A stretch of DNA of 49,190 bases, from positions 1 to 49,190 of the forward strand of contig JAUCBJ010001146.1 of NCBI GenBank assembly GCA_032718475.1, given 5' to 3'. The translations under genes were made by a program, and so were the position numbers. Within the stretch, counting starts at the first letter, position 1; each line of letters starts with the position of its first letter. This stretch comes from Nemertoderma westbladi. Lineage: Eukaryota > Animalia > Xenacoelomorpha. The notes beneath the pieces were generated by a model. The model saw nothing but the letters and a program-made list of their open reading frames with translations. It was not told where the DNA came from and searched no databases. Below are positions 1 to 49,190 of this stretch, piece by piece.

Positions 1-469
1 AACGAAGACCATCACTTAACATACAAGACACTTCATTCCCGCTATATCTATTTTAATTATGATAACTATTACATACAGTACAATTCTAATGTATCTACTG
101 TAATGAACACACTACCTAGTTAGTTTACTGCCTTTAGTCTTTGATTGCTACCGATACTGTAATTTTTTCTATAATTTCTCTGTAATCCTGCATTTACTTC
201 ATTATACTTAGTAAAAATATTATAATTTACATTTATCGTAATTATCCACCCTATCACATTTTGAATTTTGTTTACTCTTATCTTTTACATTAATTTTAGG
301 TTTTTTCATATAATTATAGTTATTTTGTACCTACAGTATTATGGCTGATGATGTATAACGTAATATACGAAACGTTCCGGATTTAAACAATAATTATGTT
401 CTTTCAAATCGCACTACTTATCTTATTTTGTCTCAAATTAAGATATCCTCCTGGGATCACCATAACTTC
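1..469 (+). repeat. PLE 5' pseudo-LTR (direct repeat copy 1)
   Basis: Near-identical to 2861-3330 (aacgaagaccatcacttaac ... ctgggatcaccataacttc). Confidence 0.93.
340..381 (+). ncRNA. Minimal type I hammerhead ribozyme in the PLE pLTR
   Basis: CTGATGA (345-351), stem II gtata/tatac, GAAA (369-372), palindromic ACGT stem III, GUU triplet, short stem I (tgg/ccg). Such minimal hammerheads are an established feature of PLE pLTRs. Confidence 0.8.
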
Positions 470-2225
470 GATTTTAGATAAGCGATATCCCAGTCTTAAA
501 CAGGCTTACCGTGCCTACGAGAAAACTCAATGGAAGTATGAGAAATCGAAACTCGATGTCGACTTCCTTCAACGATGCATCGACTCGAACTTGATTCCTC
601 ATTTTCTAAGGTTTAAAACTAATGATAATCAACGTTTTGGGTCTCCCGAGTATCGAGCCTGCCAACAACGTCTGCTCGTAGCGGAATTAGCGAGTAAACG
701 GAAAGCGATGGGCCGACACGAACGACGCCTAGAACAGGAACGCCGATATATACTTGCAGAGTTATCTGGAATGGATTCTGCATTTATACGTCGAGAGAAC
801 GAAAAATTCCTCAAGAAACGTATTAAGCAACAAACTATCATACACTCTAAGAAACTTGCTAATCTACAACGGGAGGAATCCCTAACTCGGATAAATCCTG
901 ACTCTGTTATCTTCAACTACTCCTCTCGACTACTCTCCGACTCGGAAAAATCTCTACTGGCTAAAGGGTTACGCTATTCTATCGTCCCCGAAAAACTCGA
1001 CTACGCAGACTTCCTGGTTCCCTTTGAGAAGCTGTATCGTTCGCTTAAGAATCTACCCGTACGTAATAATTCTGGCTACTCCAAGGAGCTAGTTAGAAAC
1101 CGACTAAGGGATGTGGCACTCTCCTCATTCCATGGATATAATGCTAAGAAACTAAAACGTAATTTAACTAAACTCGAACGAACTGCGCTAAAACACATAT
1201 CAACTGATAAAACAATCGTTGTAATACGGCCAGACAAAGGGAGTGGAGTCGTTATACTGAATAAATCCGACTACATTGATAAATTACTTACTATACTATC
1301 AGACAAATCGAAGTTTAAGGCACTAGAATGTTCTCCTGATGACTGGTTCCTGGATGCACTGAGAGCCGAAGATCGCTACAAATCCCTTCTGAGGAAACTT
1401 AAACCAACCTGGAACATATCACAAGTGGATTATGACTCTCTCTTACCAACAGGTACCCACCCAGGAATTCTATATGGACTCCCTAAAGTCCATAAGGATG
1501 GAATCCCCACACGCCCAATACTGTCAGCCATTGGTACCCCGCAATATAATGTAGCAAAGTATCTTGTCCCAAAACTGTTACCCTACAGTATTAATGATTA
1601 TACTGTTAAGGATACTTTTTCTTTTGTACAAGAGATTAGTAATCTTGACGTCGGGCCAACTAGATATTTGGTTAGCTTCGACGTCAAGAGTCTTTTCACC
1701 AACATACCTGTAGAAGAAACTATTGTTATTTTACTGAACCAACTGTACAAAGACCAAACAACTGTAGACGGCCTCACTAGGAGACAGTACAAACAATTAC
1801 TGGACTTTGCAGCGAAAAATATAGAATTTATTTTTAATAATCACAAATACATACAAATAGACGGAGTATCTATGGGTAGTCCAATTGGCCCAACGTTTGC
1901 AAATGCATTTTTATGCTACTATGAGAAAATCTGGCTTGAAAATTGTCCCCCTAACACAAAACCTATATTCTACAGACGCTATGTAGATGATTGTTTTATT
2001 ATTTTTCGTGACCGCACTCACGCAACACAATTTCTACAGTACCTCAATGGTCAACATAGGAACATAGAATTCACTGCAGAATTTGAGAGCAATAATTCCT
2101 TATCCTTCCTTGACATTGAGATAACTAAGGAAATTAACCACAAGTTTAGTACGTCCGTCTACCGTAAGCCTACGTTCACTGGGTTATACACTAGCTACGA
2201 CAGTTTTATACCAGAAAAAATTTAA
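396..2225 (+). CDS. PLE polyprotein, reverse transcriptase part (frameshifted at ~2215-2220)
   Basis: Motifs PDKGSGVV, LYGLPKVHK, PTRPI, SFDVKSLFTNIP, QIDGVSMGSP, YRRYVDDCF, FLDI, VYRKPT. Confidence 0.93.
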   Translation: MFFQIALLILFCLKLRYPPGITITSILDKRYPSLKQAYRAYEKTQWKYEKSKLDVDFLQRCIDSNLIPHFLRFKTNDNQRFGSPEYRACQQRLLVAELASKRKAMGRHERRLEQERRYILAELSGMDSAFIRRENEKFLKKRIKQQTIIHSKKLANLQREESLTRINPDSVIFNYSSRLLSDSEKSLLAKGLRYSIVPEKLDYADFLVPFEKLYRSLKNLPVRNNSGYSKELVRNRLRDVALSSFHGYNAKKLKRNLTKLERTALKHISTDKTIVVIRPDKGSGVVILNKSDYIDKLLTILSDKSKFKALECSPDDWFLDALRAEDRYKSLLRKLKPTWNISQVDYDSLLPTGTHPGILYGLPKVHKDGIPTRPILSAIGTPQYNVAKYLVPKLLPYSINDYTVKDTFSFVQEISNLDVGPTRYLVSFDVKSLFTNIPVEETIVILLNQLYKDQTTVDGLTRRQYKQLLDFAAKNIEFIFNNHKYIQIDGVSMGSPIGPTFANAFLCYYEKIWLENCPPNTKPIFYRRYVDDCFIIFRDRTHATQFLQYLNGQHRNIEFTAEFESNNSLSFLDIEITKEINHKFSTSVYRKPTFTGLYTSYDSFIPEKI

Positions 2226-2232
2226 GGCCTCA

Positions 2233-2964
2233 TTGATAGCTACTCTAGTTTTCAGAATATTCACAATTTGCTCTAGTTGGCGGCAATTTCAAACTGAAAT
2301 TATGAATCTACATAATATACTCTCCCTTAATGGTTTCCCTAGCAACCTTTTCTGGTCCATAGCCCACCGTATAACTATCAAACTAACCAACCCCCCACTC
2401 CCTAGGGTCCCTACAGTAGGAAAGAAACCTGTATATTTAATCATACCGTATCTTGGAACGATGTCAACACAAATTCAACAGCGTCTTAAAATACTTTCTA
2501 GAACATTTCCACAAGTAGAACTCAAATTTATATTTAGACCCACATCTCGACTGGCTAATTATTATCCCTTCAAGGACAGATTTCCCAAAGCGATGAGATC
2601 TCTTACTTTATATCACTTTAAGTGCACCAGCTGTAATACTGACTACATCGGTAAATCTGAGCGCCACTTTAAAGTAAGACTCTCTGAGCACCTTGCGAAG
2701 TCTCCCCGAACAGGAAAGCCAACAGCCACTCCTAGACACTCCTCCATACATGAACATGCCCTTGAGTTCGACCACCGATTCGAATACCAAGACTTTAATA
2801 TTATAGGTACAGCCACTAACAACTACGATCTACTAATTAAAGAAAGTCTAATTATACAGAAACGAAGACCATCACTTAACAAACAAGACACCTTCATTCC
2901 CGCTACATCTATTTTAATTATGATAACTATTACATACAGTACAATTCTAATGTATCTACTGTAA
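2233..2964 (+). CDS. PLE polyprotein, thumb/linker + GIY-YIG endonuclease part (continuation after frameshift)
   Basis: LY-HFKCTSC-NTDYIGKSERHFKVRLSEH ... IHEH ... LLIKESLII..RPSLN. Joins the upstream ORF if one A is removed from the A6 run at 2215-2220. Confidence 0.9.
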   Translation: MIATLVFRIFTICSSWRQFQTEIMNLHNILSLNGFPSNLFWSIAHRITIKLTNPPLPRVPTVGKKPVYLIIPYLGTMSTQIQQRLKILSRTFPQVELKFIFRPTSRLANYYPFKDRFPKAMRSLTLYHFKCTSCNTDYIGKSERHFKVRLSEHLAKSPRTGKPTATPRHSSIHEHALEFDHRFEYQDFNIIGTATNNYDLLIKESLIIQKRRPSLNKQDTFIPATSILIMITITYSTILMYLL

Positions 2965-3330
2965 TGAACACACTACCTAGTTAGTTTACTGCCTTTAGTC
3001 TTTGATTGCTACCGGTACTGTAATTTTTTCTATAATTTCTCTGTAATCCTGCATTTACTTCATTATACTTAGTAAAAATATTCTAATTTACATTTATCGT
3101 AATTATCTACCCTATCACATTTTGAATTTTGTTTACTCTTATCTTTTACATTAATTTTAGGTTTTTTCATATAATTATAGTTATTTTGTACCTACAGTAT
3201 TATGGCTGATGATGTATAACGTAATATACGAAACGTTCCGGATTTAAACAATAATTATGTTCTTTCAAATCGCACTACTTATCTTATTTTGTCTCAAATT
3301 AAGATATCCTCCTGGGATCACCATAACTTC
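2861..3330 (+). repeat. PLE 3' pseudo-LTR (direct repeat copy 2)
   Basis: Direct repeat of 1-469. Confidence 0.93.
3201..3242 (+). ncRNA. Minimal hammerhead ribozyme, second copy
   Basis: CTGATGA (3206-3212) ... GAAA (3230-3233) CGTT, same sequence as the first copy. Confidence 0.8.
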
Positions 3331-3913
3331 AATAATCAACAAAGGAAGGTCGATGACTTCCAGTACCTTGGATCATGGATAGAGAGTAGCAAAAAGGACA
3401 TAGAAGTTAGGAAAGCAAAGGCTTGGGTAGCTCTATCAAAAGTGGATACCATCTGGAAATCAGATCTCTCCAGGCACCTGAAGACTAAGTTCTTTCGAGC
3501 CACAGTGGAAAGTGTATTTTTATACGGGGGTGAGACCTGGACACTGACTAAATCACTTGAACAACGAATTGATGGTTGCTACACAAGACTACTAACATCA
3601 GCTGGAGACAACACATGACAAACGCCGAGCTTTATGGTACAATACCACCTGTATCAACCACCCTCCATGAACGCAGATTAAGATTCAGTGGGCACTGCTG
3701 GCGAAGTAAAGACGAGGTTATACCCGATCTACTTCTCTGGCAACCAACTCATGGAAAGCGTAGTCGTGGTCGACCGGCCATTAACATATATAGATCAACT
3801 TGAAAGGGATACTGAACTTGGGAGAAACGAAATTGCGACAACTACGGAGAATCGGGAAGCCTGGATGGATCTCATTTCCACTGTCCGAGTTCGTTCGACC
3901 TAGTAGTAGTAGT
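3331..3913 (+). mobile_element. 3' fragment of a non-LTR retrotransposon (RTE-like LINE), frameshifted RT C-terminus with (TAG)n tail
   Basis: VDDFQYLGS..DIEVRKAKAW..FRATVESVFLYGGETWTLT, then LRFSGHCWR..LLLWQP..GKRSRGRP across frames. Ends in tagtagtagtagt at the stop codon. Confidence 0.85.
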
Positions 3914-6277
3914 TGTTCGCGCTTTTAAGACCTTTAACAGTTTAACCTGCCAAATTTGGATGTCTTTTAGATTATAAATCGACTTTAGCCTATGACAAGT
4001 ATTTGATACAAATAAACACTACATTAGCCGAAGCCAGCCTAGTGCGCGACCATTCACCCGCTGGATATACCCGGGAGACTGGATTCGGAAGCTTAATCTT
4101 ATTGCTGTGTAAACCTACTGTATTATTCGACTGATCGTAATATATAATCTCTGACAAATTGTAAAAGCTTTTGCGTAATTAGCCGGTTATTTTCCCCGTA
4201 AAGTACTCTGTGGTTGGTTTACCAGGCATAAAAAGGCCGTGTCCTTGCTGTACTGGTGTTTTAGAGGACATAAAAGCCATTTCTTCTGTATTTGTACTTT
4301 AGAGGACATAATCCGCAATTTCGTGACGCAATAAGCTAGATTCTCTTGAAAACAGTGTCGCTACCATGACGACGGCTAACAGCTGATATTGCCACGTCGA
4401 CATTTCTTTGTTTCTTTGTTCTCTCGTTGTTCGGTCGACCAATCAGAGCGTTTTTTGTCTCTGTGTTGGAGGTGGATACAGAAACTCAGGAATTCAGTGT
4501 TATGTTTTTGCCCAGAGCCTAAGAACACCGGCTTTTGGCACCTCCGTGTTTCAGTCTTTAGTCTTACATTAGTAGGCTTAATTATAGAACGTATATCTGT
4601 TATCAATGCAATTCATATCTCAACTAACTAAACATATCATACATATCTTACTTAACATTACTGCTTTTGCTGTCGGTTATTCATTATATTCGTTGATGAA
4701 ATATTATATCGGAATACTGATCAATAGTCAGACACCCAACCTTCTTGATATACTAAAGGTTGGAGAGACCGGTTACAGATAAACGATTGCGACCTATGTT
4801 AAGTGGTTTGAAGTGAATCTAATGCTATTTCATAGGCCCGACATAAATTGTATGTTGCTCTCTTTATACGTGACTAAATTTAGTGAAGGTCGGCAGATTA
4901 GTGTGCAGTATTGTGCAGCATTGTGTATGATTGTAACTGATAACAAAGCATCTCCTAAAGAATGCGCCATATACGTGAATCTATAGCCTTTTCGTTGTGT
5001 CTAGTTTAAGTCATAACTCTGTTTACATATTTAGAGCGCCACGTCCTAAAGGAACTGTTAATATTTCCCGAAAGTGAATAATATTTGTCAGAGATTATAT
5101 ATTACGATCAGTCGAATAATACAGTAGGCTTGCACCATCAATCATTAAGCTTCCGAATTCAGTCTCCCGGGTATATCCAGCGGGTGAATGATTGCGCATA
5201 GACTGGCTTCGGCTAATGTAGTGTATCAAATACTCGTCATAGGCTAAAGACTATATATCATCTAAAAGACATGCTAATTTGGCAGGTTAAACTGTCAAAG
5301 GTCTTAAAAGCGCAAATACAAATATTATTCACTTTCGGGAAATATTAACAGTTCCTTTAGGACGTGGCGCTCTATCTATATAAACAGAGCTATGACTTAA
5401 ACTAGACACAACGGTATGGCTATAGATTCACGTATATGGCACATTCTTTAGGAGATGCTTTGTTATCAGTCTCAATCATACACACTACTGCACAATACTG
5501 CACACCGATCTGCCGACCTTCATTAATTTTAGTCACATATAAAGAGAACAACGATGGATACATGTAGTGCCTATGAAATAGCATTAGATTAACTTCAAAA
5601 CCACTTTAATGTAAGTCGCAATCGTTATATGTAACCGGTCTCTCTTACCTTCAGTATATCAAAAGATTGAGGGTTTCGTAATTATTTATCGTTATTCCAA
5701 ATATAATAATATTCCATCAACTGATATAATGAATAACCGACAGTAAATAGCAGTACAATGTTACGGTATGAATGTTTATGTGAGTTTGATTGGTTTGGAA
5801 AGTAAGTAAGATGGTATGTACTGATAACAGATATACGTTCTATAATTAAGCCTACTAATGTTGGGCTAAAGCCTGAAAACACAGAGATTCCAAAGCCGGT
5901 CTTCTGGCTGTGGAAAAAGGTAAACATAAACCGTAATGCATTGTGCGATTTCTCGGAGGTTTCTGTACAAAAAGCCAGAGAATCGCTCTGATTGGTTGAG
6001 TGATTGCACAGAGTGGGCCTGAACAAAGAAACTTCCACGAGTACACCAAATCAGCTGATAGATGTCGTATTCTGAACTACACTGTGTAGAGAGTATTATG
6101 GCGTATTGCGACATAGGATTGCTAGTTGTGTCCGCCAAAGTACACATACAGAAAAATAGCTTTTTATGTCCACTAAAATACCGGTACAGTAAGGAAACGA
6201 CTTTTATGTCCTTCAAAACATCTAAAGAGTACTTCGCGGGGAAAAAATGACTAGCTAATCCCGTAAAAGCCTTTACA
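3914..6277 (-). repeat. 3' LTR of the outer BEL/Pao element, split by a nested solo LTR
   Basis: 3914-4159 plus 5324-6277 reconstitute a near-identical copy of 34192-35385. Confidence 0.9.
4160..5318 (+). mobile_element. Solo LTR of a diverged sister family, inserted in opposite orientation inside the outer 3' LTR
   Basis: Reverse-complement homolog of the outer LTR along its whole length (tgtaaaagctttt ... aaaagcgcaaata). 5-bp TSD CAAAT (4155-4159 / 5319-5323). Absent from the 34192-35385 copy. Confidence 0.85.
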
Positions 6278-6285
6278 CCGCTCCC
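6278..6285 (-). promoter_or_regulatory. Polypurine tract of the outer element
   Basis: Minus strand GGGAGCGG immediately precedes the TGTAAAGG start of the 3' LTR. Confidence 0.65.
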
Positions 6286-6355
6286 AGAAAATGGTATTTA
6301 ATTCTATAAAATATAAAAAATCACAGTTTCTAAAATCTAAGAATACTCTAAACAG

Positions 6356-7119
6356 TTAGTCTTTCTTGCGAGGACGGCGTTTATGCAGTTTTTTAAGGCT
6401 AGCAAGAGTCCTTTTCTCTTTGGGGCGAGCCACTTTACTAGGAGGGCTATAACTCCTGGGTGAAGGGTGCAATACAATTGCATCAGAGGGTTTAGGATTA
6501 CGATCGGTGTATCCGCCGGTCGAGGTACCTGGTTGATCGATACCAACTTCAGTGGAGCGAGGTCTAATGGCCTTTAGGGTGCGTCTTAGGACAGCAGCCC
6601 CTACGGGTCCTTGACGGGTCGTCTGGACAATATCGGTAGGTGGACCGTGAGTGGTGAGAAACTTCCTCGGTTTAATGGTTCTTTCCAGCTCGCGTTCTCG
6701 GGCTCGATATTCGTAGGGCCGTCGAGATACTTCCTGTAACTCAGGGTGCGAGTTGATAAATAAATCGCCATACTCAGGGTCTTGACGGATGAAATTGATC
6801 AAATGGTATGAAGTAATATCGTTAGGATTGACGTTTCTGAGATATTTTCGAACAAATTTGGTGGAAATACTCTCACAAACACGCTTCATTAGTTCGTAAC
6901 TCGGTGTGCGTGTTTTTTGTTCAACAGACGCGAATAGATAAGGATGGAACGCGTAAACTCCCTCGTAAGAGCGTCCAGGGTAATAGCGATGGCGGGACTC
7001 ACAGTGTTAATCCGCGTTCGCTTCCCAAGACCGGATGTAGCGCAGGGTAATCATCTCATCTACGCTTTCTAAATCGCGATTAAAGGGGCAATTATAACTG
7101 GCATGTCCTTTCAATTGAC
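6356..7119 (-). pseudogene. 3' part of the outer element's accessory gene (end of third CCHC knuckle + basic tail), cut off by the inner element
   Basis: Reading across the TTGAC TSD joins ...QCHHCQ (21260) to LKGHASYNC...RYIRSWEANAD, matching the inner element's CSKCNFRGHYGRQC...FRIFEEWAD. An in-frame TAA and a frameshift follow, leading to ORF 6889-6356. Confidence 0.75.
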
Positions 7120-7655
7120 TGTGACGGGATCCAGGAAGGATCCCGATTTATCCGGTTGTTTAATTCACTCGTCCCCGCCGTGCGTGTGAAAGGTGAAGGA
7201 GTTCGTGTCGTTCGTCGTATATAATGTAATCGGGTATATGGATATAAGATATATAAATGGTGTTGTCGTATACGGAAGGCGGGATACGGTAATTAAAGTC
7301 CCGGTCCTTCCCTAGCTAAACTAACTAACCTAACTAGCACCAATATAGTACTGAGATAACTGAACTGATATGATTACAGGTTACTGGTTATATTGCACGG
7401 TGGCCTTATTGCTACTCAATCGATGCCTTTCCCCCCTCTGATTGGTTGATACCCTTGTTGGCGCCTTTGGAGTGATCCCCTTCACTCCACCTGTTCTCTC
7501 TGGGTTAGGGGTTTGGCCCCTGACCCTCATTGTGTGGTTCACCTTCCCATTTTGTTGGGGTGACACGAGTTGGTTATTACCCCAATCTCGTGGCCCCCAA
7601 TATTGCTTATCGGCTTAACTTTTATGGGATGTTAGCGGGATTGAATAAGCTAACA
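7120..7655 (-). repeat. 3' LTR of the inner element
   Basis: Direct repeat of 20724-21259. Confidence 0.96.
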
Positions 7656-7664
7656 CTCCCCCCC
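7656..7664 (-). promoter_or_regulatory. Polypurine tract of the inner element
   Basis: Minus strand GGGGGGGAG abuts the TGTTAGC start of the LTR. Confidence 0.9.
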
Positions 7665-8610
7665 ATGCGATCTTCCCGGTAAGAAGATAGCATCAACCAA
7701 AAAAGTGCGCTACAATCCCGCTGGATCCCGATCTAGTATCGGGTGTGGGGTGGAAATCTTTTCTCACGGAGTCGGCTTTCCAGGCCGCTCCCTCTGGGTA
7801 TGATAACGCTACCCTGTATGCCTGGCGTCCCATGTCGGGCCGATCGCGCTCACCTCTCACACGATTTTTGTTTCCCCAACGCTTTCGCCCTTGACTCTAC
7901 TCCACCCTCACTCTAACTCTCACATACCCTCGGACCTCCTCGTCCCTCACTCAGCCTCTCATTCTCCCCCCCCACACTAGAATTGCGTCCGCACTCTCTG
8001 CGCACTTCGCACCATTACTCCGTCCCTCAACCCCACTTCGACTTCCTCACCCCTTCTGACGAATCTCCCCCCCCCCCCTTTTGTGCCGTCGCACTCAAGA
8101 AGTGTGAAATCGTCTGGTGTCTCGTCCATAGTGCTATAGTCAGTTATCCCCCCAGTCCCAGTAGCTAATTGAGAAAGGTTGTATGACTATAGTACTTACT
8201 TCGAACGTGTAATTTTATTGCTAAACTACTGATTACTACGTACGTACATATAATTGCACTTATTTTAATTATTTGCATCAGCTTAGTTCGTACTTAATAG
8301 TTCGTACGTCCCACGCGGCGCCTTCCAGGCGTACCACGTCCAAGTCTCAGTTTCTCTCCCCCGGCCCTGGGAACCTATCTGTTCCTCTTGGGATAGTTCC
8401 CCCTGGCGTCCTCTTCCCTGAGTCGTTTCTTGGTTACCACCGCTCCTCTGGGATCCGCTGTCTGCTTTCGGACTTTCGCCGCCACCTCCCTGCTGATTCC
8501 GGTTGTTGGTTCCTTGGGCGCTGGTGTTATTAGTGCCCGATATCGCTTTGCCGGTGGCCCCTCCGAGTGGCCTTGTTGTCTACCCCTGGTGGCGTCCCAT
8601 AGGATCATCT

Positions 8611-10227
8611 TCATTGCTCGCGGCACGTGCAATCCCTAAACTCCCCTCGATTCTGTGGCGTCCACCTGTCCAAATATCTTTGTGTATTCATCACTCCGGC
8701 ATACGATACCGCCGTTGCTACCTCTTGATAGGTAAACGGTAGCCTCCGCTTTATGATTTCCATGTGGGCCTCCTGATTGATAAGGAAGAAACCCCACTTG
8801 AACTCCTGGGCCTTCATGCGTTGCCGGGTCATCGCCCCGACGTCGGCCCATTCTTCGAAGATCCTGAACTTCTCTTCGTCGTCCATCCAATCGCACTGGC
8901 GTCCGTAATGTCCCCGAAAGTTACACTTCGAACATCGGTTGTGCAACCGTGGACACGCCCCCATCCTGTGGCTCGACTCTCGGCAGTAGAGACAAAAGGT
9001 TCCCTTTTGGAACCGGTACAAGCAGCTCCTTTCCTGGTGGGTCTGTCTCCCACAGCAGTCGCAACCGAGTACCAAAGTCTCCCGCCCCACGTCGTCTTTC
9101 GTCCCAAGCGATCTCCGCGGTCTGTGGAGCCGCTGATAGGCGAACTTCTGGACGTTAGCGTCCCTGTTTACGTCGATCTCCTTGCCCCTCCCGGGCATCG
9201 TCTCTCCGAATACTACCCGTGGTGCCGTCCCCGGTTGCTCACCCAACCTGATAGTGCTCCCCGCGAAATCCATCGCCGGCTCCTCGTGCACCCAGGTCCG
9301 CTTGCCGGGTTTATCCCAGAAGGCTCTCGCCCCACTGGCCGTCACCACCCTCCCGCCAACCCAGTCCGTGTCCGAGTGGCCTATCCTCTCGATGGGCGGC
9401 ATCTCCCCGAACTCGTCGTCGTCCTCGTCCTCCTCTCGCAGTGGTTCCAACCCCGGTATCCTGGTGGACCCACTATGTCCCTTCCCGCCTTGGCTCTCGC
9501 CCGTAGCTCTCCATCCTTCTAGCTCCCTTAACTTCCTTGGCGGTTGGTCGCCTTCGGCGCCCCCTGGTATGGGCATTGTTTGCAACCCCGACGTCGACTG
9601 TTTCGGCGATCCCACCGTCCATCCTAGTTCTCGCCCTAGAGATTCCCCCGAACTCCCTGACGAAGTCCAATGAAGTTCGTCCAAGGCCGCTTGTTCCTCG
9701 AAGCCGTAACTCTGTGTCCTGGCCTCCTCTTCCCTCTCCTCTGCTTCTATCCTCTCCCGTCTAGCGACTTCTTCCAGTCGCTTTGTTTCTCGTCTATCCG
9801 TCTCTAACTGCTCCCATCTCTGATACGGCGTATCTATCTCCCCGTCTACCAGATGTCGGCTGTTGTAGTACACCGACTCGCCCTTCAGCCCCGGGTGGTC
9901 TACCAGACCTTCGAAAGCCGTCTTAAAGGCTTTCTGTAGTTTAGGGGTGATCCCGATAATAGGAATGCCGCTGGTTCCCTCTCGATAACCACGGTCATGA
10001 ATAAGTTGAGCAAACTTATCATCATCCAGTCCTCCTGAAGGATATATCGCTTCTGATATACCTCTATGGCTCCTCTTCGGAACTGATACACCTCTTGTTT
10101 TCCCGGTCTCGCTCCCCACTTTAGCGAGTTCGCTAGTTCTGCTCCGTATTCTTCCCTGAACTTCCCCCAGTCCATCGGTTTGTGGCACACGAGCCCCAAT
10201 AGTTGGCCCATCGCCACCGCCCCGCAT
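8611..10227 (-). CDS. Accessory protein C-terminal part: acidic/low-complexity linker + three CCHC zinc knuckles (probably frameshifted from the exonuclease ORF near 9940-9960; may continue in ORF 8632-8375)
   Basis: CDCCGRQTHQERSC, CLYCRESSHRMGAC, CSKCNFRGHYGRQC. Confidence 0.75.
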   Translation of the reverse strand: MRGGGDGPTIGARVPQTDGLGEVQGRIRSRTSELAKVGSETGKTRGVSVPKRSHRGISEAIYPSGGLDDDKFAQLIHDRGYREGTSGIPIIGITPKLQKAFKTAFEGLVDHPGLKGESVYYNSRHLVDGEIDTPYQRWEQLETDRRETKRLEEVARRERIEAEEREEEARTQSYGFEEQAALDELHWTSSGSSGESLGRELGWTVGSPKQSTSGLQTMPIPGGAEGDQPPRKLRELEGWRATGESQGGKGHSGSTRIPGLEPLREEDEDDDEFGEMPPIERIGHSDTDWVGGRVVTASGARAFWDKPGKRTWVHEEPAMDFAGSTIRLGEQPGTAPRVVFGETMPGRGKEIDVNRDANVQKFAYQRLHRPRRSLGTKDDVGRETLVLGCDCCGRQTHQERSCLYRFQKGTFCLYCRESSHRMGACPRLHNRCSKCNFRGHYGRQCDWMDDEEKFRIFEEWADVGAMTRQRMKAQEFKWGFFLINQEAHMEIIKRRLPFTYQEVATAVSYAGVMNTQRYLDRWTPQNRGEFRDCTCREQ

Positions 10228-10919
10228 TGGCCTGTGTTTTCGACTACCTCCAACCCATCCGGTGCCGTCATAGCCATAAAGACCTTCTGCATATTCAGGA
10301 GGTTGGTGGCGTCCGGACCGATGATTCTCTCCGCATCCTCGCGAATCGCCGATCCTACCTTCGTCGTCGACTTCTCTCTTACCAAGACTTGTACCGCTTT
10401 CAGCACTCGGTTTAATTTCGGCCCGTCCTTCTTCCCATACGTCCCTAGATCGAATAAGAAGATGTCCCCATTTGGCGCGGCCAAATGTAGGAGTATGGTC
10501 CTGGCCGACCCCGCCGATCCTTGTCTCGAACCCGCCTCGTCTTCCACGGTTCCCTCGTCATCTAGGATCATATATCCTCCCCTGTTGACGGACTCTATGA
10601 ATTTCTTCCAGTCCTTCCTCGGTGATTCCCTCGGGTACTTCGGAATCCCGAACTTCGCCTCGTCCCCTTTCACTACGTAGTGGAAGTGTTGGAAGATCGC
10701 ATTGTCCAGCGACGGCGTCCCGTAGGTCCCGACCAGTCGCTGTTCGTGCATCTCCCGGAAGTGATCCTGCAGCGCTCGTGCCACATGACCCCTTTCCAAC
10801 CTCTCGTAGTATCCTCTGGTCTTCTCTTCCGGATGTCTCTCGGTGAAATCCACCAGTATCTCCTTTCCTCCTGACTCCGCTTTTCTCTTTCTGATCAACT
10901 TGCTCGCCATCCCGAACAC
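9900..10919 (-). CDS. Accessory DEDD-family (RNase D/WRN/EXD-like) 3'-5' exonuclease domain
   Basis: ExoI YMILDDEG, ILLHLA..IFLFDL, ExoII KVGSAIREDAERI, ExoIII-like QKRYILQED. Homologous to the outer element's 22802-21950 region. Confidence 0.72.
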   Translation of the reverse strand: MFGMASKLIRKRKAESGGKEILVDFTERHPEEKTRGYYERLERGHVARALQDHFREMHEQRLVGTYGTPSLDNAIFQHFHYVVKGDEAKFGIPKYPRESPRKDWKKFIESVNRGGYMILDDEGTVEDEAGSRQGSAGSARTILLHLAAPNGDIFLFDLGTYGKKDGPKLNRVLKAVQVLVREKSTTKVGSAIREDAERIIGPDATNLLNMQKVFMAMTAPDGLEVVENTGQCGAVAMGQLLGLVCHKPMDWGKFREEYGAELANSLKWGARPGKQEVYQFRRGAIEVYQKRYILQEDWMMISLLNLFMTVVIEREPAAFLLSGSPLNYRKPLRRLSKVW

Positions 10920-11399
10920 TCACTCGCTCACCTGTAAGGTGGTGCCTTACCAAGGCGCAATACAGATGAGTGATGTACCTAAGATGTTCTGTACGGTCCG
11001 ATAATGGCCTATTTCTTACTTAACTGCGCCCTTTTAGTCTGAATTCTTGCTATTTAATTCCCTAGCTAATAAATGAGCCTAATTTACAGTTTCTGTCCGT
11101 TACTTTAATTATGTTCTAGAATAACTTCCCTAGTGTTGCCATAATTTGTAACTTTCAGCCCTATTCTATTTTATTTTTATCTATCTATTTTTGATTTTAC
11201 TGTCCTACTACCTATTATTCCCTATGGATAATTCTATTCTCTAATCCACATTCTGGCCTACTCTGTGGGCCTATGCAGTACAGCAATATGCGTCATGTGG
11301 CCACACGATTTACCCAGCTGTACTCATATGCCCCCCTCTCACTACCAACCGCTAACTGATATCTATATCCCATATACCCTTCTACCTCTTACTCTCTTT

Positions 11400-11990
11400 C
11401 TAACTAACGGTACTACGTACCCTCTAACTCTAACTCTTTTCTAACTAGCGGTACTACATACCCTCTAACTCTAACTCTAACTCTTTTCTAACTAGCGGTA
11501 CTACGTACCCTCTAACTCTAACTCTTCTCTACATAGCGGTACTACGTACCCTCTAACTCTCTAACTGACTAGCGGTACTACGTACCTCCTAACTAACTCT
11601 AGGTACTACGTACCTTCTAACTCTCTACCTAACGGTACAACGTACCCTCTAACTCTTCTCTAACGGTACTACGTACCCTCTAACTAACTAACTAATGGTA
11701 CTACGTACCTCCTAACTCTCTACCTAACGGTACTACGTACCCTCTAACTCTTCTCTAACGGTACTACGTACCCTCTAACTAACTAACTAATGGTACTATG
11801 TACCTCCTAACTCTCTACCTAACGGTACTACGTACCCTCTAACTCTTCTCTAACGGTACTATGTACCCTCTAACTAACTAACTAATGGTACTACGTACCT
11901 CCTAACTCTCTACCTAACGGTACTACGTACCTTCTAACTAACTAACTAACTCTAGGTACTACGTACTACTTCTAACTCTTTTAACTTCTG
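11400..11990. repeat. Array of ~17 GGTAC-TAC-GTACC mini-hairpin units with CT-rich spacers, between pol and the accessory gene
   Basis: Motif at ~11409, 11449, 11497, 11538, 11574, 11602, 11634 ... 11955. A 95-bp three-unit higher-order repeat occupies the distal part. Confidence 0.9.
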
Positions 11991-12120
11991 CCTACTAACT
12001 GTGTACCTACTATGTACTATTATTTTATTTTTATTTGTTTTGTGTGGGAAGGGCGTCTCGCCCTCAATCCCACCCCCCTCAGTCCAAAACTTGGACGACT
12101 AAAACACTTCACAAACTCCA

Positions 12121-13842
12121 CTAAGGTGCCCCTTCTAGGAGACAGCATTTCCCTACAGCTCTCCTGTAGGTCTTTCTGTCCTTCGCACCTATCTTACCAC
12201 CTATCCGCACTTCTACCGATCGGACTCTTCCGTCCTCGTCGGAGTAAGTGCCTACGACTCTTGCCAACCGCCATTGGTTGTTGATGATAGTATCATCCGT
12301 AACGATTACGAGATCTCCCTCTTTCAACTCCCTATTCGGCTTCCTCCATTTGCTTCTTTTATGGAACGTGGGCAGATATTCTTCGACCCACCTCCTCCAA
12401 TACTCGGCACTTATTGCTTTAGCAACTTTCCAACTCTGGCGGGAGTGTATGTCGTCTGGATCTACACCCCGCATATCGATGGTTGCTGGCCTTTCCATTA
12501 GAAAATGGCTAGGGGTCAGCACGTCTAGTGATTCAGGGTCATCATTCTCCGGATATAGCGGTCTACTATTAATGATGCCCTCACACTTTGCAAGCACTGT
12601 CCTCAAGATGTCCTCCGTGACCATGTGGGTGTTCATTAACTTCGTCATTAGACGCTTCAAACTGCCCACCAGTCTCTCGACGCATCCTAGTGTATGTGGT
12701 GCATACGGCGTCCTTCTCTCCCACTTTACTTGTCGTCGTCTCATGGCCGCCCTGACTTCCTCCCCTTCCAAGATGTCCAAGGCCTCTGCCATCTCATTCT
12801 CTGCGCCCACAAAGTTGGTGCCGTTGTCGCTGTATATCACTGCGATCGTCCCAACTTTGCGGTCTCTAAACCTTTCTAAGGCATTAATGAATGCTGATGC
12901 GGTTGCATCTTGGGCGAGTTCTATCCCTACCGCCCGCGTGTTGTTACATACGAAGATGATACCGTAGCGTTTCTCCGTGTGCCGCATCACCTTGATTTTT
13001 ATCGGCCCGAACATGTCCACACCGCAATGCGTAAATGGCGGGTCGTGCTGTCTTACTCTACTTGCTGGTAGTGGCGCCATCTCTTGTATGGCTCGCTCCT
13101 TCTTCGCTCGTCAGCAGGTCTGGCACTGCCCCACTACCGCTTTTACCTTCTTCCTCAGTTGTTTGACCCAGTAGGTCCTCCTTATCTCCGCGAGAGTTCG
13201 GTTGGTGCCCCCATGCAATATCGACTTGTGGGAGTCCCAGATAATCTGGTGAACTATTGGCGATCCTATTGGAATGATGATGGGTTTCAGTGGTACGATT
13301 ATGCTGTTGTTGTATCCCACCCTAGAATTCATTACTAGAATCCCGTCGTCATTAAGTTGTGGCGACAGCGTAATCAGCTCGCTGTCTTGTCGGAGGTGCT
13401 GTTGGTTACCGACGCATTCCACCTCGTCACCATAGTTCTTCCGTTGTTCATAGCGGATGACTGCCTTGGCCGCTCCTTCCAGATCTATATATGTCTTGAT
13501 CTTTTTGGTTTTGCCGACTCCCGCGAGGAAATTCCCGAAGGCTCTCCAGTACGCCACTAGTTTCTTGGTCTTATACCAACTAGAACTGTAGCTGAGGAGT
13601 TTATCTGTCGGGTTATCGCATTGTTCTTGCTTTGGTTGCACGTCCCTAATCTCCCTCACCATCTGGGAGTATATCTCTTCTCCCTCTGAATCTCCTTCAT
13701 CTCCCTCTGACACCACTTCCGAGCCCGGGTCCACCTTTCTCATCGGCGGCCAGGCCTCCTTATCGCTCAGAAATTGTGGCCCATGTTGCCACAATACTTC
13801 CTTTTTCAAGAAAGTGTGGCATGCCACGCCCCTCGATAACAA
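12121..13842 (-). pseudogene. Pol: RH-IN linker, HHCC zinc finger and DDE integrase (one in-frame TGA at 13111-13113)
   Basis: SH..LHGG...CQTC, then HCGVDMFGP, IYSDNGTNFVGA, GCVERLV, INSRPL, LTPSHFL, WRRWVEEYL, DGRVRSVEVR. ORFs 13842-13111 and 13080-12121 are in the same frame. Confidence 0.93.
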
Positions 13843-15827
13843 GTCCGCTGGGTTCTCGTCTGTTGGGCAGTAGTGCCACCTTTCCAGTTCTTTCCAGTCG
13901 CCCTTATTTCGTCCACTCTATTCGCGACGAATATCGGGTATCTCGTCCTTTCGTTATGTAACCAACCAAGCACTACCATGGAGTCCGTCCAGTAGTGTGT
14001 CTCCACTATGTTGGGAATAGTATCCACTAGGTAGGCTGTGGCTCTGACTCCTAGTCTCGCAGCTGTCAACTCTAACTTGGGAACTGATGCTGAATCTGGC
14101 GGCGTCGACTTCGCTTTGCTAAAGGCTAGTCTGGGCTTTCGAGCCCCCTCTCGTTGTACTAAATAGAGTGCCGCTCCGTACGCCTCCAACGACGCATCGG
14201 AGAACATGTGTAGGTCCAGATTCGTCATGTTCCCATCCGGGAAATACACTCGTGGCATGTTGTATGTTCCCATCTTCTCCAAGTCTCCTGTCCACCTACT
14301 CCACTGTTTCTTAATTTCCTCTGGTACCTCTACGTCCCACTCATCCTTCAATTTGTATACTCTCTTGAGTATCTGTTTCCCCGTGACTAGTAATGGGGAT
14401 GCTAGGCCTAGGGGATCGCATATCCTTGCTATATACGATACATAGCCCCTCTTCGTGTGGATGTCTGCGCCCTCCTGGCTCAGCTGATATTTCAGTTCGT
14501 CTGTCTCCCTGTCCCACACGATTCCCAATGCCTTCTGTTTAGATTCTGTTCTCTTATTCGCCATTTCCTGCCCTTTGGCTGTTGTGGGATTATCCATGGT
14601 CGATTCTGGCCTCTTGTCCTCTATCGCCTTGATAAATTCTTCCGAACTGGATTGGAATTTGGTCAGGTTAAAGCCGGATCCTTTTAGGATGTCGCGAACT
14701 TCGCGCCCCGTATCCAGTATCTCCTTAACCGTATTTCCAGACTCCATTCCGTCGTCTACGTAGAAGCCGCGTCGAATCATATCGACGGCCCTAGTGCTGT
14801 ATCTATCTTCTTTTCCCTTAACTGTGTCTCTCACTGCCATAGTCGTCGTAAATGAAGACGACTTGGCCCCCATGTTTTGTACTACCATCTTATATGCCGG
14901 TATTATCAACGGTTCTTCCTCGCCGTTATACCATAAGAAGCGTTGACTGTCGCTATCTTCCTCCGTTACACGGACTTGGTTGAACATGCCTTCTATGTCA
15001 CACGTGAAGGCGTGTTTCCCGTTTCTAAATCTAAGTAGCACCTCTATGCCTGAGTTGTATATGTTTGGGCCTTCTAACAGATAGTCATTTAAGCATTTTC
15101 CGTTGGTCTTTGCCGATGCGTCAACTACCATCCGCAGTTTACCTTTCTTTGGGTCTAAAGCCACGTGGAGTGGCAGGTAATATGTCCTGTCCGTGTTCGG
15201 TTCGTCGACCGGTAACTCCACGGCCCATCCTTTCTCGACGTACTTCTTAATCGTTCTGTGGATGTACTCATTCTTCTCGGGGCTCCGTTTTAGTGTTTGT
15301 TTCAGCTTGCGGAGTCTCGTGAGTACCATCCCTCTATTATCGGGCAGCGGTATCCATACCATTCCTATAGTATACCGCCCCTCATCGCATGTCATCGATT
15401 CCTCCACGCTTTGTAAAGCCTGCTTGTCTTCTACCAAGGTCCCGACCCCGGTTTCCTTCAGTCCCTCGAAGTCTTGTCTGAGCAGTCTTTTAAGCTGCTC
15501 CTCTGCTCCCTCATCACCCATTTCCTGCATTGTTCCCGCGAACATGCATCCTGATGTCTCCGACATCCTAAATGGTATCTTGCTCTTGATTGGGCCACTC
15601 AGCGTCCACCCGAATGGCGTCAATATCGCCACCGGGTCGCACTGCTTGTCTTCGCCGAAGACCGTTTGCATTCTTTCGTGGGCCGTTGGGCAGTCCATTC
15701 CCACTATGATGGATACCTTCCTAACGTCCACGTCTGGGATTGAGAAGTCAATGTCGTCCAGGAATTTATATTGCTCGACCTCGATGTTAGTTGGCTGCCT
15801 GGCATTGATATTGATTGACTCTATCAC
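13806..15827 (-). CDS. Pol: Pao-type reverse transcriptase + RNase H (frameshifted at both ends)
   Basis: YYLPLH, KLRMVVDAS, LNDYLLEGP, CDIEGMFNQV, QRFLW, FYVDD, DPLG, LHMFSDASLEAYGA, VPKLELTAA, YWTDS, FVANRV. Confidence 0.95.
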   Translation of the reverse strand: MIESININARQPTNIEVEQYKFLDDIDFSIPDVDVRKVSIIVGMDCPTAHERMQTVFGEDKQCDPVAILTPFGWTLSGPIKSKIPFRMSETSGCMFAGTMQEMGDEGAEEQLKRLLRQDFEGLKETGVGTLVEDKQALQSVEESMTCDEGRYTIGMVWIPLPDNRGMVLTRLRKLKQTLKRSPEKNEYIHRTIKKYVEKGWAVELPVDEPNTDRTYYLPLHVALDPKKGKLRMVVDASAKTNGKCLNDYLLEGPNIYNSGIEVLLRFRNGKHAFTCDIEGMFNQVRVTEEDSDSQRFLWYNGEEEPLIIPAYKMVVQNMGAKSSSFTTTMAVRDTVKGKEDRYSTRAVDMIRRGFYVDDGMESGNTVKEILDTGREVRDILKGSGFNLTKFQSSSEEFIKAIEDKRPESTMDNPTTAKGQEMANKRTESKQKALGIVWDRETDELKYQLSQEGADIHTKRGYVSYIARICDPLGLASPLLVTGKQILKRVYKLKDEWDVEVPEEIKKQWSRWTGDLEKMGTYNMPRVYFPDGNMTNLDLHMFSDASLEAYGAALYLVQREGARKPRLAFSKAKSTPPDSASVPKLELTAARLGVRATAYLVDTIPNIVETHYWTDSMVVLGWLHNERTRYPIFVANRVDEIRATGKNWKGGTTAQQTRTQRTCYRGAWHATLS

Positions 15828-17320
15828 TTGGACGGGGTCGATGGTTGCCCGTAGTCACATCCCGGTGCCACTGCTGCAATTGCGCACCATCCTGTTCTCA
15901 TCTCCAGGATCTCATCCTTGCTAGAGATGGTTGTTACCACCATTCTGCTTGGCCTCGTTCTCAATCCTATCTCTTCGGCCACCCATTCCTCGACTAATGT
16001 GAAGGCAGCTCCACTATCAACCAGCATTAGTGTTGTCACTGACCGATTGCCTTCCCCAATCACTCGCACGGGTACTACTCCAAGTAACACCGTTCCTCTC
16101 TTCTTCGCCCCTACTGTGCTCGTTGCCATCGTTTGGCCTCTCCTTTCAACAAACTTGACCGGCTTCTCCTTGCATTCCCTTGCCCTATGTCCACTCATCA
16201 CACATCGCGAGCAGATTTTATTGCTCAACGCATAATCTATCTGATCTTGCCTAGGTAGCGCCTGCCAGTACCTGCAGTTCATGGTTTGATGAAGCGCATT
16301 TGAGTGTAGCTGGCATTTGCTCTTTGGGTCGTAGCCCTCCTTATACAGCGCATTGCGTATCGCAGCTGCGTTTGTACCAAAGTCCCTACTATTCTTATTG
16401 TTTGAATTCGGCCTACCGGAAGTACTGGGGTTGTATTTATTCGTGTTGTTATTGTTCCCCTGTCCGTTCCATGGTGTTATCTTATCTCCGGCTAGCTGTG
16501 GACTTGCAGTCCCCTGCGTCGCTGCATATGGCAATGATTGCCTGAGCCTCGGTAATGCGTTTGATGTATTGTGCTCTGGCTTCGGTCTATGGTAATCCGT
16601 CTTCGGTCCCTTTCCCAGGCTATCTTCGCTATAGACTGGGTCAGTTATTAGTTCAGCCTCGTAGTTCAAGAAGTTTGACATTTCTTCTAAACCCGGTTCC
16701 GCACCCTTCTTGTCTCGAGTGGAGAAAGCGATTTTTCTCCACTTGTTGCGCAGCCAGTTCGGTAGTGCCTGCGCTATCGTGGTGATGTTGTTGGACGCGT
16801 TGAGCTTGTATGGCGCGTCTAGCATCTTCAGCACGATTAGCGCCTTTTCGACTTTGTTAGCGAATGTCTTGATGCTAACGGGATTATCCTGTAGGCCACC
16901 CGATGTTATGCCTCTCAGTGTCTGCCTGATGATCTTGGCCGGGTGCCCGTATTCCCTATCCAGTGCCCGCCATGCCGTCGTGAAGCCGCCCTCTATTCCT
17001 TGATATTGCCTCACGATATCGTATGCTGGGCCTCCCGTGTATACTTGCAGATATTTTAGGCACTCCGCCTGCGTCAAGTTCTTTGTCAGTATTTCGTTAC
17101 TATACATGCGCCGAAACTGTAGATATTCTTCCGGCCTACTCCCATCGAATTTGAATGGTTCCACGGGTGGTAACTCGATCCTCGTTTTCAACGCATCGAT
17201 CAACGTGGCCATCCCCATCGCTTGCGCTTCCAATGGGTTCGATGGGTGTTGTATAGTTTCTCCCGTCTGGTGCGGTCCGTCTGTCCTATTTCTCGACTTT
17301 CTTTGACTTGGATATGTCAT
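15824..17320 (-). CDS. Gag core (DUF1759-like) + Cys/His knuckles + aspartic protease
   Basis: KFDGSRPEEYLQF..LKYL..YG, CSRCVMSGHRAREC, LVDSGAAFTLV. Confidence 0.9.
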   Translation of the reverse strand: MTYPSQRKSRNRTDGPHQTGETIQHPSNPLEAQAMGMATLIDALKTRIELPPVEPFKFDGSRPEEYLQFRRMYSNEILTKNLTQAECLKYLQVYTGGPAYDIVRQYQGIEGGFTTAWRALDREYGHPAKIIRQTLRGITSGGLQDNPVSIKTFANKVEKALIVLKMLDAPYKLNASNNITTIAQALPNWLRNKWRKIAFSTRDKKGAEPGLEEMSNFLNYEAELITDPVYSEDSLGKGPKTDYHRPKPEHNTSNALPRLRQSLPYAATQGTASPQLAGDKITPWNGQGNNNNTNKYNPSTSGRPNSNNKNSRDFGTNAAAIRNALYKEGYDPKSKCQLHSNALHQTMNCRYWQALPRQDQIDYALSNKICSRCVMSGHRARECKEKPVKFVERRGQTMATSTVGAKKRGTVLLGVVPVRVIGEGNRSVTTLMLVDSGAAFTLVEEWVAEEIGLRTRPSRMVVTTISSKDEILEMRTGWCAIAAVAPGCDYGQPSTPSK

Positions 17321-17432
17321 TGGGGGTAGCGGCCCCCTCCATATTTCTGTGTCACACTACCTATTTTCATCTAAGGGTCTCGTTGTTCTTGCTCCTATCG
17401 GGGTATATTGTTGATATTGTGATGGGGGAATG

Positions 17433-20400
17433 TCACCCTGTCCCCCCCCCCACCGGTATGTTTGGTACTGGGGTTGATGTTAATATGTTGGGGCCCATGC
17501 ACCTATCCGCAATAATTACCCACTCCCCTGGGTATATGTTACATCCTTGCATGCTGTAGTCATACTGCTGTACTGGTACCGGTATAGGCCTATCAGCTTC
17601 TGGCCTACTCGCCGGTATGTATTCCGCGACTTCCGGGTTTAATCCCGTCGTCCGCGCTATCCTATCGCCTACATTGCCTCTCTCAGTATGGCCTATGGTA
17701 TGTGCAGTAAGGCCTACAGTATGTCCTACAGTCTGCATGTGTCGCTCGGGATCGAATATTATTCTTCTCGAGTAGTCCTCCCCGTGGCTACCGTATTCTC
17801 GATCGGTAGGTGTATTCCGTCGGAAAGTTTCTCTTCGACCCCCCCTTCTACTGTCCTCGTCTTCGTACCGGTACATCGTGTACCCCTCCATCGGCGCGCA
17901 ATGCGCCCCACCAGGTCGCATCTCTCCGGGGCAACGGCAATCTCCCGGAGTTCGACCCCACTGACTCTCTGTTCTCATCTCGACTACCGACGGCTCGCTA
18001 TCCGTCCTCGCTCTTCTATCGTTCGCGGCGATACTTCTACTACTGTCTTCTCTTCTTCTCCTTTCAGTGGAGTATTCCCGCTCGTGAGATCTCTCGTCGA
18101 CCTCCCGGTTAAACCCCACTGTTCTTCTTCCCTCTTCTGATCGGGCTCGACGCTTCGTCCGCCCTCTTACGACGTCAACCTGTCTCTCTCTGCTCGGTCG
18201 CACGCCGCTGGGGATACTCGCAATCCCCCTATTACTTTCCGTCGCCGGGTGTTGCGGTTTACCTAATTCGGTCCGCGCATTATCCGCTAACGGCTGTGGG
18301 ACACTCTCTGCCCCCCCTTTTTCGCCGCTAACTCGCTGTTGTGGGGCCAATGTAGCCCCCCCCACTCGCCACATCTAACTTCGCTATCCCTCACCCCACT
18401 ACTATATCCCTCTCTAGTCGACACATCAACCCTACCGCGGTCGGGTCTATTCACCCCCGCCTCTCCCTCTGCTATTGCGTGGCCTACCAGGCCCTCTACT
18501 CCCTGCCTACCAACTACATGGCCTACCAGGCCCTCTACTCCCTGCCTACCAACTACGTGGCCTACCAGGCCCTCTACTCCCTGCCTACCAACTACGTGGC
18601 CTACCAGGCCCTCTACTCCCTGCCTACCAACTACGTGGCCTACCAGGCCCTCTACTCCCTGCCTACCAACTACGTGGCCTACCAGGCCCTCGCTGGGTCT
18701 ACCCAACCCAGCCACTCCCTGCCTACTAACTACACGGCCTACCAGGCCCCCGTCTGCCTGGCCATACACACCCGACGTGTTTACGTTAATAGCACCCATA
18801 TTGGAAACGGAATTAATTTGTTCGTTTGAGGCAAAATCATTTGAATTATTTTGCACGACTACACTATCTGAATTATTTTGTAAATTCGGGCTTGGATCAT
18901 TATTTAAATTATTTGGATTATTTTGCGTAACTACGTTATTTGAATTATTTTGTAAATTCTGGTTTGGATCGTTATTTAAATTATTTGGATTATATTGCGT
19001 AACTACGTTATTTGAATTATTATTATTTTCTAAATTTAAATTATTATCGTTCAAATTGAAATTATTATTTGTATTTAGATTTAAGTTACTACTACTAGGT
19101 AAAGTATTATTTGCTGCAATAAAGGTTTGGTTAGAGTTATCCCATATGGTACTATTAATATTAACAACGTCTACTGTAGCATTATCATTATTACCCCCCC
19201 CCCCCCCCCCCCCCCCCGCCCGTACGGTCACACCAGTTTTGGGTCTGTCGTGCGGTCCCTGTAAGTGGGGTATTAATAAATGTATCCACGGCCCCTGGCT
19301 CCCCTAAAATACTCGAGCCAGCCCCGCTCTCAGGCGCCCCCACCCGCACCTGTTGCAGCTCGTGCGTGTGTCTAATCCTATGCTCCGCAAACTCACTTTG
19401 GCATCTCCCTAATTCCTTTTGCTCTCGCTCAGCTTCTGCCACTCTCCTCTCGCACTCCCGCGCGTCCCGTTCAGCCAACTCCGCTACTCTCCTAGCGCTC
19501 TCCCTTCGCCTCGCTTCACGCTTTCCCATCTCGCCTCGCGCTCCTTACGTTCCGCTTCACGCTCTTTGCGTTCCTTTTCCTCTCTCGCCTCACGTTCCTT
19601 ACGTTCCTTTTCCTCTTTCTCCTCACGTTCCCTACACTCCCTTTCCTCTATTTCCTCAAACTCCCTAAGGCTTCTCAAAGCCCTTTCGGCCCTCTCTCCG
19701 GTTTCTCTAATCAATGCCGTTTCCCTCTCTAGCCGCATTCTCCCCTCCTCTAGCTGTTTATCCATTTCCCTCTGACCTTGCTCTATCAGGTCGAGACGGT
19801 ACGCGGCATCTATCTCTCTCACCCTTCTTTCTTTCGCGGAGGATGTAGCAGACTTATCGGTTATGACGGATCCCCTCCGCCTTCCCGACCTACTGACTCT
19901 CCCCCGCTTCCCAGAACTTCCTCCAACCGACGAGGCCGAATCCTCGGGGTTAACCTCGGATTTGCCCTCCTCAGGTCTCTCCCAACCCACTAATTTTAGT
20001 CCCCAGGCATCGACTAAGTATGGCCCTACGTACACTACGCTAGGTTCCATACCCCTACACCGCCACATGTCATACAGTTGCTCGGCAACCCCTCTCGCTC
20101 TCTCCTTTGCCAGTTCTCTTTGCCCGAAGCGCATTAGATAATTTAAGTGTTTATTCGACTCACCTAGTCGTTTTCTCAGTCTCACCTTGTCTATCTTCGC
20201 CCCCTCTTTGGCCTCCTTTAGCAGTTTCTGGGTCGCGTTGTAGGCCCGTCGAAGTCGCTCAGAAACACCGACGTCCTCGTCGCCGACCTCTCTTCCGTCT
20301 CTCCGGGTCCGACGTCGTACCGTCGGCCCCACCGTCGCCGTTTCGGTGGGCCGTCCATCGCTCTCGGCCTGTGGCAGGCCGGCAACATCGGTACGCTGGT

Positions 20401-20683
20401 CGTCGTTGCGCGTCGACTCGTTGCCGTCTCCCTCCGTCTCGCTCCCTCCTTCTCTCGACTCGATCTCGGGTTCCAGGCGGCCCCCCTCATCTTGAGCTGC
20501 CGGATGACCCGTTACCGATGGGTCCGGCGTTGTGGGCCTGTACCGCCTGGTCGCGGCCTCGCGGATCGTTAACTCTTCGTCCGGGGTCCGCGTTGGCGTC
20601 GTCTCTCCCGACTGGCTCATCTCGGTTAGTTCGATTGGTGGCTGGTAGTCACTGAGTTTTAGTTTTACTGTGGAAGGGTTCAA
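17433..20683 (-). pseudogene. Very long low-complexity/coiled-coil N-terminal gag extension, split across four ORFs
   Basis: Overlapping minus ORFs 20683-19484, 19529-19191, 19231-18287, 18374-17433. Contains PEDSASSV (typical BEL gag N-terminal motif), an E/R/K coiled coil, a poly-G run, an Asn-rich block and 13-aa repeats. Confidence 0.65.
18478..18750 (-). repeat. 39-bp coding tandem repeat (GLVGHVVGRQGVE)n
   Basis: About five near-perfect plus further degenerate copies of cgtggcctaccaggccctctactccctgcctaccaacta. Confidence 0.9.
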
Positions 20684-20693
20684 TTACTGAGTC

Positions 20694-20723
20694 TAGCTAG
20701 GGCGGCAGCTCGGATTTAATTAC
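20694..20723 (-). promoter_or_regulatory. Non-tRNA primer-binding position of the inner element, complementary to its own LTR
   Basis: Minus strand GTAATTAAA directly follows the 5' LTR, with no TGG. It is complementary to LTR 20901-20893. A second block CCCTAGCTA (20702-20694) is complementary to LTR 20922-20914. Confidence 0.7.
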
Positions 20724-21259
20724 TGTGACGGGATCCAGGAAGGATCCCGATTTATCCGGTTGTTTAATTCACGCGTCCCCGCCGTGCGTATGAAAGGTGA
20801 AGGAGTTCGTGTCATTCGTCGTATATAATGTAATCGGGTATATAGATATAAGATATATAAATGGTGTTGTCGTATACGGAAGGCGGGATACGGTAATTAA
20901 AGTCCCGGTCCTTCCCTAGCTAAACTAACTAACCTAACTAGCACCAATATAGTACTGAGATAACTGAACTGATATGATTACAGGTTACTGGTTATATTGC
21001 ATGGTGGCCTTATTGCTACTCAATCGATGCCTTTCCCCCCTCTGATTGGTTGATACCCTTGTTGGCGCCTTTGGAGTGATCCCCTTCACTCCACCTGTTC
21101 TCTCTGGGTTAGGTGTTTGGCCCCTGACCCTCATTGTGTGGTTCACCTTCCCATTTTGTTGGGGTGACACGAGTTGGTTATTACCCCAATCTCGTGGCCC
21201 CCAATATTGCTTATCGGCTTATCTTTTATGGGATGTTAGCGGGATTGAATAAGCTAACA
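20724..21259 (-). repeat. 5' LTR of the inner element
   Basis: Direct repeat of 7120-7655, followed by TSD TTGAC. Confidence 0.96.
20962..21049 (-). promoter_or_regulatory. Putative Pol II promoter in the inner LTR
   Basis: Minus strand CCAAT (21049-21045), TATAA (20996-20992) and tandem TCAGTT initiator-like motifs (20972-20962). TATA lies ~31 nt upstream of the second. Confidence 0.55.
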
Positions 21260-24200
21260 TTGACAGTGGTGGCATTGAGTCATAAATTGGGGGCAGACTG
21301 CAAAAATGTGCGAGTTATTAAGTCTGCAATACGCACAATAGATCTCCATCATCGGTTGTTCGGGGAAATAGGAGCAGGGTACGTCTGAGTCCATAGGGGT
21401 GAAATGGTCTCTAGATGCGCATAATCGACAACGTTTTCGAGAAACATAGTTAGCGTGTCGATAATCGTATGCGGTGAGACATTGTGGACCTTGATACCAC
21501 TCTAAGACGTAGTCGTTATCGCTGCTCCGGGGTGCAGTAGGCTGAATCGCCTCAGATTCTAAGCATATTGGTTCGTCTTCCAATTGCATAGCTGAGATAG
21601 GTGCGGCTGTCTCCACAAGCGGACCCACTGTCTGAACTTCTACGACAGAATAACCCGTGGGTATTCGGGGTCTTTGTATAACAGATGAATGTAAGTTCTG
21701 TATACAAACGTCCTGGAAAAGGGCAAATCCCGTGCTGTTTAGCTTCTCCGCCACTGAGTCTCTTAGGCTGAGTTTGGTCAGAGCGCGGTCCTTGAACTGA
21801 CTATCAACGTTACGGAACGGAGTCAGAAAGCGCCTGAAACATTCGAAGCGGATGAATTTATTGTGTTCATCTAACTTGGCGAGTTTGGTTCCAAGTATTA
21901 AGGGATGGGCGCGGATGGTACGACTGCACACATCGGCTAGCCAACCGGCAAGTGCGGCGTTTTCAAAGATCGTGTATATAGCTAAGGAGGGACGAAGTGG
22001 AACACTCATAAAGCTATACACGGCGCCAGGTGCGGTCAATGGTCCATCAAAGTATAAACGAGAATAATGATCTCCATATACTTGCTGGTAATTAATAGGA
22101 TTTCCAACTTTGAAATTCCATCCGTATTCTTGAAAGGCAAGATGTCCGATGGAGGTTCATTGTACTTTAGTGATGCCGCTGGGTGTATTGGCATACATAG
22201 TGCGGAAGAAACCTCGGCCTTCTGCCCAGGGAGCAATCAGCTGAGTATCAACGAAAGGGTATGGAATGTTTTCCATGTTCCGAAAGTCGTTTTGGAGGTC
22301 TCCATAAACAGCTGAGCCGATTTTAAGGATTCTTTCGTTAAACAGCATCTCGAGCACGGGCTGGGGTAACATCGATCCATCGATACCCATGGCTGGTTTG
22401 CGCTCGGTGTCGGTGACGTAACGCTGCGCGAGTTCGAATTGTCCATGTCGGAGTTTCTTTTGTGTCTCCGTAAGAGTCGCAAAAAGAATAATCAATCACA
22501 TCGGAACATGCTCGAGTAAATACGTGGGTAGAACCAGCAAGTCCTCGTATGTGTATCATTCGCGTAGTTCCCAGTTCTCCAACAGGAACACTACCTTCGT
22601 TATCGTAAGTGACAACTCCATACATCTCGATAACGTTAAGAGTCTCATTCCATTCTTTAGTGGCGTTTTCGAGAGTCATTCCCACTGGATGCCACAAGGT
22701 AGCGCATTCGCTAGCATTAGGTAGATCTCTATACTTTAAGTATTGGGTAGTATATGTTTCCACATCTCCATATCGTTGTATTCTTTCCTCCTCGAATAAC
22801 ACGTCAAGATTCCAGTGTACTAATCGAGTTTTGATGAATCAATCAAGATTATACGGAGGTATTATTTCTTTCTCTATTCTGGAAACATTATATGGTTTTC
22901 GAAATGAGTTTACTTTAACTAACTGATCCAGATGTTTCTGCAGTTGTTCGAGTTCGACAAGATCGAGAGGATTTATTAGTGGTAGAAACCTCAGACTATG
23001 GGTAGGATCTTCCGGTTTTACCATGTAATATTGTGTTAAATTGACATAATAAGGGTGATCTTTGATCCCATAAAACGAGTCCGGTAAAGGTCTAGCGCGT
23101 ATGTTAACATCGTGTACCATGCGACGGACAAGATCCGCTCTATTGTCCGGAGGTTCAACGAGTATACCATCGACACGAGTGGCTTCGATGGGCGGACGTT
23201 GCAACATGGGAGCATCAGCGATAAGATCTCGAGATCTTAGGTTGATATCAACCGGTTGAGGCTGTGCCATGGCGAAGAGTTTGTCTCCGAAATGAGGAAC
23301 CATAGAAGGATGGATAATGGTTTTAGAATAGAGATCTGTTATAAGAATTTGGGCTTCTGGCTGGGCCAAAGATGCTGCTTCTCTCTCATCCAATTCTATA
23401 TGTCTCTCCTCGAGTTGATTTTCTTCCGCTTGTTGTTGTAAACGCTCATCCAGGAACTCTTGCAAAGAGTAGGTTCGTCCACGTTCTATGTCCTCCTCGA
23501 GATTTTGTATTTCTCTATCAAACTGGGGTAAAGCTAGTTCTTTCACCGCTTGGACTTGTTGCTGCAATTTACGTTTCTCCAAACAATCGTAAGTTCCCTT
23601 ACGACGCTCCCGTACTTACTTCCGTACGACGCTCTCTTCGACTTCCGTAACGGGTTGTATCGGGGCGAAGCCGGGACGGTTGTACGGGTTAAACGGCGAT
23701 ATTAGATGACCGCATCCTAATCCGGCTAGGTAGGGTTGGCAAATATCTAGTGAGCCTACTACCGGAGTGCCACCGATCAACTGTTCGGTTAACACTAGAT
23801 CTTTGAACAGTGAGTACAGTTCGGGAGGATCCGTGATACTATTAGGATCAAGAGTCTGAGGTCTAACTGAGGAATGAGGGGGTCTGACCGAGAATTCAGG
23901 GACTCTGATCATTGGTTTATTCAAGGATCGTTTGAGCCGAGCGACCGTAGGTGATACGTCGAACAGGTTTCGCTCGAAACTCCCATAAGTATATCGTGTA
24001 AAACTGTGTTTAGCGCAACGTCTCCGCGGATGTTTATGCCTTTCCGTTTGCTGATTGGGTCTAGGGCATTCGTCGCAGTAATACCAAAGACGCACGTCCT
24101 GCAAGGGAAACAAGGGTGATCGTTCTCCAGTTTTACAATATTCCTCCATCTGTTCGAAGCTATCTGGGACGACAGGTAGCGGTCGATCGGTGGTAAGATA

Positions 24201-24605
24201 CATCATAGTGAAATAGAGTTGTTTGAGTTCTATCATAGGATCATGATGTATACCTTGAGGATATCGAGTTTCTAAATTTTGTTGACTGGCAACATTGAGA
24301 TATGTTTCTCTTAGAAACTCCAGATATTTGTTGAAGTCGCTGCGTTTATCCGGCTCTTCAACATCTTCTCTTTCGAGTCGGTTTCTAATAGAATTCTTGT
24401 GTTCTATTCTCGGTTTATCGTTACAACTCCGCTGGGTATGATATTTGAATAAAACCATTTCCCTTTCTGTATTGATATCGTCCGTATCGTGTAGGTCGAT
24501 AGGATGACCAGTAGCTAAGAAGTCCATATACGTACCATTACGATGCATATAGCGAGCGGTGAACTTTCTATAATCCAATTCACGCGTAAGTTGCTCCGGG
24601 GACAT
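21260..24605 (-). pseudogene. Outer element accessory gene: unknown N-terminal domains + DEDD 3'-5' exonuclease + CCHC knuckles (degraded, continues at 7119)
   Basis: Consecutive minus ORFs 24605-23616, 23582-22839, 22802-22338, 22495-22157 (+TGA) and 22039-21254. Motifs VVTYDNEG, LEMLFNERILKIGSAVYGD, FVDTQLI, AIYTIFEN, CRLCASRDH, CAYCRLNNSHIFAVC, CHHC. Confidence 0.75.
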
Positions 24606-25550
24606 TAACGACCATCATCCTCCGTAGTAGTTGGACTGGCGTCGCCGCGTATCAAGCTATCGACAAACGCTTGTAAAGGTAGAGTATATCGCTCCCTGAT
24701 ACCAAGGTCATCTTCTATCAACTCAGTCATATCTGCTATATGAGTCTATCAATATTATAATGAGTTTATATTTTAGGCTAGCGGGCGTTGCTGCCTACCC
24801 CTCTTTTGCCCCCGGACAGTGTAAGATCATCAGCGCCGATGTACCGTCGTCGCTGTGTTTTCGCCAACGATGTAGCTACACAACGACAACGATAACCGGC
24901 ACAAGTCACTCCACTGTCCGTCCCAAAGGCTTAGATGTACTTCAGGTTCTTACTGGAGAGTTAGGGCTACTTTCACAATTGCGACTCGCTACTGTAAACA
25001 CACTTTAGCAGTAACATTCACCTATAAACGCACAAATTCAACACAACTGTGACAAACTGTACACATTAGGGCCATTTGTCCGTTAGTCAAGTGCCTTCCA
25101 GAATGTCACTTTATTATTATGTATCCTTGGATACTAACAGTGTGCTATTTATTCCCTATGCTATTCAATGGGGCAAGCTTTCTATTGTTCTTTTAACTCG
25201 CTTATAATTCTAGCGTGGTTGTTGCTATGGTGACATTATGGAAAGCTAGCAGTATAATTAGGGTAATTCTCATGCATACAGATCTGGGATGCTATTTAAT
25301 AGTAATTCTTTAATTGTCAATATCCCTCTTTATATATGATTTTATAAATTTTATCGTCTATTGACTATATATATTGGAGATTCTCGCACACTAATACTTA
25401 ATAGAGTGAATCTCCACTCCCATGATCTATTAATTAAAGGAATTTTGGGAATGTTATAAATTGTATAAAAATGACAATTTATTGAATTCATTAAAAATAT
25501 GAATTTAAATTTATTCACGTAAATTTTATTATTTAATGTTAAATAGACAC

Positions 25551-25830
25551 AATTTTATTCCAGAACATATCTGGGGATTGGGATCCTTGATTCTAGGAAA
25601 TTTGTCTTTTTTAAGAGTATCGGTAAGTGCTACGATATCTTAATCGACTAGAATTTTGAAGGATCTGAAATTTGACAGATTTTGTAAATATTAATAAATA
25701 ATATTTAGGATGGGCACCATTTTATTCCAGAACTTGTCTGGGGACGTTAACCACTCATTCTAGAATTTTGTCTTTCAAGTATATCGGTGGGTGCCGCGAT
25801 ATCTTAATCGACTAGAATTGCAGATGGTCA
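25551..25830. repeat. Degenerate ~168-bp tandem duplication
   Basis: attttattccagaac...tctgggga...gatatcttaatcgactagaatt at ~25551 and ~25719. Confidence 0.65.
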
Positions 25831-26061
25831 AAGGGGTTAACATATTTATTTTGCGTTATATGCTACTGTTAAAGGGACATCACGCTACTATATGTATTAT
25901 TTAATATACGGTATGAGAGCAATATCGCACGAAGCAATATCAGTGTGAAGAGGCAAGTCATTTCCAAGGTCTACCCAGAGCTTGGTTTAGCCGAGACACG
26001 AGGATCTGAACTTTGCATTCCTAATACTCTGCCTACCAATAATACTTGAATATAGTAGGAG

Positions 26062-26164
26062 CTTTATTGTGGGGCGAGCCACGAAGTTGGCGGAGCCTTA
26101 GCGAATTGACACTGTTAGGGGGTGGGTCAATTTATGCAAATAGTTGTCGTCGTCGTCGTTGTCG

Positions 26165-26196
<32 letters not shown>

Positions 26197-27036
26197 GTCG
26201 TCGTCGTTACGATTTTGACATGCTAATAACTTTGTCGGATTTAAAGCTGCCAAGTTGAAAATTTGTAGGTATCAATATGAGCAAAAGTTGAGATTTTTGA
26301 GAGACTTTCAGACACCATCAGTGCAATGGTCTCCCGCTAGAGGGCCACATGTCTAAACATTAAATGCCCTCCCATTTCTTTGCTTTTAATCCGTTTAAGC
26401 TGAAACTTGGCAGATATGTATTAGACCATTAGCTGTGACTTTCAAAGGAGGCGAATCCATCTGCAGTTCTCCAGTCTGCCGCTAGAGGGCCAAAGGTCTG
26501 AAAGTGAAATCGTTGTCGTCGTTACGATTTTGACATGCTAATAACTTTGTCGGATTTAAAGCTGCCAAGTTGAAAATTTGTAGGTATCAATATGAGCTAA
26601 AGTTGAGACGTTTGAGAGACTTTCAGACACCATCAGAGCAATAGTCTCCTGCTAGAGGGCCACATGTCTAAACGTTAAATGTCCTCCCATTTCTTTGCTT
26701 TTAATCCATTTATGCTGAAATTTGGCAGATATGTACTAGACCATTAGCTGTGACTTTGAAAGAAGGAATTGAATTGAATTGAATTGAAGGCTAATCCGTG
26801 TGCAGTTCTTCAGTCTGCCGCTAGAGGGCGAAATGTTTGAAAGTGAAATCTTTCTCCCATCTCGTTATTTATGATCCGTTCAAGCTGAAACGTAGCAGAT
26901 ATGTAGTAGAAGTCGGCCTGAGTCTTTGGTGGGCAGTAAACGGTCTGGAGTCCTCCAGTCTGCCGCTAGAGGGCGAAATGTATAACTAAGTATAATTAAG
27001 TCACGTGCTGCGCGAAGGCCCCACTTCGTGTACTTT
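26062..27036 (+). mobile_element. Non-autonomous Helentron/HINE-like (or related) DNA element with (GTC)n microsatellite and ~150-bp core repeats
   Basis: Subterminal inverted motifs gtggggc/cacgaagt versus gccccac/acttcgtg, (GTC)n at ~26144-26207, and repeated cores with tgaaacttggcagatatg and ccgctagagggc. Boundaries approximate. Confidence 0.55.
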
Positions 27037-27336
27037 AATAAGTACGGAGATTTCATCTTACTGTAGTCACGTATTTATAATATGATACGGACAGTAAGGA
27101 AAGAGAAAAAGAATTATTTCTTGCCGTCACACTAAATATATAATATAAGTAATTATGTAAGTATTAAACACTAATACACATTGCACTAATCTACTAAATA
27201 ATCGCTAAAATAACCTTCTACTAAATAAAATTAAAGAAAACGATTATAATAAAATTACATAATAATACGTACATAAATATAAAATAATAAAAAACAAATA
27301 TAAAATAATATAGTCACACACCCACTCCGTATGTTG

Positions 27337-30300
27337 TTACGTTATGGAGTCCCTAGATATTTGTCGGATTAGGGAGGTGGTCGTAGGAAGAGTATCTTGC
27401 CTTCCATAGTTTCCGGACAGTTTTCGGTCTCTTTCCAGTAAACATAAACGACCAGCTGGGCGATTGAGTTGTTGTGTTACTTTCTCCGCTCCCTTGGCCT
27501 GTCTAATCTCCACCGTGGTAAGATGAGGAGGCCATTCATCTTCTTCTTTACTTAGGAAGTCGGGTCCACCTAGCCAACCTGGAGTATCTATCAGTTCTTG
27601 AGGAGTTGCTCCTCTGGAAGCGATGTCGGCTGGATTAATCGTCCCAAGGCAATGTCTCCATTGATCTACATTGGAGTTAATATCGTCATTATCTGAGGAG
27701 TATGGTATTCCCTCAGTTGGATCGTCCACCTCACTGCTCTCCACTTCCCATTTACTTACGTGGTAGACCCATTCTTTGGGCAACCTTTCCATGAGTGTTC
27801 TACGGGACGGACCAGTAAGGTACCAACCTACTCTAGTTCTTCCCGCATAAGTTTGTAGTGGTTGCGTTTGAGCAGGCCGTTTCTCCAATGTCTCAAGTGC
27901 CTCATGCGCATTTTGGCCGATGAGTATTTGCACTCCAGGGTAGTCGGTGTCGAATCTAGGTATTTCAAGCTGCTGGGTGAAATCGTCCTCATCCCAGTTA
28001 TAAGGTTCCACTTGGCTGGTAGCGAAGTTCTTTATCGCCACCATCTTTACTGACCTTATACTATGTTCTCCTAGTTCATCCTGGGGAGTGGACAACGCGC
28101 CTACATAATAATTAGCTATTACAGTAGATTCCCAAACCTGCATAATTCCTGACATGTTTAGCTTAGTTCGGAACTTGGGTTGTCCAGCAAAGATGTCTTC
28201 GGCTAGTACTTTGTCGATGAATGTTCCTGTGCTACCGGAGTCAAGGAGGGCGTTCACTATATAACTCCTTTTAGGTCCGTGGACCCTTAACTGTACTACA
28301 GGAAATTCTCGGATTCCTACATTGGAAGTTGGCACTTTCCAAGATGGTTGTCGATCGGAAGTAGTTAAGGTGAGGTCACTGTCGGTGTCTTTTTCATACG
28401 TAAGTGCTCGATACACTGCGGTATTTATCATGTAACAGGATTCGTCTTGGTCGGAGAATTCGTCCGTATAGAATCCTTCCATCTCAGAACTTTGGTCAGT
28501 GTCGTTCACATCACTGAATTGGACATGCAGTTCGGACTCACTTACCTGACTCGGGCTGTTTCGTTCGAATTCAGTGTGCAACAAGATATGATGTTTCGCA
28601 CCGCACTTTGCACACCTTGTGTCAGAGTAACAGGTTTGCCGCTGGTGTCCTTGTCTGAGGCAATTATAACACAACCGCTTATCCCACATGACTTCCCGTC
28701 TATCCGTTAATGATTTCTTTAGGAATTCATCACACATATTCAAACGGTAGGTCCCGTCACATAGCACACATTTCGGTTTGATGTTACTTACCTTTTTTTG
28801 AATAACATTGTGCACACTCGTTCTTTCCTCGGGCTTTCTTACATGAATTCTCCTAGGAGACGTAGGAGGAGTTTTTCTTACCGGTTCTCTCCCGTCATTG
28901 GTTCGAGACATGAATTTACTTACCTGTTCTTTAGGCATTTTATTGACATAATAAGATCTTTCAGTGTCTTTCCCGCTGTCCTCTCCTTGAGAAGTCTGGC
29001 TTTCGCCATCGTCGGTATAACACACTGGTGTTACTTTTCTCCTAGAAACGGGTTTCTCACTTACCTTGTTTTCCGGTGTCTTCTCTCTGGACTGCTTTAG
29101 GAGTTGTAATTTCACTTCTCCATCCAAGAATGACATGAGATCAGCCATAGTAGGGTCTCGTCGTTGTTGCTCCATCATATATAACACTTTCTTATCCCAG
29201 CGTGTACCTACTCCACCCTTCGGTAAAGTAGAAGCCATGGCTCCAATAACCATGGAACTCTGATATTCATGAGACTTGCCTAACCAATCTAATTGTCTAC
29301 AGATATCTTGAATCTCATCGGAAAACTCTATTATCCCGCTGCTAATGAACTTTCGGGGCGCTACTAGTTTTGCATACAAATATTTAGCTATGTTATTCCT
29401 ATTACCATACCTGATGTTTAGGGTATCCCAAACTTGTCTTAATCCGTCTGGATGTCCAATAAACTTTAACGCCATTAACTTGGGAGATCCTTCCAAGCAC
29501 TCGATGAGGAATCTCAGTTTCTCTCCGTTAGATAACACAGAGTTCTGTATGTTATCTTTATAATATTCATTGAAAGGTAACCATTTCATCTCATCTCCAT
29601 TGAACTTGACTATCTCTCCCACCTTTACCGCTTGACGGGCTTCGGTTCTAGCCATTTGACGAGTAAAACTTTCTTGAGCCATCATGTTATTTAATATCGA
29701 GTTATCGGTATATAAATTTCTCGGATTTTGATCAGGTCTATAGGGAATATCATTGTCAACAGGTTTATAATTACCCTTAATAGGGTTCACTATAGGAGTT
29801 TCTACTTCGCTAGCAGTATAGATGCGTGTAGGCTCCACACCTTGCGCATGAGATACTTCAGACCTAACAGGTTGACACATTGTTACCGGGGGTGGTGGTA
29901 TACCCTTTTGTGTATTTACTAATTTATCGCGTTCTAACGCGATACTTTGCTGCACTTCTTGCAACTCTAACCTACTTTCCCTTACTGTGCCCTTGAACTG
30001 CTTAACAGTCTCCTGCATCTGCCCGAGCAGGAGATCCATCCCCCGCTGTCTCTCATCCACCCAATCAACCGCCGAAGCAGGATTCGCCAACGTTGTAGTG
30101 GGTGGACGAGGGATAACGGGCGACAAATCATTAATATTTCGCTCGGTTCTGTGGGGCACAGGCAGCCTAGTGCTATGAAGAGGGAATTTAGAGATAGGTT
30201 CTGGGAGCACAGGTGTCTCTATCACCGAAGGGGTGATTTCAAGAACAGGCCTAATTATTTCAGGCTCATCTACTATAGTAGGGAGTCTTTCTATTTTAAT

Positions 30301-30756
30301 TATTTGGTCTGTGGGTTCTGTACTACCTAAGCCTGTGTTAGTTAGTTGCCTTCTAATAGTTGGGGGCAAATCAGGCAATTTCTGACGGTGGGACATTCTT
30401 CTACGGCTGCTTAGACGAGATCTATTTCCTCCACCCTCAGGATCGGTGGTATCGCCTTCATCAGATGATGTAAATCCCTGCCGTTTGGGAGTAGATCGTC
30501 TCATCATCTGCATTTGACTAGCTGTTAACTGTTTATTGAAGTTGTCTTGCCTCTCTTGAAGATTTTCCAACTCTAGTTGGGTTGTCTCTTCAGATGCCCT
30601 CCGTTCTGCTTCTGCCACTGCCTCCGCCGCCTTACTTTCCGCTTCGGCCGCTGCTTCTGCCGCCTTTCTTTCCGCTTCGGCCGCTGCTTCTGCCGCCTTT
30701 CTTTCCGCTTCGGCCGCTGCTTCTGCCGCCTTTCTTTCCGCTTCTGCCTTTGCCAT
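27337..30756 (-). CDS. Outer element Gag (DUF1759-like, triple Cys/His box) + protease fused in frame to remnants of RNase H end and integrase end
   Basis: KFNGDEMKWLPF..EKLRFL..LEG, CVLCDG..C / CYNCLRQGHQRQTC / CAKCGAKHHILLH, ALLDSGSTGTFI, then QWRHCLGTINPADIASRG..WLGGPDFL..EWP and TVEIR...RPAGRLCLLE. RT and IN core are absent. Confidence 0.9.
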   Translation of the reverse strand: MAKAEAERKAAEAAAEAERKAAEAAAEAERKAAEAAAEAESKAAEAVAEAERRASEETTQLELENLQERQDNFNKQLTASQMQMMRRSTPKRQGFTSSDEGDTTDPEGGGNRSRLSSRRRMSHRQKLPDLPPTIRRQLTNTGLGSTEPTDQIIKIERLPTIVDEPEIIRPVLEITPSVIETPVLPEPISKFPLHSTRLPVPHRTERNINDLSPVIPRPPTTTLANPASAVDWVDERQRGMDLLLGQMQETVKQFKGTVRESRLELQEVQQSIALERDKLVNTQKGIPPPPVTMCQPVRSEVSHAQGVEPTRIYTASEVETPIVNPIKGNYKPVDNDIPYRPDQNPRNLYTDNSILNNMMAQESFTRQMARTEARQAVKVGEIVKFNGDEMKWLPFNEYYKDNIQNSVLSNGEKLRFLIECLEGSPKLMALKFIGHPDGLRQVWDTLNIRYGNRNNIAKYLYAKLVAPRKFISSGIIEFSDEIQDICRQLDWLGKSHEYQSSMVIGAMASTLPKGGVGTRWDKKVLYMMEQQRRDPTMADLMSFLDGEVKLQLLKQSREKTPENKVSEKPVSRRKVTPVCYTDDGESQTSQGEDSGKDTERSYYVNKMPKEQVSKFMSRTNDGREPVRKTPPTSPRRIHVRKPEERTSVHNVIQKKVSNIKPKCVLCDGTYRLNMCDEFLKKSLTDRREVMWDKRLCYNCLRQGHQRQTCYSDTRCAKCGAKHHILLHTEFERNSPSQVSESELHVQFSDVNDTDQSSEMEGFYTDEFSDQDESCYMINTAVYRALTYEKDTDSDLTLTTSDRQPSWKVPTSNVGIREFPVVQLRVHGPKRSYIVNALLDSGSTGTFIDKVLAEDIFAGQPKFRTKLNMSGIMQVWESTVIANYYVGALSTPQDELGEHSIRSVKMVAIKNFATSQVEPYNWDEDDFTQQLEIPRFDTDYPGVQILIGQNAHEALETLEKRPAQTQPLQTYAGRTRVGWYLTGPSRRTLMERLPKEWVYHVSKWEVESSEVDDPTEGIPYSSDNDDINSNVDQWRHCLGTINPADIASRGATPQELIDTPGWLGGPDFLSKEEDEWPPHLTTVEIRQAKGAEKVTQQLNRPAGRLCLLERDRKLSGNYGRQDTLPTTTSLIRQISRDSIT

Positions 30757-31955
30757 GCTGCTGTTACTGCTGCTGTCTTTCTGTCTTCTATTCGTTTTTT
30801 CTTTACTTGTTCCTCTTGAACCTTAGTGAGGCGGATGCTTTCATCGAATCTACCTTGGTTCGCAGCTAACATATCTACATCGATTGCGTCCAACACAAGT
30901 TTGGCTCCTTCACTATTAGGGCTAAGTCCATCCAGCCGTCTCCTCAACTCTTCGTCCCCTACAAATCGTTGATAGTCTGACAGATAGATGTCAATAGCAT
31001 CCCTCTTATGCGGTTTCTCTGCTGTCGCTTCGCTTTCCACTTGGGAAAAGGTAGCGTCTGTTAATTCTCCATGGGTTGAGCGCTCATCCAACTGAGATTT
31101 CCACGGGGTAGTTCTTTGAACTTGGAGGCTCACCCGCTGAAACCAAGTCTTTACAGGAACTTGCAACGATGTGTCTTGTCTTCTTTTTGAAGCTTCCTCA
31201 AAGGCAGATAAGATTAGTCTGATTCTTAGAATTATTTCCCTAACTTGATAAAGCAGCTTTCCCTGCTCTTGAGGTCCTTGTGGTTGTCGAAACAATTGTT
31301 CCTCTAATCGCTCCATAGAGCTGAAGAATCCCTGCACGTATCCGGCTGCTGACCTCTTCCATACACCTGGATCACAGGTTTCTTTTGTCACTCCCATCCT
31401 GTGAATGTCTTCCCAGGCAGCTTCTGATAAGTCAAACGGGAGTCCAGGTCCGGGGAAGTTCCATTGCGACTTGACAATAGACTCCAGTTCTTCCCTTGTG
31501 TATCCCGCATAACTATCCTTAGTCGATCGCTTACTTCTCGCCCAATCAATCTGGTGCTCCTCCACCGCAATCAATACCCTAGTGAGTACGGCTGCAGGAA
31601 GGATGAGAAGGGGGTCCGAATAAACCATATCCGCCATCTTCGCTCCGCGTTCGGGTGTCAGCTCTACAGTATCCGAACTACTGGAGCTATCGGGCCGCGG
31701 AGAACTAGGCTCTTGGCTAGGATGTTGCTGCTGCTCAACAGCCGCTTCTTGATCCCGCTTGACTTGGGCCCGAGTGCCGATGATAGACCGATGGTGTTGG
31801 ATTAGCTTAGGGTCTGATATTACTACTGGAGGGATGACCTTCCTTACAGTAGGAGGTGAGTTGAACTTGGGTCTTACACGTTCCACACTCCTGTCTGGGT
31901 CACAGATGGTTGTATCTAGGAGACTGTCGGACAGGTTCTGCTTTGTGTCAGACAT
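30573..31955 (-). CDS. Outer element Gag N-terminal part (frameshifted into the next ORF at ~30755)
   Basis: ATG at 31955. One extra base at GCA GCA TGG CA would give ...AAMAKAEAERK. 33-bp AEAERKAAEAA repeats follow. Confidence 0.7.
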   Translation of the reverse strand: MSDTKQNLSDSLLDTTICDPDRSVERVRPKFNSPPTVRKVIPPVVISDPKLIQHHRSIIGTRAQVKRDQEAAVEQQQHPSQEPSSPRPDSSSSSDTVELTPERGAKMADMVYSDPLLILPAAVLTRVLIAVEEHQIDWARSKRSTKDSYAGYTREELESIVKSQWNFPGPGLPFDLSEAAWEDIHRMGVTKETCDPGVWKRSAAGYVQGFFSSMERLEEQLFRQPQGPQEQGKLLYQVREIILRIRLILSAFEEASKRRQDTSLQVPVKTWFQRVSLQVQRTTPWKSQLDERSTHGELTDATFSQVESEATAEKPHKRDAIDIYLSDYQRFVGDEELRRRLDGLSPNSEGAKLVLDAIDVDMLAANQGRFDESIRLTKVQEEQVKKKRIEDRKTAAVTAAWQRQKRKERRQKQRPKRKERRQKQRPKRKERRQKQRPKRKVRRRRQWQKQNGGHLKRQPN

Positions 31956-32084
31956 GTTTGTTTATACGGTTGAATGCCTACTGCTATATTACAGTTAAAG
32001 CAAGTCTAGTAATTCAGTATCACTGTTAGCCTAGTAATTAATTACCGATACTGCTACTCAATGTAGCGTGATATATATACAATA

Positions 32085-32340
32085 TATTAGAATACCGGTA
32101 TACTTATAATATATAGGTATTATTACAGACTAGATTTGTCACAGAATACCGGTATGTAATTCCAGCATAAATATATATAAATATATAATAGGCCTATCTT
32201 GAATACCGGTATACAGCTTACACTTATGGTATATATAAGTATAATTATGGACTAGAATTAAATACAGAATACCGGTATAATTTCAGACTAAATTTATAGA
32301 AATAAATATAATAAGCCTATTGTAAATACCGGTATGTCAA
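32085..32340. repeat. Degenerate tandem repeat in the outer leader with recurrent ATACCGGTAT palindrome
   Basis: ataccggtat at ~32092, 32146, 32203, 32269, 32326. Confidence 0.7.
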
Positions 32341-33267
32341 TTATTTTAAATAATTGAATTTCTGAATTTTTAGGGGTTACTTGGTTACTTTACTTACTTT
32401 ATTACCGTTATTTGAGCAGTAGTCCAACTGATATTGAGACCTAATTGTTGTATCGCAGGCCTACTATTTATAAATCGTTTGAGTTGATTTATAATATCTA
32501 TATACCCGTTTAATGGGTTTTGTCAATATTTGAAATAAATGTTATTATTTCTGGGGGAAGTCACTACACAGATGCTGTGCGCTCTCAGTGAAGTGCTACT
32601 TGTTGGACACTAAAACAAATAATTCTAATTTACCTAGGTTACTTAATACTACAAATTACGTACAATTCGGTGTGAGATTACAATCTCTAAATAAACACAA
32701 AAATTACAAGTGCGAATTTTTAGGGTAATTTTAAAAGAAGTCTACAAACCAGCCTAACAAAGGGTTAGAATATCTGGTTATTACAACGGACAGGGTACTA
32801 CGGTATTTGGAAAATAATAAGCAGTAGTAAATATATTGCGCAGTCCAGATAGGAAAAATACCACCGTCTGACGACCTGTAGCCGTATCGCTATAGGTACT
32901 ACGTTATGTTTCGCGGAGTGTTCCTACCTAGAAGTTAATTACCGCGGTCTACCAGAACCAACGTGCCTATTAACCACTTTACAACACAAATATACTACCT
33001 ACACACTAATCACCTTCGGAAAGCACTGTACACTAAACCCTAGATTAGGTACAAGTACTTGTACAACAATAATCAGTAGTTAAATATACTTGAACAGCTA
33101 AAAGAACCACGGCATCTGCTGGAGTGACCGGGGCACAAAAGTAGTAAGTAAGTAAAAGTAGTACCGGGGTTAATTTAACTATAACGGTATGTATAACAAG
33201 CACAATTACTGTAGGAATAAACTTGGGGATATGAATGTTGCGAATAATCGCATAAACTCTGAATAAT

Positions 33268-33840
33268 AAATATTGCGCTACGCGTACAGACTACTCAAAC
33301 AAAATGCAGATCAAATACTGACAGACTACTATCAAGCCTAAACAAACTACGGTATATGCAGACTCCGAAATGGTTAGTTAGTATGCGTTCTAACCGAGTA
33401 GTACAAATTATTCTTTCGAGGGGGTTTACCTCACAGCACTGGAAGCCCCTACGTTCCTAACCAGCACTTTATCGGACATACACTCTACACGCACCGCAAT
33501 CTCTTCAGACCTAACAACAGCCAGACAACAATCCAGCCTACAAATTATCTAAATAAGAAATATTACGCTACCCGTACAGACTACACAAACAAAATACAAA
33601 CCAAACGCTGGCAGACTACCATCAAGCCTAAATAAACTACAGTATATGCAGACTCCAAAATGGTTAGTTAGTATGCGTTCTAACCGAGTAGTACGACTTA
33701 TTCTTTCGAGGGGGTTTACCTCACAACACTGGAAGCCCCTACGTTCCTAACTAGTACTTTTTCGGACATACGCTCTACACACACTACAATATCTTCAGAC
33801 TTAACAACAGTCAGACAACAGTCCAGCCTACAAATTATCT
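33268..33840. repeat. ~290-bp tandem duplication in the outer leader
   Basis: aaatatt.cgctac.cgtacagactac ... cagcctacaaattatct occurs twice (33268-33550, 33558-33840). Confidence 0.9.
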
Positions 33841-34059
33841 GTACAATCTGGGCAGGCTTACACGTCTTCTTCTCAATATTAGCCTACAAATAAATAAAAC
33901 TGACAGAAATAAGTAAAATCCCAATAAAAAACCAGGGCGGGCCCTCCCTGATTAATTATCAAGACCTACCAGTATATAATTATCTAAATCTAATAATACT
34001 GCTGTACCTGTACTGTTGTAAGTACCGGTTCCGGTGGTTAGGTAGTTAGGCCTACAGGT

Positions 34060-34175
34060 TACCGGTCGACCGGTACTTCCGACTTGATTGCTTACGCCGC
34101 AATCAAGAAGCAACAACTGTTATTGTTCTTACCAGAACAATATTAAACTGTATTTATTGCTTACACTGCAATAAA
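34060..34175 (-). other. Structured leader: 16-bp palindrome plus three stem-loops directly after the primer-binding position
   Basis: taccggtcgaccggta (34060-34075), cttgattgc/gcaatcaag (34083-34107), tattgttct/agaacaata (34121-34142), tttattgc/gcaataaa (34153-34175). Confidence 0.8.
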
Positions 34176-34179
34176 GAAT

Positions 34180-34191
34180 TATATCTGTTAT
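34180..34191 (-). promoter_or_regulatory. Non-tRNA primer-binding position of the outer element, complementary to its own LTR
   Basis: Minus strand ATAACAGATATA directly follows the 5' LTR, with no TGG. It is the exact 12-nt complement of LTR 34943-34932 (TATATCTGTTAT). Confidence 0.72.
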
Positions 34192-35385
34192 TGTTCGCGC
34201 TTTTAAGACCTTTAGCAGTTTAACCTGCCAAATTTGGATGTCTTTTAGATTATAAATCGACTTTAGCCTATGACAAGTATTTGATACAAATAAACACTAC
34301 ATTAGCCGAAGCCAGCCTAGCCTATTCACCCGCTGGATATACCCGGGAGACTGGATTCGGAAGCTTAATCTTATTGCTGTGTAAACCTACTGTATTATTC
34401 GACTGATCGTAATATATAATCTCTGACAAATATTATTCACTTTCGGGAAATATTAACAGTTCCTTTAGGACATGGCGCTCTATCTATATAAACAGAGCTA
34501 TGACTTAAACTAGACACAACGGTATGGCTATAGATTCACGTATATGGCGCATTGTTTAGGAGATGCTTTGTTATCAGTCTCAATCATACACACTACTGCA
34601 CAATACTGCACACCGATCTGCCGACCTTCATTAATTTTAGTCACATATAAAGAGAACAACGACGGATACATGTAGTGCCTATGAAATAGCATTAGATTCA
34701 CTTCAAAACCACTTTAATGTAAGTCGCAATCGTTATATGTAACCGGTCTCTCTTACCTTCAGTATATCAAAAGATTGAGGGTTTCGTAATTATTTATCGT
34801 TATTCCAAATATAATAATATTCCATCAACTGATATAATGAATAACCGACAGTAAATAGCAGTACAATGTTACGGTATGAATGTTTATGTGAGTTTGATTG
34901 GTTTGGAAAGTAAGTAAGATGGTATGTACTGATAACAGATATACGTTCTATAATTAAGCCTACTAATGTTGGGCTAAAGCCTGAAAACACAGAGATTCCA
35001 AAGCCGGTCTTCTGGCTGTGTAAAAAGGTGAACATAAACCGTAATGCATTGCGCGACTTCTCGGAGGTTTCTGTACAAAAAGCCAGAGAATCGCTTTGAT
35101 TGGTTGAGTGATTGCACAGAGTGGGCCTGAACAAAGAAACTTCCACGAGTACACCAAATCAGCTGATAGATGTCGTAATCTGAACTACACTGTGTAGAGA
35201 GTATTATGGCGTATTGCGACATAGGATTGCTAGTTGTGTCCGCCAAAGTACACATACAGAAAAATAGCTTTTTATGTCCACTAAAATACCGGTACAGTAA
35301 GGAAACGACTTTTATGTCCTTCAAAACATCTAAAGAGTACTTCGCGGGGAAAAAATGACTAGCTAATCCCGCAAAAGCCTTTACA
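34192..35385 (-). repeat. 5' LTR of the outer element (1194 bp)
   Basis: Uninterrupted copy of the split LTR at 3914-6277. Imperfect terminal inverted repeat tgt-N4-gctttt. Followed by GTAGT. Confidence 0.9.
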
Positions 35386-35390
35386 GTAGT

Positions 35391-36545
35391 ATATCCAGCC
35401 GTCTGCAGTTCCATAGTCTGCCGCTAGAGGGCGTATGATCTGAAAATTAACATCTTCTCTAACTTTGTTATTTTCATTCCGAAAAGGTTTAAATTCGGTT
35501 GGCATCTACTACGGCATAGGCCATATCTTTTGCAGAGTCATAGAGTAGTCTGAAGTTCCCCTGTCTGCCGCTAGAGGGCGTATCATTTGAAAATTTACAT
35601 CTTCTCTAACTTTGTTATTTACAATCCGCAAAACTATGAAGTTATATTGCTTAAGAGTTCTAAGGGGCGAGCCATGAGGCAAGATGTTTGAGGCTTTGCT
35701 TAAGAGTTTTAAGGGGCGAGCCATGAGGCAAGATGTTTGAGGCTTATTTAGATATATTATTACTTAATCTTGACCCCCCAATCGGCATCTACTACGGCAT
35801 AGGCCATATCTTTTGCGGAGACATAGAGTAGTCTGAAGTTCCCCTGTGTGTCGCTAGAGGGCGTATTATTTGAAAATTAACATCTTCTCTAACTTTGTTA
35901 TTTTCATTCCGAAAAGGTTTAAATTCGGTAGGCATCTACTACGGCATAGGCCATATCTTTTGCGGAGTCATAGAGTAGTCTGAAGTTCCCCTGTCTGCCG
36001 CTAGAGGGCGTATCATTTGAAAATTTACATCTTCTCTAACTTTGTTATTTACAATCCGCAAAACTATGAAGTTATATTGCTTAAGAGTTCTAAGGGGCGA
36101 GCCATGAGGCAAGATGTTTGAGGCTTTGCTTAAGAGTTTTAAGGGGCGAGCCATGAGGCAAGATGTTTGAGGCTTATTTAGATATATTATTACTTAATCT
36201 TGACCCCCCAATCGGCATCTACTACGGCATAGGCCATATCTTTTGCGGAGACATAGAGTAGTCTGAAGTTCCCCTGTGTGTCGCTAGAGGGCGTATTATT
36301 TGAAAATTAACATCTTCTCTAGCTTTGTTATTTACAATCCGTAAAACTATGAAGTTATATTGCTTAAGAGTTCTAAGGGGCGAGCCATGAGGCAAGATGT
36401 TTGAGGCTTATTTAGATATATTATTACTTAATTTTGACCCCCCAATCGGTATCTATTACAATATGGGCTATATCTTTTGCAGAGCCACAGAGTATTCTGA
36501 AGTTCCCAGTCTGCCGCTAGAGGCCGAAATGCCTCAAAGTGAAAA
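35391..36545 (+). repeat. Tandem ~430-bp repeat built from ~146-bp subunits, related to the 26-27 kb element
   Basis: ggcatctactacggcatagg... at 35501 and 35931. Shares cgctagagggcg and ggggcgagcca motifs with 26062-27036. Confidence 0.75.
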
Positions 36546-36631
36546 CCATATGGTAGCCATGAATTGGATACTAGGCAATAATACTGCATTTTGCAACGTT
36601 AGGCCTATTTCTGACCGAACGAAAACTGCCC

Positions 36632-36705
36632 TGGTTCATGCAGGGATCGAACCCATGACATACGGGAGATGTGATTTCAAGGCAACCACTACACCAAGGT
36701 GGAAC
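36632..36705 (-). pseudogene. tRNA-like sequence (tRNA pseudogene or tRNA-derived SINE head)
   Basis: Minus strand A box TGGTGTAGTGG (36696-36686), B box GGTTCGATCC (36653-36644), gttc/gaac acceptor-like ends followed by CA. The anticodon arm does not fold well. Confidence 0.55.
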
Positions 36706-36762
36706 AGTAACCTTCGAATTTGTTCGTTGACGTTCGAATTTGTTATTTAAGACATGACACAT

Positions 36763-37197
36763 ACTATGCCTCACTGAGGCATATACTATGACTCACTGAG
36801 GCATAGACTATGCCTCACTGAGGCACTAAGGCATAGACTATGCCTCACTGAGGCACTGAGGCATAGACTATGCCTCACTGAGGCAATGAGGCATAGACTA
36901 TGCCTCACTGAGGCACTGAGGCATAGACTACGCCTCACTGAGGCAATGAGGCATAGACTATGCCTCACTGAGGCATAGACTATGCCTCACTGAGGCACTG
37001 AGGCATAGACTATGCCTCACTGAGGCATAGTATGACTCAAGCATAGACTATGACTCGGGCATAGACTATGCCTCACTGAGGCATAGACTATGCCTCACTG
37101 AGGCACTGAGGCATAGACTATGCCTCACTGAGGCATAGACTATGACTCACTGAGGCATAGACTATGCCACAATTAGGCATAGACTATTCAGGCATAG
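36763..37197. repeat. Palindromic minisatellite (22/30-bp units, TGAGGCATAG-A-CTATGCCTCA)
   Basis: Each unit is a 10-bp inverted repeat around one central base. Units are interspersed with 8-bp ctgaggca. Confidence 0.92.
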
Positions 37198-37649
37198 ATT
37201 GGGAGGACCGATTTTACACCCTCCACATTATAAATCATTAAATAATAGTTAATTACTAATTTAATTTAAAGTCAATTATCTGAAATAATTAATTATGATA
37301 GGATGATGGGAAGATGGAGGAAACGTATATGTACTCGGACAGTAGCGAATAGTTATTATAGGAAGGGATCTTGGGGTCTTGGTAGCGAATAGTAATTTGC
37401 TAGTTTGTAATTTGCTGCAACATGTTTTCGTCATTACATTTGTATTCTGACATATAATATACAACGCGGCTCAGACGGGCAACTGAGGAGCTAACCATTA
37501 CGCAGTTCTACAAACACTGGTACACTCACCCCACACTGGTACTGGGTATATGTTTATGTAAAGTATATTACTTGAGTTTATATACTGTATATTACTCAGG
37601 GGTTTCAATTATATGGAACGTTAACTATAACTGAAATTGTACTAGTTTA

Positions 37650-40600
37650 AAGGACGTCCGGATTGTACTGTTATTAGATTTTAGTTTAAGAATGTGGCAC
37701 CGCGCCCGGATTGTAGTTTTATTAGACATTTAGTTTAAGAACGTGGCACCGCGCCCGGTTTGTAGTTTTCTTAGATATTTAGTTTAAGAACATGGCTCCA
37801 CGCCTGGTTTGTAGTTTTATTAGACATTTAGTTTGAGAACGTGGCACCGCGCCCGGTTTGTAGTTTTATTAGACATTTAGTTTAAGAACGTGGCACCGCG
37901 CCTGGTTTGTAGTTTTCTTAGATATTTAGTTTAAGAACATGGCTCCGCGCCTGGTTTGTAGTTTTATTAGACATTTAGTTTAAGAACATGGCACCGTGCC
38001 CGGTTTGTAGTTTTATTAGACATTTAGTTTAAGAACGTGGCACCGCGCCCGGTTTGTAGTTTTCTTAGATATTTAGTTTAAGAACATGGCACCGTGCCCG
38101 GTTTGTAGTTTTATTAGACATTTAGTTTAAGAACGTGGCACCGCGCCCGGTTTGTAGTTTTCTTAGATATTTAGTTTAAGAACGTGGCACCGCGCCCGGT
38201 TTGTAGTTTTATTAGATATTTAGTATAAGAACGTGGCACCGCGCCCGGTTTGTAGTTTTCTTAGATATTTAGTTTAAGAACGTGGCACCGCGCCCGGTTT
38301 GTAGTTTTATTAGACATTTAGTTTGAGAACGTGGCACCGCGCCCGGTTTGTAGTTTTATTAGACATTTAGTTTAAGAACGTGGCACCGCGCCTGGTTTGT
38401 AGTTTTCTTAGATATTTAGTTTAAGAACATGGCTCCGCGCCTGGTTTGTAGTTTTATTAGACATTTAGTTTAAGAACATGGCACCGTGCCCGGTTTGTAG
38501 TTTTATTAGACATTTAGTTTAAGAACGTGGCACCGCGCCCGGTTTGTAGTTTTCTTAGATATTTAGTTTAAGAACATGGCACCGTGCCCGGTTTGTAGTT
38601 TTATTAGACATTTAGTTTAAGAACGTGGCACCGCGCCCGGTTTGTAGTTTTCTTAGATATTTAGTTTAAGAACATGGCACCGTGCCCGGTTTGTAGTTTT
38701 ATTAGACATTTAGTTTAAGAACGTGGCACCGCGCCCGGTTTGTAGTTTTCTTAGATATTTAGTTTAAGAACGTGGCACCGCGCCCGGTTTGTAGTTTTAT
38801 TAGATATTTAGTATAAGAACGTGGCACCGCGCCCGGTTTGTAGTTTTATTAGACATTTATTTTAAGAACGTGGCACCGCGCCCGGTTTGTAGTTTTCTTA
38901 GATATTTAGTTTAAGAACGTGGCACCGCGCCCGGTTTGTAGTTTTATTAGACATTTAGTTTGAGAACGTGGCACCGCGCCCGGTTTGTAGTTTTATTAGA
39001 CATTTAGTTTAAGAACGTGGCACCGCGCCTGGTTTGTAGTTTTCTTAGATATTTAGTTTAAGAACATGGCACCGTGCCCGGTTTGTAGTTTTATTAGACA
39101 TTTAGTTTAAGAACGTGGCACCGCGCCCGGTTTGTAGTTTTCTTAGATATTTAGTTTAAGAACATGGCACCGTGCCCGGTTTGTAGTTTTATTAGACATT
39201 TAGTTTAAGAACGTGGCACCGCGCCCGGTTTGTAGTTTTCTTAGATATTTAGTTTAAGAACGTGGCACCGCGCCCGGTTTGTAGTTTTATTAGATATTTA
39301 GTATAAGAACGTGGCACCGCGCCCGGTTTGTAGTTTTATTAGACATTTAGTTTAAGAACGTGGCACCGCGCCCGGTTTGTAGTTTTCTTAGATATTTAGT
39401 TTAAGAACGTGGCACCGCGCCCGGTTTGTAGTTTTATTAGACATTTAGTTTGAGAACGTGGCACCGCGCCCGGTTTGTAGTTTTATTAGACATTTAGTTT
39501 AAGAACGTGGCACCGCGCCTGGTTTGTAGTTTTCTTAGATATTTAGTTTAAGAACATGGCTCCGCGCCTGGTTTGTAGTTTTATTAGACATTTAGTTTAA
39601 GAACATGGCACCGTGCCCGGTTTGTAGTTTTATTAGACATTTAGTTTAAGAACGTGGCACCGCGCCCGGTTTGTAGTTTTCTTAGATATTTAGTTTAAGA
39701 ACATGGCACCGTGCCCGGTTTGTAGTTTTATTAGACATTTAGTTTAAGAACGTGGCACCGCGCCCGGTTTGTAGTTTTCTTAGATATTTAGTTTAAGAAC
39801 ATGGCACCGCGCCCGGTTTGTAGTTTTATTAGACATTTAGTTTAAGAACGTGGCACCGCGCCCGGTTTGTAGTTTTCTTAGATATTTAGTTTAAGAACGT
39901 GGCACCGCGCCCGGTTTGTAGTTTTATTAGATATTTAGTATAAGAACGTGGCACCGCGCCCGGTTTGTAGTTTTATTAGACATTTAGTTTAAGAACGTGG
40001 CACCGCGCCCGGTTTGTAGTTTTCTTAGATATTTAGTTTAAGAACGTGGCACCGCGCCCGGTTTGTAGTTTTATTAGACATTTAGTTTGAGAACGTGGCA
40101 CCGCGCCCGGTTTGTAGTTTTATTAGACATTTAGTTTGAGAACGTGGCACCGCGCCCGGTTTGTAGTTTTATTAGACATTTAGTTTGAGAACGTGGCACC
40201 GCGCCCGGTTTGTAGTTTTATTAGACATTTAGTTTAAGAACGTGGCACCGCGCCCGGTTTGTAGTTTTCTTAGATATTTAGTTTAAGAACGTGGCACCGC
40301 GCCCGGTTTGTAGTTTTATTAGATATTTAGTATAAGAACGTGGCACCGCGCCCGGTTTGTAGTTTTATTAGACATTTAGTTTAAGAACGTGGGTCCGCAC
40401 CCAGTTTGTAGTTTTATAAGACATTTAGTTTAAGAACGTGGGTCCGCGCCCGGTTTGTAGTTTTATTAGACATTTAGTTTAAGAACGTGGCTCCACGCCT
40501 GGTTTGTAGTTTTATTAGACATTTAGTTTGAGAACGTGGCACCGCGCCCGGTTTGTAGTTTTATTAGATATTTAGTTTAAGAACGTGGGTCCGCACCCAG

Positions 40601-43600
40601 TTTGTAGTTTTATAAGACATTTAGTTTAAGAACGTGGGTCCGCGCCCAGTTTGTAGTTTTATTAGACATTTAGTTTAAGAACGTGGCTCCACGCCTGGTT
40701 TGTAGTTTTATTAGATATTTAGTTTAAGAACGTGGGTCCGCACCCAGTTTGTAGTTTTATAAGACATTTAGTTTAAGAACGTGGGTCCGCGCCCGGTTTG
40801 TAGTTTTATTAGATATTTAGTTTAAGAACGTGGCACCGCGCCGGTTTGTAGTTTTATTAGATATTTAGTTAAAGAACGTGGCTCCACGCCTGGTTTGTAG
40901 TTTTATTAGACATTTAGTTTGAGAACGTGGGTCCGCGCCCGGTTTGTAGTTTTATTAGACATTTAGTTTGAGAACGTGGCACCGCGCCCGGTTTGTAGTT
41001 TTATTAGACATTTAGTTTAAGAACGTGGCTCCACGCCTGGTTTGTAGTTTTATTAGACATTTAGTTTGAGAACGTGGCACCGCGCCCGGTTTGTAGTTTT
41101 ATTAGACATTTAGTTTGAGAACGTGGCACCGCGCCCGGTTTGTAGTTTTATTAGACATTTAGTTTAAGAACGTGGCTCCGCGCCCGGTTTGTAGTTTTAT
41201 TAGACATTTAGTTTGAGAACGTGGCACCGCGCCCGGTTTGTAGTTTTATTAGACATTTAGTTTGAGAACGTGGCACCGCGCCCGGTTTGTAGTTTTATTA
41301 GACATTTAGTTTAAGAACGTGGCTCCACGCCTGGTTTGTAGTTTTATTAGACATTTAGTTTGAGAACGTGGCACCGCGCCCGGTTTGTAGTTTTATTAGA
41401 CATTTAGTTTAAGAACGTGGCTCCGCGCCCGGTTTGTAGTTTTATTAGACATTTAGTTTAAGAACGTGGCTCCGCGCCCAGTTTGTAGTTTTATTAGACA
41501 TTTAGTTTAAGAACGTGGCTCCGCGCCCAGTTTGTAGTTTTATTAGACATTTAGTTTAAGAACGTGGCTCCACGCCTGGTTTGTAGTTTTATTAGACATT
41601 TAGTTTGAGAACGTGGCACCGCGCCCGGTTTGTAGTTTTATTAGACATTTAGTTTAAGAACGTGGCTCCGCGCCCGGTTTGTAGTTTTATTAGACATTTA
41701 GTTTAAGAACGTGGCTCCGCGCCCAGTTTGTAGTTTTATTAGACATTTAGTTTAAGAACGTGGCTCCACGCCTGGTTTGTAGTTTTATTAGACATTTAGT
41801 TTGAGAACGTGGGTCCGCACCCAGTTTGTAGTTTTATAAGACATTTAGTTTAAGAACGTGGGTCCGCGCCCGGTTTGTAGTTTTATTAGACATTTAGTTT
41901 AAGAACGTGGCTCCGCGCCCGGTTTGTAGTTTTATTAGACATTTAGTTTGAGAACGTGGCACTGCGCCCGGTTTGTAGTTTTATTAGACATTTAGTTTGA
42001 GAACGTGGCACCGCGCCCGGTTTGTAGTTTTATAAGACATTTAGTTTAAGAACGAGGGTCCGCGCCTGGTTTGTAGTTTTATTAGATATTTAGTATAAGA
42101 ACGTGGCACCGCGCCCGGTTTGTAGTTTTATTTTATATTTAGTTTAAGAACGTGGCACCGCGCCCGGTTTGTAGTTTTATTAGATATTTAGTTTAAGAAC
42201 GTGGCTCCGCGCCCAGTTTGTAGTTTTATTAGACATTTAGTTTGAGAACGTGGCACCGCGCCCGGTTTGTAGTTTTATTAGATATTTAGTTTAAGAACGT
42301 GGCTCCGCGCCCAGTTTGTAGTTTTATTAGACATTTAGTTTAAGAACGTGGCTCCACGCCTGGTTTGTAGTTTTATTAGACATTTAGTTTGAGAACGTGG
42401 CACCGCGCCCGGTTTGTAGTTTTATTAGATATTTAGTATAAGAACGTGGCACCGCGCCCGGTTTGTAGTTTTATTTTATATTTAGTTTAAGAACGTGGCA
42501 CCGCGCCCGGTTTGTAGTTTTATTAGATATTTAGTTTAAGAACGTGGCTCCACGCCCAGTTTGTAGTTTTATTAGACATTTAGTTTAAGAACGTGGCTCC
42601 ACGCCTGGTTTGTAGTTTTATTAGACATTTAGTTTGAGAACGTGGCACCGCGCCCGGTTTGTAGTTTTATTAGACATTTAGTTTAAGAACGTGGGTCCGC
42701 GCTCAGTTTGTAGTTTTATTAGACATTTAGTTTAAGAACGTGGCTCCGCGCCCGGTTTGTAGTTTTATTAGACATTTAGTTTAAGAACGTGGCTCCGCGC
42801 CCAGTTTGTAGTTTTATTAGACATTTAGTTTAAGAACGTGGCTCCACGCCCAGTTTGTAGTTTTATTAGACATTTAGTTTAAGAACGTGGCTCCGCGCCC
42901 AGTTTGTAGTTTTATTAGACATTTAGTTTAAGAACGTGGCACCGCGCCAGGTTTGTAGTTTTATTAGATATTTAGTTTATGAACGTGGCACCGCGCCCGG
43001 TTTGTAGTTTTATTAGATATTTAGTTTATGAACGTGGCACCGCGCCCGGTTTTTACTGTTATTAGATTATTTAGTTTAAGAACGTGGCACCGCGCCCGTT
43101 TTGTAGTGTTATTAGATATTTAGTTTAAGAATATGGCGCCGCGCCCGGTTTGTAGTTTTATTAGATATTTAGTTTAAGAATATGGCGCCGCGCCCGGTTT
43201 GTAGTTTTATTAGACATTTAGTTTGAGAACGTGGCACCGCGCCCGGTTTGTAGTTTTATTAGACATTTAGTTTAAGAACGTGGCTCCGCGCCCGGTTTGT
43301 AGTTTTATTAGACATTTAGTTTAAGAACGTGGCTCCGCGCCCAGTTTGTAGTTTTACTAGACATTTAGTTTAAGAACGTGGCTCCACGCCCAGTTTGTAG
43401 TTTTATTAGACATTTAGTTTAAGAACGTGGCTCCGCGCCCGGTTTGTAGTTTTATTAGACATTTAGTTTAAGAACGTGGCACCACGCCCGGTTTGTAGTT
43501 TTATTAGATATTTAGTATAAGAACGTGGCACCGCGCCCGGTTTGTAGTTTTATTAGATATTTAGTTTATGAACGTGGCACCGCGCCCGGTTTGTAGTTTT

Positions 43601-46600
43601 ATTAGATATTTAGTTTATGAACGTGGCACCGCGCCCGGTTTCTACTGTTATTAGATTATTTAGTTTAAGAACGTGGCACCGCGCCCGGTTTGTAGTGTTA
43701 TTAGATATTTAGTTTAAGAATATGGCGCCGCGCCCGGTTTGTAGTTTTATTAGATATTTTGTATAAGAACGTGGCACCGCACCCGGTTTGTAGTTTTATA
43801 TTATATTTAGTTTAAGAACGTGGCACCACGCCCGGTTTGTAGTTTTATTAGATATTTTGTATAAGAAGTTTGTAGTTTTATGAGATATTTAGTATAAGAA
43901 ACGTGGCACGGCGCCCGGTTTGTAGTTTTATTAGATATTTAGTTTAAGAACGTGGCACCGCGCCCAGTTTGTAGTTTCATTAGAAATTTAGTTTAAGAAC
44001 GTGGCACCGCGCCCGGTTTGTAGTTTTATATTATATTTAGTTTAAGAACGTGGCACCACGCCCGGTTTGTAGTTTTATTAGATATTTTGTATAAGAACGT
44101 GGCACCGCGCCCGGTTTGTAGTTTTATATTATATTTAGTTTAAGAACGTGGCGCCGCGCCCGGTTTGTAGTTTTATATAATATTTAGTTTAAGAACGTGG
44201 CACCACGCCCGGTTTGTAGTTTTATTAGATATTTAGTATAAAAACGTGGCACCGCGCCCGGTTTGTAGTTTTATATTATATTTAGTTTAAGAACGTGGCG
44301 CCGCGCCCGGTTTGTAGTTTTATATTATATTTAGTTTAAGAACGTGGCACCACGCCCGGTTTGTAGTTTTATTAGATATTTAGTATAAAAACGTGGCACC
44401 GCGCCCGGTTTGTAGTTTTATTAGATATTTAGTTTAAGAACGTGGCACCGCGCCCAGTTTGTAGTTTTATTAGAAATTTAGTTTAAGAACGTGCCACCGC
44501 GCCCGGTTTGTAGTTTTATATTATATTTAGTTTAAGAACGTGGCACCACGCCCGGTTTGTAGTTTTATTAGATATTTTGTATAAGAACGTGGCACCGCGC
44601 CCGGTTTGTAGTTTTATATTATATTTTGTATAAGAACGTGGCGCCGCGCCCGGTTTGTAGTTTTATATTATATTTAGTTTAAGAACGTGGCACCACGCCC
44701 GGTTTGTAGTTTTATTAGATATTTAGTATAAGAACGTGGCACCGCGCCCGGTTTGTAGTTTTATTAGATATTTAGTTTAAGAACGTGGCACCGCGCCCGG
44801 TTTGTAGTTTTATTAGACATTTAGTTTAAGAACGTGGCTCCGCGCCCAGTTTGTAGTTTTATTAGACATTTAGTTTAAGAACGTGGCTCCACGCCTGGTT
44901 TGTAGTTTTATTAGACATTTAGTTTGAGAACGTGGGTCCGCACCCAGTTTGTAGTTTTATAAGACATTTAGTTTAAGAACGTGGGTCCGCGCCCGGTTTG
45001 TAGTTTTATTAGACATTTAGTTTAAGAACGTGGCTCCGCGCCCGGTTTGTAGTTTTATTAGACATTTAGTTTGAGAACGTGGCACTGCGCCCGGTTTGTA
45101 GTTTTATTAGACATTTAGTTTGAGAACGTGGCACCGCGCCCGGTTTGTAGTTTTATAAGACATTTAGTTTAAGAACGAGGGTCCGCGCCTGGTTTGTAGT
45201 TTTATTAGATATTTAGTATAAGAACGTGGCACCGCGCCCGGTTTGTAGTTTTATTTTATATTTAGTTTAAGAACGTGGCACCGCGCCCGGTTTGTAGTTT
45301 TATTAGATATTTAGTTTAAGAACGTGGCTCCGCGCCCAGTTTGTAGTTTTATTAGACATTTAGTTTGAGAACGTGGCACCGCGCCCGGTTTGTAGTTTTA
45401 TTAGATATTTAGTTTAAGAACGTGGCTCCGCGCCCAGTTTGTAGTTTTATTAGACATTTAGTTTAAGAACGTGGCTCCACGCCTGGTTTGTAGTTTTATT
45501 AGACATTTAGTTTGAGAACGTGGCACCGCGCCCGGTTTGTAGTTTTATTAGATATTTAGTATAAGAACGTGGCACCGCGCCCGGTTTGTAGTTTTATTTT
45601 ATATTTAGTTTAAGAACGTGGCACCGCGCCCGGTTTGTAGTTTTATTAGATATTTAGTTTAAGAACGTGGCTCCACGCCCAGTTTGTAGTTTTATTAGAC
45701 ATTTAGTTTAAGAACGTGGCTCCACGCCTGATTTGTAGTTTTATTAGACATTTAGTTTGAGAACGTGGCACCGCGCCCGGTTTGTAGTTTTATTAGACAT
45801 TTAGTTTAAGAACGTGGGTCCGCGCTCAGTTTGTAGTTTTATTAGACATTTAGTTTAAGAACGTGGCTCCGCGCCCGGTTTGTAGTTTTATTAGACATTT
45901 AGTTTAAGAACGTGGCTCCGCGCCCAGTTTGTAGTTTTATTAGACATTTAGTTTAAGAACGTGGCTCCACGCCCAGTTTGTAGTTTTATTAGACATTTAG
46001 TTTAAGAACGTGGCTCCGCGCCCGGTTTGTAGTTTTATTAGACATTTAGTTTAAGAACGTGGCACCGCGCCAGGTTTGTAGTTTTATTAGATATTTAGTT
46101 TATGAACGTGGCACCGCGCCCGGTTTGTAGTTTTATTAGATATTTAGTTTATGAACGTGGCACCGCGCCCGGTTTTTACTGTTATTAGATTATTTAGTTT
46201 AAGAACGTGGCACCGCGCCCGTTTTGTAGTGTTATTAGATATTTAGTTTAAGAATATGGCGCCGCGCCCGGTTTGTAGTTTTATTAGATATTTAGTTTAA
46301 GAATATGGCGCCGCGCCCGGTTTGTAGTTTTATTAGACATTTAGTTTGAGAACGTGGCACCGCGCCCGGTTTGTAGTTTTATTAGACATTTAGTTTAAGA
46401 ACGTGGGTCCGCGCTCAGTTTGTAGTTTTATTAGACATTTAGTTTGAGAACGTGGCTCCGCGCCCGGTTTGTAGTTTTATTAGACATTTAGTTTAAGAAC
46501 GTGGCTCCGCGCCCAGTTTGTAGTTTTACTAGACATTTAGTTTAAGAACGTGGCTCCACGCCCAGTTTGTAGTTTTATTAGACATTTAGTTTAAGAACGT

Positions 46601-48742
46601 GGCTCCGCGCCCGGTTTGTAGTTTTATTAGACATTTAGTTTAAGAACGTGGCACCACGCCCGGTTTGTAGTTTTATTAGATATTTAGTATAAGAACGTGG
46701 CACCGCGCCCGGTTTGTAGTTTTATTAGATATTTAGTTTATGAACGTGGCACCGCGCCCGGTTTGTAGTTTTATTAGATATTTAGTTTATGAACGTGGCA
46801 CCGCGCCCGGTTTCTACTGTTATTAGATTATTTAGTTTAAGAACGTGGCACCGCGCCCGGTTTGTAGTGTTATTAGATATTTAGTTTAAGAATATGGCGC
46901 CGCGCCCGGTTTGTAGTTTTATTAGATATTTTGTATAAGAACGTGGCACCGCACCCGGTTTGTAGTTTTATATTATATTTAGTTTAAGAACGTGGCACCA
47001 CGCCCGGTTTGTAGTTTTATTAGATATTTTGTATAAGAAGTTTGTAGTTTTATGAGATATTTAGTATAAGAAACGTGGCACGGCGCCCGGTTTGTAGTTT
47101 TATTAGATATTTAGTTTAAGAACGTGGCACCGCGCCCAGTTTGTAGTTTCATTAGAAATTTAGTTTAAGAACGTGGCACCGCGCCCGGTTTGTAGTTTTA
47201 TATTATATTTAGTTTAAGAACGTGGCACCACGCCCGGTTTGTAGTTTTATTAGATATTTTGTATAAGAACGTGGCACCGCGCCCGGTTTGTAGTTTTATA
47301 TTATATTTAGTTTAAGAACGTGGCGCCGCGCCCGGTTTGTAGTTTTATATAATATTTAGTTTAAGAACGTGGCACCACGCCCGGTTTGTAGTTTTATTAG
47401 ATATTTAGTATAAAAACGTGGCACCGCGCCCGGTTTGTAGTTTTATATTATATTTAGTTTAAGAACGTGGCGCCGCGCCCGGTTTGTAGTTTTATATTAT
47501 ATTTAGTTTAAGAACGTGGCACCACGCCCGGTTTGTAGTTTTATTAGATATTTAGTATAAAAACGTGGCACCGCGCCCGGTTTGTAGTTTTATTAGATAT
47601 TTAGTTTAAGAACGTGGCACCGCGCCCAGTTTGTAGTTTTATTAGAAATTTAGTTTAAGAACGTGCCACCGCGCCCGGTTTGTAGTTTTATATTATATTT
47701 AGTTTAAGAACGTGGCACCACGCCCGGTTTGTAGTTTTATTAGATATTTTGTATAAGAACGTGGCACCGCGCCCGGTTTGTAGTTTTATATTATATTTTG
47801 TATAAGAACGTGGCGCCGCGCCCGGTTTGTAGTTTTATATTATATTTAGTTTAAGAACGTGGCACCACGCCCGGTTTGTAGTTTTATTAGATATTTAGTA
47901 TAAGAACGTGGCACCGCGCCCGGTTTGTAGTTTTATTAGATATTTAGTTTAAGAACGTGGCACCGCGCCCAGTTTGTAGTTTTATTAGAAATTTAGTTTA
48001 AGAACGTGGCGCCGCGCCCAGTTTGTAGTTTTATATTATATTTAGTATAAGAACGTGGCACCGCGCCCGGTTTGTAGTTTTATTAGATATTTAGTTTAAG
48101 AACGTGGCACCGCGCCCAGTTTGTAGTTTTATTAGAAATTTAGTTTAAGAACGTGGCACCACGCCCGGTTTTTAGTTTCATGTTATATTTAGTTTAAGAA
48201 CGTGGCGCCGCGCCCGGTTTGTAGTTTTATATTATATTTAGTTTAAGAATGTGGCACCGCGCCCGGTTTGTAGTTTTATTAGATATTTAGTATAAGAACG
48301 TGGCACCGTGCCCGGTTTGTAGTTTTATTAGATATTTAGTTTAATAATGTGGCGCCGCACCCGGTTTGTAGTTTTATTAGATATTTAGTTTAAGAACGTG
48401 GCGCCGCTCCCGGTTTGTAGTTTTATTAAATATTTAGTTAAAGAACGTGGCACCGCGCCCGGTTTGTAGTTTTTTTAGATATTTGTTTAAGAACATGGCA
48501 CCATGCCCGGTTTGTAGTTTTATTAGATATTTAGTTTAAGAACGTGGCACCGCGGCCGGTTTTTAGTTTTATTAGATATTTAGTTTAAGAACGTGGCGCC
48601 GCACCCGGTTTGTAGTTTTATTAAATATTTAGTTAAAGACGTGGCACCGCGCCCGGTTTGTAGTTTTATTAGATATTTAGTTTAAGAACGTGGCACCGCG
48701 CCCGGTTTGTAGTATTATTAGATATTTAGTTTAAGAACGTGG
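37650..48742. repeat. 49-bp satellite DNA array (~11.1 kb, ~225 monomers)
   Basis: Consensus gtggcaccgcgcccggtttgtagttttattagacatttagtttaagaac, with degenerate monomers at both edges. Confidence 0.98.
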
Positions 48743-49190
48743 TGTTGCAGACTGAGACATTCCAGCACTGTCCCAACTGTTCAGATTGATTGAAATAAAT
48801 GTCTTAATCTTTCAGATTTAATTAAAGAGGGCTAACATCTTACATATGTTTAATTCACAACACCAATACAGCCAATACTGAATACTGCTAGAATACGGTA
48901 CAGGAATAAAGACTGAAAAAACAGGACAACAATAGCCATATATCAAATTGTAACCACTACCAAACTGCTACCGGTACCAACACATTTTATTTAATTACAA
49001 GGCCACTTAGGTTCACAACACTCCCCTGTTAAACATATGTAATTATCAACATAATGAATTACCAGCATTTACAGAAAGTTCATATAACTATATTTTTTAC
49101 TTGCTAAGAATCTTTCAGTTTAAAATAACTTAGTATAATCAATATTTACAATATGTACAATAAGAATCTTAGCATGTGATTTTTTCTCGT

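Follow-up and report, generated by a model that had tools for sequence, protein, structure and literature searches.

The window, a contig of 49,190 nucleotides from Nemertoderma westbladi (JAUCBJ010001146.1), holds two LTR retroelements on the minus strand, one nested in the other. The outer element extends from 35385 to 3914, exactly the span proposed in the initial annotation, with TG..CA ends and a 5-bp target duplication (ACTAC). The inner element (21259–7120; 14.1 kb) has 536-bp LTRs and is flanked by the duplication GTCAA. Both show the LTR hallmarks of BEL/Pao: TG..CA ends, a short target duplication and a purine tract. The inner Gag/Pol belongs to the BEL/Pao type, its domains arranged as PR-RT-RH-IN, with Pfam matches to DUF1759, Peptidase_A17 (E = 1e-38), Integrase_H2C2 and DUF5641. 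A search with inner Pol returned 55 matches, all 55 with PF05380, and the named relatives among them came from Clytia, Littorina, a barnacle and insects. The coding domains left in the outer element are DUF1759, protease and an RNase H tail, and the Gag proteins of the two families are 19% alike. The outer LTR pair is near-identical (15 substitutions in 1194). Both elements carry an extra gene, hereafter the cargo, between pol and the 3′ LTR. The features are:

34192–35385 (−): outer 5′ LTR, 1194 bp, TG..CA
34932–34943 (−): predicted outer self-primer, 12 nt, within a 40-nt block (34969–34930)
34180–34191 (−): outer primer-binding site, abutting the LTR end and free of TGG
27337–31961 (−): outer gag and protease, split over two frames and continuing into a short RNase H tail; the element lacks RT, integrase and the larger share of RNase H
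21260–24614 (−): 5′ part of the outer cargo: N-terminal region of unassigned kind, predicted exonuclease, knuckles
22607, 22306, 21976 (−): putative exonuclease motifs of the outer cargo, ExoI DxE, ExoII and ExoIII-like YxxxE
23618, 22841, 22159 (−): outer cargo stops; frame change near 22400
20724–21259 (−): inner 5′ LTR, 536 bp
20914–20926 (−): LTR arm of the inner distal helix, 13 nt
20893–20901 (−): 3′ end of the predicted inner self-primer, 9 nt
20774–20892 (−): predicted stem opening at the first base behind the inner primer (20892–20882 with 20783–20774)
20690–20723 (−): inner primer-binding site (20723–20715) and distal-helix arm (20702–20690)
12121–20683 (−): inner gag-pol in seven open pieces: capsid DUF1759, protease, RT, Pao RNase H Peptidase_A17, integrase, DUF5641
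9900–10910 (−): inner cargo, open frame of a predicted DEDDy exonuclease
10565, 10343, 10046 (−): putative exonuclease motifs of the inner cargo, ExoI DxE, ExoII and ExoIII-like YxxxE
8611–9930 (−): 3′ part of the inner cargo in a different frame: acidic linker and three CCHC-type knuckles
7120–7655 (−): inner 3′ LTR, with ATTAAA at 7164–7159, a primer copy ending at 7289 and a purine tract in front of the LTR
6356–7119 (−): 3′ part of the outer cargo, resuming the knuckle that the inner element interrupts; stop at 7009
5319–6277 (−): outer 3′ LTR, first part
4160–5318 (+): solo LTR from a sister family in inverted orientation, with a 5-bp target duplication and the 12-nt primer segment unchanged
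3914–4159 (−): outer 3′ LTR, last part

Primer sites and self-pairing

The 18-nt tRNA-Arg or tRNA-Gly site of the ICTV BEL/Pao profile is absent at both elements. No TGG occurs in the 200 nt following the inner 5′ LTR, and the nearest TGG in the outer element lies at +58 past the 5′ LTR, which confirms that, as proposed, neither has a TGG-type tRNA primer-binding site. No tRNA or Rfam family was found in the window. The elements are BEL/Pao by protein and lie outside the priming mode described for BEL/Pao.

An LTR segment pairing flush to the LTR edge, likewise proposed earlier, was recovered in each element. The outer complement to the primer site comprises 12 nt, a match reached by 2 of 5000 dinucleotide shuffles (6/5000 with offsets of 0–3), and the inner one 9 nt (32/5000; 94/5000 with offsets). 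The inner element has a second helix of 13 bp (20926–20914 with 20702–20690) that none of 200 shuffles reached; scored by itself, this distal helix was matched in 1 of 1000. The resulting bipartite duplex of approximately 40 nt has an energy of −37 kcal/mol, with 1 of 300 shuffled sites as good. Distal pairing in the outer element was not significant (670/1000 shuffles as good). The second inner helix had been overlooked in the initial annotation.

In other copies of the inner family (best 40 of 53 rows, unphased), substitutions were listed at 3 of 44 helix positions versus 33 of 220 positions outside, and all three produce G.U pairs that keep the pairing. Copies of the inner family are very numerous in the DNA runs of one organism, and LTR depth among copies was highest at the primer region (~45,000 versus ~1,000 at 20792–20863). 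The 40-nt block holding the outer primer is identical in the sister solo LTR, which is 75% alike overall.

Without constraint, folding gave the 9-bp inner helix a probability of only 0.01–0.11 and the outer helix 0–0.41. Imposing the primer helix on the folded 5′ leader costs only 2.9 kcal/mol, and the helix then stacks on a stem starting at the next base. A primer built across a splice junction was looked for in both window LTRs and not found; nor were Tf1-type “pretzel” duplexes, for which 70–197 of 200 shuffles did equally well. Taken together, tRNA-independent self-priming of both elements is well supported.

Start site, poly(A) signal and stem

Promoter-like motifs in the inner LTR (CCAAT at 21049, AATATA at 20998, TCAGT at 20972–20958) place the predicted start approximately 65–80 nt upstream of the primer, so that the primer segment is predicted to fall within R. 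In the outer LTR, an initiator-like TCAGT directly follows the primer and, if used, would restrict the primer to the 3′ copy. The hexamer ATTAAA, earlier taken as the inner poly(A) signal, is indeed present at 7164–7159 and at 20768–20763, but its third letter differs in 67–80% of the depth of other copies, and it is not conserved.

In both elements a stem is predicted to start with the base immediately behind the primer. In the inner 3′ LTR it spans 7288–7170, separating the predicted poly(A) end from the end of the primer, with pair probabilities of 0.64–0.79, in a region that overall folds no better than shuffles (z = 0.46). The stem is absent in the solo LTR and mixed among relatives. As modelled, it would likely block 3′ trimming.

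Related BEL/Pao loci

We collected 79 BEL/Pao loci and took 24 of them forward to score priming; L019 and L044 were set aside because their LTR ends were unreliable, leaving 22 scorable. The priming counts exclude the remaining 55, which lacked a bracketed LTR end or lay outside the analysis. Self-pairing over 10–15 nt was detected in 18 of the 22 loci (15 families): in 9 of the 11 for which both LTR ends were available and in 9 of the 11 for which an end was inferred. These counts include L011 (relaxed acceptor) and L059 (offset 4) without shuffle control, the weak cases L037 (3/40 shuffles) and L061 (2/40), and L004, which was scored in one scan and missed in another using a shorter region. 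Twelve of the 15 self-pairing families build the primer across an LTR splice junction. As in the window elements, no splicing is needed for the pairing in L059, L062 and L079, and L062 shares with the inner element a site starting GTA and a primer ending TTAC. Upstream helices were significant in L059, L062, L018 and L041 (0, 8, 9 and 3 of 500 shuffles, respectively). Across the two window families and the 15 related families, the paired stretch stops no more than 4 nt from the LTR edge and differs in its letters (e.g., L018 versus L076). The LTR intron of the relatives persists in both LTRs, which would best fit a spliced 5′ primer with an unspliced 3′ template. Viral contigs yielded no BEL/Pao locus.

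The initial annotation linked the DEDD gene to the self-complementary site and counted relatives with such a site but mostly without the gene as evidence against its model. These distant relatives, at most 38% identical to the window in Pol, show just that pattern: the cargo was found in 0 of the 15 self-pairing families and had no tblastn match in any of the 79 loci, and only 27–412 bp separate pol from the 3′ LTR, leaving no room for it. In the free tree inner Pol formed a long branch apart from the relatives, whose 28 rows made up a clade that excluded it (SH 99), and an AU test did not reject its placement inside the self-pairing clade (p = 0.37). Given its position outside that clade, self-priming in the window may have arisen separately and may work differently.

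The cargo gene

The cargo genes of the two elements are homologous, as had been claimed: the ExoI regions are alike at a level reached by 1 of 1000 shuffles, the knuckles match at E = 2e-4, and the motif order is identical. The encoded protein comprises approximately 800 residues or more, with the exonuclease fused to three knuckles. Judged by sequence, it is likely a DEDDy exonuclease and triple-knuckle gene. The ESM Atlas search with the cargo exonuclease (0.95) gave 25 of 30 matches bearing PF01612, and a home-made PF01612-type profile scored the outer cargo at E = 1.3e-5 (0/500 shuffles) and the inner cargo weakly (3/500). With a profile of 24 stand-alone bacterial exonucleases neither scored clearly (inner 5/500, outer 189/500 shuffles). 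ExoII was aligned by profile and ExoI DxE and ExoIII YxxxE were placed by eye, unaligned by profile; ExoIII has E instead of D in both elements. Sequence searches of Pfam, PHROGs and PDB with the cargo gave no match. The single-sequence fold model of the exonuclease (pLDDT 37) was unusable, which made the fold search uninformative. For the outer N-terminal piece, ESM Atlas offered only cupin-like leads below 0.9.

Homologs of the cargo exonuclease were absent among 2610, 3690 and 97 candidates and, at E 0.001, in a further search; one more search yielded phages and another weak, scattered matches in 15 of 201 genomes, again without a homolog. The exonuclease/knuckle gene had no sequence relative among 1.84 billion representatives, and no second exonuclease-bearing relative was found.

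The outer cargo is broken by four in-frame stops and one frame change. The inner exonuclease domain is an open frame, and its job can therefore be assayed; immediately upstream lies a splice-acceptor-like site. Among the differences listed between copies in this frame, 9 of 11 are silent. Since two families with Gag proteins so unlike both keep the cargo, and since most inner differences are silent, the gene must matter for something. A spliced RNA is probably its message, and the protein would work on 3′ ends of RNA or DNA; its task, at a guess, is most likely defence against host silencing or the clean-up of replication intermediates.

How the primer end may be made

We favour, at about even confidence, a Tf1-like self-priming of both elements from their own LTR RNA, with the cargo as a separate accessory gene that has another job. 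The primer segment would be transcribed at the 5′ end, some 70–80 nt behind the start, and would fold in cis onto the site behind the 5′ LTR, possibly assisted by the Gag knuckles. By analogy with Tf1, the element's own RT/RNase H would then cut the primer free and create the 3′-OH, and the exonuclease/zinc-knuckle gene would serve a task other than priming. Since distant relatives self-pair without an exonuclease, the enzyme is probably not the maker of the primer. Of the exonuclease-assisted, tRNA-independent priming first proposed for the locus, the self-priming part is well supported and the link to the exonuclease is not.

In that proposal the RNA that anneals to the primer site is the R copy of the 3′ end or a short transcript of the LTR, and the encoded exonuclease trims it back to the duplex; in a milder form, an imprecise cut leaves a tail that the exonuclease removes. 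Both traits do occur together in both window families, although these are not established as independent cases, and the pairing is exactly flush in each. The inner duplex of ~40 nt is enough to form between two molecules, RNase D-type enzymes are described in PMC5408684 as trimming structured RNA 3′ ends, and the outer TCAGT would confine the primer to the 3′ copy. Against trimming stand the lack of the gene in all 15 self-pairing families of relatives, the predicted stem separating the primer from the poly(A) end, the unconserved ATTAAA, and a young outer copy that kept near-identical LTRs with a broken cargo. The last argument is weakened by the outer RT being missing too, so that help in trans was needed anyway. 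Trimming would, moreover, delete the R needed for strand transfer on the same molecule. With no second exonuclease-bearing relative found and the window lineage a lone long branch, an exonuclease role specific to it keeps a small share of our confidence, and we regard the strict and milder forms jointly as unlikely.

Somewhat less probable still is that a short LTR RNA made by the host, through piRNA-type slicing, host exonucleases or early poly(A) of solo-LTR transcripts, primes in trans, with neither RNase H nor the cargo making the end. The abundance of the family, the primer region as the best-kept LTR part among copies and the weakness of cis folding in silico would suit such an origin; the intron kept in both LTRs of relatives would not, being better fitted by a spliced 5′ primer. 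To the same low degree we credit a structural switch (packaging, dimer or translation control) with a host RNA such as a tRNA half as the true primer. Half-tRNA priming exists in copia groups, according to PMC6317226, and the inner helix core is just 9 bp, but a switch does not sit well with pairing kept at or near the LTR edge in the two window families and the 15 related ones with different letters, and the two window sites are unlike each other, so that two different host RNAs would be required. Chance, or a template-switch copy without function, could yield an AT-rich 9-mer of the inner kind, as the shuffles with offsets indicate; it is very improbable, given that the pairing occurs in two families and recurs in 18 of 22 relatives, that there is a second helix and that the differences in copies leave only wobble pairs.

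Under the self-priming that we favour, the window and the 15 related families point to such priming in a large part of BEL/Pao, a group officially described as tRNA-primed (PMC8742986), with at least two primer builds, one contiguous with an upstream helix and one across an LTR splice junction. This changes the annotation of primer sites in animal LTR elements and gives exact RNA ends to seek. Were the doubtful trimming to prove true, an exonuclease-trimmed LTR primer, annealing over 20–40 nt with a flush 3′-OH, would be a third route into reverse transcription, alongside priming by tRNA and self-cleavage through RNase H. Neither self-priming nor an exonuclease cargo in BEL/Pao was found in the literature; primer-site tables of surveys, Repbase and GyDB may already note such sites.

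Comparison with known systems

BEL/Pao replication is poorly understood (PMC8742986). The ICTV Belpaoviridae profile lists a tRNA-Arg or -Gly site of 18 nt, no genes beyond gag, pol and env, and lengths of 4.2–10 kb (PMC8742986). The window elements agree with it in LTRs, purine tract, gag, PR-RT-RH-IN order and BEL/Pao-type Pfam domains, and depart from it in the missing tRNA site, in a predicted exonuclease/knuckle gene as third gene and in the 14.1 kb of the inner element.

The self-priming of Tf1/Tf2 has been described mechanistically (PMC5341516; bioRxiv 2022.12.06.519325). According to PMC4600332, PMC6317226 and PMC5341516, Tf1, Tf2, Tj1 and the Tf1/sushi group of Ty3/gypsy chromoviruses have an LTR segment that pairs with a site beside the 5′ LTR and no tRNA site, and self-priming is predicted for plant Tcn1 and TAR/Houba/Osr-1. 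The window elements resemble this group, as so described, in lacking a tRNA site and in an LTR segment complementary to the site with its 3′ end facing U5, over 12 and 9 (+13) nt. They differ in superfamily, with BEL/Pao Pol and no Pfam chromodomain match. The Tf1 primer is the first 11 bases of the transcript, whereas the window primer is predicted ~70–80 nt inside it; the extra inner helix lies upstream of the primer, whereas the Tf1 pretzel uses LTR sequence downstream; and relatives of the window build their primer across a splice junction, unlike Tf1/sushi.

The predicted exonuclease cargo extends to BEL/Pao a gene type known from rotifers. Bdelloid Juno, Vesta and Terminons carry a DEDDy ORF3 with a proposed role in 3′-end processing (PMC5408684, PMC6431247); PBS, tRNA and priming go unmentioned in the available part of PMC5408684. 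Likened by description, the window gene is a predicted RNase D-type gene that, like ORF3, lies between pol and the 3′ LTR and has a putative altered acidic motif. The rotifer gene belongs to another element group, and the window exonuclease is set apart by its fusion to three knuckles in one long protein.

Architecture of the nested elements

Self-comparison and inspection of element ends revealed three nested pieces in the window, namely two BEL/Pao elements, each with a third gene (cargo) between pol and the 3' LTR, and one solo LTR:

35385-3914, minus: outer element; LTRs of 1194 bp that differ by 15 substitutions; 2.2-kb leader, gag-protease, then a short RNase H tail only
24614-21260 + 7119-6356, minus: outer third gene; four stops and one frame change
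21259-7120, minus: inner element, inserted within one knuckle of the outer third gene; LTRs of 536 bp (7 differences); complete BEL/Pao gag-pol, split over seven open pieces
10910-8611, minus: inner third gene, in two frames
4160-5318, inverted: solo LTR of a sister family, within the outer 3' LTR

RT and integrase are missing from the outer element, which is therefore helper-dependent. One of the four stops in its third gene lies in a donor-like GTAAGT and could thus be bypassed by splicing. The empty site of the inner insertion (7111 joined to 21260) was present in contigs of two runs, and the inner family was very abundant in the DNA runs of organism A. Gag identity between the two elements was 19% over 357 columns, establishing them as distinct families. 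The outer LTR is identical to the solo LTR over an 86-nt patch (34471-34386) spanning the solo LTR's own insertion site, with gene conversion between inverted copies as a possible cause.

Other repeats were also observed. An RT-bearing element at 1-3333, presumably Penelope-like with a C-terminal motif resembling a GIY-YIG nuclease, has 472-bp direct repeats (1-472 and 2861-3333, 98.5%). A 430-bp tandem unit (35401-36544) lies just beyond the outer 5' LTR and has a short motif of the GCCCTCTAGCGG type in common with duplicated repeat pieces (26195-26981) in the outer element, whose leader also carries 290- and 123-bp duplications (33258-33840 and 32109-32335). A palindromic 22/30-bp minisatellite (36761-37187) and a 49-bp satellite (37658-48742, approximately 227 copies, 90% matches) were found as well. 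The inner element contains tandem 39- and 36-bp units within gag (18478-19070), tandem 32/41-bp units between pol and cargo (11375-11977), and a perfect 8-bp hairpin (20748-20728 and 7144-7124) near the LTR end, just ahead of the primer site.

Primer sites and self-pairing

The initial annotation held that both elements had lost the tRNA primer-binding site and pair instead with an LTR segment flush to the LTR edge, and both points were borne out. Neither primer site starts with TGG. The outer site is complementary to 34943-34932 (12 nt; matched by 2/5000 shuffles and equalled at 0/12,839 internal positions), and the inner site to 20901-20893 (9 nt; 32/5000 shuffles, 20/12,972 internal positions). 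Further upstream, the inner element has a second helix of 13 bp (0/200 shuffles), and the two together form a duplex of ~40 nt at -37 kcal/mol (1/300 shuffles). Upstream pairing in the outer element was not significant, as 670/1000 shuffles did as well. The outer primer lies inside a 40-nt block identical in the solo LTR, which is 75% alike overall; apart from the 86-nt patch, this is the longest identical block between the two.

Other inner copies were examined, unphased, in contigs from four DNA runs that represent no more than three samples. Among the 40 of 53 variant rows listed, substitutions fell at 3/44 helix positions versus 33/220 other positions. All three, at 20897 (71-100% of depth), 20717 (6-21%) and 20919 (<1% to 27%), result in G.U pairs, which is only suggestive of kept pairing because half of transitions would give this outcome. 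No compensating change at 20719 was present in the same rows; its absence is unexplained if the primer templates recopying of the site every cycle. The third letter of the inner ATTAAA, the putative poly(A) hexamer, differs in 67-80% of depth of other copies; the hexamer is not conserved.

The cargo gene

The two third genes have in common three CCHC-type knuckles (E 2e-4) as well as an ExoI DxE (1/1000 shuffles) with ExoII and YxxxE blocks, named after the motif shapes of DEDD exonucleases. A profile made from 41 bacterial exonuclease domains (RNase D, PolA and stand-alone types) matched the outer ExoII block (E 1.3e-5, 0/500 shuffles) and, weakly, the inner one (3/500 shuffles). In the ESM Atlas, the inner domain adjoins PF01612-bearing clusters (0.95); in the best named cluster, 34% of members carry PF01612. 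Pfam, PHROGs and PDB searches and every homolog search with the cargo returned nothing. For the inner exonuclease frame, the best-supported rows list 11 differences, nine of which are silent. The homologous cargo proposed for both elements is thus a real, conserved and very divergent DEDDy-like gene, with exonuclease activity predicted from sequence. The outer cargo also has long N- and C-terminal regions (24614-22839 and 7006-6356) with no family match and no counterpart in the inner cargo, the former containing a Cys/His cluster.

Self-pairing in related elements

Seventy-nine related BEL/Pao loci (29-34% identity) were collected from metagenome contigs via Pol alignment, and the primer search included pairing across LTR splice junctions. 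Seven of the 11 loci with both LTR ends passed the strict test with 10-15 nt (0/600 internal pseudo-sites each), relaxed settings were needed for L011 (11 nt) and for L059 (10 nt at offset 4) to pass, and L002 and L056 have TGG-type sites. Where one LTR end was inferred, nine of 11 loci scored 10-15 nt (0-3 of 30-40 shuffles), giving 18/22 self-pairing loci in 15 families. Three families pair without an intron; in the other 12 (L009, L011, L018, L034, L036, L041, L076, L004, L029, L037, L061 and L068), the 10-15 nt pairing exists only when a GT..AG intron within the LTR (72-210 nt) is bridged. The related L018 and L076 show one compensating pair difference.

No cargo similarity was detected in any of the 79 loci, and no third cargo-bearing element was found beyond the outer and inner ones. 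The gap between pol and the 3' LTR is 27-412 bp in self-pairing relatives versus 4.4 and ~7 kb in the window elements. Self-pairing in BEL/Pao at large therefore requires no exonuclease encoded by the element, although the relatives may use an enzyme from the host or acting in trans, and the window lineage may differ. The coupling of cargo to priming proposed initially is possible but not supported. In the Pol tree, a single clade (SH 96) unites the self-pairing loci and excludes the two TGG loci, and the inner Pol, on a long branch, groups with neither (SH 99); joining it to the self-pairing clade, a group defined after the tree was seen, was not rejected by the AU test (p 0.37). L071 and L072, on a single 18.5-kb contig, are head-to-tail BEL/Pao copies (6138 bp, 100% identical) with single LTRs between, representing a tandem array or a circular form.

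Proposed mechanism of priming

A predicted stem opens at the first base behind the primer in both the outer and inner elements (2/60 shuffles each); it is absent from the solo LTR and mixed among nine relatives. In the inner 3' LTR copy it runs from 7288 to 7170 (pair probabilities 0.64-0.79), with no substitutions in either arm among the 40 of 53 rows listed. A single-strand exonuclease entering from the poly(A) end would be expected to halt ~120 nt before 7289, short of the flush end to which the cargo enzyme was proposed to trim LTR RNA into a primer. That proposal gains from an initiator-like TCAGT directly after the outer primer, whose presence would restrict the outer primer to the 3' copy. 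With the predicted stem in the way and self-pairing relatives lacking the cargo, we consider the proposal unlikely.

Within the 5' leader, this stem would draw the primer close to its site. The primer helix can be forced there at a cost of 2.9 kcal/mol, although it is rare in the free folding ensemble. Intron-bearing relatives keep the intron in both LTRs, a pattern that would fit a primer spliced at the 5' end and a template left unspliced at the 3' end. Because the stem would obstruct trimming, the 5' fold is cheap and the introns fit a spliced primer, we favor, at roughly even odds, a primer that pairs in cis and is then released by cleavage, on the model of Tf1/Tf2 as described in PMC5341516, PMC4600332 and bioRxiv 2022.12.06.519325.

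Comparison with known systems

In a literature search that covered main texts and few subscription journals, neither self-priming nor an exonuclease gene was found described for BEL/Pao. The feature is real and best read as self-priming of the Tf1 kind together with a predicted exonuclease cargo of the rotifer type. It resembles Tf1 in its probable self-priming and rotifer elements in cargo type, and differs from each in that both occur here within BEL/Pao.

Follow-up and report, generated by a model that had tools for sequence, protein, structure and literature searches.

Retrotransposons with a primer-binding site (PBS) that complements their own long terminal repeat (LTR) are known from Tf1, Tf2, Tj1 and the sushi group, all Ty3/gypsy chromoviruses, and excerpts of PMC6317226 and PMC4600332 describe self-priming for Tf1/sushi and predict it for Tcn1 and the copia TAR lineage. 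As far as the available portions of the sources go, RNase H frees the Tf1 primer by a cut between bases 11 and 12 (PMC7175516), a PBS copied into DNA is present on about half of the Tf1 cDNA (PMC11042837), the Tf1 ‘pretzel’ consists of three duplexes of which both side duplexes form with LTR sequence downstream of the primer (bioRxiv 10.1101/2022.12.06.519325), and a start-site control is described for Tf2 (PMC5341516). For the plant elements Tcn1 (gypsy) and TAR/Houba/Osr-1 (copia), self-priming has been predicted from LTR complementarity, with a rule, in the part of PMC6317226 at hand, of at least 10 complementary bases starting 0–5 bases after the LTR. The ICTV profile of the Belpaoviridae lists a PBS of 18 nt for tRNA-Arg or tRNA-Gly, with genome sizes of 4.2–10 kb, and describes the BEL/Pao elements as primed by host tRNA, with a replication that is poorly understood (PMC8742986). 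Partial texts of PMC3601003 and PMC5445492 hold nothing on BEL/Pao priming, and that of PMC3118150 has no match for PBS, tRNA or self. BEL/Pao self-priming was not reported in the literature searched; Butler 2001, Repbase, GyDB, subscription journals and supplements lie outside that search and may hold a prior note.

The window analyzed here comprises positions 1–49,190 of contig JAUCBJ010001146.1 of Nemertoderma westbladi (assembly GCA_032718475.1); it contains nested repeats and, starting at about 37560, a 49-bp satellite. The inner element of the nest (21259..7120, minus strand, as are all features of the two elements below; 14.1 kb) is flanked at 21259 and 7120 by the 5-bp target duplication GTCAA. 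Its 5’ LTR (20724..21259; 536 nt, TG...CA) and 3’ LTR (7120..7655) differ at seven of the 536 nt and both end in ...TCACA, the 5’ LTR at 20724, and a G-rich polypurine tract (7656..7664) lies flush with the 3’ LTR. The gag-pol region (12121..20683, several broken frames) matches DUF1759 (E-value 4e-11), an aspartyl protease, reverse transcriptase (RT; weak, 0.006), the Pao RNase H (Peptidase_A17; 1e-38), the integrase zinc finger (Integrase_H2C2) and core, and DUF5641 (1e-24), in the order PR-RT-RH-IN. The nearest database relatives (n = 19) are 27–37% identical, 16 of them with Peptidase_A17 or DUF1759. The element thus shares its LTRs, target-site duplication, polypurine tract, and domain set and order with the Belpaoviridae of the ICTV profile, and by its protein domains is classed as BEL/Pao; it departs from that family in the primer site, which is not of the tRNA type, and exceeds the 4.2–10 kb size range. 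A PBS of the tRNA type is regarded here as usual for BEL/Pao and not as diagnostic. It is not a member of the Tf1/sushi group, having a BEL/Pao polyprotein and no chromodomain match. Purine-rich tandem repeats occupy 11380–12010, between pol and an extra gene.

The initial annotation reported, from the letters of the inner element, two 9-bp helices in register between the start of the leader and the LTR, flush with the LTR edge and free of a TGG, and its coordinates and letters agree with the sequence. The 9-nt PBS (20715..20723) pairs at nine of nine Watson–Crick positions (20723–20715 with 20893–20901) with the predicted 3’ segment of a self-primer, whose 3’-OH would lie at 20893; this LTR strand is common to the two alternative folds considered below. 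Across a 12-by-12 gap, 20702–20694 pairs in register with 20914–20922, again nine of nine, and this second helix reaches further than had been noticed, to 13 pairs including one G.U (20690..20702 with 20914..20926). The first 20 post-LTR bases contain no TGG in either the inner or the outer element, and an 18-nt PBS of the tRNA type is absent from the inner element, the PBS of which is instead complementary to its own LTR, as in Tf1, Tf2, Tj1 and the sushi group. When the LTR was shuffled with its dinucleotides kept, 26 of 5000 versions gave an anchored match of nine or more bases. For the first 34 post-LTR bases the duplex energy is -34.6 kcal/mol (shuffles, -23.3 +/- 2.7; 0 of 300 as good), and a second run of nine or more occurs in a single register, the observed one, out of 491. 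Less in favor, a 9-base match is found at four of 1900 internal offsets, two of the four being the helices themselves. That the pairing is a chance match, or the by-product of an LTR-internal arm duplicated into the leader, is hardly credible and already largely refuted by the in-register second helix, the recurrence in the outer element and the conservation with pair-keeping variants; it draws on the resemblance of the PBS to the internal partner at 20772–20763, on the 9-base match having by itself a p of about 0.005, and on the first 18 post-LTR bases alone being unremarkable (65 of 300 shuffles as good).

The outer element (35385 to 3914), into which the inner one is nested, has the target duplication ACTAC, a 5’ LTR of 1194 nt (34192..35385) and a 3’ LTR (3914..6277) divided into two parts (6277–5319 and 4159–3914) by an inverted solo LTR (4160–5318, plus strand), which is related to the outer LTR at about 78% identity. 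It encodes, in a frame within 27340–30822, a DUF1759 gag and a protease-like stretch that continues straight into a sequence like the pre-integrase linker of the inner element; RT, RNase H and integrase were sought in it and not found, so this copy is non-autonomous. Its PBS (34180..34191, 12 nt), likewise flush with the LTR end, pairs at 12 of 12 positions (34191–34180 with 34932–34943), a match reached in five of 5000 shuffles and at one of 1900 offsets, and the predicted self-primer segment (34932..34943) has the same letters in the diverged solo LTR. In both elements, then, the pairing exceeds the shuffled controls, and it recurs in the outer element with different letters. The inner 9-base match falls short of the 10-base rule given for Tcn1 and TAR in the excerpted source, whereas the outer 12-base match exceeds it, and the first five bases of the outer PBS are also those of the Tf1 PBS printed in the available part of PMC11042837. 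The two sites are indeed different, as first described, yet the LTRs are not devoid of shared sequence, since an 11-base CCAAT-box motif is common to them (14 bases with the outer 3’ LTR). The further claim of natural covariation between the elements is not supported: they cannot be aligned at the site, and the likeness is therefore one of recurrence. Beside the insertion point of the solo LTR, identity between solo and outer LTR climbs to 94–100% (34585–34386 equivalents), which may reflect gene conversion or strong constraint. The outer leader is about 2.2 kb long (32000–34180) with tandem duplications of 293 and about 106 nt and a first ATG at 31955, and other repeats occupy 24600–27300.

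A primer formed across a splice junction was considered and rejected for both elements, as none of 239 inner joints reaches eight bases across the joint and the best of 2912 outer joints reaches 11, against 12 unspliced. No tRNA gene occurs in the window, and an Rfam search of 20500–21300 gave one match, far below the cut-off. Relatives with flanks were sought in viral contigs and prokaryote genomes and none were found, and three matches from a metagenome scan were dismissed as chance, being in GC-rich contigs without similarity to the window.

Other copies of the inner family, which are many and diverged, were compared in contigs from four of the six listed DNA runs of the host, representing at most three samples; only contigs 80% alike were compared, and these are short and unphased, with depth not equivalent to copy number. 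Between 20670 and 20940, 31 rows at 29 places reach 8% of depth, and 27 of these places fall in 20739–20877, leaving only 20717 and 20897 in the arms. The four predicted stems vary at two of 81 positions, compared to 27 of 180 elsewhere (Fisher p 0.002, with positions that are not independent). Both arm variants replace A by G on the element strand, and an A-U pair thereby becomes G.U, such that pairing is kept on the RNA strand only: the PBS variant at 20717, at 6–21% of depth in the four runs, gives U.G, while that at 20897 amounts to 84, 71, 81 and 100% of depth. No place in the arms of the second helix reaches 8% of depth, and in two single contigs with diverged leaders, read by hand, this helix keeps 12 pairs via G.U. 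Among the copies, then, the paired arms are nearly invariant and their variants keep the pairs, a point in favor of the initial annotation. Taken together, the pairing is a real and conserved RNA feature. In other copies the leaders become dissimilar some 10 bases past the LTR end; the leader of the copy in the window (20659–20693) is about 21–33 bases longer than several others, apparently by local duplication, and a further leader–LTR complementarity seen by eye (20650–20635 with 20949–20938) would lie closer to the second helix in copies without the extra leader.

In both elements the LTR site that matches the PBS can also pair elsewhere within the LTR, and according to folding models it is this second partner that the free RNA favors. 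When the inner RNA is folded from its predicted start, 20901–20882 pairs with 20763..20783 at a probability of 0.90–0.97, an 8-bp hairpin (20729..20749; two variants in the loop and none listed in the stem) adjoins the PBS at a probability of 0.99, and the second helix forms at 0.66–0.91, whereas the PBS helix, eight of whose nine pairs are A-U, reaches 0.01–0.02. Imposing the PBS helix carries a penalty of 2.9 kcal/mol, and the GC-rich half of the internal helix persists, stacked on the imposed one. The region folds better than all of 200 shuffles (z -3.15), and the copy of the site in the 3’ LTR (7297–7289), accompanied there by a copy of the internal partner, folds into the closed form. The outer site pairs within its LTR with 34578–34569 and 34545–34538 (0.97–0.98) in the free fold, the outer PBS helix standing at 0.00 and costing 9.3 kcal/mol to force. 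The PBS helix as a ground state is thus not borne out by the folding of either predicted transcript, and this, together with the shortness and A-U content of the inner one, weighs against self-priming. Nor does the variation among inner copies show covariation in the PBS helix. The single two-sided change, from A-U to G-C, joins 20897 to 20767, which is altered at similar shares of depth (75, 75, 67 and 80% in the four runs), while no variant is listed at 20719, the PBS partner of 20897, even in the run where 20897 is altered at 100% of depth; as 20897 is matched at 20767 and 20719 has no listed variant, the change supports the closed fold. For the outer family, identity with the solo LTR rises from 0.54–0.74 upstream to 0.92 in 34985–34936, and a two-sided change occurs at 34980/34260 in a neighboring LTR helix. 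Many of the outer-versus-solo changes break predicted LTR helices, which speaks against the switch-gated self-priming proposed below: of 18 helices checked, two have a two-sided change and 10 have at least one broken pair.

These observations bear on a reading in which the pairing serves as an RNA switch that controls polyadenylation, packaging or translation, while a small RNA of the host, such as a piece of tRNA, pairs with the same post-LTR bases as primer. The prevalence of the closed fold and its possession of the sole two-sided change are what such a switch would show, no listed change at 20719 in the PBS goes with that of the LTR site, and the internal partner contains an ATTAAA hexamer (20768), a predicted polyadenylation signal. 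Against this, the pairing begins in both elements at the first post-LTR base, where a primer must end, there is no TGG, and the divergence of leaders about 10 bases past the LTR would leave a site too short and A-U-rich for a primer supplied in trans. On balance this reading is unlikely. That 20719 has no listed variant while 20897 is commonly altered also counts against self-priming, as the PBS should follow 20897 if the primer is copied into the new PBS, in the manner given in excerpts for Tf1; it has not done so, and self-priming does not explain this.

Where the primer would lie in the transcript depends on the start site, which is itself a prediction. The promoter elements named in the initial annotation are present (20960..21053), with a CCAAT box at 21049, TATAA at 20996 and initiator-like TCAGTT at 20972/20967, for a start at about 20970–20965; TATAA 20996 stands 31 bases before 20965, and no variant at 20996 is found among 40 of the 167 rows. 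The CCAAT box is 156, 171 and 164 bases upstream of the predicted primer end in the inner, outer and solo LTR, respectively. From these motifs the primer probably lies inside the transcript, some 70 bases from its start, unlike the Tf1/sushi primers, which are the first 9–11 bases. A layout as in Tf1, with a start at the head of the second helix (about 20926) and the first 34 bases as primer, would take advantage of an initiator-like TTAGTT (20928–20923) at which that helix begins and of a TATA-like box at 20951. This layout is very doubtful: the TATA-like box (20951–20953) is changed in most of the compared depth, and the distance from the CCAAT box down to 20926 is 123 bases, as against about 80 to 20965. 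Conservation and the two-sided change in the outer family both set in some 50 bases upstream of the predicted primer end, and with them the conserved paired sequence; this and the variation at 20951 make an internal primer the likelier arrangement.

Self-priming is the simplest reading, as the self-pairing ends exactly where a primer must end and there is no tRNA site, and taken over its three forms it is quite probable. The form that stands somewhat better than even is self-priming from an internal LTR site that a fold switch gates and an RNase H cut of the Tf1 kind opens. Transcription would start near 20970–20965, and the free RNA would adopt the closed fold (20901–20882 with 20783–20763), hiding both the primer site and the predicted polyadenylation hexamer, this being the sole fold open to the 3’ LTR copy. 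In the 5’ copy, the second helix would tether the leader beside the primer site, and a local strand exchange of about 3 kcal/mol, probably aided by Gag zinc knuckles in the particle, would transfer 20901–20893 to the PBS without loss of the GC-rich half of the internal helix. At the junction 20893|20892 the RT's RNase H would then cut, as in Tf1, and free a primer of about 73–78 nt with its last nine bases on the PBS. RT would copy about 169 bases (20724 to 20892) and jump through the remaining repeat, the lost 5’ part being restored from the 3’ LTR copy, and the flush PBS and polypurine tract would yield a blunt cDNA ending in CA.

The initial annotation had gone further and taken an internal primer to imply a different way of making the 3’-OH. 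Self-priming stands as the best reading, but the different route does not follow from an internal primer: a cut on the 3’ side of the primer is required in Tf1 as well, and since Tf1 RNase H cuts between bases 11 and 12, according to the excerpted source, a longer 5’ tail needs no new chemistry. Under the RNase H cut reading the inner site would resemble Tf1, again as excerpted, in releasing the primer by cutting on its 3’ side and in having extra duplexes beside the PBS. It would differ from the Tf1 pretzel of the available preprint text in that the duplex after the PBS pairs upstream of the primer, with a hairpin present before the PBS, and from Tf1 generally in the competing full partner inside the LTR. 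By this analogy the two elements likely work like Tf1 without belonging to its group.

Trimming by an exonuclease is a live alternative as a source of the 3’-OH. The inner element carries, in the stretch from pol to the 3’ LTR, an extra gene in two frames (8611..10919), likely a DEDDy 3’–5’ exonuclease (10919–9903), followed by Cys-His knuckles (about 9120–8740; E 0.22). The assignment comes from Atlas (score 0.95; 178 of 256 features; 25 of 30 matches in a set with PF01612 on 34% of its members, the top three being unnamed clusters), with acidic motifs of this kind discerned by eye; Pfam, PDB and large protein searches were blank, and no close relative was found among 1.8 billion representatives. 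In the outer element a broken gene (21254..22838, continuing 7006–6359), with the inner element inserted in its knuckle region, displays Cys-His knuckles and, by eye, an acidic-motif pattern that we take to be that of such exonucleases. It is the best non-self match to the inner gene in the window (E 0.07–0.24; knuckles 0.009–0.03; pairwise comparison 0.4–0.5), Pfam gives it no support, and Atlas returned weak phage-capsid matches at low recognition. Single-sequence structure models of the extra genes (pLDDT 34 and 39) were too poor to search. The bdelloid elements Juno and Vesta carry a DEDDy ORF3, the function of which is unknown and for which 3’-end processing has been suggested in the accessible part of PMC5408684, a text that has no match there for PBS, tRNA or self-prim. 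The inner gene resembles ORF3, as excerpted, in its place between pol and the 3’ LTR and differs in being followed by zinc knuckles and in belonging to a BEL/Pao rather than a gypsy-like element.

Trimming would also be self-priming, with the element's own likely exonuclease shortening the RNA back to the PBS duplex, and the trimmed RNA would be either the 3’ end of the genome at 7289 or a short LTR transcript. For a 3’ end to act as primer, the site must be downstream of the transcription start, as some repeat has to be left over for the first jump; use of the 3’ copy would thus account for the internal position of the site, which the trimming model would require and the cut model would merely tolerate. 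The likely exonuclease gene in the inner element, the gene of weak similarity in the equivalent position of the outer one, and the proposal, in the excerpted rotifer work, that DEDDy ORFs of LTR elements process the 3’ ends of element RNA all favor trimming. According to the predicted fold, however, the closed helix and the 8-bp hairpin tie up the 3’ copy, and these stems should halt a single-strand exonuclease about 130 bases short; the exonuclease identity comes from one tool, with other searches blank and the outer piece unsupported; and both genes are broken in these copies. Trimming is judged quite unlikely. Slightly less likely again is the fuller account in which an animal BEL/Pao lineage dropped tRNA priming and has its own RNA cut back by a captured 3’–5’ exonuclease as far as a duplex at the LTR edge that the switch gates, perhaps with the 3’ end of the genomic RNA itself acting as primer on a looped genome.

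If self-priming is correct, BEL/Pao would be the third superfamily to use it, with an internal primer and a competing fold unlike the layout of Tf1. It would explain BEL/Pao elements without a recognizable PBS, which PBS-based annotation filters miss, and such elements would be freed from control by tRNA fragments; the exonuclease genes of some LTR elements would have a first testable job. The competing fold and the candidate exonuclease are likely the own marks of these BEL/Pao elements, the mechanism being otherwise a known one.

The remainder of the nest contains several other repeats. A Penelope-like element (1–3333, plus strand) has an RT frame at 387–2225 (RVT_1 E 1e-8), a second frame at 2125–2964 that is GIY-YIG nuclease-like by eye with no Pfam match, and 473-nt direct repeats at 1–472 and 2861–3333. 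It is followed by a LINE-like 3’ fragment (3334–3913, plus strand) with a (TAG)n end, into the tail of which, by eye, the outer element has inserted. The 49-bp satellite extends over 37560–48500 in more than 220 copies that are 92–100% alike.

Follow-up and report, generated by a model that had tools for sequence, protein, structure and literature searches.

How does a BEL/Pao retrotransposon start its minus-strand DNA when no tRNA primer-binding site follows its LTR? The question is raised by the window (the whole stretch of 49,190 nt analyzed here), in which we found a nested pair of BEL/Pao LTR retrotransposons, both on the minus strand. The ICTV profile of the Belpaoviridae gives an 18-nt site for tRNA-Arg or tRNA-Gly and priming by tRNA (PMC8742986). 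An earlier note on this DNA had claimed that the outer element carries a site complementary to its own LTR and that its lineage primes itself. From the comparisons below, we consider it fairly probable that the outer element is a member of a BEL/Pao group in which minus-strand DNA is primed with a 5' piece of the element's own RNA. The outer element is delimited by the following features.

34192-35385, minus strand: outer 5' LTR of 1194 nt, TGT...GCGAACA; self-BLAST against the 3' LTR 98.8% and 96.4%, target site duplication (TSD) ACTAC.
3914-6277, minus strand: outer 3' LTR, split by a solo LTR; purine tract from 6278 onward.
4160-5318, plus strand: solo LTR of a sister family, inserted antisense in the outer 3' LTR; 78% identity, TSD CAAAT.
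27337-31961, minus strand: outer gag-protease frames, frameshifted and joined to an RNase H tail; PF03564 (DUF1759), E 1.2e-10.

The end of the outer 5' LTR is fixed independently by the end of the 3' LTR (3914) together with the 5-bp TSD ACTAC. The final two bases of the sister solo LTR (4160-5318) are TA and not CA. The best tblastn matches of the outer frames are BEL/Pao loci, down to E 1.5e-19, and neither tblastn nor the domain search found a remnant of reverse transcriptase (RT) or integrase in this copy. The outer copy is therefore non-autonomous and would need enzymes from another copy. Past the position of pol lie about 4 kb of broken extra coding sequence (21254-24614 and 6356-7006, minus strand), the frames of which gave no Pfam match, and the 2.2-kb leader contains tandem duplications of 290 nt (33258-33840) and about 123 nt (32109-32335). 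The element is inserted at the edge of a satellite region, made of a 49-nt unit in about 227 copies with 90% matches (37658-48742) and of shorter arrays of 430 and 22/52 nt (35401-37187). The window also holds what is by its appearance a Penelope-like element (1-3333, plus strand), with an RT domain (PF00078) and 473-nt direct repeats 98.5% identical; a frame downstream has, by eye, the look of a GIY-YIG endonuclease and has no Pfam match.

The region that follows the outer 5' LTR and its match within this LTR are described by five features.

34180-34191, minus strand: non-tRNA primer-binding site, flush with the LTR end, ATAACAGATATA, as read from the sequence.
34932-34943, minus strand: LTR nt 443-454, TATATCTGTTAT, exact complement of 34191-34180, where the self-primer is predicted to end on its 3' side; putative cut at 34932/34931.
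34153-34175, minus strand: predicted hairpin of 8 bp downstream of the site, kept in the second unit by a two-sided change.
34083-34128, minus strand: second unit, diverged and again made of an LTR end, a site and a hairpin, with only the first 7 nt of the site in common.
34211-34232, minus strand: hairpin predicted in U5, at 19 nt from the LTR end; its arms are also paired in the sister LTR on inspection of the alignment.

The positions given earlier for the site (34191-34180), for its LTR complement (34943-34932) and for the sister copy (4592-4603) are all right, and the two properties then ascribed to the site were confirmed. First, the 12-nt complementarity is exact and the base after the 12-mer is a C, opposite the last A of the outer LTR, so that the duplex ends flush at the LTR boundary. 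Second, no TGG directly follows the LTR: none occurs within 57 nt and the first one lies 58 nt downstream. Besides 34943-34932 and the sister solo LTR, TATATCTGTTAT is found in the outer 3' LTR (5824-5835). Dinucleotide shuffles of the outer LTR reached at least 12 nt at offset 0 in 3 cases out of 5000 (8 out of 5000 at offsets 0-3), and none of the 12,821 internal positions taken as mock sites reached 12 nt. The outer match is thus real and not due to chance. A primer built by splicing was also considered for the outer element and rejected, the best spliced match being 11 nt with a weak donor and hence shorter than the contiguous 12. Neither ARAGORN nor Rfam disclosed an element-encoded tRNA-like primer in the window, which has no tRNA and no Rfam match of note.

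The earlier note had also taken support from the perfect conservation of the 12-mer in the diverged sister LTR. The conservation is exact and even belongs to a 40-nt run (34969-34930) identical in both LTRs, between flanking segments of 72% and 61% identity. However, it does not constitute independent support, because the same block has a second conserved partner inside the LTR (see below) and because the two LTRs agree fully in 249 of the 1183 12-nt windows (21%) anyway.

We then turned to the outer family in public data, using assembled contigs only, from organism A (X1, X2 and X4) and organism B (X5); contigs less than 80% alike were excluded, and distant variants are invisible. Thousands of contigs align to the family (8132 in X1), which denotes many diverged copies and gives no copy number, and the interval 34895-35005 is covered by 256, 54, 11 and 2 contigs. 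Contig depth and the run shared with the sister LTR together delimit one further feature.

34931-34986, minus strand: conserved island with the primer segment, starting at TTTCAG and ending one base past the 12-mer.

The TTTCAG at the island start is a candidate initiator near 34982, or a candidate 3' splice site. Below 34931, the summed contig depth drops about tenfold and loose ends begin in 4/4 runs. The C right after the 12-mer is kept among contigs, the next base being A or T. Within the island, substitutions at a level of at least 1% affect only 34971 and 34972, and none falls inside the 12-mer. The site itself varies: X1 and X2 contigs join the outer LTR end directly to the second unit (joint 34128-34202), a third version, identical over the first 7 nt, is found in an X5 contig, and the site is constant over these 7 nt only among the variants seen. 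A contig row with the window's site plus one inserted base makes up roughly one third of the depth at this place in X1 and two thirds in X2; the 12-nt site is therefore not private to the window copy. At position 8, a minor variant of the LTR (3 contigs in X1, 1 contig in X2) fits the letter found there in the second unit and in the X5 variant. This agreement, read from unphased contigs, is a hint of covariation between LTR and site. An LTR variant seen in X5 changes position 6 and has no known site partner. Exact DNA patterns of the outer LTR had no match in viral contigs or in metagenome contigs.

The inner element offers a second case within the same window.

20724-21259, minus strand: inner 5' LTR of 536 nt, without sequence relationship to the outer LTR; 98.4% to 7120-7655, TSD GTCAA.
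7120-7655, minus strand: inner 3' LTR, from self-comparison with the 5' LTR.
12121-20683, minus strand: inner gag-pol in several broken frames; PF03564, PF13650, PF05380, PF17921, PF00665 and PF18701.
20893-20926, minus strand: predicted primer arm, by pairing, with a 9-nt core (20901-20893) and a 13-bp outer helix (20926-20914).
20690-20723, minus strand: non-tRNA site, by duplex prediction, with the partners of the core (20723-20715) and of the outer helix (20702-20690).

Its domains PF03564, PF05380, PF17921 and PF18701 lie in this order, with the integrase after the RT-RNase H, and its broken frames cover DUF1759, protease, RT-RNase H and integrase. Two extra frames lie past the integrase (9900-10919 and 8611-10557, minus strand). 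In one of them, a resemblance to a Werner-type 3'-5' exonuclease is seen (atlas score of 0.94 to a cluster with PF01612 on 38% of its members), with no Pfam or PDB match; the other has Cys/His knuckles and is weakly similar to the outer frame 21254-22156 (E 0.01). The first 60 nt after the inner LTR contain no TGG. They begin with a flush self-match of 9 nt, a length reached in 24 of 5000 shuffles and at 17 of 12,971 mock sites. The predicted duplex extends to 28 bp (9+4+2+13) and, at -34.3 kcal/mol, ranks first among 4394 windows of the element (runner-up -24.7, mean -12.1, sd 3.4 kcal/mol), the arm length having been picked after the extension had been seen. In the predicted fold, the 9-bp core has a probability of 0.02, at a cost of about 3 kcal/mol. 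Judging from a TATA-like word and two TCAGTT words, transcription is likely to start about 74 nt upstream of the predicted cut; 124 nt downstream of this cut stands an ATTAAA.

The earlier note had proposed to compare the site and the LTR in related families. With the inner RT-RNase H aligned to 6 homologues, we retrieved 80 of 421 confirmed metagenome-contig loci, in 53 clusters; the search with the RT alignment returned no relative in viral contigs. We scored the 23 clusters with a readable LTR end and left out 30 of the 53, which were incomplete or unresolved. The score was the longest perfect match of the site (offset 0-4) to its own LTR, either contiguous or across one GT..YAG intron. With any GT donor, a match of at least 10 nt was obtained for 18 of the 23 families against 32 of 600 cross-family pairs, the LTR end being fixed by a second LTR copy in 5 of the 23 (scores 7, 11, 7, 15 and 12) and chosen by eye from the ..ACA motif, partly after matches had been seen, in the others. 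With a consensus-like donor, the figures were 17 of 23 against 22/600, or 13/582 when close kin were removed from the control; some of the scored families are indeed close kin (for example L027, L039 and L050). Among the 18 matching families, 2 have a contiguous match and 16 need one GT..YAG intron. A match that exists only after predicted splicing is the strongest sign that the pairing partner would be the element's own RNA. Moreover, the sites differ among relatives yet each matches its own LTR, so that one host RNA cannot fit all. A match to the own LTR is present in 17-18 of 23 relatives, mostly across such a predicted junction.

The remaining families comprise L020 (7 nt, or 8 with its own 3' LTR), L075 (9 nt), L058, whose LTR is truncated, L037 (7 nt) and L054. 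The intron-less 3' LTR of L037 gives 11 contiguous nt; on this contig, the 5' LTR (1-326) bears the intron and the 3' LTR (6700-7103) lacks it and carries the contiguous 11-nt primer, a difference due either to intron loss or to a chimeric assembly. L054 is the sole case, among the 23 scored families, of a normal TGG tRNA site. Such a canonical site in relatives had been named as a sign against self-priming; this single instance lies outside the clade of the self-matching loci, which all fall, in a quick tree of 67 rows, within one 48-row clade (SH-aLRT 94). In this tree, which has no named reference clades, the inner RT forms a long branch (2.08) outside the 48-row clade, a placement without reliable support; all RT homologues retrieved with it are of the BEL/Pao type. 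In eight families (L002, L005, L010, L041, L043, L045, L061 and L079), the match is not flush and begins 2-4 nt past the LTR end, which suggests that trimming of the ends by the integrase differs between lineages.

Two further signals inform on the geometry. In 21 of 23 relatives, the last two letters of the predicted primer are AC; in the outer element they are AT, and its site carries the corresponding change. In 17 of these 21 AC-ending relatives, the cut is followed, at a distance of 3-133 nt, by a hexamer AATAAA or ATTAAA, so that R would extend beyond it, a requirement of strand transfer. The same downstream position of the hexamer disfavours, in the relatives, the other possibility considered, namely that the natural poly(A) end acts as the primer. 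As for the 5' end of the RNA, TATA-like words in 8 of 18 relatives examined, as well as in the inner element, would place the start 46-178 nt upstream of the cut and never within 45 nt. The primer is thus likely to be a 5' RNA piece of 45-180 nt rather than the 11 nt of Tf1. Altogether, the claim that this lineage self-primes gains support from the inner element and from 17-18 of 23 relatives; it stays an inference and, at variance with Tf1, the primer is probably not the first 12 nt of the transcript.

We propose the following scheme. In the outer element, transcription would start upstream of the segment, probably near 34982, which would give a primer of about 50 nt from the 5' end of the RNA. 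The LTR segment would pair with the site that follows the LTR, and the RNA would be cut just 3' of the segment (34932/34931), probably by the RNase H of the element, a step borrowed from Tf1. RT would then extend the new 3'-OH through U5 and R, the first letters being TGT. Later on, the primer end would be returned to the site during plus-strand synthesis, by which site and segment would keep matching each other while families diverge. For most relatives, predicted splicing of an LTR intron would create the primer end; in both window elements it is contiguous and, in the outer one, the segment is predicted to be masked by an alternative fold of the LTR and freed upon refolding. Two additional features take part in this alternative fold.

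34530-34578, minus strand: further partner with which the primer block can pair within the LTR (34578-34569, 34545-34538 and 34534-34530), from the predicted fold; predicted competitor of the site.
34259-34268, minus strand: 3' arm of a predicted long-range helix with 34981-34972, pair probability 0.99.

The internal partner is predicted to bind the primer block more strongly than the site does (-18.8 vs -14.1 kcal/mol), and its pairs are kept in the sister LTR (9/10, 8/8 and 5/5). An unrelated gag window reaches -18.7 kcal/mol with the same block, so that the energy of the internal partner alone is not unique. In the long-range helix, 10/10 pairs are kept in the sister LTR, one of them via a two-sided change. 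When the RNA is made to start at 34982, 34970 or 35100, the primer:site duplex has a probability of 0.0 in the predicted fold, and forcing it from a start at 34982 costs a predicted 11 kcal/mol; it appears, at about 0.79, only with an RNA starting at 34943. These values have to be read knowing that the long-range helix and the primer:site duplex cross, forming a pseudoknot that is beyond the folding program. As a whole, the R-U5 region of the outer element is not unusually stable (z -1.4 vs 25 shuffles). A splicing gate in the outer LTR was examined and found unsupported, since without the candidate intron 34625-34511, which holds the internal partner, the primer:site duplex is still missing from the predicted fold. 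The internal fold can explain the conserved island, including the conserved C, without any priming; alternatively, it would be part of a switch. On this basis, one could tentatively imagine that a large BEL/Pao clade has given up tRNA priming for a gated self-primer, that is, a long capped 5' piece whose priming end is blocked until processing. The gate would be intron splicing in most families and, in the outer family, an RNA switch with a conserved decoy in the 740-nt R-U5, which would keep hold of the primer up to a refolding of the RNA in the particle. This extension is a good deal less secure than self-priming itself.

The location of the transcription start is the point at which another reading of the outer LTR comes closest. 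A TATAGA at 34952 would place the start about 9 nt downstream of the cut, and no further TATA box precedes the primer segment in the outer LTR. The 12-mer could then lie just upstream of a start near 34930-34922 and be absent from the 5' end of the RNA, the self-primer being provided by the 3' LTR copy or by a second packaged RNA. The TATA-like word indeed stands 22 nt before a TCAGT (34932-34928), and conservation stops at 34931. Against this, the base after 34931 is A or T depending on the copy, so that the initiator-like word is not kept; the helix 34981-34972/34268-34259, with its two-sided change, fits an RNA that includes 34981; and the inner element and 8/18 relatives have their predicted start 46-178 nt upstream of the cut. 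We thus regard this possibility as unlikely. No TATA-like word in the outer LTR fits an 11-nt primer. In the outer element, 740 nt separate the cut from the LTR end, compared with 58-247 nt among the 21 relatives whose primer ends in AC, and the outer and sister LTRs have no poly(A) hexamer in common.

One would also wonder whether a host RNA, either a tRNA half or another small RNA, could be the primer, the LTR match being a structural helix of the leader comparable to the U5-leader stems of retroviruses. Priming by tRNA-Arg or tRNA-Gly is what the ICTV gives for the family (PMC8742986), half-tRNA priming is known in Ty1/copia lineages according to the available part of PMC6317226, and the constancy of the first 7 nt of the outer site would suit such a primer. 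However, there is no TGG near either LTR end of the window elements. The sites of the relatives vary from family to family and fit in each case the LTR of the same element, as a rule through a splice junction, and nothing would oblige a structural helix to stop precisely at the point where DNA synthesis has to begin. A host primer appears very unlikely to us. The least probable explanation is that the outer match is a by-product or a relic, the segment being kept for its internal partner and the 12 nt being partly chance on a 7-nt core: the stronger predicted internal pairing kept in the sister LTR, the gag window at -18.7 kcal/mol, the 7 nt in common between site variants and the lack of RT in this copy would agree with it, but the flush register with its low shuffle rate, the same geometry in the inner element and relatives, and the presence of the window's site, with one inserted base, in X1 and X2 contigs speak against it.

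Self-priming by a piece of the element's own RNA, our preferred reading, would mean that tRNA-independent priming exists in all three superfamilies of LTR retrotransposons and reaches a widespread animal clade. It would also explain the primer sites missing from annotations that demand a TGG. Furthermore, the BEL/Pao elements concerned would escape control by 3' tRNA fragments, and the intron-split families would tie the start of reverse transcription to host splicing. The reference description holds BEL/Pao elements to be tRNA-primed and their replication to be poorly understood (PMC8742986). We found no report of self-priming in BEL/Pao in the literature searched, which consisted of listings and abstract starts, with subscription journals, Repbase reports and supplements outside its scope. 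Term look-ups in the BEL/Pao surveys PMC3118150, PMC8556966, PMC2774666 and PMC6238403 returned no mention of primer sites or tRNA; in the searched text of the survey PMC554778 only PCR primers are mentioned, and in that of PMC8220671 primer sites appear only generically.

A comparison with known systems helps to situate these elements. Both window elements agree with the BEL/Pao profile of the Belpaoviridae in their paired TG..CA LTRs (0.5 and 1.2 kb), the 5-bp TSD, the purine tract, the DUF1759 gag and the protease; the RT-RNase H (Peptidase_A17) and the integrase in last position are present in the inner element, the outer one having only an RNase H tail. In contrast to this profile, the 18-nt tRNA site is absent from both, and only 1/23 scored relatives has one. 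The fungal GalEa copia elements and the bivalve TRIMs, as far as the consulted part of PMC6934838 describes them, likewise have no tRNA site and show a hairpin after the 5' repeat, as does the outer element. In that source, however, their inverted repeat is wholly internal and is assigned no mechanism, whereas here the partner lies in the LTR and in a priming register. Self-priming has been described for Tf1/sushi elements and predicted for Tcn1 and for the plant copia lineage TAR, according to the accessible portions of PMC6317226, PMC7175516, PMC4600332 and PMC3601003. For TAR (Houba, Osr-1), the prediction came from sequence complementarity, as stated in the consulted part of PMC6317226; TAR differs from our elements in belonging to the plant Ty1/copia, and an intron-split primer is unmentioned in that part of the paper. 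The closest parallel is with Tf1, Tf2 and Tj1 and, more generally, with the Tf1/sushi group of Ty3/gypsy chromoviruses, including Tcn1, which also lack a tRNA site and have a site complementary to their own LTR. Unlike them, the window elements are BEL/Pao, with BEL/Pao-specific Pfam domains and no Ty3/gypsy chromoviral pol. In Tf1, as reported in the accessible portions of PMC7175516 and PMC4600332, the self-primer is 11 nt long and RNase H cuts between bases 11 and 12. The BEL/Pao segment would be not the first 11 nt of the transcript but probably, as estimated from TATA-like words, the end of a 45-180-nt piece. In addition, and again at variance with Tf1, most BEL/Pao relatives are intron-split and the outer element has a second partner inside its LTR. 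What is most likely new with respect to the Tf1 mechanism is thus the family, the probable length of the primer, and its intron-split or competing-fold arrangement.
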